A stretch of DNA of 64,000 nucleotides from Mobula hypostoma. Taxonomy: Eukaryota. The stretch's first letter is position 1, and each line of letters starts with the position of its first letter. Where the stretch lies: positions 121,334,001-121,398,000 of the forward strand of contig NC_086104.1 of assembly GCF_963921235.1 (NCBI RefSeq), read 5' to 3'. Both the position numbers and the translations under genes were made by a program. The notes under the pieces are model-generated. The model saw only the letters and a list, made by a program, of their open reading frames with translations. It did no database searches and had not been told where the DNA came from. Shown here one piece after another: positions 1 through 64,000 of this stretch.

Positions 1-800
1 GGCTTCCTGTTTCCTCAATTCTGCCTTCCCCTCCACTTATCTTCATATCGTCTGCAAAATCAGCCACCATCTATTATTTCCGCCATCCAAATCATTAACA
101 TCTGACATGAAAAGAAGTAGTCCCAACACTAACTCCTGTGAAACTCGACTTGTCACCAGCATTCAACAAGAAAAGCCCCTTTTATCCATACAGTTTGCCT
201 CGCACCTCTCAGCCAATTTTGATCCATACCATTCTCATTCTCTTCCTTGGACTCTTATCCTCTTTAACAGCCTCATGTGCAGCACCTTGTTGAAGGCTTC
301 CTGAAATGCCAAGTAAACAATATCCACTGACTCTCCTTTGTCTATCCTGCCTGTTACTTCCTGAGAGGGTTCCAGCAGATTTGGCAGGCGAAATTTCCCC
401 TGAAGAAAATCGTGCTGAATTTTGCCTATTTTACCATGTGCCTCCAAGGATCTCGTAACTTAATCTCCAAAAATTTCCCAACCAATGAGGTCAGGTGAAC
501 AGAATGATCATTCCTAATGTCACCACAATCTCATCATCTACCTTTCAAAACCCTGGTGTGCCATCCATCTGGTCCAGGTGACTTATCTACCTCCAGACCT
601 TCTAGTTCCCAGTCACCTTCTCTTTAGTAAAAGCAATAACACTCAGTCCTGCCCCTACACTCTCAAATTTACAGTACACCTTGGGTGTCTTCCACAGTGA
701 AGACGGATGCAAGACACTTTGTGAGATGATTGGCCATTTCTTTGTCCCTCATTACCACCTCTCCAGTGTAATTTTACAGGATATCCACTCTTGCCTCTTG
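1..800 (-). mobile_element. Degraded CR1 LINE ORF2 (RT) fragment
   Basis: ORF 235-447 reads ...EVTGRIDKGESVDIVYLAFQEAFNKVLHMRLL, matching the CR1 RT region seen in better-preserved copies in this window (e.g. 24594-25688). Confidence 0.8.
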
Positions 801-934
801 TGGAGAAGTTGGGAGGATGGGACTGAGACAAATCAGCCATGACTGAATGAATTAGGGACTCAGTGGGCCGAATGGCCGTATTCTGCTCCTAAAACCTTTA
901 CTTCAACCCCAGGGTACAGAAGGGAAAGTCTCAC

Positions 935-1840
935 CTGCAATTACCATCTGCACAACCACGCTCATTGTGGTGTGCCACACCTGTCCTCCATCCTTCCTGG
1001 TGGACACTGGCTTCCGAAATGTCACCTGTAGCGGCTTTGACAACCTGTCTACTGGTATCTTCTGTCTGGGACAATCTACACCTGCAAAACACAGTGGGCA
1101 CACCTCAGAGCCAAGCCGCTCACCTTAGATCTGCATTTTTCCAAGGTCGGAAAGGTGCCCCGTGACTCTGTGACACAGTCACACACCATTGGGTCCGTCC
1201 CCCATGCCCACGATGCAGACAAGTGTTCTCCAAGGTTGCGAGGGTGCAGGCTCTGCACAGAATTCGGAGGCAGGGACGGCTGAAGGAGCTGGTGTCCGAA
1301 TGAAATGACAAGTGTCCCCATTGACCTGGCGAAGAGGAGTATTCTCGGCTAATGGGGTCAGGCTGTCTTCACCCTCAACTCTCCACCTTCACCACCCTAC
1401 TATCCCTTCACACATTCCTGGCAGCAGATAGAGAGTGAAGCTCCCTTCGCACCGTCGCATCACACAGACCATGCTTCAGAGACAAAGTGAAGCTCTCTCC
1501 ACAACATCCCATCACACACTCCCGGGCTCAGACACAGTGAAGCTCCCTCTGCATTGGAAAATACTTACCAGGAACAGATGCGACAATTACCACCAAGACA
1601 CAGACAGAGGAGGTAAAAAGGTTGAGGTCAGGAGACAGCCACGCAATTGCACCACCGCAGAATATCTGCCCAGATGTGGGGACGGGGTGGCAGGTGCCGG
1701 TCTGGCCTCCTCCCACCCTGTGACTCGGGAATGGGAGGGTGGACACTTTGCCCCGCTATAGCCAGTTGTCGGCGCCGCTCCACTCCCAGGAAATTTCACA
1801 AAATGTTTCACAGCCCCTGTCCCTCACCCACTGCACGTGG
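935..1840 (-). pseudogene. Three candidate degenerate exons (1569-1840, 1124-1325, 935-1081) of an unidentified secreted or membrane protein gene
   Basis: Non-repetitive GC-rich sequence with canonical sites on the minus strand (donors CTG|gtaagt, AAG|gtgagc, CAG|gtgaga; acceptors ttttcag, ttcgccag, ttttgcag). The first exon ends in a signal-peptide-like stretch (SSVCVLVVIVASVP-G, phase 1). The second contains C-x10-WC...WK. There are stops and frameshifts, and one intron is only 42 nt. Confidence 0.35.
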
Positions 1841-1999
1841 CTGAAAACATATAGAAAATCCTTCGAAAATAGACACGCCAAACAGGTAGGGTAAAAAAAT
1901 AGATATCAAGTCGTTTGAGAGAATTCAGTCAGTCAGTGCATCCGGCGAGGCAGCCAGGCGTCAGTCAGTGGCTCGTCGATGTAGGCGAGCACTCAGCCA

Positions 2000-2210
2000 G
2001 TATGTTCCTCTCTAAACTATTATTTATTGTAATGCCTGCTCTGTTTTGTGCGCTTTATGCAGTCCTGGGTAGGTCTGTAGTCTAGTGTAGTTTTTGTATT
2101 GTTCATGTAGCACTATGGTCCTGAAAAACGGTGTCGCGTTTTTACTATGTACTGTACCAGCAGTTGTGGTCGAAATGACAATAAAAAGTGAAGACTTGAC
2201 TTAACTTGAT
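2000..2210 (+). mobile_element. 3' end of a LINE with (ACTTG)n-type tail
   Basis: T-rich 3' UTR ending aataaaaagtgaagacttgacttaacttga. Confidence 0.5.
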
Positions 2211-2479
2211 GTTTCATGGGCCCGGAGATCACTTTGAGAACAAGACATCCCAACCCGCCGACACGTGGGGCTACGAGCGGAAAGACCCCAGCCCACCGAC
2301 TCCTGGGACTCGTACCTGCACAGCCAGGAGAGAAGACCTCCGCCTCACATCACCGTTGCCGCTGTCTCTAAGATCAGGACTGACCCCGTCCAGACCGGGT
2401 ATCGACTGGAACCTGGCGCTCCGGCGGCGAGTGGACAGGACGTGGGGAGTCACTCTGCTGCAGGAACAGTCACTGTCCG

Positions 2480-3355
2480 CAATCTCTCAGTCTCTCTCTC
2501 TCTTAACTCCGTCAGCAGACCCTGAGTCTCTCTCTCCACGCAGATCCGACTCTGTGGACTCTGTCTCTCCACACTCCCGGCACCGACTTTGAGGACGGCC
2601 TCTCTCTCCTAGCACGCTGCCAGCACAAACTCCATCGATACAGTAGACTGCCTTTCAGATTTTCTCTCTGCACTCACAGCACCGACTCGACCCCTCAGCG
2701 ATTCTCTCTCCACATCCGAAGGACCGACACTGTTTTATCACTCTCCCTTCCTCTCTCCCCAGCCTCCACCCCTGCACCTCGATTACTCTTTTTCATCGAT
2801 GCTGCGTTACCTGCCGAGGTTCTGTGCGTCTTGCTTTCGATTTCTAGCATCTGCAGAGTTTTCTGGTGTTTGTCGATTACGTTCTGTCTATTCTCTAAAA
2901 CACAAAACACTGTCGCTTTTTCTCAAATCGATGTGCCGACTCTGTCGAATACTCATCAGTCTCGCTCGCTCCACACTCCAAATACGAACTTTGTAAAATG
3001 TCTCTCAGTCTCTCTCTGTCTCCACATGTCTAACATCGCCCCGGACGACTACCTGTCCGTCTCTCTCGCTTTCCTCACTTGAAGCCCGACTCCAGCTCTC
3101 AGACTCGATTTTTCTCACTCACACAATTTCATGCAGCGACTCTATCGAAATACTCTCTCGTCGAAAATCTCTCCTGTCGAAATATCTCTCCCCGTCGACC
3201 ATCTCCCCTGTCGAGATATCTTTCCCCGTTGACAATCTCGCACCCTCGAACATCTCTCCCCGTCTAAAATATCTCTCCGTCGAAATATCTTTTCCCATCG
3301 AAGTATCGAGCCCCGTCGAACATCTCGCTCGGTCGAAAATCCCTCTCGTCCAAAC
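2480..3355. repeat. CT-rich, TCGA/CpG-rich degenerate satellite, including an ~18-bp minisatellite (gtcgaaatatctctcccc) at ~3145-3355
   Basis: Recurrent motifs (cacagcaccgactc, cagcctcgat, tctctctc) and about ten diverged copies of the 18-mer. Confidence 0.75.
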
Positions 3356-3359
3356 TATA

Positions 3360-6300
3360 CCTGCCGCCGCTACCGAATGAACTATCTGAAAGGTTGTTTG
3401 GTTATCTGTACATTATTGGCATTTCGGAAAGACGATCTATGAAGGTTATTTGGATATTTCATTGAGAGACTAATAAAAGAAGATAAGGAGATTTGTTCAT
3501 TATTGCATTTTATTGTTTTTTTTGGAAAGAAGATCTATGGTTCAAGTCTGACTGATTAAATGGTTACTCGGACATTCGACTGAGAAAAGAAGATAAAGCG
3601 ACTTGTTTCTTTAACCAAATATCTGGATTGATTTTTTTTGTTTCTATCTTAATTAACTAATTGGTAGTTTTTTCTACTATGTGGGTTCATTTTATATATA
3701 TATATTTAGGGGAGGGTTCAATTACTTATAATATTATTAATTGGTAGTTTTGAAAATTTACTTGGGTTAAATATGCTATTTACTTTTTTTCTGCCTTTTT
3801 CGGGCTTTGTGGAAAGGAAGGTGGGGTTAGAGTTAGGAATTTTTCCCATTGGGTGGTTCCGGAGCATGCGTGTATTCTATGTGGTTGTATTCTTCATCGC
3901 CGCCATTTTTGATCATCCCGTATTGGTATGTGCTCTGCGCATGTGTAAAGTAGAATAAAATTATTGTATGATATTTAAACGGATTAATGTAATAAGTTGG
4001 AATGTACGTGGTTGGAATCATCCTATCAAACGAAAAAAGATTTTTAAAATTATTAAACGATTCCAACCTGATATCATTTTTGCTCAAGAGACACATCAGG
4101 GCGGGTGATCAAAATGGATTTTTTGGATGCTGGAGGGGTGTGCAGTTTCACTCCACTTCTCAGAGTAAAACTAAGGGCGTGTCTATATTTATTAAATCCA
4201 ATATATTTACTCAAGAGGATATTGAGTCAGTGTTTAATAGTAGATATTTAATTGTTAAAGGAGTGATCTGTAACAGAAAAAGTTGTTTTGGTCAATCTGT
4301 ACGGTCCTAACTTAGATGAACTTTTTTTTTAAAAAGTTAATTGCTTTACTGCCTGCTATAAATGAATATTAGTTGATAATGGGCGAGGATTTTAACTGTT
4401 GTTTAAAACCTTTGATTGACAAGAGCTCAACCAATCAGCGACTTCCAAATCTCCCCGCGACACTTATTCACTCCTTTTTGACCAATTTTGGATTAATCGA
4501 ATTATGGAGGTATCTGCACCCTGATAACAGATTATATTATAATCTTGCCTAGTGTTAAAAATTGTGAATATGACGCTATTGCTATACCTGATCGTGCGCT
4601 TCTGAGTTTGTCTTTTGAATTTGACGATGTCATTCTTGCCCATCCACCATGGCCCATGTCTCAGACATTATTGTAAAACTCTGACTTTGTCGGTTTCTTT
4701 GAAACCCAGATAAAATAATTTTTTTACTTTTAATGATATAGGGGGTACGTCCAAATGAATTATATGGGATATATTAAAGCATTTTTACGTGGTCAGATCA
4801 TTTCTTATTCAGCTAATCTTAAATACAGACAAAAGCAGAATTAGATAAGATTTCAAAACCATTAAAGACTTCGATAATATTTATGCAATTTCCCCTAATA
4901 TTGATTTATTCAAACAAAGGGTGAATCTTCAATCACAATATAACCTATTATTAACTCATCCCGTTGAAGGCTATTTGCTTAAGTTAAAGAGCCGATTTTA
5001 TATTTTTGGAGATAAAAATAATAAACTGCTTGCATCTCAATTAAAAACGTCTAGAGCCAAAAGACAAATTTTGAAAGTTCGTAGGAAAGATGGTACCCTG
5101 GCTTGGGAATATGAAGAAATTAATAAGTTTTTATACTGAACTTTATAAATCTCAATGTCCAGTAGATTCTTCAGAAATGAATGCTTTCTTACAAAATATC
5201 GCTTTTCCTAAAATTTCTGATGAGGATCTTGATGCCCAAATTACGGAAACCGAAAGTTATAAAGCTATTTTTTCAATGCAATCTGGTAAGGCCCCGGGAC
5301 TTGATGGCTATGCTGTAGAATTTTATATAAGATTTGGAAAATTACTTTCTCCGTATATGTTGGAAATGTTTAAGGATTCTTTTGTGAAAGGTGATTTACC
5401 CTCTACTTTCTATGAGGCTTCTATTTCTTTAATTCTTAAAAAACATAAAGATCCTACTGACTGTGCTTCATATAGACCTATTTCATTACTGAATGTTGAC
5501 GCTAAGATTCTGCCAAAGATAATTGGCCAATCGGTTGGAGAATATTTTAGGTAAAATATTTTTAAAGATGAAACAGGCTTCATTAAGGGTCGTTATTCTT
5601 TTTCAAATGTTCGGAGACTATTTAACATTATATATTGGTTCTCTTTTAAAACTCCATAATGCATCGTCTCTTTGGATGCTGATAAAGTGTTTGATCGAGT
5701 CGAATGGAATTTTTTTTTAATGTTTTAGAGAAATTTGGCTTTGGTGTTAATTTTCATAATTAGATTAGAATGATATATAAAGCTCCTATTGCTACTGTTA
5801 TTACTAGCAACTGTAGGTCACCTTTTTTTCAGCTTTCACGGTGGACAAGACAAGGTTGTCCATTTAGTCCTTTGTTATTTAATTTAATATTAGAACCCTT
5901 TGCTATTGTTCTTCGTGAACCTAAAAATATTTATGAGATTTTTGTGAATGAGACAATTCATAAGATTTCTCTTTATGCTGATGATTTATTGCTTTATATA
6001 TCTAATCCTAAGGAATCTATTCCTGTCTTGCTAAAATTATTCAATGAATTTGGAGATTTTTCAGGATATAAAATAAATTTTAATTAAAGTGAATTGTTTC
6101 ATTTAAGTGAATCTGTCTCTATATATGATAATACTCCTTTCAAAGTCACGGATTCTTTTAGATATTTAGGTGTTATAATCACTAAAAAAAAGATCTTTAT
6201 GAAGCCAATTTTGTTCCCATGGTAGACTCTATGAAGTATTTATTTAGTAGATGGGGTCCACTTACATTTTAACTTGTTAGTCACATCCATATAGTCAAAA

Positions 6301-7979
6301 TGATGATTTTACCAACATTTTTACATTTAATTCAGAATATCCTTGTTTTTTGACTAAGAAGTTTTTTGATCGGATTGATTCTATTAGCTTATGTTATACT
6401 TCGAATAATAAAAGACCAAGAATTAGTAAATGTCACTTACAAATGTTGAAAAAGGATGGAGGTGTCGCTTTGCCTAAGTTAAGAATTTATTACTGGGCTG
6501 TTAATGTGCGATACATGTCCTTTTGGTTATATTCGGTTGAGAAGAACGATCGGCCAAATTGGGTAGACCAGGAATTGAAAGCTGTGAAACCGTTTTATTT
6601 AACCTCGTTATTGGGAGCTGCTTTACCTATACAATTAGCTAAAGTTGTTAATTTAAACTTATACCCTGTGATTAAGCATTCTTTACAAATTTGGCGCCAG
6701 TTCCACAATTATTTTAATCTTAAAAGTTTTAAACTTTGTAGTTTAATTTATCGAAATTACTTTTTTAAGCCTTCTTTGAGTGATCCAATTTTTTTACTTT
6801 GGAAAAATAAAGGTATTAATTCTTCTTTGGATTTATTTGAAGAAGATAGATTGATGTGTTTTGAACAATTAGTTGATACATATTCTCCTTCATAGTCACA
6901 CTTTTTACAATACATTCAAGTTAGACATTTTTTACAAAAATACTTAAGCAATTTTCCTTATATATTGGATGCTGACCTGTTAGATACTATTATGAGTATG
7001 AACCCTTCGATGAAGGGTTCTATTGGAAGAATTTATAATTTACTATTACAATGCTATTACAATACTATTAAATGAAAGCGTCCTTTATTTAAGATTAAAC
7101 AAGATTGGGTAAAGGATCTCAATTTGACTTTTATGACGGAGGACTGGACGCGGATTCTGAAGCTGGTTAACTCTTCTTTAATCTGCGCTAGTCATTCACT
7201 GATTCAATTTAAAATTGTACATCATTTCCATCTGACGAAGGAGAGACTGTCTAAAATATTTTCTAATGTTGATAGTTATTGTGATAGATGTAAAACTGAG
7301 ACATCTGCACTGACACACATGTTTTGTTCTTGTTCTATACTGGAACAGTTCTGGAAGCTAGTTTTTTTCGATAATTTCTAAAGCACTTAAAATTAAGTTA
7401 CAGCCTAACAAATTAAATGTGCTTTTTGGAATAATTCCTCAAAATATCCGTGGTATCTCTGTGTCTGACCAACACGCTATTGCATTTGTTACATTGGATG
7501 CTAGGAATGCCATTTTGTTGAAGTGGAAGGATACATCAGTTCCCATTTTATCATAATGGTTCTCGCAAGTTGTGCTATGTCTTATTTTGGAGAAAATTCG
7601 AAGTCGAACCTTTCAACCTAAATGTCTAATTTTGAGAAAAGATGGGGTTCATTTGCTCGTTATTATCATTTGAGTTAATTGATAGATTTCCTCCACGATC
7701 TAATTGTAAATTTTTGGTACATTTTTTTTCTTGCTGGCAGTTTGATGTTAATCTTTAGAAGCTTTTTGTATGAGCATGGCTCCGAGGTTGAACACCTAAT
7801 AGGGTTTTTTTCCCCCACTTTTTCTTGCTGAGTAGGGTTTTTTTATTATCACCAAAAATTTTTCAATCTTTAAAATTATGGTTTTTTTTCTTGAGACATT
7901 CTGAGCGTTGCTTACTTCGATGTACTCATGTTAATTTTGGATAATCATAAGAATACAAAGATTTGAAAAGAAAAAAAAT
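3360..7979 (+). mobile_element. L1/Tx1-clade LINE, ORF2 (APE endonuclease + RT), 5'-truncated and frameshifted
   Basis: Fragments QSKTKGVSIFI (EN), MQSGKAPGLDGYAVEFY, YRPISLLNVDAKIL, TRQGCPFSPLLF, ISLYADDLLLYI, CDRCKTETSALTHMFCSC; ends in an A-rich tail at ~7975. Confidence 0.92.
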
Positions 7980-8018
7980 CCCTCTCTTCGAAAATCTCTG
8001 TCTCTCCCCGTCCCACCT

Positions 8019-8020
<2 letters not shown>

Positions 8021-8075
<55 letters not shown>
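8021..8075. repeat. (CA)n microsatellite
   Basis: Perfect CA run. Confidence 0.98.
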
Positions 8076-8077
<2 letters not shown>

Positions 8078-8902
8078 TACCAACTCTGATGATTCTCTCT
8101 CTCTCTGCCCTTCCGTTCGATCACTATTTCTCACCAATCGAATCACCGACTGCCGACTACCAGTCAGTCTCTCTTTAACTCTCTCACCAACCCTAAGCGA
8201 TGACTCTCCCCCTCTCCACAATAAAGCAGAGACTCTTCTGAATACCTTTCAGACTCTTTCCCTTTTTCCCTACACTTCCGGCACCGATCCTTTCGAATGC
8301 TTCCCAACTTGTCTCTCTCCACAGCACCGCCACCGAGGACTGTCTGTCTCTAACTCGCTCTCCCTCAGCGCTCGGAGCCCCGACTGTGCCCCCGCTCCGC
8401 CTCGATAGCAGGTTCTGCAATGTCGAAACAACGATGGGTTGAGTGTTTCTCAGTTTCTCACTCCGCACTCCGACTCAGTCCGTTATCGACCACCTCTCAG
8501 TATTCTTTCTCAACTCGCAGCCCCGGCTTTTGCCTTCAGCCTCGATCACTCCCTCTCTCCACAATCACAGCACCAACTCTGTCGAACATCTATCAGTCTC
8601 TCTCTCTCTCACCACTTCCGGCTCCGATTCTATAGACTGCCTCTCAGTCTTTCTCTCGACAATCACAGCACCGACTCTGACGATTCTCTGTCTCTCCAGT
8701 CGTAACGCAGACTACGGCACTTGGCCTCGATTTTTCTCACTCACATAATTCCATGCAGCGACTCTGTCGAAATTCTCTCTCGTCGAAATATCTCTCTCTC
8801 CCTCTACCCACAATACCGACTCTATGAAGTGATTCTGAGTCTCTCCCTCTAGATTCCCATTACACACTCTGACAACCGCACCTGTCTCTCTCACTGACAG
8901 TC

Positions 8903-9037
8903 NNNNNNNNNNNNNNNNNNNNNNNNNNNNNNNNNNNNNNNNNNNNNNNNNNNNNNNNNNNNNNNNNNNNNNNNNNNNNNNNNNNNNNNNNNNNNNNNNN
9001 NNNNNNNNNNNNNNNNNNNNNNNNNNNNNNNNNNNNN
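8903..9037. other. Assembly gap (135 N)
   Basis: Run of N; same length as the gap at 39676-39810, so probably a placeholder size. Confidence 1.
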
Positions 9038-9200
9038 GATGCTGGAAATCCAAAGCAAAAACACAATGTGCCGGAGGAACTCAGCAGACCAGGCAGCATC
9101 TATGGAGCAAAGTAAACAGTTGACTTTTCGGATCGAGACCGTGCATCAGGGCCTACGAAGGGTCTTGGCACGAAACAGCGACTGTTCCTCTGGCATTTTC
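9038..9200. mobile_element. Penelope pseudo-LTR remnants in back-to-back orientation (second copy at ~10630-10730)
   Basis: gatgctggaaatcc...caggcagcatctatgg followed by two oppositely oriented degenerate CTGANGA...GAAA motifs. Confidence 0.65.
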
Positions 9201-9829
9201 TGTACTTGTCAGCCTCGCTCTCTCTCCTCTCGCAGCCAAGGCTTCGGCCCTCAGCCTCGATAACTGTCCCTCTCCCCTATCAAAGTCCGGCTCTGTCGAC
9301 CGTCTCTCAGTATCTTTCTCAACTCGCAGCTCCGGCTCTTGCCTTCAGCCTCGATCACTCCCTCTCTCCACAACCGATGTTACCGACTCTGTCGAATATC
9401 TATCAGACTCTCCCTCTCCACTTCCGGCACGGATTCTGTCGACAGCCTCTCAGTCTGTCTCTCTCCACAAGGCACCGAGTCTGACGACTCTCCGTCCACA
9501 GTCCGAGCGCAGACTGCGGCCCCCAGCCTCGATTACACTCTCTCTCTCTCTCTCTCTCCACTATCGAAACACGCACTCCGTCGATTGTTTCTCGGCCTCT
9601 CCCTCTCCCTCTCCACACGCCTACCATCGTCAAGTGTCACCACCTCTCGGTATCTGTCTCGACTCGCAGCGCGACTCCCGCGTCATCCTCGACTACTCTG
9701 TCTCTCTGTCTCTCTGTCTCTCTGTCTCTCTCTCTCTCTCTCTCTGTCTCTCTGTCTCTCTCTCTCTCTCTCTCTCGCTCGCTACTGTCGAGCAGGAATG
9801 CGTGATTAATGTACCAGGTTTTCGAAGAT

Positions 9830-10310
9830 CGGGGAGGTAAAAGAGAGTGGGACAGGTACACTACTAATCAGGGACAATATCACAGGGGAGACATAGTAGA
9901 GGGGTCGGACACAGTTCATTCGGATAGAACTCAGCAACAGGAAGGGTGCAATCACCCTGATGGGGTTGCAGTAAAGACCCCTAATAGCCACCGGAACATT
10001 GAGGAACAGATATGTAGTCAGATGAATGAAATGTGTAAAAATAATAGGTTTGTTCTCAACGGGATTCCCTCATATAAGCTGGGACCTACTCAGTGCCAGG
10101 GTTTTAGATGCGGCAGAATTTAAGTGTATTCATGAAAATTTCTCAAATCGATAAGGAGATGAAGAAATTTGGATATGGAATAGGTAATAGAGATTAGTGT
10201 TTGAGTGTTTTTAATTTGCTTTTTTAGCTGGTTCAGCACAACATTGTGGGCCGAATGGCCTGTTCCTGTGCGGTGCTGTTCAATGTTCGATATTCTATGA
10301 AACCGAATCT
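9830..10310 (+). mobile_element. CR1 fragments (endonuclease region and 3' tail)
   Basis: ...PNSHRNIEEQICSQMNEMCKNNRFV matches CR1 EN (compare 36653-37027); tail gcacaacattgtgggccgaatggcctg...ttctatg. Confidence 0.75.
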
Positions 10311-10734
10311 GTCGAGTGTTTCGCAATGTCACTTTCCACACCCCCATTACCCACTTTGACAACTCTCTCTCTGTCTCTCTGTCTGTCTGTCTCTCTCTCT
10401 CTTCACATGCCGAACTCCGACGATTCCGCGGCCTCTCGATTTGTATCTTCTCTCGCAGCTAAACCTCGGCTCTCAGCCTCGATTACTCTCTTTTCGCTAC
10501 ATGTTGAAACTCTGATTCCGTGCACTGTTTCTCGGTCCGTCTGTCTGACTGTGTCTCTCTCTACACCCACTATCCACACCGGCGAGTGATTCTCAGTCTC
10601 TCTCTCTCTCTCTCTATGTTCCCATTACACAACATCCCGGAGGAGCTCAGCAGTCCAGGCAGCATCTATAGAAAAGAGTGAACAGTCGAGTTTGCGGGTC
10701 GAGACCGTGCATCAGGGCCTCAGAAGGGTCATAC

Positions 10735-11875
10735 ACATGAGTTAAAGTTCCATCTTCCACCCTACCCTCAAATTTACTTAACCATTTTCAGCACCTCCCT
10801 TCCCTTTCTGAATCTCTCTGTATCCATCTCTGGAGACAGTCTACCTACTGATATCGTTTATAAACCCACTGATTCTCAGAGCTACCTGGACTATACCTCT
10901 TCCTTCGCTATCACTTGTAAAAAATGCCATCCGCTTCTCTCAGTTCCTCAGTCTCTGCCGCACCGCACTATCCTCCACGTCCAGCACATTCTTCTCCATA
11001 AGTTCTGCATCCCCCACCACCAAGCACATCTTTTCCTGCCTGTCCTCCGACTCTCTGCAGGGATCTCTCCCTACACAACTCACTTGCCCACTTGCCCACT
11101 TGCCCCTCCCCACTGATCAACCTCCTGGCACGTACTTATCCTTCCAAGTGGAACAAGTACCATACCTGTGCCTACATCTCCTCCCTCACTACCATTGGGC
11201 TCCAAACATTTACCTCCAGGTGAGGTAACCTTTCACCTGCAAGTCTGGTGGGGTCATCTACTGTGTCCATTGCTCCTAGTGTGTCCTCCTGTACATCAGT
11301 GAGACCCAACGTAGATCGGGAGACCGCTCCGACGAGTACCTGTGCTCTATCTGCCAGGAAAGGTGGGATTTCCCTACTCCCATTCCCATTCCAAACTGTG
11401 AGTGAATGGCCTCTTCTAATGCTGTGATGAAGCCTTACTCAGGTTGGAGGAGCAACACCTTGTATTCCGTCCATCCTGATGGCATGAACACTGATTCCCT
11501 GAACTTCCAGTAACTGCCTCCACCTTCTTCTTTAACACTTCCCACTCCTATTTCCCTTTCACCTCATCTCCTTACTTGCCCATCACCTCTGTCCAGTGCT
11601 CCAACTTCTTCCCTTTCTTCCATGGTAATCTATAGTCTCCTATCAAATATCCCTTCTCCAGCCCTTTATCCTCCAGTTTCACATATCACCTGCCACCTTG
11701 TACTTTTCCTCCCCTCCCCACACCGTTTTACTTTGACTTCCCTCCTTCCTTTCCAGTCCTGAAGTAGGATCTTGGCTGAAAAAGTCGATTGTTTACTCTT
11801 TTCCATACATGCTGCCTGGCCTGCCGAGTTCCTCCTGCATTTGAATGGGTTGCTTTGGATTTCCAGCACCTGCAA
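10735..11875 (+). mobile_element. Degraded Penelope-like element (RT end, GIY-YIG region, pseudo-LTR)
   Basis: Co-linear with the better-preserved copy at 22505-23590. Confidence 0.8.
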
Positions 11876-11889
11876 ATGCACACACTAGG

Positions 11890-12330
11890 AAATCTGCAGA
11901 TGCTGGAATTTCAAGCAACGCACATCAAAGTTGCTGGTGAACGCAGCAGGCCAGGCAGCATCTCTAGGAAGAGGTACAGTCGACGTTTCGGGCCGAGACC
12001 CTTCATCAGGACCAACTGAAGGAAGAGTTAGTAAGAGATTTGAAAGTGGGAGGGGGAGGGGGAGATCCGAAATGATAGAAGACAGGAGGGGGAGGGATGG
12101 AACCAAGAGCTGGACAGTTGATTGGCAAAAGGGATATGAGAAGATCATGGGACAGGAGGTCTGGGGAGAAATAAAAGGGGGGGGGAGCCAAGAGGATGGG
12201 AAAGGGGTATAGTGAGAGAGAGAGCGGGAGAAAAGGGGGAGAGAGAAAAAAAGAATGTGTGTATATAAATAAATAACGGATGGGGTACGAGCGGGAGGTG
12301 GGGCATTAGCGGAAGTTTGAGAAGTCAATG
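11890..12330 (-). mobile_element. Penelope 3' end / pseudo-LTR
   Basis: Near-identical reverse complement of 23150-23590. Confidence 0.88.
11977..12014 (-). ncRNA. Minimal type-I hammerhead ribozyme in Penelope pseudo-LTR
   Basis: Minus strand ggtc-CTGATGA-agggtctcggccc-GAAA-c-GTC-gact: intact core, stem II and GUC cleavage triplet. Confidence 0.8.
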
Positions 12331-13559
12331 TTAATGTATATAAATAAATAAACAAACATAAATATACAAACAGACCCTCGGTGACCCATCTTTAATTGTG
12401 GATGCATCACTTTGCCCTTGTTTATATTGAATTCCATCTGCCTCTCTCTGAAAAACTTCCCCTCTGATCTGTATCCGCAACAACCTTCCTTGCTCTCCAC
12501 AGCACCATTAACCTGTGTTAGTCACAAACCTAGCAATCATGTCTCCAATATTCACAACTCAGTTGCTAACATATTACACGAGTTACACTGTGGTACGCTA
12601 CAGGTCACAGACTTTAATCCGAAAAGTATTCCCCCCCCCGCCACCCCCAACGAATACTTGCTATCTCTGATCACCAGGCAAAGTTGGATCAAATTATCCA
12701 GTTTGCTCTGGACCAGCCCTCCCTATCAAAGATCTTACCAAAGTGTATGAAGATGACATCTCCCTTACTGCCCTCCTTGATCCTCAGGTACCTCCTCCAA
12801 AAAATTCTGTCAAATTCTGATTGGGTGAAGGATGTCCCCATTCAACGAAGAGCTGAAATGCCTGTATTTCTGCTGCATTATTCAGTGACATTCCAGCCCA
12901 AGAGCTGGTCGGGTTCCATGGTTGTCTCTCGGGGCGTCCCACATAAAGGGAATATCTGGACTCCTGGATGAATGTGAATGTCTGGGTCAGCTGCGTAAAC
13001 ACCACTGGGCCACATTTACCAAGCATGGGCTTTGCTCACCTGGGACTAATTCCAGCCTCTTTCTCAAATCTGTCAGGGATTTGGATGCGGGATTAATGAA
13101 AGTATCTTTCTGGGATGTGAACACCAACTAACCTGGTGTGAAAAGCATCAGTATTGTAAATTTTCTCTTTAGTTGACTTGTATGCAGAGGAAATAGTGTT
13201 GTTCGTTAAATGTTCACAATCCAAATACTGAGAGTATACCAGGTCTCGAGGATTTCAAAACGTATTTTCCAACATTCCGTCTTCTGACGACCATCTAACT
13301 GATGCCAAGCCAGCATGAGACGATTCCTGTGAAAACATCTCACTGCTGCTGGGTTGTTAAAAAAAAATCACTGTTTTATTTGGCAGTGAAGATAATCAGT
13401 GTGTATCATTTTATCATGGGGGGTTTTACAGAATGGAGAGGTATGCCATATGTTCCTCATTGCTGCTAGAAATACAAGAGAGTCTCTACTTTCCTAGATG
13501 TTTGAAGAAATTTGGGCTGTCATTGAAGACATTGACAAACTTCTACAGATAGTTGCAAA

Positions 13560-14410
13560 GAAAATGTTTGTGAACGCTTCGAAATTACCTGTTTTTCTGT
13601 ATTAATTACTCATAAAATGCAGTCTGATCTTCATCTACATCATAATAATTGACAAACACAATCTGCCTAAACTAATAAAACACAAACAATTGTACTTCTC
13701 ATCAATACTGGGTACACCATTTTAAAATCGATAAGATAATATTGGAGGTGTAGGTGGCAGAGGTGCCCTGCCATACAAAGAAGACACATAAAGTCAGGTT
13801 ACTGATAGAGCCTGCTCTTCTCAAGAAAGATCGCTTTAGGTGCACCGTGCCTCGATCAAAGCAACTTTCCAGGGGACTCTAGAAGGAGAACTGTGGAGAT
13901 GCACACAGCTGGAAAAGGTCACAGAAGCATTTCTAAAGACCTGAGTGTTCATCTGTCCACAGTCAGGTAACTTGGCTACAAATGGAGGAAATTCATTACT
14001 GTTGCTACTCTCCCTGAGATTGGGCAAAGATCACACCAAGAGCACAACGTGCAATGCTGAAGGAAGTGAAAAAGAACCCAAGGGTAACAGCAAAACATCT
14101 GCAGAAATCTCTGGAACCTGCTAAAGTCTCTGTTTATGTATCCACTACTGTGTAAGAAATACACTGAACAAGAATGTTGTTTATGGAAGGACTGCTTTCC
14201 AGAAAAAAAAAATTCCAGCATGTCTCAAGTTTGGAAAAGATCACTTGGATGTCCACAATGTTTCTGGGACAATGTTCTGTAGACAGATGAGACAAAAGTT
14301 GATCTTTATGACAGAAGTGCACTGCACAACAACACCAAAACTTCATCCAAAATGTGAAGCACGGTGGAAGGAGCTTCATTGTTTAGGAGCTGCTTTGTTC
14401 CCAGGGCCAC
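13560..14410 (+). mobile_element. Tc1/mariner transposon fragment (5' part of transposase)
   Basis: Degenerate HTH region (gagatgcacacagctggaaaaggtcacagaagcatttctaaag) and ...gttctgtagacagatgagacaaaa (VLWTDETK-like) motif. Confidence 0.8.
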
Positions 14411-14424
14411 ACATGGAGACGGCC

Positions 14425-15190
14425 TCAAATACCATCTATAGATTTGCTGATGATACAACCATTGTTACCAGAATCTCAGATGGTGACGAGAGGACGTACA
14501 GGAACGAGACTCTCCCTGGGATTGGGCAAAGATCACAACAAGAGCACAACATGCAGTGCAGACTCCCACCCCGCACGCTGTTGTCCAACACCTCTTCGAC
14601 TATACTTCATTGAGAGTTTGAAGGGATTTGGTATGTCAACAAATACACTCAAAAACTTCTATAAATGTGCCGTGGAGAGCATTCTGACGGGCTGCATCAC
14701 TGTCTGGTATGTGGGTGGGGGGGGGGGGGGGCTACTGCACAGGACCGAAAGAAGCTGCAGAGGGTTGTAAATTTAGTCAGCTATATCTTGGCTACTATCC
14801 TACAAAGTACCCAGGACATCTTCAAGGATTGGTGTCAGTGACCATTATTAAGGACCTTCAGCTCCCAGGGCTTGCCCTTTTCTCAGTGTTGCCGTCAGGT
14901 AGGAGGTACAGAAGCCTGAAGGCACCCACTCAGCGATTCAGGAACAGCTTCTTCCCGTCTGCCATCCGATTCCTAAGTTGGACCTGTGAAAACTACCTCA
15001 ATTTTAAAATATACATTATTTCTCTTTTTCAGGATTTTTTAATCTATTCAATATACGTATACTGTAACTGATTTACTTATTTATTTAATATTATTATTTT
15101 GTTTCTTCTTCTTCTACATTACGTAGTGCATTGAACTGATGTTGCTAATTTTAAAAATTTCACGATACATCCCGGTGAAATTAAACCTGA
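14425..15190 (+). mobile_element. Rex1/Babar-type LINE 3' fragment
   Basis: RFADDTTIV, FGMSTNTLKNFYKCAVESILTGCITVWY, LPSGRRYRSLKAPTQRFRNSFFPSAIRFL. Confidence 0.85.
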
Positions 15191-15829
15191 TTCTGAATTA
15201 AAACGTGAACTGTGCGGCACTGGTGAAAATTGTAGAACAGAGACACCTAGCGGCAGAGGAATTTAATGCACTAACAGTAGTCATACGGGTAAATAGGGCG
15301 GTGAAGAGGGTGTTTGGCACACTGGCCATCATGTGTCAGGGAACTGTGTACAGGAAGTGGGACGTCATGTTACAGTTCTACAAGACATTTCTGAGACCGT
15401 GCTGGGAGAATTGTGTGAGCTCTGGTAACCCAACAATAGGAAGGATGGAATTAATCTGCAGATGATGCAGGAAAGATGAGGATGTTACCGGGACTGGAGG
15501 TTTTGAGTTAGGTACAAGGATCGGATGAGACCTCGAACTTTTATTGTACCTGGTCTCTCAAGCTTCATTGTGATTCATCAGTAAACATGTGGTTTCCCTG
15601 ACCAGTCACTGATACAGATGGGGACGATGAAATGGAGTTGAGAGTGACCGACAGAGAAAGCAACAAGTTCCTTATCCCTCACCCGCTCTTTCCCTCCCTC
15701 ATTCTATCGACCACTTCCACCGCCATCACCCAATCCCCGTTCGCCACCCTTCCTCCTGCTGCTTTCCAGTCTCCTCACATCCATCTCCGTCCCTCTACAG
15801 TCCCCACCCCAGTTGCCCGAGTAACGGTA

Positions 15830-16011
15830 TGGACTGCATTGGGGAGACGTACAAATTCGAATCTGCGACCGAGCCAGCGCCTCCGCATTCATTGGTAGGA
15901 GGTGGGATATCTAGATGGGCGGGGATTATATGGATAACCAATAGGAGGCCTGAGTGGCGGGGGGGGGGGCGGGGATTACTATGGCGCGAAAATAACCATG
16001 AGCGCGGGAAA
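15830..16011 (+). promoter_or_regulatory. CpG-rich promoter-like cluster: CCAAT boxes, GC boxes, two E2F-type sites
   Basis: ATTGG 15838 and 15891, CCAAT 15938, GGGCGGGG 15917 and 15968, GGCGCGAAA 15983-15991, GCGCGGGAAA 16002-16011; ATG at 15998. Confidence 0.6.
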
Positions 16012-16349
16012 TGTCCATCTGTTGTCAGGAAGAGAAGACTCGGGACTCTACAGCCCCGCGCTGAATGGAGACAACAGATGGAATCTGTATCCATGGATTC
16101 CGGAGAGGCTGCGGGAAATCAGCAGGTACTGCGATGTCTGTGGAGGCAAATTGGACTGTCTACGTTCCCAGTCGGACACTTCCAGTGAGTCAGTCTGAGG
16201 GTTTGCGAGACTGAACAACATCTGTGGGTGTGGGAGAGATGTCCGTGTGTGAGTGAGAAAGATCGACTGTACCCCAGAGGACAGGAAGGGGTTGTGTGTG
16301 AGAGAGACAGAGAGATGGTATGAGACGCAGGGCGGATCAGAATCAGGTT

Positions 16350-18760
16350 TCTTTATAAAGGTGAAATTTGTTGTTTTGCAGAACAGTACAATGCAAAGGG
16401 TTAAAATCTCTAAATAATGCAGAACAAGGTGCTGTTGGCGGTTTGCGCGTCTCCTTTATCTCCGCTCCTTTGGGTTCCTTTCTTCACCTCCTCCGTTGGG
16501 GAAGAAATATTTGTCCGATAACAGGAACCAAAACTGCTCAATACTATAACCGCGGCCTCACCAACGTCTTCAGTACACTGCATTATAACCTCCCAACTCC
16601 TACACCCAGCGCCCTGACAAATGGAGAACAGCGTGATAAGCTCTTCCTTCCCCACCCTGTCTACGTGTGACGCCGCCTTCAGTGAACTATACACGTACTC
16701 CGAGGTCCCTCTGTTCCATTGCAGAAAATAGTCTTCACATTTATTTTCACTACCAAAGTGCATGACCATGTATTTTCCAACATCGGATGTCATTTGTTTT
16801 CTCAACACTAGCTCCCCCTCCACCGATAATCATATCATCTGCAAACTTGGCAACAAAGCCATCTATTCCACATTCTAAATCACTGATATACAGCACAAAA
16901 AGTGTCCAATCTCTGATCCCTGTGGAACAGCACAGCCAACCAGAAAAGAATCCTTTTATTCACAGTCACTGCCTCCTACCACTCGGCCAATGCTCTAACT
17001 ATGCCAGTAACTTTCCTGTAATGACATGTGGTCCTATCTTGCAGCCTGATGTGAGGTACCTTGTCAAAACCCTTCTGGAAGTCCAAATATGCAGCATCCA
17101 CGGCATCCCCTTTATCTATCCTATGTGTAATCTCCTCAAAGAATACAAGCAGGTTTGTTAGGCAAGATTTTCCCTTCAGGAAACCATGCTGACTTTGTCC
17201 GATCTTGTCTGGTGTCACCAAGTACAATGCTTCTTCTGTAATTTTTTGAGGATGTAACTATGAAAATGGACAAGAGAGAGCTAGTGGATGTAGTGTACCT
17301 GGACTTTCAGAAAGCCTTTGATAAAGTCCCACATAGGAGATTAGTGGGCAAAATTACGGCACATGGTATTGGAAAAAGAGTACTGACATGGATTAAAAAT
17401 TGGCTGGCTGACAGAAAACAAAGAGTAGCGACTAACGGGTCCCTTTCAGAATGGCAGGCGGTGACCAGTGGGGTACCGCAGGGTTCAGTGGTGGGACCGC
17501 AGCTGTTTACAATATATATTAATGATTTAGATGAGGGAATTAAAAGTAACATTAGCAAATTTACTGATGACACAAAGCTGGGAAGCAGTGTGAAATGTGA
17601 GGAGGATGTTATGAGAATGCAGGGTGACTTGGACAGGCTGGGTGAGTGGGCAGATGCATGGCAGATGCAGTTTAATGTGGATAAATGTCAGGTTATCCAC
17701 TTTGGTGGTAAGAATGGGAAGGCAGATTATTATCTAAATGGAGTCAAGTTAGGAAAAGGGGAAGCACAATGACATCTAGCTGTTCTTGTACATCAGTCAC
17801 TGAAAGCAAGTATGTAAGTACAGCAGGCAGTGAAGAAAGCTAATGGCATGCTGGCATAGTTATTGTGCTCCTCAGGGCTCTTATATCTTAAGCTCCCTTA
17901 TCACCTCTGGTTCATTACATAACGCCCAATCCAGTATAGCTGATCCCCTAATAGGCTCAATGACAAACTGCTTTAAAAATCCATCTCATAGGCACTCCAC
18001 AATCACCCTCTCTTGGGATCCATTTCCAACCTGACTTTCCAAATTGACCTGCATGTTGAAATCTCACATGACTAACATAACATTGCCCTTTTGACACGCC
18101 TTTCCTATTTCCCATTGTAGTCTATGGTCCACATCACCGCTGCTTTTGGGAGGCCTGGCACCAGGGTCCTTTTACCCTCGCAGTTTCTTAACTCAACCCA
18201 CAAGAATTCAACACCTTCCAATCCTATGTCACATCTTTCTACTAATTGGGTGCCTACTTTCCTATCCCTCCGAGGCAACATGTGACCTTGGTCATTCAGC
18301 TCCCAACTACAACAATCCTCCAGCCATGATTCAGTCATGGCCTCAAGGTCAGATCTAATAATCAGTAATATTGCAACAAGATCATCCACCTTATTTCCTA
18401 TACTACACGCAATTAGATTAAACACCTTGAGTACCGTATTTACTGTCCTTTCCAACTCTGTATCCCCAATGATTTCATACTCAGCTTGTTGGCTGCAACT
18501 ACATCCCATCACCTGCCCACCCCTCCTGACAATCTGACGTGCACCGGTTTCCAACACCCTGCCAAATTAGTTTCATCCTCACCAACAGCTCTAACACACT
18601 GACTGTGAGAACATTGGCTCCCCTCGGGTTCAGGTGCAGCCCGTCACTTTTGAACAGGTCATGCCTCCCGTAGAAGCGACACCAAATATCCAAGAACCTG
18701 AAGCCCTGCCCCCTGAACCAGCTTCTCAGCAAAACCACTTTCTGCTTTCCGTTGCGATCG
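16350..18760. mobile_element. Nested CR1 fragments in both orientations (minus 16350-17210, plus 17225-17850, minus 17850-18760)
   Basis: ORF 17260-17772 VYLDFQKAFDKVPH...SGVPQGSVVGP...KFTDDTKL; minus-strand ORFs match CR1 RT, EN and ORF1 esterase. Confidence 0.88.
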
Positions 18761-18764
18761 CTCC

Positions 18765-19460
18765 CTACGCAACTCCCTCGTCCATTTGTCCCTCCCCACT
18801 GATCTCCTTGCAAGCAGATCTAGTACAACACCTGTCCCTACATCTCCTCCTTCACTACCCTTCAGGGCCCCAAACAGTCAGTGAGCAAGAGCGTCTTCTG
18901 CTCTCTCTGCAAGGAAAGCAGTCGGTCTTCAATCAACATGGGAACATTGACTGGGAGACGCTTCGCCAAGCACCTACGCTCTGTCTGCCAGCAGAAGCGT
19001 GATCTCACAGTGGCCATCCATTTTAATTCTTCTTCCCATTCTGATATGTTAATCCATGGCCCCCTTTACTGTCATGATGAGGCCACACTCAGGTTGGAGG
19101 AACAACACCAGTCATCCCCTGTTACCCCTCTCACCTCATCTCCTTGCTACCATCACCTCCCTCTGGTGCTTCACCCCCTTTTTCTTTCTTCCAAGACCTT
19201 CTGTTCTCTCCTGTTGGACTCCCCATTCTCTAGCTCTGTATCTCTGTTACCAATCAATTTCTCAGCTCTTTAGTTTATCCCTCCCCATCCTGGTTTCACC
19301 CATCACCTTGTGCTTCTCTCTCCTCCTCCCCCACCATTTAAATCTACTCATCATTTTTTTCCTCCAGTCCTGCCAAAGGGTCGGTCCGAAACGTCGACTG
19401 TACTTTTTTCCCACAGATGCTGCCTATCCTGTCGAGTTCCTGCAGCACTTTGTCTATGTT
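18765..19460 (+). mobile_element. Degraded Penelope 3' fragment with mutated hammerhead core
   Basis: Co-linear with 22700-23590; CTGCCAA replaces CTGANGA at ~19370. Confidence 0.8.
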
Positions 19461-20015
19461 GCTCTGAAGAACCGTTTTGTGTTTAAAATTAACATGAAAT
19501 TATATAATTGCTGTTGTTATGTTTATTTTATCTAAATGCAAACAAGGCCACAGCAGCCACTTTATTCTTCCCCTTTCTGATCGACGTCTGAACCTCAGCC
19601 TGCAGGCTTCAATGCATTGAGTTGCTGCCACATGATTGCCTGATCAGATATTTGTGTTAATCAGGTGAAGGTAAAAGTGGCTACTGAGGGCAAATGTATC
19701 ACTCATCTCCCCTGGCCATTTAAGGAGCACCTTGTATCTGCTGCCTATTTCCGGAGCATTGGTAACTGGTTTGCAATTCTCACAAATACCAAGACACAGA
19801 TCACGCGTTCATCTTCTTGGGTATGAGAAGTTTGGTGATGGCGGGACAGAGGTTGTCCTCGAGTCTTGTTGGACCAGTTTCAAATATTTGTATCTTCTGC
19901 TGACGGGTAGTGGAAGAGGAGAGAATGTTCAAGTGCCAAGGGTCCTGAATTCTGCTGTTAGTGGGATCTCACTGTGCGTAGACGCCCCACAACATTCTGT
20001 CTGGTCCAGCCTTTA

Positions 20016-20475
20016 TCACGAGCCACACATTCTGCACCTGCATGTAGAACAGAAGGCCATGTGGAGAGTCTGATCACACGGTGATAGAGGTAGGGAGTGA
20101 TGTTGAGGGAGAGGAGGTGAGATGGGGAGGGGGTTAACAGCTAGACGGGGAACTGAAGAACGGAAGGGGTACAGCGAAGGAACGAATGGTGAGCTCTGGA
20201 ATAGAGATTCTCCAGGAATGGATGTGGTCACTTACCAGAGAAAGAGAAGCACAACCACAGGCACACAGACTCCCACCGTCACTGGGGAACAGAAATATTA
20301 TAATTAGAGCAAATTGAGCAGAAACCGACAGTATAAATGTGGAACAGTCTGTTTACATCCACCCCTCACCGTGCAGTTCCATCTATTCCATTGTGCACTC
20401 TGGATTGGAATCGATGGAACCGGGTGGTCTTGCCGATGTTGTTTGTTGCTCCTTCTGTTCTGATTTGTACATTTA
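20016..20475 (-). pseudogene. Candidate stalk (20370-20475), TM (20236-20281) and tail (20016-20037) exons of an unidentified membrane protein
   Basis: Canonical sites (ctgcag|...ACG|gtgagg; ttccccag|...CTG|gtaagt; atgcag|). The last two splice to xTVGVCVPVVVLLFLW-CRMCGS*. The 106-nt exon is one base off frame relative to this reading. Confidence 0.35.
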
Positions 20476-21261
20476 CTGCAGACACCAGAATGTGTGGTGA
20501 CAATTGCAGGCTGCCCCCTGCACCTCCTTCGGCTGTTAGTCGTTAACACAAACGATGCATTACACTGTATGTTTCAATGTACATGGAACAAACACAGTGA
20601 ATACAAATTCTCCCACCCTATCCCACTGCATTTTGTGTCAAGAAATATATCCATTGCCTTATGTGTCAAGTGAATGTTTTGTACGCAGTGGCACAGGTAG
20701 ACAGGAGTGCTGGCCTTCGTCAGTCAGGAGATTTACAATATTGATCACCCTGCTGTTGGACAGATGCCGTTCAGCTGCAAAGAGAGCCGAGGGGATTTGA
20801 CGATGTTGCCCAGACTCAAGGAACGGAGCTATTGAGAGAAGCTGAACTCGTTGGGATTTTATTCACAGTAGCGCTGGAGACGGAGAGTTGATCTGAGAGA
20901 GGGGCATAAAATTTGAGGGATGCAAATAAGGTGAACACATTCTTCTGAACCCTGAGTTGTGGAATCGAGGAGACAGGGGTTTAAGGTGAAAAGAAACATT
21001 TAAAAGGGAGCACAGGGTTGAGAAAAATCAGCCGCTGTTCAAATAGCAGCACAGACTCAATGGGCTGAATGGCCTTATTCTGCCCCCTTGTCCTCTGTTG
21101 TCAAACTGCCCAGCACTGCAATGGGGAAAAGAGCAGGAGGAGGGGAGAGACCCACTCACTTCTGAGAGTCATTTCAACCTCACCTCGAATTCCCATCAGC
21201 ATAATAATGTCCCACGTTTCTCCTCTTTTGGAGCTGTCCGTCCTGGTGGACACAATCTCAG

Positions 21262-23590
21262 AATCCTTGCGGAATGCAGAGAGAAGGGGGGAGGGAAAGA
21301 TGTGCTTAGTGGTGGGATCCCGTTGGAGGTGGCGGAAGTTACAGAGAATAATATGTTGGACCTGGAGGCTGGTGGGGTGGTAGGTGAGGACCAGGGGAAC
21401 CCTATTCCTAGTGGGGTGGCAGGAGGATGGAGTGAGAGCAGATGTACGTGAAATGGGGGAGATGCGTTTAAGAGCAGAGTTGATAGTGGAGGAGGGGAAG
21501 CCCCTTTCTTTAAAAAAGGAAGACATCTCCCTCGTCCTAGAATGAAAAGCCTCATCCTGAGAGCAGATGCGGCGGGGACGGAGGAATTACAAGAAGGGGA
21601 TGGCGTTTTTGCAAGAGACAGGGTGAGAAGAGGAATAGTCCAGATAGCTGTGAGAGTCAGTAGGCTTATTGTAGACATCAGTGGATAAGCTGTCTCCAGA
21701 GACAGAGACAGAAAGATCTAGAAAAGGGAGGGAGGTGTCGGAAATGGACCAGGTAAACTTGAGGGCAGGGTGAAAGTTGGAGGCAAAGTTAATAAAGTCA
21801 ACGAGCTCTGCATGCGTGCAGGAAGCAGCGCCAATGCAGTCGTCGATGTAGCGAAGGAAAAGTGGGGGACAGATACCAGAATAGGCACGGAACGTAGATT
21901 GTTCCACAAAGCCAACAAAAAGGCAGGCATAGCTAGGACCCATACGGGTGCCTATAGCTACACCTTTAGTTTGGAGGAAGTGGGAGGAGCCAAAGGAGAA
22001 ATTATTAAGAGTAAGGACTAATTCCGCTAGACGGAGCAGAGTGGTGGTAGAGGGGAACTGATTAGGTCTGGAATCCAAAAAGAAGCGTAGAGCTTTGAGA
22101 CCTTCCTGATGGGGGATGGAAGTATATAGGGGCTGGACATCCATGGTGAAAATAAAGCGGTGGGGGCCAGGGAACTTAAAATCATCGAAAAGTTTAAGAG
22201 CGTGAGAAGTGTCACGAACATAGGTAGGAAGGGATTGAACAAGGGGGGATAAAACCGTGTCAAGGTAAGCAGAAACGAGTTCGGTGGGGCAGGAGCAAGC
22301 TGAGACAATGGGTCGGCCAGGACAGGCAGGTTTGTGGATCTTGAGTAGGAGGTAGAAATGGGAAGTGCGAGGTGTGGGAACTATAAGGTTGGTAGCAGTG
22401 GATGCGAGATCCCCTGAGCGGATAAAGTCGGTGATGGTGTGGGAGACAATGGCCTGGTGCTCCTTAGTGGGGTCACGATCGAGGGGTAAATACGAGGAGG
22501 TGTATCACGTACATCTGCTCTCACTCCATCCTCCCACCACCCCACGAGGAATAGGGTTCCCCTGGGCCTCACCTACCACCCCACCAGCCTCCGGGACCAA
22601 CATATTATTCTCCATAACTTCCGCCACCTCCAACGGGATCCCACCACTAAGCACATCTTTCCCTCCCCCCACCCTGCATTCCGCAGGGATCGCTCCCTAC
22701 GCGACTCCCTTGTCCATTCGTCCCCCCCCATCCCTTCCCACTGATCTTCTTCCTGGCACTTATCCGTGTAAGCGGAACAAGTGCTACACATGCCCTTACA
22801 CTTCCTCCCTTACCACCATTCAGGGCCCCAAACAGTCCTTCCAGGTGAGGCGACACTTCACCTGTGAGTTGGCTGGGGTGATATACTGCGTCCGGTGCTC
22901 CCGATGTGGCCTTTTATATATTGGCGAGACCCGACGCAGACTGTGAGACCGCTTTGCTGAACACCTACTCTCTGTCCACCAGAGAAAGCAGGATCTCCCA
23001 GTGGCCACACATTTTAATTCCACATCCCATTCCCATTCTGACATGTCTATCCACGGCCTCCTCTACTGTAAAGATGAAGCCACACTCAGTTTGGAGGAAC
23101 AACACCTTATATTCCGTCTGGGTAGCCTCCAACCGGATGGCATGAACATCAACTTCTCTAACTTCCGCTAATGCTCCACCTCCCCCTCGTACCCCATCTG
23201 TTACTTATTTTTATGCACACATTCTTTCTCTCACTCTCCTTTTTCTCCCTCTGTCCCTCTGAATATACCCCTTGCCCATCCTCTGGGTCCCCCCCCCCGC
23301 CTTGTCTTTCTTCCCGGACCTCCTGTCCCATGATCCTCTCGTATCCCTTTTGCCTATCACCTGTCCAGCTCTTGGCTCTATCCCTCCCCCTCCTGTCTTC
23401 TCCTATCATTTTGGATCTCCCCCTCCCCCTCCAACTTTCAAATCCCTTACTCACTCTTCCTTCAGTTAGTCCTGACGAAGGGTCTTGGCCTGAAACGTCG
23501 ACTGCACCTCTTCCTAGAGATGCTGCCTGGCCTGCTGCGTTCACCAGCAACTTTTATGTGTGTTGCTTGAATTTCCAGCATCTGCAGAAT
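21262..23590. mobile_element. Penelope-like element with inverted 5' part (RT on minus 21262-22500; GIY-YIG and pseudo-LTR on plus 22505-23590)
   Basis: ORF 21587-22144 MDVQPLYTSIPH...GVAIGTRMGPSYA...LRYIDD; ORF 22365-22946 CKRNKCYTC...VIYCVRCSRCGLLYIGET. Confidence 0.93.
23466..23505 (+). ncRNA. Minimal type-I hammerhead ribozyme in Penelope pseudo-LTR
   Basis: agtc-CTGACGA-agggtcttggcct-GAAA-c-GTC-gact; stem I agtc/gact. Confidence 0.8.
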
Positions 23591-24065
23591 TCCTGTTGTT
23601 TGCTTTAATTTTTTCTCGCTTTTCTAATTGTTGCCATTAAATGCCTGAAGACGCACTTAACACATCCGGGACAGCTCCTCCCCCTCTGCCATCCGATTTC
23701 CAAATGGATGTTGCACTTTTATTATTTCTGTTTTTGCGCTGTTTCTTCATGTGACTATTTAATATACATGTATAAAGTTGCTTTAGATCATTTATTTTTC
23801 TATATGTTATCATGTATTACATTGTACTTCTGCTGCTAAGTTAACAGATTTCACGACGTATGTGTGTGATTTTAAAACTGATCCTGAATCTGACTTTGTA
23901 AGTTTTCAATCACAGACCCATTTTACTGAGATTGCTTTACCGCCCTATCAATTGTCTGGAAAGTGGTCTCCATATTCCACTTCTCTGCCGGTATCTGCAT
24001 CCCACTCTATCCTTTGCCAGACTTGTACACAATATTATTCACAATACCAGTGAGCTGTCTACAAA

Positions 24066-24352
24066 CCAAAGTCAAAGTCCTGTCCCGAGCCTTTGTGGCT
24101 CATCAGCCCGGTGCTTATGCCAGTTTCTGTGGCGTGAAGCGACTGAGAGTACGAGACTCTCCACCCTGGATAGCACGCCAGTCTATCGCGAGGTTGACCC
24201 CCAGCATTTTTTGCCGGTACCCATTGTTCAGCTGGGTACACTGGAACATTGTGTGGTTAAGTGCCTTGCTTAAGAACACACGCTGCCTTGTCTGGGCTCG
24301 AACTCATGAACTTCAGGTCACTAGTCGAACACCCAAACCACACGGCCACATG
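24066..24352 (-). mobile_element. tRNA-derived SINE
   Basis: Minus-strand head ggcatgTGGCCGTGTGGtt...GAGTTCGAGCC (A/B-box-like) and a short repeat tail. Confidence 0.7.
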
Positions 24353-24499
24353 CCACAAACCACTCAGCTATATTCTCATCCAAGTCATTGCTATTATCAC
24401 CAACAGTGACCCAGAGAGATCCCTGCGGAATACCAGTACACATGGGTCTCCCGCCTCTACTCTGACTTCTATGAAACCAAATGGCCAATTCACTGTGGA

Positions 24500-27400
24500 T
24501 CCCATAAGACCATAAGACAAAGGAGCAGAAGTTGGCCATTCAGCCCATCGAGTCTGCTCCGCCATTTTATCATGAGCGGATCCATTCTCCCATTCAGTCC
24601 CACTCCCCTACCTTTTCACCATAACCTTTGATGCCCTGGCTACTCAGATACATATCAATCTCTGCCTTAAATACACCCAATGACTTGGCCTCCACTGCTG
24701 CCCGTGGCAACACATTCCATAGATTCACCATCCTCTGGCTAAAAAAATTTCTTTGCATTTCTGTTCTGAATGGGCGCGCTGCAATCCTTAAGTCATGCTC
24801 TCTCGTACTAGACTCCCTCATCATGGGAAACAACTTTGCCACATCCACTCTGTCCATGCCTCTCAACTTTCGAAATGTTTCTATAAGGTCTCCCCTCATT
24901 CTTCGAAACTCCAAGGAATACAGTTCAAGAAAGGACAAATGTTCCTCATATGTTAACTCTCTCATTCCCGGAATCATTCTAGTGAATCTTCTCTGTACCC
25001 TCTTGAACGTCAGCACATCCTTTCTTAAATAAGGAGACCAAAACTGCCCACAGTACTCCAAGTGAGTTCTCACCAGTGCGTTATAGAGCCTCAACATCAC
25101 ATCCCTGCTCCTATACTCTATTCCTCTAGAAATGAATGCTAACATTGCATTCGCCTTCTTCATTACCGACTCAACCTGGAGGTTAACTTTAAGGGTATCC
25201 TGTACAAGGACTCCCAAGTCCCATTGCATCTCAGAACTTTGAATTCTTTCCCCATTTAAATAATAGTCTGCCCGTTTATTTCTTCTGCCAAAGTGCATAA
25301 CCATACACTTTCCAACATTGTACTTCATTTGCCGCTTCTTTGCCCATTCTTCCAATCTATCCAAGTCTCTCTGCAGACTCTCCATTTCCTCAGCACTACC
25401 AGCTCCTCCACTTATCTTTGTATCGTCCGCAAACTTAGCCACAAAGCCATTGATGTACAATGTAAAAAGAAGCGGCCCCAACACTGATCCCTGTGGAACA
25501 CCACTGGCAACTGGCAGCCAACCAGAATAGGATCCCTTTATTCCCACTCTCTGTTTCCTGCCAATCAGCCAACGCTCTATCCACGTATGTAACTTTCCCG
25601 TAATTCCATGGGCTCTCATCTTGTTAAGCAGCCTCATGTGTGGCACCTTGTCAAAGGCCTCCTGAAAATCCAAATATACAACATCCACTGCATCTCCCTT
25701 GTCTAGCCTACTGGTAATTTCCTCAAAAAATTGTAATAGGTTTGTCAGGCAGGATTTTCCTTTAAGGAATCCATGCTTGCTAAGTTCTGCTTATCTTGTC
25801 AAATGCCTCCAGGTACTCTGTAACCTCATCCTTGACAATCGACTCCAACAACCTCCCAACCACCAATGTCAAGCTAACAGGTCTATAATTTCCCTTTTGC
25901 TGCCTTGCCGCTGCCTTAAATAACTGAGTGACATTTGCAATCTTCCAGTCCTCCAGAACCATGCCAGAATCAATCGACTTTTGAAAGATCATTGCTAATG
26001 CCTGTGCAATCTCCACAGCTACTTCCTTCAGAACACGTGGGTGCATTCCATCTGGTCCGGGTGATTTATCTACCTTTAGACTATTCAGCTTCCTGAGCAC
26101 TTCCTCTGTCGTAATTGTGACTGCGCACACTTCTCTTCCCTGCCACCCTTGAGTGTCCAGTATACTGCTGATGTCTTCCGCAGTGAAGGCTGATGCAAAA
26201 TACTCGTTCAGTTCCTCTGCCATCTCCTTATCTCCCATTACAATTTCTCCAGCGTAATTTTCTATCGGTCCTATATCTACTCTCACCTGTCTTTTACTCT
26301 TTACATACTTGAAAAAGCTTTTAGTATCCTCTTTGATATTACTTGCTAGCTTCCTTTCATAGTTAATCTTTTCTCTCTTAATGACCTTCTTAGTTTCCTT
26401 TTGTAAGGTTTTAAATACTTCCCAATCCTCTGTCTTCCCACTAATTTTTGCTTCCTTGTATGCCCTCTCCTTTGCCTTAACTTTGGCTTTGACTTCTCTT
26501 GTCAACCACGGTTGCATCCTTTTTCCATTCAAAAATGTCTTCTTTTCTGGAATATACCTGTCTTGCACCTTCCTCACTTCTCGCATAAACTCCAGCCACT
26601 GCTGCTCTGCCATCTTTCCAGCCAGTGTCCCTTTCCAGTCAACTTTGGCCAGTTCCTCTCTCATGCCACTGTAGTTTCCTTTGCTCCACTGAAACACCGA
26701 CACATCAGATTTCGGCTTCTCTTTTTCAAATGTCACAGTGAACTCAATCATGTTATGATCACTGCCTCCTAAGGGTTCCTTCACCTCAATCTCTCTAATC
26801 ACCTCCGGTTCATTACACAATACCCAATCCAGTACAGCCGATCCCCTAGTGGGCTCAACAACAAGCTGTTCTAAAAAGACATCTCGCAGACATTCTACAA
26901 ATTCTCTCTCTTGAGATCCAGTGCCGACCTGATTTTCCCAATCCACTCACATGTTAAAATCCCCAACAATTATAATAACACTGCCCTTCTGACAAGCCTT
27001 TTCTATTTCCTGTTGTAATTTGTAGTCCACATCCCTGCAGCTGTTTGGAGGCCTATAAATAACTGCCATCAGGGTCCTTTTACCCCTGCTATTTCGTAGC
27101 TCAACCCATAAAGATTCTGCACCTTCTGATCCTATATCACCTCTTTCTAATGATTTAATATCATTTCTTACCAATAAAGCCACACCTCCCCCTCTGCCTA
27201 CCTTCCTATCCTTCCGATACACCGTGTATCCTTGGACTTTCAGCTCTCAGAGACATGCATCCTTTAGCCACGTCTCAGTGATGTCCACAATATCATACCT
27301 GCCAATCTGTATCTGTACGACAAGATCATCCACCTTATTTCTTATGCTGCGTGCATTTAAGTATAACACCTTAAGACCAGTATTTGGTACTTTTCGATTT

Positions 27401-28085
27401 GATTTCACTGCAACTTTATTGCACTGCAACTCGTCCCAATGGCTACAAATTTGCCCCATCACCTGCCTGTCTTTCCTGACATCTTTACTGCTCACTATCT
27501 TAGATTTATTTCTGTTTTCCCCTTCCTCCGCTCTATCATTCCGATTCCCATCCCCCTGCCAAATTAGTTTAAACTCTCCCTAACAGCTCTATTAAACTTT
27601 CCCGCCAGGATATTGGTCCCCTTCAGGTTCAGGTGCAACCTGTCCTTTTTGAACAGGTCATGCTTCCCCCAGAAGAGATCCCAATTATCCAAGAATCTGA
27701 AGCCCTGCCCCCTGCACCAGTCTCTCAGCCATGCATTCATCTGCCTGATCCTACTATTCTTGCCCTCGTTAGCACGTGGCACAGGTAGCAATCCCGAGAT
27801 TACTACCCCGGAGGTCCTGCTTCTCAGCTTCCTTCCTAACTCCCAGAAATTTCTCTTCAGGACCTCCTCCTTTGTCCTATCTATGTCATTGGTACCAACA
27901 TGTACCAAGACAACTGGCTGCTCACCCTCCCCCTTCAGAATATTCAGGACCCGATCCGAGACATCCCGTACCCTGGCACCTGGGAGGCAACACACCACGC
28001 GGGTATCTCTGTCAGGCTCACAGGATCTCCTGTCTGTTCCCCTGACTATGGAATCCCCTACGACTACCGCATTCCTCTTCTCCCA
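24500..28085 (-). mobile_element. Nearly complete CR1 LINE (ORF1 SGNH-esterase part + ORF2 EN/RT), few disruptions
   Basis: ORFs 27564-27998 (CLPGARVRDV...HVGTNDI), 27247-27495, 26947-27222, 25780-26946, 24594-25688 (DFQEAFDKVPH, SGVPQGSVLGP, KFADDTK); tail ataagaccataagac at 24500-24520. Confidence 0.96.
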
Positions 28086-28339
28086 TGCATTTTATCTTCT
28101 GGATGAGAGAGAGAGAGAGAGAGACCGATGGTCGGTGTGAGAGAGAGAGAGAGAGACGGACGGTCGGTCCGTGTGTGAGATAGAGTGGCAGGGACAGTCG
28201 GTGTCTGAAAGAGAGAGACTGTCAAACTCCAGCCTCGGCTCAGCACAGTTTCACTACACAGACTCTTCACCTACGCCTCACCTTGCCCCAATGGGACTCC
28301 CGCTCCAGGATCCCCACTTTGGCAATCGCTGCCTCTGTT

Positions 28340-29400
28340 GTCGGAAGAAAAACCTCACCATCCCGATCCTGGGATCTTTACCTGAGGGTATTCGGCTGTG
28401 GGATGATGCCATTCTCCAGGGGGACAATCTAGACACAGTCAGCCAAACAGAATAGGCCACTTTATTCCCACTCTTTCCTTACTGCTAGGTATCCAATCTT
28501 GTATCCATGCAAGTATTCTTCCTGTAATACCGTGGGCTCTTAACTTGTTAAACTGTGTCATGTGCAACACCTTGTCAAAGGGCTTCTGAAAGTCCAAATA
28601 AACAATATGAATTGGCACTCCTTTATCTATCCTGCCAGTTAACACCTCAAGGAATTCCAATGGATTTGTAGACAAGATTTCCTCTGATGGAAGTAATGCA
28701 GATTTTGGCCTATTTAATCTTGTGGCTCCAAGTACTCTGAAGCTCAACCTTATTAACGGACTCCAACATCTTCCCAACTACTAAAGCCAGTTAAATGGCC
28801 TATAATTTCCTTTCTTCTGCCTCTCTCCCTTCTTAAGTAGTGGAGTGACATCAGTCCCGAGGACACATTCCAGATTGTAGTGATTCTTGAAACGCCTCCA
28901 CAGTCTCTTCAGCAACTTCATTTAGAATCCTGGAGTGTTGGTAGTTCATCTGGGTCCAGCTGACTTCTCTACTTTCAGACCTGCCAGTTCCCCAAACACC
29001 TTCTCCCTAGTAATGGCAATTTCACTCACTTCTGTCCCCTGACACTCTCGCATTTCTGGCATTCTGCTATTGTCTTCTAAAGTGAAGAATGAAGGAAAAT
29101 ACTGTTTAGTTCATATTTTTGTCCCCATTACTACCTCTCCAGTGACATTTTCCAATGGTCTGATATTAACTCTGGCCTGTCTTGTATTTCGGGGAAAATA
29201 TTTTGTACCCTCTTGCTTACTATTGTCTGGCTTACCTTCATATTTCATCTTCCTCAGCCCCCATGTTTTTTTTTGCTGCCTTCTGTTGGTTTTTAAAGCT
29301 TCCCTATTATCCCACTAATAGTTGCTCTACTAAATGCCCTCTTAGCTGCGGTTCCCTCATCCTCGCTTTAGAATACTTCTTCATCTTTGGGACTCGGGAT
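28340..29400 (-). mobile_element. Old CR1 fragment, shared with 46431-47400 through segmental duplication
   Basis: ORF 28439-28777 vs 46411-46851, near-identical including the junction sequence ctgagggtattc...gggatgatg. Confidence 0.85.
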
Positions 29401-29644
29401 TCATATGCATAATGTTGCAAAGCACTCTGGTACAATTTAGGTTCCATTTTGTTATGACAAGTAAAATACATTTCCAGATCGCCTCCTTTTTGTCACTTAA
29501 TGACAACACTACATTTCACCAAATACAGTAATTGAAATGATGCAGTTTCAAAGCCCAACCCCAAAATTCCCTTTTCATCCGTCCACCTTAATGAGTGCCA
29601 ATTCCTTTCTTTAATATCCTCTCCTTTATCCTGCTATTTCACAC

Positions 29645-30400
29645 AATAATTGTAAAAGAATACCAGCCATTTCTATAATTCCGATAGTTATACCTGTACC
29701 AGAACACAGAATGGTTGCCCACCATGCTTCCAGTGTCCTGAAAGTCCGCCATCCACCTCCCAGAGTGTAATAGTTGTCATATTGATCCCCCCCTCTTTCC
29801 TACTCTCTTTGGTAGCTTCTCCAATGTGGTTTGCCAAGTTAGTTCTATTTTCTGATTGTTCAGGTTTGTAAGTACAGCAACACAGGTGATCCCTTTCTCT
29901 GAAAGAATAGAATCCCAAGCCATTCTGTCCTGTAATGCAAGTGTACGAGCAGCCATTGGTTCTGCCGACAACTTGGTTAATGCTTATTGGGTGTGATCAA
30001 AGGCAAGTGTAGTTTCATTCATTATTTTCTACAAATCCGATGCATATTAATCAATTCGCAGGACAGTCTTGCAGTCCCATATCCCAGAAAGGCAATCATC
30101 CAGAATCACTTGGCCTCTGTTATGGATGTCTGGTGCCACCAGACCAGAGGGTGGTGAGGTAGTGACGCCAAGAATTGCATGTAGAGGACCACGTAGGCAT
30201 AATAACCACAGCCCTTTCCAGGCCACAACAGTCTCCACTATCCTTCATATTCAGGGAACATGTACAGCAGCCAAGGGTGGGTCTGGTAACCACATACCCA
30301 GTAAGTACTGTTCAGTGGACGAGGAGGGCTGTGATTTATCAGATCTGTATATAGACCTTTACTGCTCCCTGGGAGAGGCATTCACCCTCCAAGTTGCAGT
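29645..30400 (-). mobile_element. Endogenous retrovirus env fragment (SU C-terminus and TM subunit), degenerate
   Basis: Across frames: TYWVCG, CGYYAYV, LRID...MNETTLAF...LSAEPMAARTLALQDRMAWDSILSEKG (ISD-like), CCCTY-PEQSEN, then a hydrophobic segment. Confidence 0.75.
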
Positions 30401-30449
30401 GACATGCTACCTGATGTCAGTACTTTGGTCACAGAAACAGCTATTTCAA

Positions 30450-32030
30450 TCAAATCTACTGCTAGAACAACCTGTGTTAAGACTAGTCAAAACCAAAAAA
30501 GAATCTGAACAAATTATAACTTTGCAAGGACAGATTTCCTCCACCCACTATAAGCTCAAAACAATGGCAACCAGTTCTGCATTATACACTGATAACTAGT
30601 TAGTAAGGCATTTATTGTTACTTTATTGTAATTCAGGCACAAACACAACCACACTGACATTCCCTGTTAAATTATCTTTTGATCCATTAGTAAAAATGGT
30701 TAACATATCACAATAATTTACATTAACATACGGATGAACCAACAGACTCAGGCTTATCAGGATCCTTGGATTTCATTAAATCATGCAATCTAAAATCAAC
30801 TAAAGCCATTGGAAAAAATCATGGTGGGGTTAATGAAAAAGCTACAGTGGGACAAATTACATAATCCAGCAAACCCATATTCCTAGCGTGATGAGAACCC
30901 AGCCAACGAAAACTAAAAGCACTCTCCTTGTGATGTTCCCAACAGTCTTGAAACACAATTTTAACAGGGTGATCATTCCTCTGCCCCCTCAAATTAACCC
31001 AGTATGTTAACAACAACTTCATCCTCCACAACTGCAAGGGTAATTGTCCCTTTTCAACCAGTAAAGCTGAAACAGGGGATGACCTTACTGCACCACAACA
31101 CAGTCTTAAAGCCGGAGCTGGTATCACATCCAAACATTTTAAATTTGAAGATGAAGCTGATGCATAACCCACACAGCCATAATCAAGTACTGTACCGATA
31201 TAATTAAACAAATATATAAAGTCAACAGAAATTTTCGGGTAGCATCCCAAAAATACCCACATGCCTTTTTACATTTGTCAAGAATCTTACTGATATATTG
31301 TTTCAATGCCAGCTTATTATCCAGCCAGATACCAAGAAATCTTACCACTGACGCTTCTTCAAGAGTTTGACTATGCAATTTCAAATTGAGTGCTGGTCTA
31401 TTGATCCTCCTTGTAAAAGATATAAATTGTGTTTTACCTACTGAAAGCTTAAAATCCCATCTATTTGCCCACCGTTCGAACTTATTAATCGCTAATTGTA
31501 TCCTACATACAGTTAAATTGATTTTTATCCCCTCTGATCCATAAAGCTCCATCATCTGCAAAAAGTGCCTATTTCGGACAAAATGGCATTAAACAATAAG
31601 CGGCTACAAATACCGCTTGTGCAGTCCCATTCTCTAGCCGTCTGAATATAGCTTTCATAAATTTACACAAAGAAAACTCTACATCTCTAATACCATCATT
31701 GCTACAGCTAACTTCCAACACATTAGGGTATTCACTTAGAATCTTATCTCTACATTGCTTAGCTTCTTCACTTCAATAATCTTGATTATGAATTGCAATA
31801 AATGACCAAGCCAGTAACTCAACCTTCTCTGTTTCAGTAACAATCGTACTACCTTTAATCAATATTGAAATGTTACTAGCCCTATGAATTACCCCACCAC
31901 TCATTTTTAATCATTCCCCAATTATCTCCAAGTTTAATATCGCTTCTAATACTATCAGAATACGACCACCCGTAAAACCTTTTTCGCAAACTTCACTATT
32001 TTCCTCACCAGGGCCTGTACCTTTTATACT
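30450..32030 (-). mobile_element. Nimb/I-clade LINE remnant (RT end + RNase H, internally deleted)
   Basis: ORFs 31139-31561 (LYGSEG..., FLGIWLDNKL) and 30819-31262 (LDYGCVGY...ALRLCCGAVRSSPVSAL). Confidence 0.8.
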
Positions 32031-32286
32031 GAACGCGGTGCGGAGCTCGCCGGCAACTGTACCTCTCCGGGAACGAACCAGCCGCTGTCAGTCACAGATG
32101 TATAGCCAATCAGATGGATGGATCAGACAGACGGTGCAAAAAAACCCGGAATGCATTGATTGACGGGAGGTGTTTGCGGCGGCAGGGTCCGCACTGAATG
32201 ATGTGGAGAGGTGAGAAGTCGTGTTTCATTGTTCATCCCGAGCAGTTGAGTGACAGAGGACTCTCACATCTCCGGGCTGTTTGCAG

Positions 32287-32426
32287 GGACACACAAGGAG
32301 ACGGACGTCAATTGCAGCCGGCAGATCATCAACTCGGTGAAAGGCGCCTTTGGTCCGCCCGACCTCATTGATCATCGAGATGTCCGTGGATGGGAGCTGC
32401 CGAATGGCGACAAGACACCGTGCTGA
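32287..32426 (+). pseudogene. Orphan terminal-exon-like remnant, copy A (xTHKETDVNCSRQIINSVKGAFGPPDLIDHRDVRGWELPNGDKTPC*)
   Basis: Acceptor gtttgcag|, strongly GC3-biased codons, AATAAA at 32671-32676; duplicated at 48007-48146. Identity unknown. Confidence 0.4.
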
Positions 32427-33286
32427 GGGAGGCGCTGAAGCCGGGTTCAGGCACCGCAGGGCTAGATGAGGAAGCGCCACAGTGTAGTGTTCCTTCACTA
32501 CTGGAGAGGGAGGGGCGGGGTTGGTTGAGGAAGCCCCTCAATTACTGTAGTAGTGTACATGATTGATAACGTGGTGTGATGGTGTTAAGGAATGTAATCG
32601 AACACGAATGAAAGCATTGACTACCAATTTAAGAACGAAAGGCGCTTGTTCTTGTTTCTTTAAAATTATGAATAAAGATATATTTCAAGTATAAAAATGT
32701 TGCAAAACCATTGGGAATCCTTCTAAGCCAACATCTCTCACCACAAATCCATCGGACAGTGGTCTGCGCGGAACTTTCTGCCGACACTGCGGGACAGCGA
32801 CCGTGGGGTGAATCGCTGAGCAAACGGCCGAACGCCGCATCGCCAGATCTCAGTAACAAGCACAAAGACATCGCTTGGCTGGCGGTGAAAGTGTCCCTCC
32901 CGGTAGGAATCTTCCTCTATCATTACCACAACACGTTACCTTCGGGACGGCTGTGATCGGGAACTCACGGTCACCACCTCTCAGCAGACCGTGGAGACAG
33001 ATGCAAGGGTCCGTGTACCGGTTCATCCCAATCAGCTGTGAAACGAAGGATTCTCTGAGAAACAGACTATTTCCCAGGTCACACACAGACGGGCATCTGG
33101 AAGATCATCGGGTCGATGAAGGACGTCCTTTGGTCTGTCGGAAATTTGTTGGTCTCTCCTGACAGTGAGATGTCGGTGGGAGAAAGCTGGTTACTGGCAC
33201 AGTCCAGGCTGCAAGAGGAGGTACTTCAGGAAGTGTCCTGGGTCCTCCAGCAGTGATGGGGCTTTTTCTCCACTGTCCCTGTCGCC

Positions 33287-33441
33287 TCAGAGTCCGCACT
33301 TTACGGAACGACCGCCAGGGGGCGCTTGGTGCGCTGGTTCGCTGTTGCTCTTTGGGAGCCCGTACACGGTGGTCAGGAATAGGAGTGCGAGCGTCTTCAG
33401 GACGAGCAGGATGTAAAAAGGCAGTGGCTCCCGAGGAGAAC
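33287..33441 (-). CDS. Gene A terminal exon: TM with intramembrane Lys + short tail (GSPREPLPFYILLVLKTLALLFLTTVYGLPKSNSEPAHQAPPGGRSVKCGL*)
   Basis: Acceptor tactctcag|GT, phase 1, 240-nt intron from V1; open frame conserved in the duplicate at 48932-49086. Confidence 0.88.
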
Positions 33442-33681
33442 CTGAGAGTAAGTCGGAGTTCAGAGTGAGACGGTTTACCGAGGTGAGCTAGGGATGGGTT
33501 GTATTCTGAGGGTTCAGGGGTTTATATATTGAATAACATTGTTGCGAGTGGGTTACAGGGTGGGATGTAATCCAAGCGTTCTGGGTGAGGGGGTTATATA
33601 TGAAATAAGAGAACTGGACCTGCGATCCAGTCCCAGGAGGAATCAGGGAAGTGGCGGTGAAAGGTGATACCGGCGACTCAC

Positions 33682-34041
33682 CTCGTACCAGGACCACGGT
33701 CCCGTTCCCTCGGAGCAGCAGCTGCCGGTCGGGAAGATGAACGGACGCCAGGCAGCGGTAGGTGTTGGAGTGGCTCGGACGGAGGTGCCGGAGTTGGAGG
33801 GAGAGTCCCGTGCCGATCTCACTCTCAGGGAGAGCATCTTGCCGCCGGGATCCCTCGGGGGGCGGATAGACGACACGTTCCTCTCCCTCCTCCTCTGTCC
33901 CGCCGACCACCCAATAGTGGTAGATGATCACCCGGGACTCCGTCAGCCCCAGAACTTCGCAGTGCAGCGTCACGTTGGAACCACTCGGGACCTCCAACCT
34001 CCGAGGCCACTGGGACACGGAGAGGGTGGCGAGCGAGATGT
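33682..34041 (-). CDS. Gene A exon V1: VJ-type Ig V domain, NKp30/NCR3-like
   Basis: 360 nt, tgttacag|AC ... CGAG|gtgagt (phase 1-1). LSVSQWP...VTLHC...YW...LSLQLRHLRPSHSNTYRC...RGNGTVVLV; 68 residues between the Cys pair. Confidence 0.92.
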
Positions 34042-35286
34042 CTGTAACACAGTGAGGGAGGGAGAACGGTGAGCGAGCGTCTGTAACACATGGAGAGAGA
34101 GAAAGAGAGCGAGAGAGTAGTGAGGGAGCGTCTGTAACACAGAAAGGGAGGGAGTGGTGTGAGGGAGCGTCTGTAACACAAGGAGGGAGAGAGTAGTGAG
34201 GGAGGGTCTGAAACACAGGGAGGGAGAGAGTCTGTACAGAGAAAGAGGATGGGAGGGGCAGAGATTGAACGTGGAGTGATATCAAACTGTAAGGAAAGAG
34301 TTAAACATGATTCGTCCTTGGTAAGTGCTAAAATAAAAAGGAAGTCTGCCAGACAACATGGTGTTAACCCGGAGTGGAACTGATTTGAGAAAGTGGAAGG
34401 AGTACAAGTCTCCAGCCGAGAGAGTAGAACATGATTAATACAAGTTTGAGCGGGGAAGGCGAGGCCTTTGTTCAGGTACCAAATAGTCACCCATCAGGGA
34501 GAGTTCTGGGATAAGAGTTATGTTGGAGTTTTAAAGGGATATTGAAGGATGTTAATACGGGTAAATCTTTGTGCAAGTGGGGAGAATTTTCCATCAGAGC
34601 ACGTTAGGACCAGTGATAACGGTAAGAGTTGGGGAAGATAGACACAGTTACGTCCAGAGAGAGAGAGAGTTTTCCATCCGGCATTTGCAGATCAGCTCGT
34701 TCAGTGGACGGGAAGTGTTTGTTTTTCGCTACATCATTAACCCTTCTTTTTCCTTTTTGCATTGCATGGTTACATAGTTCTAATAAAACAATTTATTGTA
34801 GTTTAACACGTGTACAGTTGTCCCCTTTGTTTGCAAACACAGACCCGAGTGCTTATTGCTAACTCAGGAAAGAACACAACGAATTTTTAAACAATTATCG
34901 TTACGCAAGCACAACCCGAAATCGGGCAAACTCTGCCTAACACCCCCATTTTCCCCATGTCCCTCCTCCCATTCATCCCGTTTCCATGACATTTCCCTCT
35001 CGTCCTCAGGCGTTCCCTGCTCCCTCTCTCCCAACCCAAGTCCCATTTCCACATCCCACTCACAACTCCACTATTCCCCACTCGCACAATTTGTACACAG
35101 ACACACACACAATTAGATACACTAATATACTCCCCAAGATCGGGTTACAGATGGAATCTTCTCTAGTGCTTCGACGGAAATGTATCTATGGAAAAACTGC
35201 ACCGAATACGGGATCAGCTCCCAGGAATGATGCGGGAATCTGGGGGCAGCTTGCGGGGAACGAGGGCAGTGGGACCGGAGACTCAC

Positions 35287-35646
35287 CTCGTACCAGGAGC
35301 ACGGTCCCGTTCCCTCGGAGCAGCAGCCGCCGGTCGGGAAGGTGAACGGACGCCAGGCAATGGTAGGTGTTGGAGTGGCTCGGTCGGAGATGCCGGAGTT
35401 GGAGGGAGAGTCCCGTGGCGATCTCACTCTCAGGTAGGGCGGCTTCCTGCCGGGATTCCTCTGGGGCTGGGTAGACGACACGTTCCTCTTCTCCCTCCTC
35501 CGTCCCGCCGATCACCCAATAGGGGTAGATTATTACCCGGGGCTCCGTCAGCCCCAGAACCTCGCAGTGCAGCGTCACATTGGAGCCACTCGGGACCTCC
35601 AACCTCCGAGGCCACTGGGACACGTAGAGGGTGGCGAGGGAGCTGT
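35287..35646 (-). CDS. Gene A exon V2: VJ-type Ig V domain
   Basis: 360 nt, phase 1-1, open frame, same canonical sites. Confidence 0.92.
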
Positions 35647-36280
35647 CTGTAACACAGTGAGAGAGAATAGTGAGGGAGCGTCCGTAACACATAGAGGGAA
35701 GGAGAGGGAGCGGTAGATGAGAGAGTTCATGTAACACAGTGAGGGAGGGGGATGGCGAGTCTGTAATACCTGGAGAGAGAGTAGTTAGGGAGCGTCTGTA
35801 ATACAAGGAAGGAGGGAGTGGAGTGAGGGAGCGTCTGTAACACAGGGAGGGAGAGAGTAATGAGGGGGCGTCTGTAACACAGAGAGGGAGTAGTGAAGGA
35901 CCGTCTGTACACAGGAAGAGGACGGGAGGGGCAAAGATTAAATGTGGAGTGATAGCAAATTGTAAGGAAAGAGTTAAACATGATTCGTCTTTGGTATGTG
36001 CTAAAATAAAAAGGAAGTCTGCCAGACAACATGGTGTTAACCCGGAGTGGAACTGATTTGAGGAAGTTGAATGAGTACAAGTCTCCAACCTGGAGAGTAG
36101 ATCATGATAAATACAAGTTTGTGTCGGGAAGGCGAGGCCTTTGTCCAGGTACCAAACAGTGATCTATCAGGGAGAGTTCTGGGGTATGAGTTATGTCAGA
36201 GTTTTAAAGGGATATTGTAAGGGTGTAGGTACGGGTAAATCTTTGTTTAAGTGGAGAGAATTTTCCATCAGACCACGTTA

Positions 36281-39200
36281 AACTAGATTTGCAGGTGGAG
36301 GGGAACCAGAGTGTTAGAGCAGATAGTGAGGTGGAGGAGGATAAAGGTCATGTGAGAACAGCAAGTATAGTGCATGGAGTAAAGCCAGTCTAACATATAA
36401 ACATGCTTTGAGGAAAGAGAAACAGAATCAAGGGTGTAAAGGTAGTAAGGTAGAAGGGCTAAAGTGCGTGTACTGCAATGCAAGAAGCATCAGGAACAAA
36501 GGTGATGAACTGAGAGCTTGGAAACATGCATGGAATTTTGATGTCGTGGCCATTACAGAGACTTGGATGGCACCAGGGCAGGAATGGATACACAATATTC
36601 CTGGATTTCAGTGCTTTCAAAGAGATAGAGAGGGGGGAAAAGGGGAGGAGGGGTGGCATTATTGGTCAGGGATACTATTACAACTACAGAAAGGGTGGGC
36701 AATGTCGCAGAATCCTCTTTTGAGTCAGTATGGGTGGAAGTCAGGAACAGGAAGGGAGCAGTTACTCTATTGGGAGTATTCTATAGGCCCCCTGGTAGCA
36801 GCAGAGATACCGAGGAGCAGATTGGGAAGCAGATTTTGGAAAGGTGCAAAAATAACAGGGTTGTTATCATGGGTGACTTTAATTTCCCTAATATTGATTG
36901 GCACCTGATTAGTTCCATTGGTTTAGACGAGGCAGAGTTTGTTCAGTGTGTCCAGGACAGATTCCTGTCACAGTATGTTGACAGGCCGACTGGCGGGGGA
37001 TGCCATACTAGATCTAGTATTAGGTAAAGAACCGGGTCAGATCACAGATCTCTCAGCGGGTGAGCATATGGGGGACAATGACCATCACTCCCTGGTCTTT
37101 AACATTATCATGGAAAAGGATAGAATCTGAGCGGACAAGAAAATCTATAATTGGCGAAGGGCAAATTATGAGGCTATAAGGCTAGAACTTGCGGGTGTGA
37201 GTTGGGATGATGTTTTTGCAGGGAAATGTACTATGGACATGTGGTCGATGTTTAGGGATCTCTTGCAGGATGTTAGGGATAAATTTGTCCCGGTGAGGAA
37301 GATAAAGAATGGTAGGATGAAGGAACCAATGGTGACAAGTGAGGTGGAAAATCTAGTCAGGTGGAAGAAGGTAGCATACATGAGATTTAGGAAGCAAGGA
37401 TCAGATGGGTCTATTGAGGAATATAGGGTAGCAAGAAAGGAGCTTAAGAAGGGGCTGAGCAGAGCAAGAAGGGGGCATGAGAAGCCCTTGGCGAGCAGGG
37501 TAAAGGAAAACCCCAAGGCATTCTTCAGTAATGTGAAGAACAAAAGGATGACAGGAGTGAAAATAGGACTGATTAGAGATAAAGGTGGGAAGATGTGCCT
37601 GGAGGCTGTGGAAATGAGCGAGGTCCTCAATGAATACTTCTCTTCGATATTCACCAATGAGAGGGAACTTGATGATGGTGAGGACAATATGAGTGAGGTT
37701 GATGTTCTGGAGCATGTTGATATTAAGGGAGAGGAGCTGTTGGAGTTGTTAAAATACATTAGGATGGATAAGTCCCCAGGGCCTGACGTAATATTCCCCA
37801 GGCTGCTCCACGAGGCGAGTGAAGAGATTGCTGAGCCTCTGGCTAGGATCCTTATGTCCTCATTGTCCACGGGAATGGTACCGGAGGATTGGAGGGAAGC
37901 GAATGTTGTCCCCTTGTTTAAAATTAAGGTAATTGGGATAGTCTGGGTAATTATAGACCAGTGAGCCTTACGTCTGTGGTGGGAAAGCTGTTGGAAAAGA
38001 TTCTTAGAGATAGGATCTATGGGCATTTAGAGAATCATGGTCTGATCAGGGACTGTCATCATGGATTTGTGAAGGGAAGATCATGTCTAACAAACCCGAT
38101 GGAGTCCTTTGAGGAGGTGACCAGGCATATAGATGAGGGTAGTGCAGTGGATGTGATCTATATGGATTTTAGTAAGGTATTTGACAAGGTTCCACACGAT
38201 AGGCTTATTCAGAAAGTCAGAAGGCATGGGATCCAGGGAAGTTTGGCCAGGTGGATTCAGAATTGGCTTGCCTGCAGAAAGCAGAGGGTCGTGGTGGAGG
38301 GAGTACATTCGGATTGGAGATTTGTGACTAGTGGTGTCCCACAAGGATCTGTTCTGGGACCTCTACTTTTCGTGATTTTTATTAACGACCTGGTTGTGGA
38401 GGTAGAAGGGTGGGTTGGCAAGTTTGCAGACAACAAAAAGGTTGGTAGTGTTGTAGATAGTGTAGAGGTTTCTCGAAGATTGCGGAGAGACATTGATAGG
38501 ATGCAGAAGTGGGCTGAGAAGTGGCAGATGGAGTTCAACCCGGAGAAGTGCGAGGTGGTACACTTTGGAAGTACAAACTCCGAGGCAGAAAACAAAGTAA
38601 ATGGCAGGATACTTGGAAGTGTGGAGGAGCAGAGGGATCGGGGGGTACATGTCCAAAGATCCCTGAAAGTTGCCTCACAGGTAGATAGGGTAGTTAAGAA
38701 CGCGTATGGGGTGTTAGCTTTCATAAGTCGAGGGATAGAGTTTAAGAGTCACGATGTAATGATGCAGCTCTATAAAACTCTGGTTAGGCCATATTTGGAG
38801 TACTGTGTCCAGTTCTGGTCACCTTACTATAGGAAGGATGTGGAAGCATTGGAAAGGTTACAGAGGAGATTTACCAGGATGCTGCCTGGTTTAGAAAGTA
38901 TGCATTATGATCAGAGATTAAGGGAGATAGGGCTTTACTGTCTAGAGAGAAGGAGGATGAGAGGAGACATGATAGAGGTATACAAGATATTAAGAGGAAT
39001 AGATAGAGTGGACAGTCAGCGCATTCTCCCCAGGGAACCACTGCTCAATACAAGAGGACATGGCTTTAAGGTAAGGGGTGGGAAGTTCAAGGGGTATATT
39101 AGAGGAAGGTTTTTTACTCAGAGAGTGGTTGGTGCGTGGAATGCACTGCCTGAGTCAGTGGTGGAGGCAGATACACTAGTGAACTTTAAGAGACTGCCAG

Positions 39201-39321
39201 ACAGGTACATGGAGGAATTTAAGGTGGGGAGTTATATGGGAGGCAGGCTTTAAGGGTCGGCACAACATTGTGGGCCGAAGGGCCTGTACTGTGCTGTACT
39301 GTTCTATGTTCTATGTTCTGT
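36281..39321 (+). mobile_element. CR1 LINE (5'-truncated, ORF2 with frameshifts) inserted in intron 1 of gene A
   Basis: ORFs 36408-39253; tail (ttctatg)n; splits the intron motif accacgtta^cgaccag, with gtta on both sides. Confidence 0.95.
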
Positions 39322-39675
39322 GTTACGACCAGTGATAATGAGAAGAGTTGGGGAAGATAGAGCTAAGTGTGGTGAGGTAGCGTCTGTATTTCCGGTGAGG
39401 GAGCGGAGCGGGGCAGAGAGTGACCCGGATGCAGCGTCCAAAACAGCTCAAAGTCAGGCAGCTTCTGCTCAATATCAACCAGCACTTCTCCCCACGATCC
39501 ATGACCTTTCCCGAATCCATGACATTCCCCTGTCAACAACACACACCCCTTCTCCTTCTCCACTACATTGACAGCGTAACTCTTTCACCCCCAAACGACG
39601 GAAATTCTTCCCAACACTCCGACCCTTCATGCATACTGTCACTCTATGGGGAGCTGGCCCCACAGACACAGACTC

Positions 39676-39810
39676 NNNNNNNNNNNNNNNNNNNNNNNNN
39701 NNNNNNNNNNNNNNNNNNNNNNNNNNNNNNNNNNNNNNNNNNNNNNNNNNNNNNNNNNNNNNNNNNNNNNNNNNNNNNNNNNNNNNNNNNNNNNNNNNNN
39801 NNNNNNNNNN
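39676..39810. other. Assembly gap (135 N) inside intron 1 of gene A
   Basis: Run of N beginning 8 nt into the intron after the leader exon. Confidence 1.
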
Positions 39811-39818
39811 GTTCTTAC

Positions 39819-39864
39819 CCAACAGAAGGAGGAGCAAGATCAGTTTTCGAAGCTGCGCCCTCAT
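39819..39864 (-). CDS. Gene A leader (signal peptide) exon MRAQLRKLILLLLLL-G
   Basis: 46 nt from ATG to G|gtaaga, phase 1; joins the V exons in frame to give ...LLLLLLDSSLA/TLYVSQWP. Confidence 0.85.
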
Positions 39865-39989
39865 CGCCCAAAGTATTTTCAATTAACACAACTCTGAGGG
39901 GGCAAAAAGAAATATCTTAGCACAGTTTTGCCGGGCCGAAGGGACATAATAGCTTGCTGTAGTGAAAATAATGATCTGTATGGACATGA

Positions 39990-40655
39990 ATTTCTGAACA
40001 AATTTCCGTGTCTTTGGTGAAATACCAAATCTCATCAAACTCCTAATGAAATATATATACCACTGCATCTTTGTAATTGCATCGATATGCTGGGCCCAGT
40101 CTAGATCCTCAGAGATATTGACACCCAGGAACTTGAAATTGTTTACTCTTTCTTCTTCTGATCCGTCTGTGATGACTGATGTGTGTTCCCTTGTCTTACC
40201 CTTTCTGAAGTCTTTCTGAGATTGAGTGCAAGGTTGTTGCTGTGACACGACACAACAAACTGATACACCTTGTTCCTGTACGCCCTCTCGTCACCATCTG
40301 CGATTCTGCCAACAATAGTTGTACCATCTGCAAATTTATAGGTGGCATTTGAACTGTGAGGGTGTAGAGAGAGTAGAGCAGTGGGCTAAGGACACGTCCC
40401 GGAGGGGCTCTGATGTTGTCAGCTAGGTGGAAATGCTATTTCCGATTCAGACAGACAGACTGTGGTCTCCAGTTCAGTAAGTCGAGGATCCAGTTGCAGA
40501 GGGAGGTACAGAGGCCCTGGTTCTGCAGCTTATTGATCAGAACTGGAGGACAGATTGTGTTAATTGTTGAGCTGTAGTCAATAATCAGCATCCTGTCACA
40601 GGTATTTGTAATGTCCACGTTATCCAAGGCCGTGTGAAGAGTCTTTCAGATCGCA
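39990..40655 (-). mobile_element. Rex1/Babar-type LINE fragment
   Basis: VNNFKFLGVNISEDLDWAQHIDAITK; IDYSSTINTI...GLCTSLCNWILD. Confidence 0.82.
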
Positions 40656-40697
40656 TCCGCCGTAGACCTTCCTCAACCCGTCCCTTTCCAATCTACG

Positions 40698-40729
<32 letters not shown>

Positions 40730-40999
40730 ATTTTTCTGCCCTTTGGTTTTTCTCTCTCGTTTCCAATCTCGGGCTCTCGTTCCCCTACTACCCCAAGATA
40801 TTTTTCCAGCCCACACTCCCTCCTTATATATTTCCCTCTCTCTTCTTCACCCCATCCTCCTCCTCTCCACTTTTCTCCTCCTCACACTGCCCCTCTCTCT
40901 CTGCTCCCTCGCTCTCCCTGCACCCCCACTCACATCCCCCACCTCCGCCTGGTGTCATCTACACCACATCCTGTTCACCACGTCTCCCCCTCTGCTGTG

Positions 41000-41920
41000 T
41001 TTCGCTGTGACTAATTCACTGACCGCACACTGGCAGGCCAGTTCCGTTCCGCAGTACTGTAACTGTGTGTGGTGCGGACTCTGTGACAACACTCTCACCC
41101 GATTTGCTTCAGCGCTACCGGGTCTCAGCGGCACTACATGATCCCGGGCACCGGAAGATGGCCCGCCAGTTATACAAACGGGAACGGGAACCTCTTTCTC
41201 CTGAGTTACCTCACTGGTCGTGCGGCCCTCACTTGCCCTATCTCCTCACCGCCCCTCCCGCTGTGGTTCCTCAGCCGAGGAGTTCAAACTGATCTGCACC
41301 GAGAATCGCCATCTTTGTGATTCAAATCAGAGTGACAAGACACAGAGAGAGGGAAAGAGCAAGGGCGAGAGTGATGAAGAGAAAGAGGGAGGGAGATGGG
41401 GTCATGGAGATGTGGGGAGACAGAAAGAAGTGGTTAGGGTTAATGGAGACGGAGAGACAGGCAGATACTCATAGAGCTCCGGGCCGCCAACAGCTCCTCA
41501 CCCGCCCCCTGCTCATAGGCTGTCCACTGAGTTCAGTCAGCGCCTCCGACCTGTCGCTCCCTTCCCCACCAGGCGAGCTCTCCTCTTCGGTTGGGACCAG
41601 CCGATCCCACTGGAGCTGCTTTCCTCTCGGGGTCGAGCGCTGGCGCTCCGGACACCCGACACGAAAGGAGCAGCTGCCGCTCACCCGGGACAGGAAGGTG
41701 CGGCAGCGAAAGTCAGGTCCCCTTTCACTGTCTGACGTCCTGTCCGGGGGCCGGACTGTACCTGACCGTCCGGAAACTCACAACACAGTTCCATCGGATG
41801 TGGGGGCGGGTGGAATAGCCGCCCTGAGGCGGACCGAGGGAGAAGACTTGAAGAGGGAACGTCACGGAATAAGCGGCGAGGAGTGAGAAAGGGACGGAAC
41901 ACAACGGCCACTGCATCCCT
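41000..41920. promoter_or_regulatory. Unexplained CpG-rich island with ETS/YY1-type motifs
   Basis: CCGGAAGATGGC at ~41150, CGCCATCTT at ~41306, GC-box-like cccgcccc; flanked by CT/GA tracts; no recognisable ORF. Confidence 0.45.
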
Positions 41921-42459
41921 TTCATTTACCCTCTTCCCCTATTCCTCATCGCTACAAAGCCTTCCTTCACCCCTCCCGACTCCCTCCACCCGAAGCCCTA
42001 CCCTCCCCATTCTGCCCCCCACACAGACAATGGTGCGAGAAACACAACACATCCAGTAAATGGCAGTTCTATTGGTGAACCCGCCTTGTTAATGAGAGGT
42101 CAGACTGGTTCAAGCTGACGGGTTGGGGACAGTAACTCAAACAATCACGCGATACAACAGTGTGTGCAAAAGCCCCCCTGAATGCCCAACACATCGAACC
42201 TTGAAGTGGATGACGCAGGTCACGAGCACACGGTCAGTGGCCACTTTATTAGGTACAGGGGTTCCTGATGAGGCGTCCGCTGAGCGTAAGTGGTAACGGT
42301 GCCATGGTGCAAACTACTGGATCAACCGAATGACACGAAATTTGCATAATATGTACAGTATTCTATTATGAATAAGGTTTATTTTTGAAATTAAAATCGT
42401 TCCACAGTCTGCTGGATAATTGAAGTTTTAAACAAGGCCAAGTCTAAAGTGTGAACTGT

Positions 42460-43040
42460 TAAGCGTTGCAGACAGAGACTAGTGGTATAAGATTTTAATT
42501 CACTGATAAACTGGGCGGTGAAGGTGTTTGGCACACCAGTCGTCATGCGTCAGGGAACTGAGTACAGGAAGTGGGACGTCATGTTACAGTTGTATAAGAC
42601 ATTGCTGAGACCGTACTGGGAGAATTGTGTGAGTTCTGCTGACCCAGCAATCGGAAGGATGTTATTAATCTGGAGATGATGCAGGAAAGATTTATGAGGA
42701 TGTTACCAGGACTGGAGGTTTTGAGTTATGTATGACAGAACGGGAGTGTTTTCTTTGGAGCGAAGAGGGCTGGTGGGGGGTGGGGGGGTGTAGCTCATCG
42801 TTTTTTTGAACATAATGAGGAAAGGTTTAGAGGGACGTGGGCCCAAGGCAGTGAAACGGGACCAACCCAGGAACACAACTCAGTCGACATGGATAATTTG
42901 GGCCGAAGTTCTCTGCTCTGTATAGCTCCAGGACCTTTATTGTGCCTGGTCTCTCAAGCTTACTAAATGACTACTGTGATTCATCAGTAAACATCTGATC
43001 TCCCTGGCCAGTCACCGATACAGATGGGGACGAAGGAGAT
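42460..43040 (+). repeat. Old CR1 fragment plus flank, paralogous to 15200-15640
   Basis: Both share the CR1 piece and the downstream tttattgt.cctggtctctcaagctt...gatacagatggggacga. Confidence 0.75.
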
Positions 43041-43204
43041 GGGCATTGACTCTAGGAAGCGGGCAGAGTACACGTCCCTGTCCCTGCTGAGGTGCATATA
43101 GTTGAGAGGTTCAGGTTCCCAGGAGTGAACATCACCATTTCTCCTGGTCGAACCACATACACCCTGTGGCCAAGAAAGATGCCAATGTCTGTTCTCCTCA
43201 CAAG

Positions 43205-43480
43205 GCGAAGCATCGCCATAGCGTAGCGGCCAGCTCGTGGCGTCGGAATTCAGAGTTCAATTCCAACGTTGTCTGTGAGATAATTGTACGTCCTTCCCAT
43301 GAGAGTGTGAGTTTCCCCAGGCAGTCAGGGTTCCTCCCACAGTCCAAAGATGTAGATTAATAGGTCATTATAAATGGTCCGGTAATTGGGCGATGGTTAA
43401 ATAGTTGTATTACTGTGCGGAGCGACTCGTTGGACAGCTTCTGTGTCGTATCTCGAAATAAATGAAAAAAAACAAAAACT
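43205..43480 (+). mobile_element. tRNA-derived SINE (V-SINE/HE1-like)
   Basis: gagttcaattcc B-box-like motif, ggttcctcccacagtccaaaga core, A-rich tail. Confidence 0.7.
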
Positions 43481-44329
43481 TCCCTCTCGACCTTCCTATC
43501 TCTGCCACTTTTTCCCGGAACTCCTCTCTGACCCCTCTCACTCTACCTGGCCCTCTGTCCTCCTGCCCCTTTCCCCCTTTCCCTTCGCCCTCCTACCCTT
43601 TTCACCCTCTCTGTGCTCCTGCCCCCTAACCCCTCGCCCTCTATCCTCCTGCTCCTTTCCCCTCTCCCTTCGCCCTCCTACTCTTTTCAGACTCTCCCTC
43701 ATACCCTTTCCCCCCGTCTCTGCCTACGCATTCGTTGCCATGCTTCGTAATGCCCCCGCTCCTCCCCTCTCCCTCTCTCTGACCCTCCCTGACCACCCCC
43801 TCTCTCTTGTGTTCTTTTCTGATGTAGCAAATGACATTAGCAAACAAACGAGACATTGTACACGTATAACATCGGCCGGTGCTTTCGTGGCATCAGCACC
43901 AAACTTCAACCCCAAAAGGTATCTGGTTCGAATTCGGCCGGCTCTCTCCACCCTTTCTATCCGTGCTGCGATGAGCTTCGAGTTAGCAACTCGACCTCGT
44001 AAAAGAGGCAATTGCCAAGGAAACAGCAATGAATACCGTCCGACGCAAGAAGGAAGAACAATTTGTTAGTTCTATAAAACATGTAATGAAGCATTACTGA
44101 AATACTTTTCATCCACTGTATGAGCTGATCCACAGAATGACAACAAACTTTTTTCTTTCTCCTTCTCTCTCTAATTACACCTTTTATATCGCCTCGAAAA
44201 TCCCTTACTCTAGTACTTTTCATGCATTAGGTACCTGCACCTGCCTAGTGATCTCCCCTTCTCCAGAAAAACATGTTATTCACCATTATGGCTGTAGACT
44301 TGTCCCCCTTAACTTTCTGAAATAGTGGA

Positions 44330-45615
44330 CTGGTTCTTTTGCACTTTCTCAAAACACTGCAAGCTAACACCAACCTTCCACTCTATTTTAGCGAAAGGAA
44401 GGGAGAATCACATTTAACTTTTTTCTTTTCCATATTATGAATTGAACTAAAATCACTTCCATAACTTAGTAAAGTATTTAAATGAGAACTGTCAACCCCC
44501 AAAGCTTGTAGTGCAGATGTGTTCAACTATTTCATAATGTTGACAACACCTACACACCCCAGAGTGATGTTTTGCAACAAGATATGAGGAATAATGAAGC
44601 ATGGTAGAGTATGCCCAATTCTAAGTCGAGTCAATATAATTATTTCCCTTCTTGTCTTACCTCCTTCTCCCGTCAGTCCTACAGTTTCATGTATTCTATA
44701 AAGGTGTCTCTCCTGATTCCCATTATCCCACAAGTCTTATCATCATCCCCTGTCTTACCCCCACCAACCCCTTAGCTTCCGATTTGCTTCATGGACGGAC
44801 TATATCCACAGATGAACTTTTAACAGCTCCTTTGGTCAAACAATCAACTCACTCATCCCCCTCAACACCTCTATGTGCAGGAACCCATAAGAAGAGACAT
44901 GTAGATCAATACTTTAAAGGTGAAATAAAGTTTGAAGAGCTTCCAGCAGTAAATCTGACCTACTGCTAAAATAAACTGCTTTAAAACGAGCCTAAACAGA
45001 AAAAGAATCTTAAATAATTATAAATTTGTAAGGACAGATTTCTTCCACTCACTGTAAGCCTAGAACGATGGCAACCAGTTCTGCAGTATACACTGATATA
45101 TAGTTAGTAAGGCATTTCTTCATTGTTACCTGTAATTTAGGCACAAACACAGCACACGGTTATTTCCCGTTATATTATCTTTTGATCCATCAGTAAAAAT
45201 GGTTAACATATCACAATAATTCTCTCTAAAATACTGATGAACCCACAGACTCTCGGGCATTTCAGGAACTTCGGATTTCATTAAAACATTCAACCTATAA
45301 TCAACTAACGCCATTGGGGAAAAACCATGATGGGGTTACCGAAAAACATACAGTGGGACAAATTACATAATACAACAAACCCATATTCCTAGCCTGATGA
45401 GAACGCAGCCAACGGAAACTGAAAACTCTCTTCTTGTGATGTTCCCAACAGCCTTCCAGCAAACTTTTAACAGGGTGATCATTCCTCTGCCCCCTTAAGT
45501 TAGCCCAGTATGTCAACAACAACTTCATCCTCCACAACTGCAAGGGTAATTGTCCCATTTCAACCAGTAAAGCTGAAACTGGAGTTGACCTGACTGCAGC
45601 AAACTCAATTCTTAG
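44330..45615 (-). mobile_element. Nimb/I-clade LINE 3' remnant with RNase H
   Basis: LTIFTDGSKD, LTRLRIGHT, AVRSTPVSALLVEMGQLPL; same family as 30450-32030. Confidence 0.8.
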
Positions 45616-45619
45616 AGAA

Positions 45620-47400
45620 TGTGCAAAAAGCATTCTTAAAGAATGTGAGTGGGAACGGCAGTGGGTGTGGAGGCAGATCGGATGTCTCTGATCATGTGCA
45701 CAGCATTTTGAAGTGGGAGGGTGATCAGCCAGATGTCATGGTACACATCGGTACCAATGACATAGCAAGAAAGAGTGAGGAGGTCCTGGAGAGTGAGTAT
45801 AGAGAGCTTGGTAGGAAGTTGAAAAGCAGGACCTCGAGGGTGGTAATCTCAGGATTGCTACCTGTGCCACCTGCCAGTGAGGGCAAGAATGGGATGCCTC
45901 TGGCAGATGAACACGTGGATGAGGAACTGGTGTAGGTGGCAGGGTTTCAGATTTCAGGATCATTGGGACCTCTTCTGGGGCAGGTGGGACCTGTACAAGA
46001 GAGACGGGTTACACCTGAACTACAAGGGGACCAATATCCATGCAGGGAGGTTTGACAGTGCTGTTGGGGAGGGTTTAAACTAGATTTGCAGGGGGATGGG
46101 AACCAGGGTGCCAGAGCAGATAGTGAAGTGGGGATGAAAGTAAATGATGTTAAAGGTTCATGCAATGTCACAAATTGAAGGGTTGTGTGTGGTTGTAATA
46201 ATCTTCTGAGGTGTATCTATTTCAATGCAAGGAGTATTGTGGGGAAGGCTGACGAACTGAGGGCGTGGACTGACACATGGAATTACGACATTATAGCCAT
46301 TAGTGAAACTTGGCTGCAGGAGGGGCAGCACTGGCAGCTTAATGTTCCAGGGTTCCGATGTTTCAGACGTGATAGGGGAAGAGGAATGATGTGTGGGGGG
46401 TTTGGCATTGCTAGTCAAGGAAAATGTTACTGATCCTGATCCCGGGATCTTTATCTGAGGGTATTCTGAGGTGGGATGATGCTATTCTCCAGGCTGGCAA
46501 TTTAGACACAGTCAGCCAAACACAATAGGCCCCCTTTATTCCCACTCTTTCCTTCCTGCCAGGTATCCATTCTTCTATCCATGCAAGTATCCTTCCAGTG
46601 ATATCATGGGCCCTTAACTTGTTAAACTGTCTCATGTGCAGAACCTTGTCAAAGGGCTTCTGAAAGTCCAAATAAACAATATGAATTGGCACCTCTTTAC
46701 CTATCCTGCCAGTTATCACCTCAAGGAATTCCAATGGATTTGTAGGCAAGATTTCCTCTGATGGAAGTAATGCAGGTTTTGGCCTATTTAGTCTTGTGGT
46801 TTCAAGTACCCTGAAGCTCCTCCTTAGTAATGGACTCCAACATCTTCCCAACTACTAAAGCAGGTTAAACGGCCCATACTTTCCTTCTGCCTCTCTCCCT
46901 TCTTAAGTAGTGGAGTGACATCTATATTTTTCCAGTCCGGAGGATGCATTCCAGATTGTAGTGATTCTTGAAATCCTCCACAGTCCCTTCAGCAACCTCG
47001 TTCAGAATCCTGGAGTGCTGGTAGTCCATCTGGGTCCAGGTGACCTTTCTACTATCAGACCCGTCAGTTCCCCAAACACCTTCTCCCTAGTAATGGCAAC
47101 TTCACTCACTTCTGCCCCCTGACACTCTCGCATTTCTGGCATTCTGTTATTGTCTTCCACAGTGAAGACTGATGGAAAATACTAATTAATCCATCCACCA
47201 TATCTTTGTCCCCATTACTAACTCTCCAGTGACATTTTCCAACGGTCTGATATTAACTCCCGCCTCTCGCATATCAGGAGAAACATTTTGTACCCTCTTG
47301 CATATTATTGGTTAGTTTGCCTTCATATTTCATCTTCCCCAGCCCCCATGATTTTTTAGTTTTGCTGCCTTCTGTTGGTTTTTATAACTTCCCAATTATC
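45620..47400. mobile_element. CR1 fragments (plus 45620-46430: ORF1 esterase/ORF2 start; minus 46431-47400)
   Basis: VMVHIGTNDI...VVISGLLPVP; LRCIYFNARSIVGKADEL. Confidence 0.87.
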
Positions 47401-48006
47401 TAATTTTTCACTAATTTTTCCTCTAATAAATGCCCTCTTCTCAGCTATGGTTCCCTCGTCCTCGCTTTAGAAAACTTTTTCATCTTTGGGACTCGGTATT
47501 CATATGCATAATGTCGCAAAGCACTCTGGTACAATTTAGGTTCCATTTTGTTATGACAAGTAAAGTATATTTCTGGATCGCCTCCTTTTTGTCATTTCAT
47601 GACAACACTACATTTCACCAAACAGATGCAGTTTCAAAGTCCAACCCCAAAATTCTCTTTTCATCCATCCACCTCAATGAGTGCCCATTCCTTTCCTTGA
47701 TATCCTGTCCCTCATCCTGTTATTTCGGTTGGTGTGTGTGCGAGACAGATGATCGGTGTGTGAGGAGCTCGCCGGCAACTTCACTTCTCAGGGAATGAAC
47801 CAGCCGCTGTCAATCACAGATGTATAGCCAATCAGATGGATGGATCAGACAGACGGTGCAAAAAAACCCAATGCAATGACTGACGGGAGGTGTTTGCGGC
47901 GGCAGGGTCTGCACTGAATGATGTGGAGAGGTGAGAAGTCGTGTTTCTTTGTTCATCCCGAGCAGCTGCGTGACAGAGGACTCTCTCATCTCCGGGCTGT
48001 TCGCAG

Positions 48007-48146
48007 GGACACACAAGGAGACAGACATCAAGTGCAGCTGGCAGATCATCAACTCGGTGAAAGGCACCTTTGGTCAGCCCGACCTCATTGGTCATCGAGA
48101 TGTCCGTGGATGGGAGCTGCCGAATGGCGACAAGACACCGTGCTGA
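48007..48146 (+). pseudogene. Orphan terminal-exon-like remnant, copy B (xTHKETDIKCSWQIINSVKGTFGQPDLIGHRDVRGWELPNGDKTPC*)
   Basis: Acceptor gttcgcag|, AATAAA at 48395-48400. Confidence 0.4.
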
Positions 48147-48931
48147 GGGAGGCGCTGAAGCCGGGTTCAGGCACCGCAGGGCTCGGTGCTGAAGCGCCAC
48201 AGTGTAATGTTCCTTCACTACTGGAGAGGGAGGGGCCGGGTTGGGTAAGGAAGCCCCTTAATTACTGTAGTAGTGTACATGATTGACAACGATCCTATTG
48301 GTGTTAAGGAATGTAATCAAACACTAATGAAAGCATTCACTATGAATTTAAGAACGAAAGGCCGCTTGTTCTTGTTTTCTTTAAAAAAATTATTAATAAA
48401 GATATTTTTCAACTACGAAAACATTGCCACACTATTGGGAATTCTTCTAAGCCTACACCTCTCTCCACAAATCCATCGGGCAGTGGTCTGCGCGGCACTT
48501 CCTGCAGACACTGCGGCACAGCGGCCGTGGGGTGAATAGCTGAGCAAACGGCAGAACGCCGCATCGCCAGATCTCAGTAACACACGGTCACCACCTCTTC
48601 GCAGACCGCGGATTCGCTCGGGCGGTGTGGAGACGGATGCAAGGGTCCGTGTACCGGTTCATCCCCATCAGCTGTGAAAAGAAGCATTCTCTGAGAAACA
48701 GACTATTTCCCAGGTCACACACAGACGGGCATCAAGTTCTACTAGAAGATCATCGGCTCAATGAAGGACGTCCTTTGGTCTGTCGGAAATTTGTTGGTCT
48801 CTCCTGACAGTGAGATGTCGGTGGGAGAAAGCTGGTTACTGGCACAGTCCAGGCTGCAAGAGGAGGTACTTCAGGAAGTGTCCTGGGTCCGCCAGCAGTG
48901 ATGGGGCTTTTTCTCCGCTGTCCCTGTCGCC

Positions 48932-49086
48932 TCAGAGTCCGCACTTTACGGAACGACCGCCAGGGGGCGCTCGGTGCGCTGGTTCGCTGTTGCTCTTTGG
49001 GAGCCGGTACACGGTGGTCAGGACTAGGAGAGCGAGCGCCTTCAGGACGAGCAGGATGTAAAAAGGCAGTGGCTCCCGAGGAGAAC
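48932..49086 (-). CDS. Gene B terminal exon: TM with Lys + short tail (GSPREPLPFYILLVLKALALLVLTTVYRLPKSNSEPAHRAPPGGRSVKCGL*)
   Basis: Same acceptor and frame as gene A; ORF 48932-49123. Confidence 0.88.
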
Positions 49087-49325
49087 CTGAGAGTAAATCG
49101 GAGTTCACAGTGAGACTGTTCACCGAGGCGAGCTAGAGATGGGATGTATTCCGAGGATTCGGGGGTTTATATAGAGAATAACATTGCTGGGAGTGGGTTA
49201 CAGGCTGGGATCTAATCCAAGCGTTCTGGGGGAGGGGTTATATATGAAATAACAGAAATGGACCTGCGATCCAATCCCAGGAGGAATCAGGAAAGTGACA
49301 GTGAAAGGTGATAACGGCGACTCAC

Positions 49326-49693
49326 CTCGTACCAGGAGCATGGTCCCGTTCCCTCGGAGCAGCAGCTGGCGGTCGGGAAGGTGAACGGACGCCAGGCAGC
49401 GGTAGGTGTTGGAGTGGCTCGGTCGGAGGTGCCGGAGTTGGAGGGAGAGTCCCGTGCCGATCTCACTCTCAGGGAGAACATTTTGCTGCTGGGATCCCTC
49501 GGGGGGGGGGGGGGCGGATAGACGACACGCTCCTCTCCCTCCTCCTCTGTACCGCCGACCACCCAATAGGGGTAGTTTATCACCCGGGGCTCCGTCAGCC
49601 CCAGAACTTCGCAGTGCAACGTCACGTTGGAGCCACTCGGGACCTCCAACCTCCGAGGCCACTGGAACACGGAGAGGGTGGCGAGCGAGATGT
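49326..49693 (-). pseudogene. Gene B exon V3: V domain frameshifted by an 8-nt homopolymer expansion
   Basis: 368 nt; G14 at 49501-49514 versus G6 in V1; splice sites intact; both halves otherwise open. Confidence 0.85.
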
Positions 49694-51006
49694 CTGTAAC
49701 ATTGTAAGGAAGAATCGTGAGGGAGCATCCGTAACATATAGAGGGAAGGAGAGAGAGAGAGAGAGAGAGAAGTGGATGAGTGAGTTTCTTTATCACAGTG
49801 AGGGAGGGAGAATGGCGAGTAATCGTCTGTAAGACCTGGAGACTGTTGTGAGGGAGGGTCTGTAATGCAAGGAGGTAGAAAGTGTAGTGAGGGAGTGTCT
49901 GTAACATAGGGAGGGAGGGAGAAAATAGTGAAGGACCGTCTGTACACAGGAAAGAGGAATGGAGGGGCAGACATTAAACGTGGAGTGATATCAAACTGTA
50001 AGGAAAGAGTTAAACATGATTCGTCCTTGGTATGTGCGAAACAAAAAGTAAGTCTGCCAGACAACATGGTGTTAACCCGGAGTGGAACTGATTTGAGAAA
50101 GTTGAATGAGTACAAGTTTCCAGTCTGGAGAGTAGATCATGATGAATACAAGTTTGTGTCAGGAAGGCGAGGCCTTTGGCCAGGTACCAAACAGTGACCC
50201 AGCAGGGAGAGTTCTGGGGTATGAGTTATGTTAGAGTTTTAAAACGATACTGAAGGGTGTAGGTACGGGTAAATCTTTCTGCAAGAGGGGACAATTTTCC
50301 ATCAGACCACGTTACGACCAGTGATAACGGTAAGAGTTGGGGACGATAGAGACAAGTACGTTGAGAGAGAGAGAGAGATGTAAGTTTGTGGGATCTGCGA
50401 TGTCTTCCGGAATCTGCAAATCAGCCCGTTCAGTGTGTTTATTGCGACATCATTAACCCTTGGTTTTCTTTTTTGCATTGCATGGTTATATAATTCTAAT
50501 GCTGTAAAATAATTTATTGTAGATTAACACGTGTACAGTTGTCTCCTTCGTTTGCAAATACAGACCCGAATGTCTATTGCTGTAACAGGAATGAATACGG
50601 AACGAATTTTTAGACAATTATCGTAGCGCAAACACAGCCCCAAATCGGGCAAACTCTGCCTAACACTCCCATTTTCCCCATGTCCCTCCTGCCATTCATC
50701 CCGTATCCATGACATTTCCGTCTCGTCCTCAGGCGTTCCCTGCTCCCTCTCTCCCAACCCAAGTCCCAGTTCCACATCCCACCCACGACTCCCCTATTCT
50801 CCACTCGCACAATTTGTACAGTTACACACACAAATAGATACACTGATATACTCCCCAAGATCGGGTTAAAGATGGAATCTTCCCCAGCGCTTCGACGGAA
50901 AAGTATCTATGGAAAAACTGCACCGAATATGGGATATTGTCCCAGGAGTGATGCGGAATCCGCGGGTAGCTAGTGGGGAACGAGGGCAGTGGGACCGGAG
51001 ACTCAC

Positions 51007-51366
51007 CTCGTACCAGGAGCACGGTCCCGTTCCCTCGGAGCAGCAGCCGCCGGTCGGTAAGATGAACGGACGCCAGGCAGCGGTAGGTGTTGGAGTGGCT
51101 CGGGCGGAGGTGCCGGAGTTGGAGGGAGAGTCCCGTGCCGATCTCACACTCAGGGAGAGCATCTTGCTGCCGGGATCCCTCGGGGGGCGGGTAGAGGACA
51201 CGTTCCTCTCCCTCGTCCTCTGTCCCGCCCACCACCCAATAGGGGTCAATTATGACCCGGGGCTCCGTCAGCCCCAGAACTTCGCAGTGCAGCGTCACGT
51301 TGGAGCCACTCGGGACCTCCAACCTCCGAGGCCACTGGGACACGTAGAGGGTGACGAGGGAGCCGT
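51007..51366 (-). CDS. Gene B exon V4: VJ-type Ig V domain
   Basis: 360 nt, phase 1-1, open; extra Cys (LPECEIG). Confidence 0.9.
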
Positions 51367-52589
51367 CTGTAACACAGTGAGAGAGGGAGAAAAGTGAGCG
51401 AGCGTCTGTAACACATGGAGAGAAGTGGAGAGAGAGTAGTGAGGGAGCGTCTGCAACACAGAGAGTGAGGAAGTGGAAGGAGGGAGCGTCTGTTACACAA
51501 GGAGGGAGAGAGTAGTGAGGGAGCGTCTGCACACAGGAAGCGGATGGGAGGGGTAGAGGATAAACGTGGAGAGATAAATAACCATGATTTGTTCTTGATA
51601 TGTGCCAAAATAAAATGCAATGCTGCCAGACAACATGGTGTTAACCCGGGGTAGAACTGATTTGAGGAAGTTGAATGAGTACAAGTCTCCAGCCTGGAGA
51701 GTAGATCGTGATGAATACAAGTTTGTGTCGGGAAGGCGAGGCCATTGTCCAGGTACCAAATACAGGTAGTGAAAATTAAGGAGAGTTCTGGGATAAGAGT
51801 AATGTTAGAGTTTTAAAGGGATATTGAAGGGTGTAGATACGGGTAAATCTTTGTGCAAGTGGGGACAATTTTCCATCAGACCACGTTACGACCAGGGAAA
51901 ATGATAAAAGATGGGGAAGATAGAGATAAGGACGTCGAGTGAGAGAGAGATGAAAGAGTGTGGTATCTGCGAATCCTTCTGGCATCTGCAAATCAGCTCG
52001 TTCAGTGGACGGGATGTGTTTGTTTTTCGCGACATCATTAACCCTTCGTTTGGCTTTTTGCATTGCATGTTTATATAACCCTAATAAAACAATTTATTGT
52101 AGTTTAACACGTGCACAATTGTCACCTTTGTTTGCAAATACAGACCTGATTACCTATTGCTGTATCAGGAATGAGCAAGGAACGAATTCTTAAACAATTA
52201 TCGTCGCGCAAACGCAGCCCCAAATCGGGCAAACTCTGCCTAACACTCCTATTTTCCCCATGTCCCTCCTCCCATTCATCCCATATCCATGACATTTCCC
52301 TCTCGTCCTCAGGCGTTCCCTGCTCCCTCTCTCCCAATCCAAGTCCCAGTTCCACATCCCACTCTCAACTCCACTATTCTCCACTCGCACAATTTGTAAA
52401 GAGTTACACACAAAACTAGATACACTGATATACTCCCCAAGATCGGGTTAAAGATGGAATCTTCCCCAGCGCTTCGACGGAAAAGTATCTATGGAAAAAC
52501 TGCACCGAATATGGGATCCGATTGCAGGAATGATGCGGGAATCTGGGGACAGCTGGTGGGGAACGAGGGCAGTGGGACCGGAGACTCAC

Positions 52590-52949
52590 CCCGTACCAGG
52601 AGCACGGTTCCGTTCCCTCGGAGCAGCAGCGGCCGGTCGGGAAGGCGAACGGACGCCAGACAGCGGTATGTGTTGGAGTGGCTCGGGCGGAGGTGCCGGA
52701 GTTGGAGGGAGAGTCCCGTGTCGATCTCACTCTCAGGGAGAGCATCTTGCTGCTGGGATCCCTCTGGGAGCGGGTAAACGACACGTTCCTCCTCTCCCTC
52801 CCCCTTCTCACCGACCACCCAAAAGGGGTAGATTTTCACCCGGGGATCGGTCAGTCCCAGAACCTCGCAGTGCAGCGTCACGTTGGAACCACTCGGGACC
52901 TCCACCCTCTGAGGCCACTGGGTCACGTAGAGGGTGGCGAGCGAGATGT
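52590..52949 (-). CDS. Gene B exon V5: VJ-type Ig V domain
   Basis: 360 nt, phase 1-1, open. Confidence 0.9.
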
Positions 52950-54172
52950 CTGTAACATAGTAAGGGAGGGAGAATGGTGAAGGAGCGTCCGTAACATATA
53001 GAGGGAAGGAGAGAGAGAGAGAGGTGGATGAGAGAGTTTCTTTAACATTGAGAGAGGGAGAATGGCGAGAAATCGTCTGTAACACATGGAGGCAGTTGTG
53101 AGGGAGGGTCTGTAATACAGGGAGGGAGGCAGAACGTAGTGAAGGACCGTCTGTACACAGGAAAGAGGAATGGAGGGGCAGAGATTAAACGTGGAGTGAT
53201 ATCAAACTGTAAGGAAAGAGTTAAACATGATTCGTCCTTGGTATGTGCTAAACAAAAAGCAAGTCTGCCAGACAACATGGTGTTAACCCGGAGTGGAACT
53301 GATTTGAGGAAGTTGAATGAGTACAAGTCTCCAGCCTGGAGAGTAGATCTTGATGAATACAAGTTTGTGTCGGGAAGGCGAGGCCTTTGGCCAGGTACCA
53401 AACAGTGACCCAGCAGGGAGAGTTCTGGGGTATGAGTTATGTTAGAGTTTTAAAACGATACTGAAGGGTGTAGGTACGGGTAAATCTTTGTGCAAGTGGG
53501 GACAATTTTCCATCAGACCACTTTAGGACCAGTGATAATGGTAAGAGTTGGGGAAGAGAGCGCTTTCCATCCGGCATTTGCAGATCAGCTCGTTCAGTGG
53601 ACGGGATGTGTTTGTTTTTCGCGATATCATTAACCCTTCGTTTTCCTTTTTGAATTGCATGGTTATATAATTCTAATAAAGCAACTTATTGCGGTTTAAC
53701 ACGTGCACGCTTGTCCCCTTTGTTTGTAAATACAGAGCCGAATGCTTACTCATGAATCAAGAAAGAACACGGAAGGATTTTTTAAACGATTATCGTTACG
53801 CAAACACAGCCCCAAATCGGGCAAATTCTGCCTAACACTCCCATTTTCCCCATGTCACTCCTCCCATTCACCTCGCATCCATGACATTTTCCTCTCGTCC
53901 TCAGGCGTTCCCTGCTCCCTCTCTCCCAATCCAAGTCCCAGTTCCACATCCCACTCTCAACTCCACTCGCACAATTTGTACAGAGTTACACACACAAATA
54001 GATACACTGATATACTCCCCAAGATCGGGTTACAGATGGAATCTTCCCCAGCGCTTCGACGGAGATGTATCTATGGAAAAACTGCACCGAATATGGGATC
54101 CGACTGCAGGAATGATGCTGGATTCTGGGGACAGCTGGTGGGGAAACGAGGGCAGTGGAACCGGAGACTCAC

Positions 54173-54532
54173 CTCGTACCAGGAGCACGGTCCCGTTCCC
54201 TCGGAACAGCAGCTCCCCGTCGGGAAGGCGAACGGACGCCAGACAGCGGTATGTGTTGGAGTGGCTCGGGCGGAGGTGCCGGAGTTGGAGGGAGAGTCCC
54301 GTGCCGATCTCACTCTCAGGGAGAGCATCTTGCTGCTGGGATCCCTCTGGGATCGGGTAAACGACACGTTCCTCCTCTCCCTCCCCCTTCTCACCGACCA
54401 CCCAAAAGGGGTAGATTTTCACCCGGAGATCGGTCAGCCCCAGAACCTCGCAGTGCAGCGTCACGTTGGAACCACTAGGGACCTCTAACCTCCGAGGCCA
54501 CTGGGACACGTAGAGGGTGGCGAGGGAGCTGT
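54173..54532 (-). CDS. Gene B exon V6: VJ-type Ig V domain
   Basis: 360 nt, phase 1-1, open. Confidence 0.9.
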
Positions 54533-55581
54533 CTGTAACATAGTGAGGGAGGGAGAATGGTGAGGGAGCGTTTGTAACACATGGAGATAGGGAGAGAGTA
54601 GCGAGTGTAGAGGTTGGGAGGGGCAGAGAGTAAACGTGGAGTGATATCAAACTGTAAGGAAAGAGTTAAACATGATTCGTCCTTGGTATGTGCTAAATAA
54701 AAAGGAAGTCTGCCAGACAACATGGTATTAACCCGGAGTGGAACTGATTTGAGGAAGTTGAATGAGTACAAGTCTCCAGCCTGGAGAGTAGATCGTGATG
54801 ATTACAAGTTTGTGTCGGGAAGGCGAGGCTTTTGTCCAGGTACCAAATACAGGTAGTGAAAATCAAGGAGTGTTCTGGGATAAGAGTAATGTTAGAGCTT
54901 TAAAGGGATATTGAAGGGTGTAGATACGGGTAAATCTTTGTGCAAGTGGGGACAATTTTCCATCAGAACACGTTACGACCAGGGAAAATGATAAAAGATG
55001 GGGAAGATAGAGATGAGGACGTCGAGTGAGAGAGAGAAAGAGAGAGAGATGAAAGAGTGTGGTATCTGCGAATCCTCCTGGCATCTGCAAATCAGCTCGT
55101 TCAGTGGACGGGATGTGTTTGTTTTTCGCGACATCATTAACCCTTCGTTTGGCTTTTTGCATTGCATGTTTATATAACCCTAATAAAACAATTTATTGTA
55201 GTTTAACACAATTGTCAGCTTTGTTTGCAAATACAGACCTGATTACCTATTGCTGTATCAGGAATGAGCAAGGAACGAATTCTTAAACAATTATCGTTGC
55301 GCAAACGCAGGCCCAAATCGGGCAAACTCTGCCTAACACTCCTATTTTCCCCATGTCCCTCCTCCCATTCATCCCATATCCATGACATTTCCCTCTCGTC
55401 CTCAGGCGTTCCCTGCTCCCTCTCTCCCAACCCAAGTCCCAGTTCCACATCCCACTCTCAACTCCACTATTCTCCACTCGCACAATTTGTACAGAGTTAC
55501 ACACACAAATAGATACACTGATATACTCCCCAAGATCGGGTTAAAGATGGAATCTTCCCCAGCGCTTCGACGGAAATGTAT

Positions 55582-57779
55582 TGTGTCGGGGTCCTGAATT
55601 ACCCCCTATGAACTGTACTTTTGAAAAGAGAAAGAAAAAGAGAGAGAGAAAGGAAGAGAGAGAGAAACGAAGACTAACTTTTACGGTCACTTTAAGGCAT
55701 GAGGAACTTTTGGATTTCTGCTGAGTTGGAGATGGCACCCAGAAGTTCCCAAGTTGCTACGGTGACCGAAGGCGACGTTATTTGATGGACAATCGATATT
55801 ATGATTTTTCGATAGCGTGTTCATACTTCTCAAGGACATTCGCCTGCTTGTGCATTTCTAACACAGAGAAAGGAAGGAGGAGTTATTCGAATGACAGTTG
55901 GTACTCAGTACGGTGAGATAAATAGGAGGTCAGATGATATAGACCTCAGACACCTGTTCTGGACACTGAATGAGCTTAGTTGTGCACGCAAAAAAAAAGT
56001 GGGTTATTGGAGGATCGATCAGGCAGATCGATCTGTGGCTCTTGCACAAGTCTGCAATGGCACGTGGGAAGAGCATACTGCAGCGGTAGAAAAACTGTTT
56101 GACAGACTTTCCAAGGCCACTCTTACTGTGAACCTCGCTAACAGCGAGTTTGGCCACGCCACAGTTACATATCTTGGCTATGTAGTAGGCCAAGGCCAAC
56201 TGGCTCCTGTGCAGGCCAAGGTTCAAGCTATTGCTGAGGTACCTGTTCCGACAGGTAAGAAAGCTTTGAGAAGGTTTTTTAGGAATGGTTGGGTCTTATT
56301 GTAAGTTTTGTAAGAACTTTGCTGACATTTCTCTCCCCCTAACAAAACTCCTAGGGAAGAGTGAAAGATTTGTATGGAATGACCTTTGCCAGGGGGCATT
56401 TGAACGTCTGAAAACCATCCTGTGCTCAAAGCACCTGATTTTTCCAAGCCATTTTCTATAGCAACAGACGCTAGTGACGAAGCTGCTGGGGCAGTACTGT
56501 TACAGAAGGGTGTGGATGACATTGAACACCCAGTAGCTTATTTCTCTAAGAAATTTAATTTGCACCAGAAAAATTATTCAACTGTTGAAAAGGAATTACT
56601 AGCACTTATTCTGGCCGTACAACATTTTAAGGTCCATGTTCAGAGACCTCAAAATCTTTCTGGTGCCTAGAGACCACTTGTGATTTACATGGTCCATAAT
56701 CCGTTGGTGTTTCTAACTAAGATGAAGGATAAGAATAGAAGGTTGTTAAATTGGAGTCTGATATTGGAAGAATGTGACTTAAAATCAAACATGTGAAAAG
56801 TACTGACAATATTCTAGCTGATTGTTTATCTAGATGTTAAGTTGGTAATTGAACACGTTTTTCCTCTGTCATCTGATGATCAGACATGTAATGTTTTAAA
56901 ATCTGTAATTTACATTTGGACTAAAAAAATTTTCGCCTTCATCAAAATTGTTTTTTCTGAAGAAAGGGGCTGTAATGGGGTCCTGAATTACCCCCTATGA
57001 ACTGTGCTTTTGAAAAGAGAAAGAAGGAGAGGGAGAGAAAGAAAGAGAGAGAGAGAGAGAAGAAAACTAACTTTTGGATGGTCACTTTAAGGCACGAGGA
57101 ACTTTTGGATTTCTGCTGATTTGGAGATGGCACCAAGTAGCTCGTAAGTTGCTATGGTGACCACAGGCGGCGTTATGTGATGGACAATCGATGTCATGAT
57201 GATATAGACCTCAGACACATGTTTTGGACATTGAATGAGCTTTGTTGTGCCCGCAGAAAAAGTAGGCTTTTGGAGGATCAAGCAGGCAGTTCAATCAGTG
57301 GCTCTTGCACTGAAAAGAAAAGGCAGTGACCGGTGGGGAGTTATCCATGTGTCCACCCTTGCCTGGGTAACAGCTCCACCACAGGAAACCTGTCCCTTTG
57401 TTGTGGACACTGTCGGTGAATTTTAAAGGATTTCGGAGGACAACGAGAAGATCGACGGCGTTAGCTCACCTGAAGACTCAAATCTCTGCCCCTCTCTCCA
57501 TCACTACTCAACTCAATACCACGAACTGAACTGAAATTTACTCATCATTGTAAGATTGTAACTTCTTACCCCGACTTGAAAAAGCTTGATTTTCATATAT
57601 TTCCACACTTACTGATTTACTTACCTATATATAATCATTGCTAATCTGTTTGATTTACCTACATTTATATTAGTGTATTGCGTAGTTATTAATAAATATT
57701 ATTAGTTAATAGCAATGCTGGACTTCGAAGTGTTTTCTATTTCTGCTGGTTCTTTATTCCCGTCACGGCGTACGTGACA
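55582..57779 (+). mobile_element. Internally deleted Gypsy LTR retrotransposon (partial 5' LTR 55582-~56050, RT end/RNase H, PPT, 3' LTR 56971-57779)
   Basis: TG...CA ends, GTAT target-site duplication (55578-81 / 57780-83), gaagaaagggg before the 3' LTR, APDFSKPFSIATDAS...HPVAYFSKKF...EKELLAL. Confidence 0.92.
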
Positions 57780-57884
57780 GTATCTATGAAAAAACTGCAC
57801 CAAATATGGGATCCGATCCCAGGAATGAGGCGGGAATCTGGGGGCAGCTAACGGGGAATGAGGACAGTGGGACCGGAGACTCAC

Positions 57885-58244
57885 CTCGTACCAGGAGCAC
57901 GGTCCCGTTCCCTCGGAGCAGCAGCTGCCGGTCGGGAAGATGAACGGATGCCAGGCAGCGGTAGGTGTTGGAGTGGCTCGGGCGGAGGTGCCGGAGTTGG
58001 AGGGAGAGTCCCGTGCCGATCTCACTCTCAGGTAGGGTGGCTTCCTGCCGGGATTCCTCTGGGGCTGGGTAGATGACACGTTCCTCCTCTCCCTCCCCCA
58101 TCCCGCTGATCACCCAATAGGGGTAGATTATCACCCGGGGCTCCGTCAGCCCCAGAACTTCACAGTGCAGCGTCACGTTGGAGCCACTCGGGACCTCCAA
58201 CCTCCGAGGCCACTGGGACACGTAGATGGTGGAGAGGGAGCTGT
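57885..58244 (-). CDS. Gene B exon V7: VJ-type Ig V domain
   Basis: 360 nt, phase 1-1, open. Confidence 0.9.
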
Positions 58245-59324
58245 CTGTAACACAGTGAGAGAGGGAGAATGATGAGGGAGCGTCTGTAACACATGGAGGG
58301 AAGGAGAGAGAGACGGATGAAGGAGTTTCTGTAACACAGTGAAGGAGAGAAAGCGGCGGGCATCAGTAACCCCTGGAGAGAGAGAGTTGTGAGGAGGATC
58401 TGTAATACAAGGAGGGAGTGAGTATAGTGAGAGAGTGTGTGTAACACATGGAATGAAGGAGAGAGAGTAGATAGGGAGCGTCTGTAATACAAGGAGGGAG
58501 GGAGTGAGTGAAGTGAGGGAGCGTCTGTAACACAGGGAGGGACGGAGAAAGTAGTGAAGGACCGTCTGTACACAGGATGAGGATGGGAGGGGGCAGAGAT
58601 TAAACGTGGAGTGATATCAAATTGTAAGAAAAGAGTTACACATTATTCGTCCATGGTGTGTGCCAAAATAAAAAGGAAGTCTGCGAGACAACATGGTGTT
58701 AACCCGGAGTGGAACTGATTTGAGGAAGTTGAATGAGTACAAGTCTCCAGCCTGGAGAGTAGATCATGATGAATGCAAGTTTGTGTCGGGAAGGTGAGGC
58801 CTTTGTCCAGGTACCAAATAGTCATCTATCAGGAAGAGTTCTGGGGTAAGAGTTATGTTCCAGTTTTAAAGGATGTTGAAGGGTGTCGATACGGGTTAAT
58901 CTTTGTGTATGTGGGGAGAATTTTCCATCAGACTACGTTACGACCAGTGATAGTGATAAGAGTTGGGTAAGATAGAGACAAGTACGTCCATTGAGAGAGA
59001 GAGATGAAAGATTGTGGGATCTGTGATCCTTCCGCCATCTGCAGATCAGCTCGTTCAGTGGAGAAGAAGTGTTTGTTTTTCGCGACATCATTAACCCTTC
59101 GTTTTCCATTTTTCATTGCATCCTTATATAACACTAATAAAAAAATTTATTGTAGTTTAACACGTGTACAGTTGTCCCCTTTGTTTGCAAATACAGACCC
59201 GAATGCTTATTTCTGAATCAGGAAAGAACACAGAACGAAATTTTAAACCATTATCGTTCCGCAAACACAGCCCAAAATCGGGCAAACTCTGCCTAACCCT
59301 CCCACTTCTCCCCATGTCCCTCCC

Positions 59325-60521
59325 CAGGATACAGACAAGGAGCAGGGACAAGAACGCAGATTTGGGCTAGGACATGGACTAGTCACAGGGAACCCGGACA
59401 AGGAACTATGAACTAGGAGCCTAGGCTTGGACTCCGAGCCAGAGACTGGACAAGGACCCAGGACCTGGGTCTTGCCTCGGGCTCGGACCCCAGAACTAGG
59501 CAAGGACATGACATGGCTACAGGACAGGACGTGGCTGGGAGTCTAGAGGCTTGAGGCTGGGGTCTTGGCTCTTGAAAACAGAGGCTGATAACTCGGAGGC
59601 TGGAGCTCGGAAACAGACTGGGAACTGTACATCAACAAAGAGCCGGGACTTATTCATCGAAAAGCTGGAACTCATCTTTAACACGACACCAACATGAGAC
59701 AGGACAGTACATGGACAGAGAGCCGGGACTTATACTTAGACAAGCTGGGACTCAACTTCTTCTCCACACCAAAGTGGGACAGGACCATCCGTCGGGTAAC
59801 GGCAGAATGGCCGGACTTACCCAACAGAGGCAAAGACATGACAAGGCACGACAGGCCCCCGCAGGGCAACGGCAGAATGGCCTGTTGTACCCCATGGAGG
59901 TGAAGACAAGACAAGACAGATCCCTCCCGCAGGGCAACGGCAGAACGGCCTGACTTATCCCACGGAGGCGAGGACAAGACAAGACAAGACAGATACCACC
60001 GCAGGGCAACAGCAGAACGGCCTGACTTACACCATGGAGGCGAGGACAAGAAGAGATAAACACCGAAGAATGAGAAACAGTTCCATCTCTGCATCGGGGT
60101 TGATCCAAGTAGCAGTTCGGCCAGAAACTTCAACTGGCTACGGAAACAGCCGGATCCCAACCTAGCTCGGAGTGGCTGGCAGCCAGTCAGCTGGCCCAGG
60201 AAACAGCCGAATCCATACCACAAGGACAGCTCCGACTACTGACAGCAAGGGTCCATGAAGCGATGGTTCTCCAACACGGCCTAAAGAGGACAAGTGGCCG
60301 CTCAAGCCTTCCACCAGCAGGTTGCTCCCAGGGGATCTTGACAAGACAAACCAGCAGCCCACAGTTGTCCCCAAGGCTACTTATATTCCAAGCCCCAAGG
60401 TGGGAATCAGGTGCCTATGATTAACTCAACCAAAACAAGGGACAGCTGGAATACCCGGAGTCCTGAATCCACAGACTGGACCGTGAACTGGAATGTGGAC
60501 TTCACGGACCGGACAATGACA
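59325..60521 (-). mobile_element. LTR-like element end with internal ~65-bp tandem repeats
   Basis: Minus strand begins TGTCA-ttgtccggtccgtgaagtcc; repeats of gcagggcaacggcagaa..ggcctgactta...gacaagac at ~59790-60050; no coding domain seen. Confidence 0.6.
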
Positions 60522-62716
60522 TAAAAGGCACTTGATTCGGTTAATTGGAACTTTCTTTACCGAGTTTTACATAGGTTTGGTCTACATGACACAATTATTA
60601 AAACTATACGACAATCCTACTACCAGGATTAAAATCAATGGATATTTATCTAATAGCTTTACCCTAGAAAGGGGCACTAGACAGGTTTGTGCATAGTCAC
60701 CGCTACTCTTCGCATTATATCTGGAACCACTAGCTCAATACATCAGACAAAATGAAGATATCAGGGGAATTACTATTAAAGGGACAGAGCGTAAATTGGC
60801 CTGTTATGCCGATGACATTTTGATCTATCTAGGGCAACCAACATACTCTTTACCTAAATTGATGCAATCCTTTGAACAATATGGGCAATTATCAGGATAC
60901 AAGATCAACATAGATAAAACCCAACTACTTTCATATAACTATAGCTCACCAAGAGAAATTGAAAGTAGATATCCTTGGGCATGGGAAACAGGGTCCGTCA
61001 AATATTTGGGCACCATTATGCCAAAAGATTCGGCAAAATTATCAGAATGCAATTATCAGCCTATACATAAAAATTAAGGAAGATATAACAAGATGGAACC
61101 TAATTCCTTTTCGTGGTCTCAGTTTAAGGATTGAATCTATTGAAATGAATATACTGCCCAGACTATTATATCTCTTTCAGACCCTAACAATAGAGATTAA
61201 CCAAGATCAGTTCAATGAATGGAACAAGATGCTATCAAGATATATATGGCAAGGTAAAAGGCCTAGGGTTCGTCTCAAAACTTCGCAATTAGCCAAGGAA
61301 AAGGGGGGTGGGTCCTACCTTCTCTTAGAGATTATTATTTTGCAGCAGAGTTGAGAGCTGTGATAAGCTGGTGAAACCCATCATATGACGCTCAATGGAA
61401 AAACATTGAGGAGAGGATACTTTCCTTCCCCATACAGGCAATTTTGGTTCATAATAGCCTACAAAGTTACATAAATAATAATGACAACCTGATGCTGAAA
61501 TGGACTCTTAAAATATGGAAAACTATTATAAAAGAATATAAACTAGAGAGAGAGGTTGCAATTCTTAAATGGTGTGCATATGACTCGGATTTTACGCCGA
61601 ATAAACTGGTGCTAGATTTAAGGACTGGACAGCTGAAGGAATAACAGCTATTTGCAATATAATGAAAGAAGGAACACTGTTCAGATTTGAAATGCTCAAA
61701 GAGAAACACTTATTAGAAAAACAAGACTTTTACCGGTATTTACAGATCCGACAATACGTTAATAGGACGGTTAAAAATGTAACCAAGGCAAGTACATGTC
61801 TGACAGAGCTATTTAGAAAAGCATATAATTCAGACAACGGTAGTAGAATAATTTCAAGTGTGTATAAGGGTTTGTTAAATTTTAAAACACATTCAATTTC
61901 ATACATTAATACAAAATGGGAGAAGGAAGGAGGGATAATAATATCTGAGGAAGACTGGGCAATAATATGGAGGTATCAATGGAAGTGTACCAGTTCACAG
62001 AAATGGAGGGAGTTCAGGTGGAAAAACTTGATAAGATATTTTATTACACCCTCTCAGAAATCCCATTATGATAATAACCCCCCTGTTTGCTGGAGAAATT
62101 GTAGAAATCAAAATGCAAACAATTATCATATTTTCAGGGAATGCCCCGTTATAAAAGACTATTGGATTTGGATACATAATGCCCTACAAGACAGCTTTAA
62201 ATGTGAAATACCCTTAGAGAGTAAGACCATATATTTTGGGTATATACCTCAAGAATGGTTGAAAAGAGATTAATATTTAATGAATAGACTGCTGGTGGCT
62301 GGTAAAAAGACCCTTACCAGGAAATGGTTATCACAGGAGAGCCCAACTTTAAATGTATGTATGGAAATTACAATGGACATTTACAAAATGGAGAAGATAA
62401 CAGCATCGGTTCATCATAAATTGGAACAATTTTATTCATACTGGAAAAAACGGTTTAACTACGTAACACCTGATTTTATTCTCACAAGTCAATGAATATG
62501 TTGTAAAAAAAAGATCACTCCCTAATCTGTACATAGTTTTCTCCTTTCGATTGTTCTTTCTTTCCTCTCCTTTTTTATAAGTGTATACCTCAGATAAATA
62601 TTATGTGGAGATTTGTGACAAATATGGTATCATATATATGTACATTATCTGAAATACATCTTATGGAATTGTTTGTTTGATGATGAAATTCAATAAAAAT
62701 AAATTACCAAAAAAAA
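60522..62716 (+). mobile_element. L1/Tx1-clade LINE 3' half
   Basis: ACYADDILIYLG, NILPRLLYLFQ, CWRNC...ANNYHIFREC; aataaa and A tail at 62690-62716. Confidence 0.9.
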
Positions 62717-62796
62717 CGCTGAACAAGAAATGGAATCGGAAAGCGGGAACTGGGGGCAGCTAGTGGGGAAAGAGGGCAGTGGGATCGGAGACTCAC

Positions 62797-63156
62797 CTCG
62801 TACCAGGAGCACGGTCCCGTTCCCTCGGAGCAGCAGCCGCCGGTCGGGAAGGTGAACGGACGCCAGGCAGCGGTAGGTGTTAGAGTGGCTCGGGCGGAGG
62901 TGCCGGACTTGGAGGGAGAGTCCCGTGCCGATCTCACTCTCAGGTAGGGCGTCTTCCCGCTGGGTTTCCTGTGGGGGCGGGTAGACGACACGTTCTTCTT
63001 CCCCCTCCTCCGTCCCGCCGATCACCCAATAAGGGTAGATTATCACCCGGGGCTCCGTCAGCCCCAGAACTTCGCAGTGCAGCGTCACGTTGGAGCCACT
63101 CGGGACCTCCAACCTCCGAGGCCACTGGGACACGTAGAGGGTGGCGAGCGAGATGT
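62797..63156 (-). CDS. Gene B exon V8: VJ-type Ig V domain (5'-most in window)
   Basis: 360 nt, phase 1-1, open. Confidence 0.9.
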
Positions 63157-63683
63157 CTGTAACACAGTGAGGGAGGAAGAATGGTGAGGGAGCGCCTGTA
63201 GTGCATTGGAGAGAGGTGGTGAGGGAGCGTCTGTATCTCAGGGAGGGAGGGAGTGTAGTGAGAGAGCGCCGTAATACAAGGAGTGAGGGAGAGAATAGTA
63301 AAAGATTGTGTACATAGGGAAGTGGATTAGAGGGCAGAGAGTAAACGTGGAGTGATATCAAACTGCCAGGAAAGAGTTAAACATTATTCGTCCTTGGTAT
63401 GTGCTAAAATAAAAAGGAAGTCTGCCAGACAACATGGTGTTAACCCAGAGTGGAACTGATTTGAGGAAGTTGAATGAGTACAAGTCTCCAGCCTGGAGAG
63501 TAGATCATGATGAATACAAGTTTGTGTCGGGAAGGCGAGGCCTTTAGCCAGGTACCAAACAGTGACCCATCAGGGAGAGTTCTAGGGTAAGAGTTCTGTT
63601 AGAGTTTTAAAGGGATACTGTAAGGGAGTAAGTACGGGTAAATCTCTGTGTAAGTGCGGAGAGTTTTCCATCAGACCACGTTA

Positions 63684-64000
63684 AACTAGAGTTTCAGGGG
63701 AGGGAACCAGAGTGTTAGAGCAGATAGTGAGGTGGAGGAGGATAAAAGTCATGCGAGAACTGCAAGTATAGTGCATGGAGTAAAGCCAGATCTAACATAT
63801 AAACATGCTTTGAGGAAAGAGAAACAGAATAAAGGGTGTAAAGGTAGTAAGGTAGAAGGGCTAAAGTGCGTGTACTTCAATGCAAGAAGCATCAGGAACA
63901 AAGGTGATGAACTGAGAGCTTGGAAACATGCATTGAATTATGATGTCGTCGTCTTTACTAGACTTGGCTGGCACCAGGGCAGGAATGGATTCTCAATATT
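63684..64000 (+). mobile_element. Start of the CR1 insertion paralogous to 36281-39321
   Basis: Same junction tcagaccacgtta-aactaga and the same downstream sequence. Confidence 0.9.

Follow-up and report, generated by a model that had tools for sequence, protein, structure and literature searches.

Eight closely similar immunoglobulin (Ig) V exons lie in a 64-kb stretch of the Mobula hypostoma genome (hereafter the window), which contains a single leader exon. This arrangement raises the question of whether splicing joins the V exons serially, giving receptors of variable length, or whether the leader is spliced to different V exons in a Dscam- or protocadherin-like choice among cassettes. 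Both possibilities had been put forward in an earlier note on this DNA. We concluded that the locus probably consists of a tandem pair of paralogues from a ray-lineage type I receptor family, in which the V domains are serial and their number changes by unequal crossing-over.

The V-exon array and its two genes

The array occupies the minus strand, which the earlier note had not specified, and consists of eight units with one V exon each. The first bases of V1 to V8 are 63156, 58244, 54532, 52949, 51366, 49693, 35646 and 34041, and the start-to-start spacings of the repeat units are 1605, 1583, 1583, 1681, 3712 and 4912 nt. All eight exons had the splice sites described in the earlier note (ag/AC and G/gtgagt, the slash marking the junction); the acceptor reads gttacag/AC and the donor CG(A or G)G/GTGAGT. 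The claim that the V exons are phase-1 symmetric held for seven of the eight, which are intact at 360 nt with phase 1 at both ends, and failed for V6 (368 nt). Every V exon also starts with the tail of a signal peptide, as had been noticed before (D-[ISG]-S-L-[ASV] in 8/8). All donors end in G and all V acceptors start with AC, such that Asp is encoded at any junction. The introns between V exons are GT-AG introns of ~1.2 kb. Pairwise identity among the V exons is only 88–95%, and we therefore regard the units as diverged paralogues, not as assembly duplicates.

Each 360-nt exon covers a V domain, with the A strand at one end and a J-like G strand, RGNGTV(L/V)LV, at the other, and a V-type fold was predicted for it. 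The 64-kb window contained no Ig exons besides these eight and no Rfam match, and no further genes were called in the window plus the 10-kb flanks of gene B and LOC134350235. The units were correctly said to lack a leader and RSS of their own: scans of the window gave no convincing leader and no heptamer+nonamer pair for them. A leader in every unit was rejected because the scan (ATG, hydrophobic core and phase-1 donor) gave one true leader, at 39864–39819; weak, non-signal-like ORFs with poor donors recurred in the units (MNGRRDMGKMGVLGR...). Zero heptamer+nonamer sites (at least 7/9) were present in the window, and the V exons thus show no sign of the flanking heptamer-12/23-nonamer signal that marks rearranging antigen-receptor V segments. 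A lone CACAGTG occurs in the acceptor region of five V exons.

Gene A (LOC134350233) begins with the leader exon (39819–39864, minus strand), which encodes MRAQLRKLILLLLLL plus G and has a phase-1 donor, G/gtaagaac. Two intact 360-nt, phase 1-1 V exons follow on the same strand, V7 (35287–35646) and V8 (33682–34041), and then a transmembrane (TM)/cytoplasmic exon (33287–33441, minus strand) that encodes GSPREPLPFYILLVLKTLALLFLTTVYGLPKSNSEPAHQAPPGGRSVKCGL and a stop, with a Lys in the helix and a tail without a Tyr motif. The spliced leader, V7, V8 and TM product is 100% identical to XP_062911311.1 (RefSeq LOC134350233 isoform X2), which bears out the proposed L-V-V-TM structure. AlphaFold predicted two V-type sandwiches and a TM helix for gene A, the helix comprising residues 264–282 with the Lys at 271; the cytoplasmic tail past the helix has no Tyr. 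The count of one leader (39864–39819) and two TM exons (33441–33287 and 49086–48932) in the window was right for these three exons, but it overlooked a third, uncharged TM-like exon of gene A at 20236–20282 (minus strand; VTVGVCVPVVVLLFLW), which comes after V8 in RefSeq isoform X3. Intron 1 of gene A contains a LINE-type retroelement with endonuclease/RT ORFs (36345–39250, plus strand, antisense to the gene). A LINE fragment that is a 96% identical copy lies at the equivalent place upstream of V1 (63791–63958). The same intron has a run of N (39676–39810), and because this run starts 8 nt beyond the leader donor, it is intronic and leaves the frame unaffected. In the matching public record the flanks of the run are contiguous, separated by exactly 135 nt with no N.

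Gene B (LOC134350234) has six V exons, all on the minus strand: V1 (62797–63156), V2 (57885–58244), V3 (54173–54532), V4 (52590–52949), V5 (51007–51366) and V6 (49326–49693). The first five are intact at 360 nt; V3 and V4 share 95% identity. In V6 the C run has 14 C, which exceeds that of the other copies by 8 nt and puts the exon out of frame; both halves of the exon are otherwise open and conserved. The TM/cytoplasmic exon of gene B (48932–49086, minus strand) has an intact frame of its own and a Lys-containing TM. Because V6 is asymmetric, the latter half of this exon and the TM exon are out of frame as assembled. The spliced V1, V2, V4, V5, V6 and TM sequence equals residues 16–632 of XP_062911314.1, the LOC134350234 model, which skips V3 despite its normal splice sites, ends out of frame and has no TM. 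The leader of gene B lies outside the window and encodes the same peptide as that of gene A. Thus, of the (L)-V6-TM structure suggested for gene B, the six V exons and the TM exon are present, but V6 is frameshifted and the RefSeq model lacks V3 and the TM. Gene B is functional only if V6 is skipped or the length of its C run is miscalled. Such a miscall in a 14-C homopolymer is plausible; given a model without V3 and without an in-frame TM, the gene may instead be decaying.

The two genes resemble each other beyond their exons. The 3' flank of gene A (30448–33396) is duplicated at 44952–49041, the 3' flank of gene B, with 81–97% identity, and by this likeness we interpret genes A and B as a segmental duplication. 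Directly upstream of V8, a 37–43-nt minisatellite (34042–34231, minus strand) contains in-frame repeats of the acceptor tgtgttacag/AC, located at −39, −90 and −129 nt. Arrays of this kind also occur upstream of V7 (35620–35915), V5 (51356–51536), V3 (54518–54595) and V2 (58234–58574), and stingray RefSeq models use acceptors homologous to these duplicated ones. Differences among the V exons are concentrated in the CDR-like loops: dN/dS was 0.43 for the exons as a whole, 0.28 for the framework and 0.55 for the loops. The V exons were no better conserved than their proximal introns. The array is young, and the evidence for selection on it is modest.

Probable serial splicing and rival explanations

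Gene models of relatives bear directly on the question of series or choice. Serial splicing was read from RefSeq/Gnomon models, not transcript reads, and in the models of five species the V exons are joined in series to give 2, 3, 5(6) or 11 V domains. Together with the exact match of gene A, these models support the earlier suggestion of multi-domain receptors of variable length. Every family member modelled in RefSeq, whether from Mobula hypostoma, M. birostris, Hemitrygon akajei or Hypanus sabinus, shows the V-V junction LLVR/DSSLATL. In H. sabinus, 11 intact V exons of 360 nt lie 1495–2009 nt apart, and the TM is in frame. The catshark homologue has one V, the same Lys-TM and an L-V-TM layout, and stingrays have 2, 3 or 11 V domains; the copy-number comparison with other elasmobranchs that had been recommended thus yielded relatives with 1, 2, 3, 6 and 11 V. 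Throughout the family the TM contains a Lys and the tail is short. In clustering, the V domains grouped by lineage and by chain position, which indicates a recent, lineage-specific expansion. Matches to the family proteins all stemmed from NCBI/UniRef; none was a read-assembly (Logan) copy.

If cassettes were chosen or combined, splicing would connect the leader, or a V donor anywhere in the array, to different V acceptors per cell or transcript, and one gene would yield many isoforms with different sets and numbers of V domains. Several features are compatible with this: every junction is interchangeable (donor G, acceptor AC), intact V3 is omitted from the gene B RefSeq model, acceptor use differs between the modelled stingray isoforms, and the V exons diverge chiefly in their CDR-like loops. 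A (GA)n tract early in gene B intron 1 can also pair with (TC)n upstream of V4 and V6, but this complementarity is of the low-complexity, dinucleotide type that abounds in the window, and it was the only intron pairing found in gene B. Gene A had no inverted repeats between intron 1 (partly N) and the regions upstream of its V exons. A protocadherin mode is out because no unit has its own leader or promoter. The V exons are symmetric and their GT-AG introns are ~1.2 kb long, so no steric, frame or nonsense-mediated decay (NMD) rule forces exclusivity. Moreover, all RefSeq models join neighbouring V exons serially, 2–11 of them in rays (in models, not reads) and not one of a cluster. On these grounds we see no support for a Dscam- or protocadherin-like choice and judge cassette or combinatorial choice very unlikely. 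Regulated use of the symmetric, junction-identical V exons and of the repeated in-frame acceptors, by which one gene would yield isoforms that vary in V number, V identity and linker length, would amount to splice-based diversification of a germline VJ receptor in rays; this also seems quite unlikely to us. Linker length bears on domain pairing: with a linker of 7 residues adjacent V domains have too little slack to pair, and a 20-residue linker is enough for an Fv-like pair.

Two further explanations question the array itself. In a neutral accordion, only the 2-V genes would be functional, and the 6-V array would be a recent product of unequal crossing-over, drifting to pseudogene with functionless extra domains. 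The assembled frameshift in V6, the lack of a TM in the sole gene B RefSeq model and the finding that V exons are not more conserved than adjoining introns fit this account, as do the V1–V2 and V2–V3 introns, which are lengthened by transposable element (TE) insertions. The search of M. birostris for a gene B orthologue of 248–787 aa found none, which also fits. On the other hand, gene B has open frames in V1–V5 and in its TM exon, with dN/dS <1, both halves of V6 are otherwise intact, a miscall of its homopolymer is plausible, and in H. sabinus all 11 V exons have stayed intact and the TM is in frame; we consider neutral drift unlikely. It is hardly credible that only one or two V exons are real and were expanded into an array by mis-assembly. 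Tandem repeats are error-prone in assemblies, and the window does contain N runs, but artefactual copies would be near-identical, and these units differ by 5–12% in exons and by more in introns, with distinct TE insertions. In addition, the N run is intronic with contiguous flanks in the public record, and the independent assemblies of three other species share the architecture.

We favor the serial receptor, for which we propose the following mechanism. Each gene consists of a single leader exon, a run of near-identical V exons and, last, a TM exon. Each V exon encodes a complete, non-rearranging VJ-type V-set domain within 360 nt, and phase 1 at both of its ends allows exons to be gained or lost without a change of frame. 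The final exon supplies a short stalk, the transmembrane helix with its Lys and a short tail that has no signalling motif. The predicted proteins carry two (gene A) or up to six (gene B) V domains in series, separated by linkers of ~7 residues that are retained signal-peptide tails. Unequal crossing-over among the 1.5–1.6-kb exon+intron units probably raises or lowers V-exon number and has produced the 1, 2, 3, 6 and 11 V domains among relatives. The membrane Lys may pair the receptor with an ITAM adaptor of the DAP12/FcR-gamma type, making it activating, and extra V domains may alter reach or avidity for a putative ligand. Secondary variation is probably added by repeated acceptors that keep the frame and contribute 13-aa linker modules, by skipped exons, by a retained intron that yields a soluble form and by the alternative uncharged TM exon.

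Resemblance to NKp30 and other receptors

The earlier note had called the receptor NKp30-like. The VJ exon, the charged TM and the short tail support that comparison; the presence of more than one V domain does not, and the best PDB matches by sequence and fold were other V families. A phmmer search against PDB gave TCR-alpha V as the best match (E 9e-5), with NKp30 not in the best 60. Foldseek, queried with a one-domain AlphaFold model, was led by Ig, TCR-alpha, IgNAR and SIRP-alpha V domains, and NKp30 was not in the best 50; it did not come up with a two-domain model either. As regards an intrachain Fv-like pairing of V7 and V8, the two-domain model (pTM 0.41) matched scFv/diabody chains only at TM 0.26–0.34 and rmsd 12–23 Å. 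Profile searches with E up to 10 recovered no NCR3-named protein. As in NKp30/NCR3, a single exon encodes a non-rearranging V domain together with its J-like G strand, the TM has a positively charged residue, and the short tail lacks ITIM/ITAM; the one-V catshark homologue shares the L-V-TM layout too. The GNGT sequon of the ray G strand also occurs in human NKp30. The ray proteins differ in having 2–11 V domains where NKp30 has one, and a TM Lys where the charge in NKp30 is Arg. 'NKp30-like' is thus only a resemblance. The NCR3 family in sharks is among the subjects of Kinlein et al. 2021 (PMC8273117).

Another close parallel is UrIg2 of elasmobranchs, a non-rearranging VJ-type receptor whose Ig-domain exons are tandemly duplicated, nearly identical and species-dependent in number (PMC12227049). 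The two have in common a shark or ray VJ-type gene with tandem near-identical Ig exons of variable count. UrIg2, however, repeats C1-type domains behind one VJ domain, whereas the ray family repeats the VJ domain itself and has no C domains. With KIR, LILR, FcRL, SIRP-beta, teleost NITR and skate MDIR (PMC3031540) the ray genes share a type I structure, phase-1 Ig exons, a TM Lys/Arg of the kind that serves ITAM adaptors, a domain count that shifts by exon duplication, loss or skipping, and rapid lineage-specific expansion; the skipped pseudoexon of KIR2D is a precedent for the broken V6. Those receptors are built from C2/I-set, V+C or CD300-like V domains, and none is a VJ-type homopolymer. 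Tandem, phase-1 symmetric exons whose count varies by paralogue and species, the mark of multi-Ig receptors such as KIR, LILR, FcRL and UrIg2, were found in the ray family.

In pIgR and the EWI family (IGSF8, PTGFRN, IGSF3 and CD101) the ectodomain likewise consists entirely of tandem V-set domains whose number varies by paralogue or taxon; pIgR has 2–5 V-like domains across vertebrates. Their domains, in contrast, are old, mutually divergent and not of VJ type, and their TMs and functions are different. Dscam and the clustered protocadherins have tandem arrays of similar exons for variants of Ig-type domains (Dscam) or of whole ectodomains (protocadherins), but the ray models take in many array exons at once. 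Dscam also needs docking/selector RNA pairing, where the ray scan gave only low-complexity pairing, and clustered protocadherins need a promoter per exon, of which none was found in the ray units. We found no paper on these genes, in keeping with the earlier impression that the architecture was undescribed; both genes are, however, already modelled in RefSeq as 'uncharacterized proteins'.

Meaning for innate receptors of rays

The locus reveals no new principle, since exon-duplication accordions of Ig domains are common among immune receptors. VJ domains that are encoded by one exon and do not rearrange are studied as remnants of the gene split by the RAG transposon, which led to antibodies and T-cell receptors. 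In rays, such a VJ domain appears to have been multiplied up to eleven times per chain on an activating-type membrane anchor, and V copy number changes between closely related rays. The natural series of 1, 2, 3, 6 and 11 domains would allow the effect of tandem V domains on ligand reach and avidity to be studied, and the innate immune receptors of cartilaginous fish, few of which are known, gain an unnamed family.

Exons and neighbors of the two receptor genes

The array of V exons was divided between two minus-strand genes, gene A (LOC134350233: leader, V7, V8 and TM exon) and gene B (LOC134350234: V1–V6 and TM exon), both labeled 'uncharacterized protein' in RefSeq. A leader+V7+V8+TM product spliced from the window was 306 aa long and 100% identical to XP_062911311.1 (Mobula hypostoma LOC134350233 isoform X2), and residues 16–632 of XP_062911314.1 (LOC134350234) corresponded to V1+V2+V4+V5+V6+TM; these matches assign the window to the lesser devil ray. 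The one leader and two TM exons that the earlier note had counted were all located (slashes outside parentheses mark splice sites): the gene A leader exon, the only leader within the window, at 39864–39819 (minus strand; MRAQLRKLILLLLLL, then G/gtaagaac), and the TM/tail exons of gene A at 33441–33287 and gene B at 49086–48932 (minus strand; each ...PFYILLVLK(T/A)LALL...). In both genes the tail after the TM was short and lacked tyrosine, and the gene A Lys sat inside a predicted TM helix (residues 264–282, AlphaFold model). The gene B leader lay 1.7 kb past the window end, and its peptide was identical to the gene A leader.

An N run at 39676–39810 started 8 nt past the leader donor in intron 1 of gene A; because it is intronic, the gene A reading frame was unaffected. 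Its counterpart in a public locus of the same assembly that covers this stretch (L001:35903–36037) was N-free, and the flanks there were exactly 135 nt apart, hence contiguous. A second N run (8903–9037) was also exactly 135 nt, and both look like deliberate masks rather than assembly gaps.

Gene A and gene B arose by segmental duplication: their 3' flanks matched at 81–97%, and a LINE fragment (96% identical; repeat families D4 and D14) was common to the positions upstream of V7 and V1. LINE-type endonuclease/reverse-transcriptase ORFs were found at 36345–39250 (+), 24597–28091 (−), 60697–62270 (+), 5075–7378 (+) and 63690–63998 (+); one such element sits in gene A intron 1, and others lengthen the V1–V2 and V2–V3 introns. 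A third paralogue, LOC134350235 (two V exons, leader MMRAQ...; L002, OY992599.1:121440138–121443468), lay ~40 kb beyond the gene B 5' end in the opposite orientation. There were no other gene calls within 10 kb of LOC134350235 or gene B.

The V exon repeat and its copy number

The repeat unit occurred eight times in the region, with start-to-start spacings of 1605, 1583, 1583, 1681, 3712 and 4912 nt, and each unit carried one V exon on the minus strand. All eight exons shared a pyrimidine-rich ...tgttacag/AC acceptor and a ...CG(A/G)G/GTGAGT donor. Seven were open, 360 nt long and phase 1 at both ends (first exon bases: V1 63156, V2 58244, V3 54532, V4 52949, V5 51366, V7 35646, V8 34041). The claim of eight phase-1 exons with shared sites therefore stood for the splice sites in 8/8 but for symmetry in only 7/8, the exception being V6 (first base 49693), which was 368 nt and shifted frame mid-domain. 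There, a C run at ~49500 held 14 C and was 8 nt longer than the 6 C of other copies (5 C in V7), an excess over the other seven copies that is not a multiple of three; the halves on either side were otherwise open and conserved. Polymerase-type slippage in the recent past or a miscalled run length would each account for the homopolymer.

Pairwise identity among V exons was 88–95%. Because the copies have diverged and carry differing transposon insertions between them, we concluded that the units are real paralogues rather than assembly duplicates. The seven intact exons showed a mean dN of 0.075 and a mean dS of 0.173 (ratio 0.43), with dN/dS of 0.28 in framework codons vs 0.55 in three CDR-like stretches; 82 nucleotide columns varied, 49 of them within these stretches. 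V exon conservation did not exceed that of the following introns over their initial few hundred bases; thus, the array is young and the case for constraint moderate.

Searched by HMMER with a single V domain as query, a set of 1.84 billion representative proteins gave one strong match, a 450-aa stingray protein matched three times, whose cluster led to RefSeq models in four ray species. V number varied among relatives: one in catshark GCB59757.1 (36–40% identical, with the same EPLP...LVK... TM), two in both Mobula species, Hemitrygon and Hypanus, three in Hemitrygon, and 11 in Hypanus sabinus XP_059813377.1, labeled 'hemicentin-2-like'. The H. sabinus gene had 11 intact 360-nt V exons of the same unit as in the window, spaced 1495–2009 nt apart. 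In a V-domain tree, stingray domains grouped by lineage, several being identical, and Mobula domains grouped by position (first vs last), V3 and V4 forming a pair of their own. Such a pattern is the one expected if units have repeatedly undergone unequal crossing-over and some homogenization.

Serial splicing and exon choice

The earlier note had offered two readings of the array, multi-domain receptors of variable length or a Dscam/protocadherin-like choice of cassettes. The first was supported by the varying V number among relatives and by gene models in which V exons were always joined in series (junction ...LLVR/D-S-S-L-A...), serial splicing being supported by annotation models in five species. 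The protein collections searched contained no read-assembly copy of family proteins. Cassette choice was not supported. No unit had a convincing leader or promoter-proximal start of its own, and gene A intron 1 (partly masked) showed no complementarity to V-upstream sequence. In gene B, (TC)n tracts 40–80 nt upstream of V4 (52991–53028) and V6 (49731–49771) can pair with a (GA)n stretch that lies ~120 nt inside intron 1 (L001:10164–10217, outside the window), but such dinucleotide low complexity is common in the window and the pairing cannot be told from chance. Symmetric exons and ~1.2-kb GT-AG introns also leave no exclusivity rule based on frame, steric hindrance or splice-site type.

Within serial splicing, some exon skipping is possible. 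The gene B model omitted intact V3 and kept frameshifted V6, so that it ended with the TM exon out of frame and without an anchor; in-silico splicing without V6 restored an intact TM-anchored product. If V6 is frameshifted as assembled, an anchored gene B protein requires skipping. Gene A isoform X2 contained the Lys-bearing TM, X1 retained the intron after V8 to give a soluble form, and X3 joined V8 to an uncharged TM-like exon at 20282–20236 (minus strand; VTVGVCVPVVVLLFLW, cag/TG ... TGG/gtaagt). This exon stood alone 13 kb downstream of gene A, and may be part of a further gene or a true alternative anchor.

Most V exons had a 37–43-nt minisatellite directly upstream that repeats the acceptor and first exon bases (minus strand; 34042–34231, 35620–35915, 51356–51536, 54518–54595, 58234–58574). 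In-frame tgttacag/AC copies occurred at −39 nt (V2, V5, V8) and further upstream, and the upstream frame was open for 39–109 codons in all eight units. Hemitrygon and Hypanus models used homologous acceptors, gaining a 13-aa module (DAPSPFSLPHCVT) or 28–41 aa, placed behind the leader or linking one domain to the next; no Mobula model used the duplicated acceptors.

The V domain and its proposed working

Each exon encoded a whole VJ-type domain, from A strand through J-like G strand (D-[I/S/G]-S-L-[A/S/V]-T-L-Y-V-S-Q-W-P ... C ... W ... Y-R-C ... R-G-N-G-T-V-L-L-V-R). Translation of the first five residues upheld the observation that every V exon starts with a signal-peptide end; in internal domains these residues form part of a ~7-residue linker. 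A single-domain AlphaFold model was a V-type sandwich (pLDDT 78, pTM 0.74), and no heptamer-spacer-nonamer signal (RSS) was found across the window.

The proposed likeness to NKp30 was only partly sustained. Both have a single-exon VJ domain, a basic TM residue and a short tail, as well as a G-strand NGT sequon; the one-V catshark protein also has EF(K/R)GR and Y-x-C-x-V motifs. In contrast, the ray ectodomain has several domains vs one in NKp30. The top PDB sequence matches were TCR-alpha V-J regions aligned end to end with the V domain (best E 9e-5), and NKp30 was not among the best 60. A fold search with the single-domain model ranked antibody, TCR-alpha, IgNAR and SIRP-alpha V first, with NKp30 outside the top 50, and profile searches to E = 10 recovered nothing outside the family itself. 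We therefore treat NKp30 as a lead, not as membership. Weak matches beyond cartilaginous fish, in coelacanth (proteins P0013/P0032) and paddlefish (P0016), included proteins of V-C-TM layout, labeled 'uncharacterized', that also carry the (E/S)G(N/D)GT J-like motif and may be distantly related to the family.

Tandem duplication of Ig-domain exons and variable domain number are well known in immune receptors such as KIR, LILR, FcRL and pIgR. Elasmobranch examples are the skate MDIR family (PMC3031540) and UrIg2, with its C-domain repeats (PMC12227049). The suggestion that this architecture was undescribed needs qualifying, as both genes are annotated in RefSeq, although the family is unnamed and we found no paper describing it. 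In the working that we propose, the Lys in the predicted TM helix would pair with an Asp of an ITAM adaptor, making an activating receptor. The V domains, whose loops differ slightly from one to the next, would be strung into a rod, its length and valency determining how far the receptor reaches and how avidly it binds ligand. Unequal crossing-over would adjust rod length in the course of evolution, and isoforms that are soluble or have the uncharged TM may serve as decoys. What is new in this family is the VJ-type domain as the repeated unit, in up to 11 copies, on an activating-type anchor.
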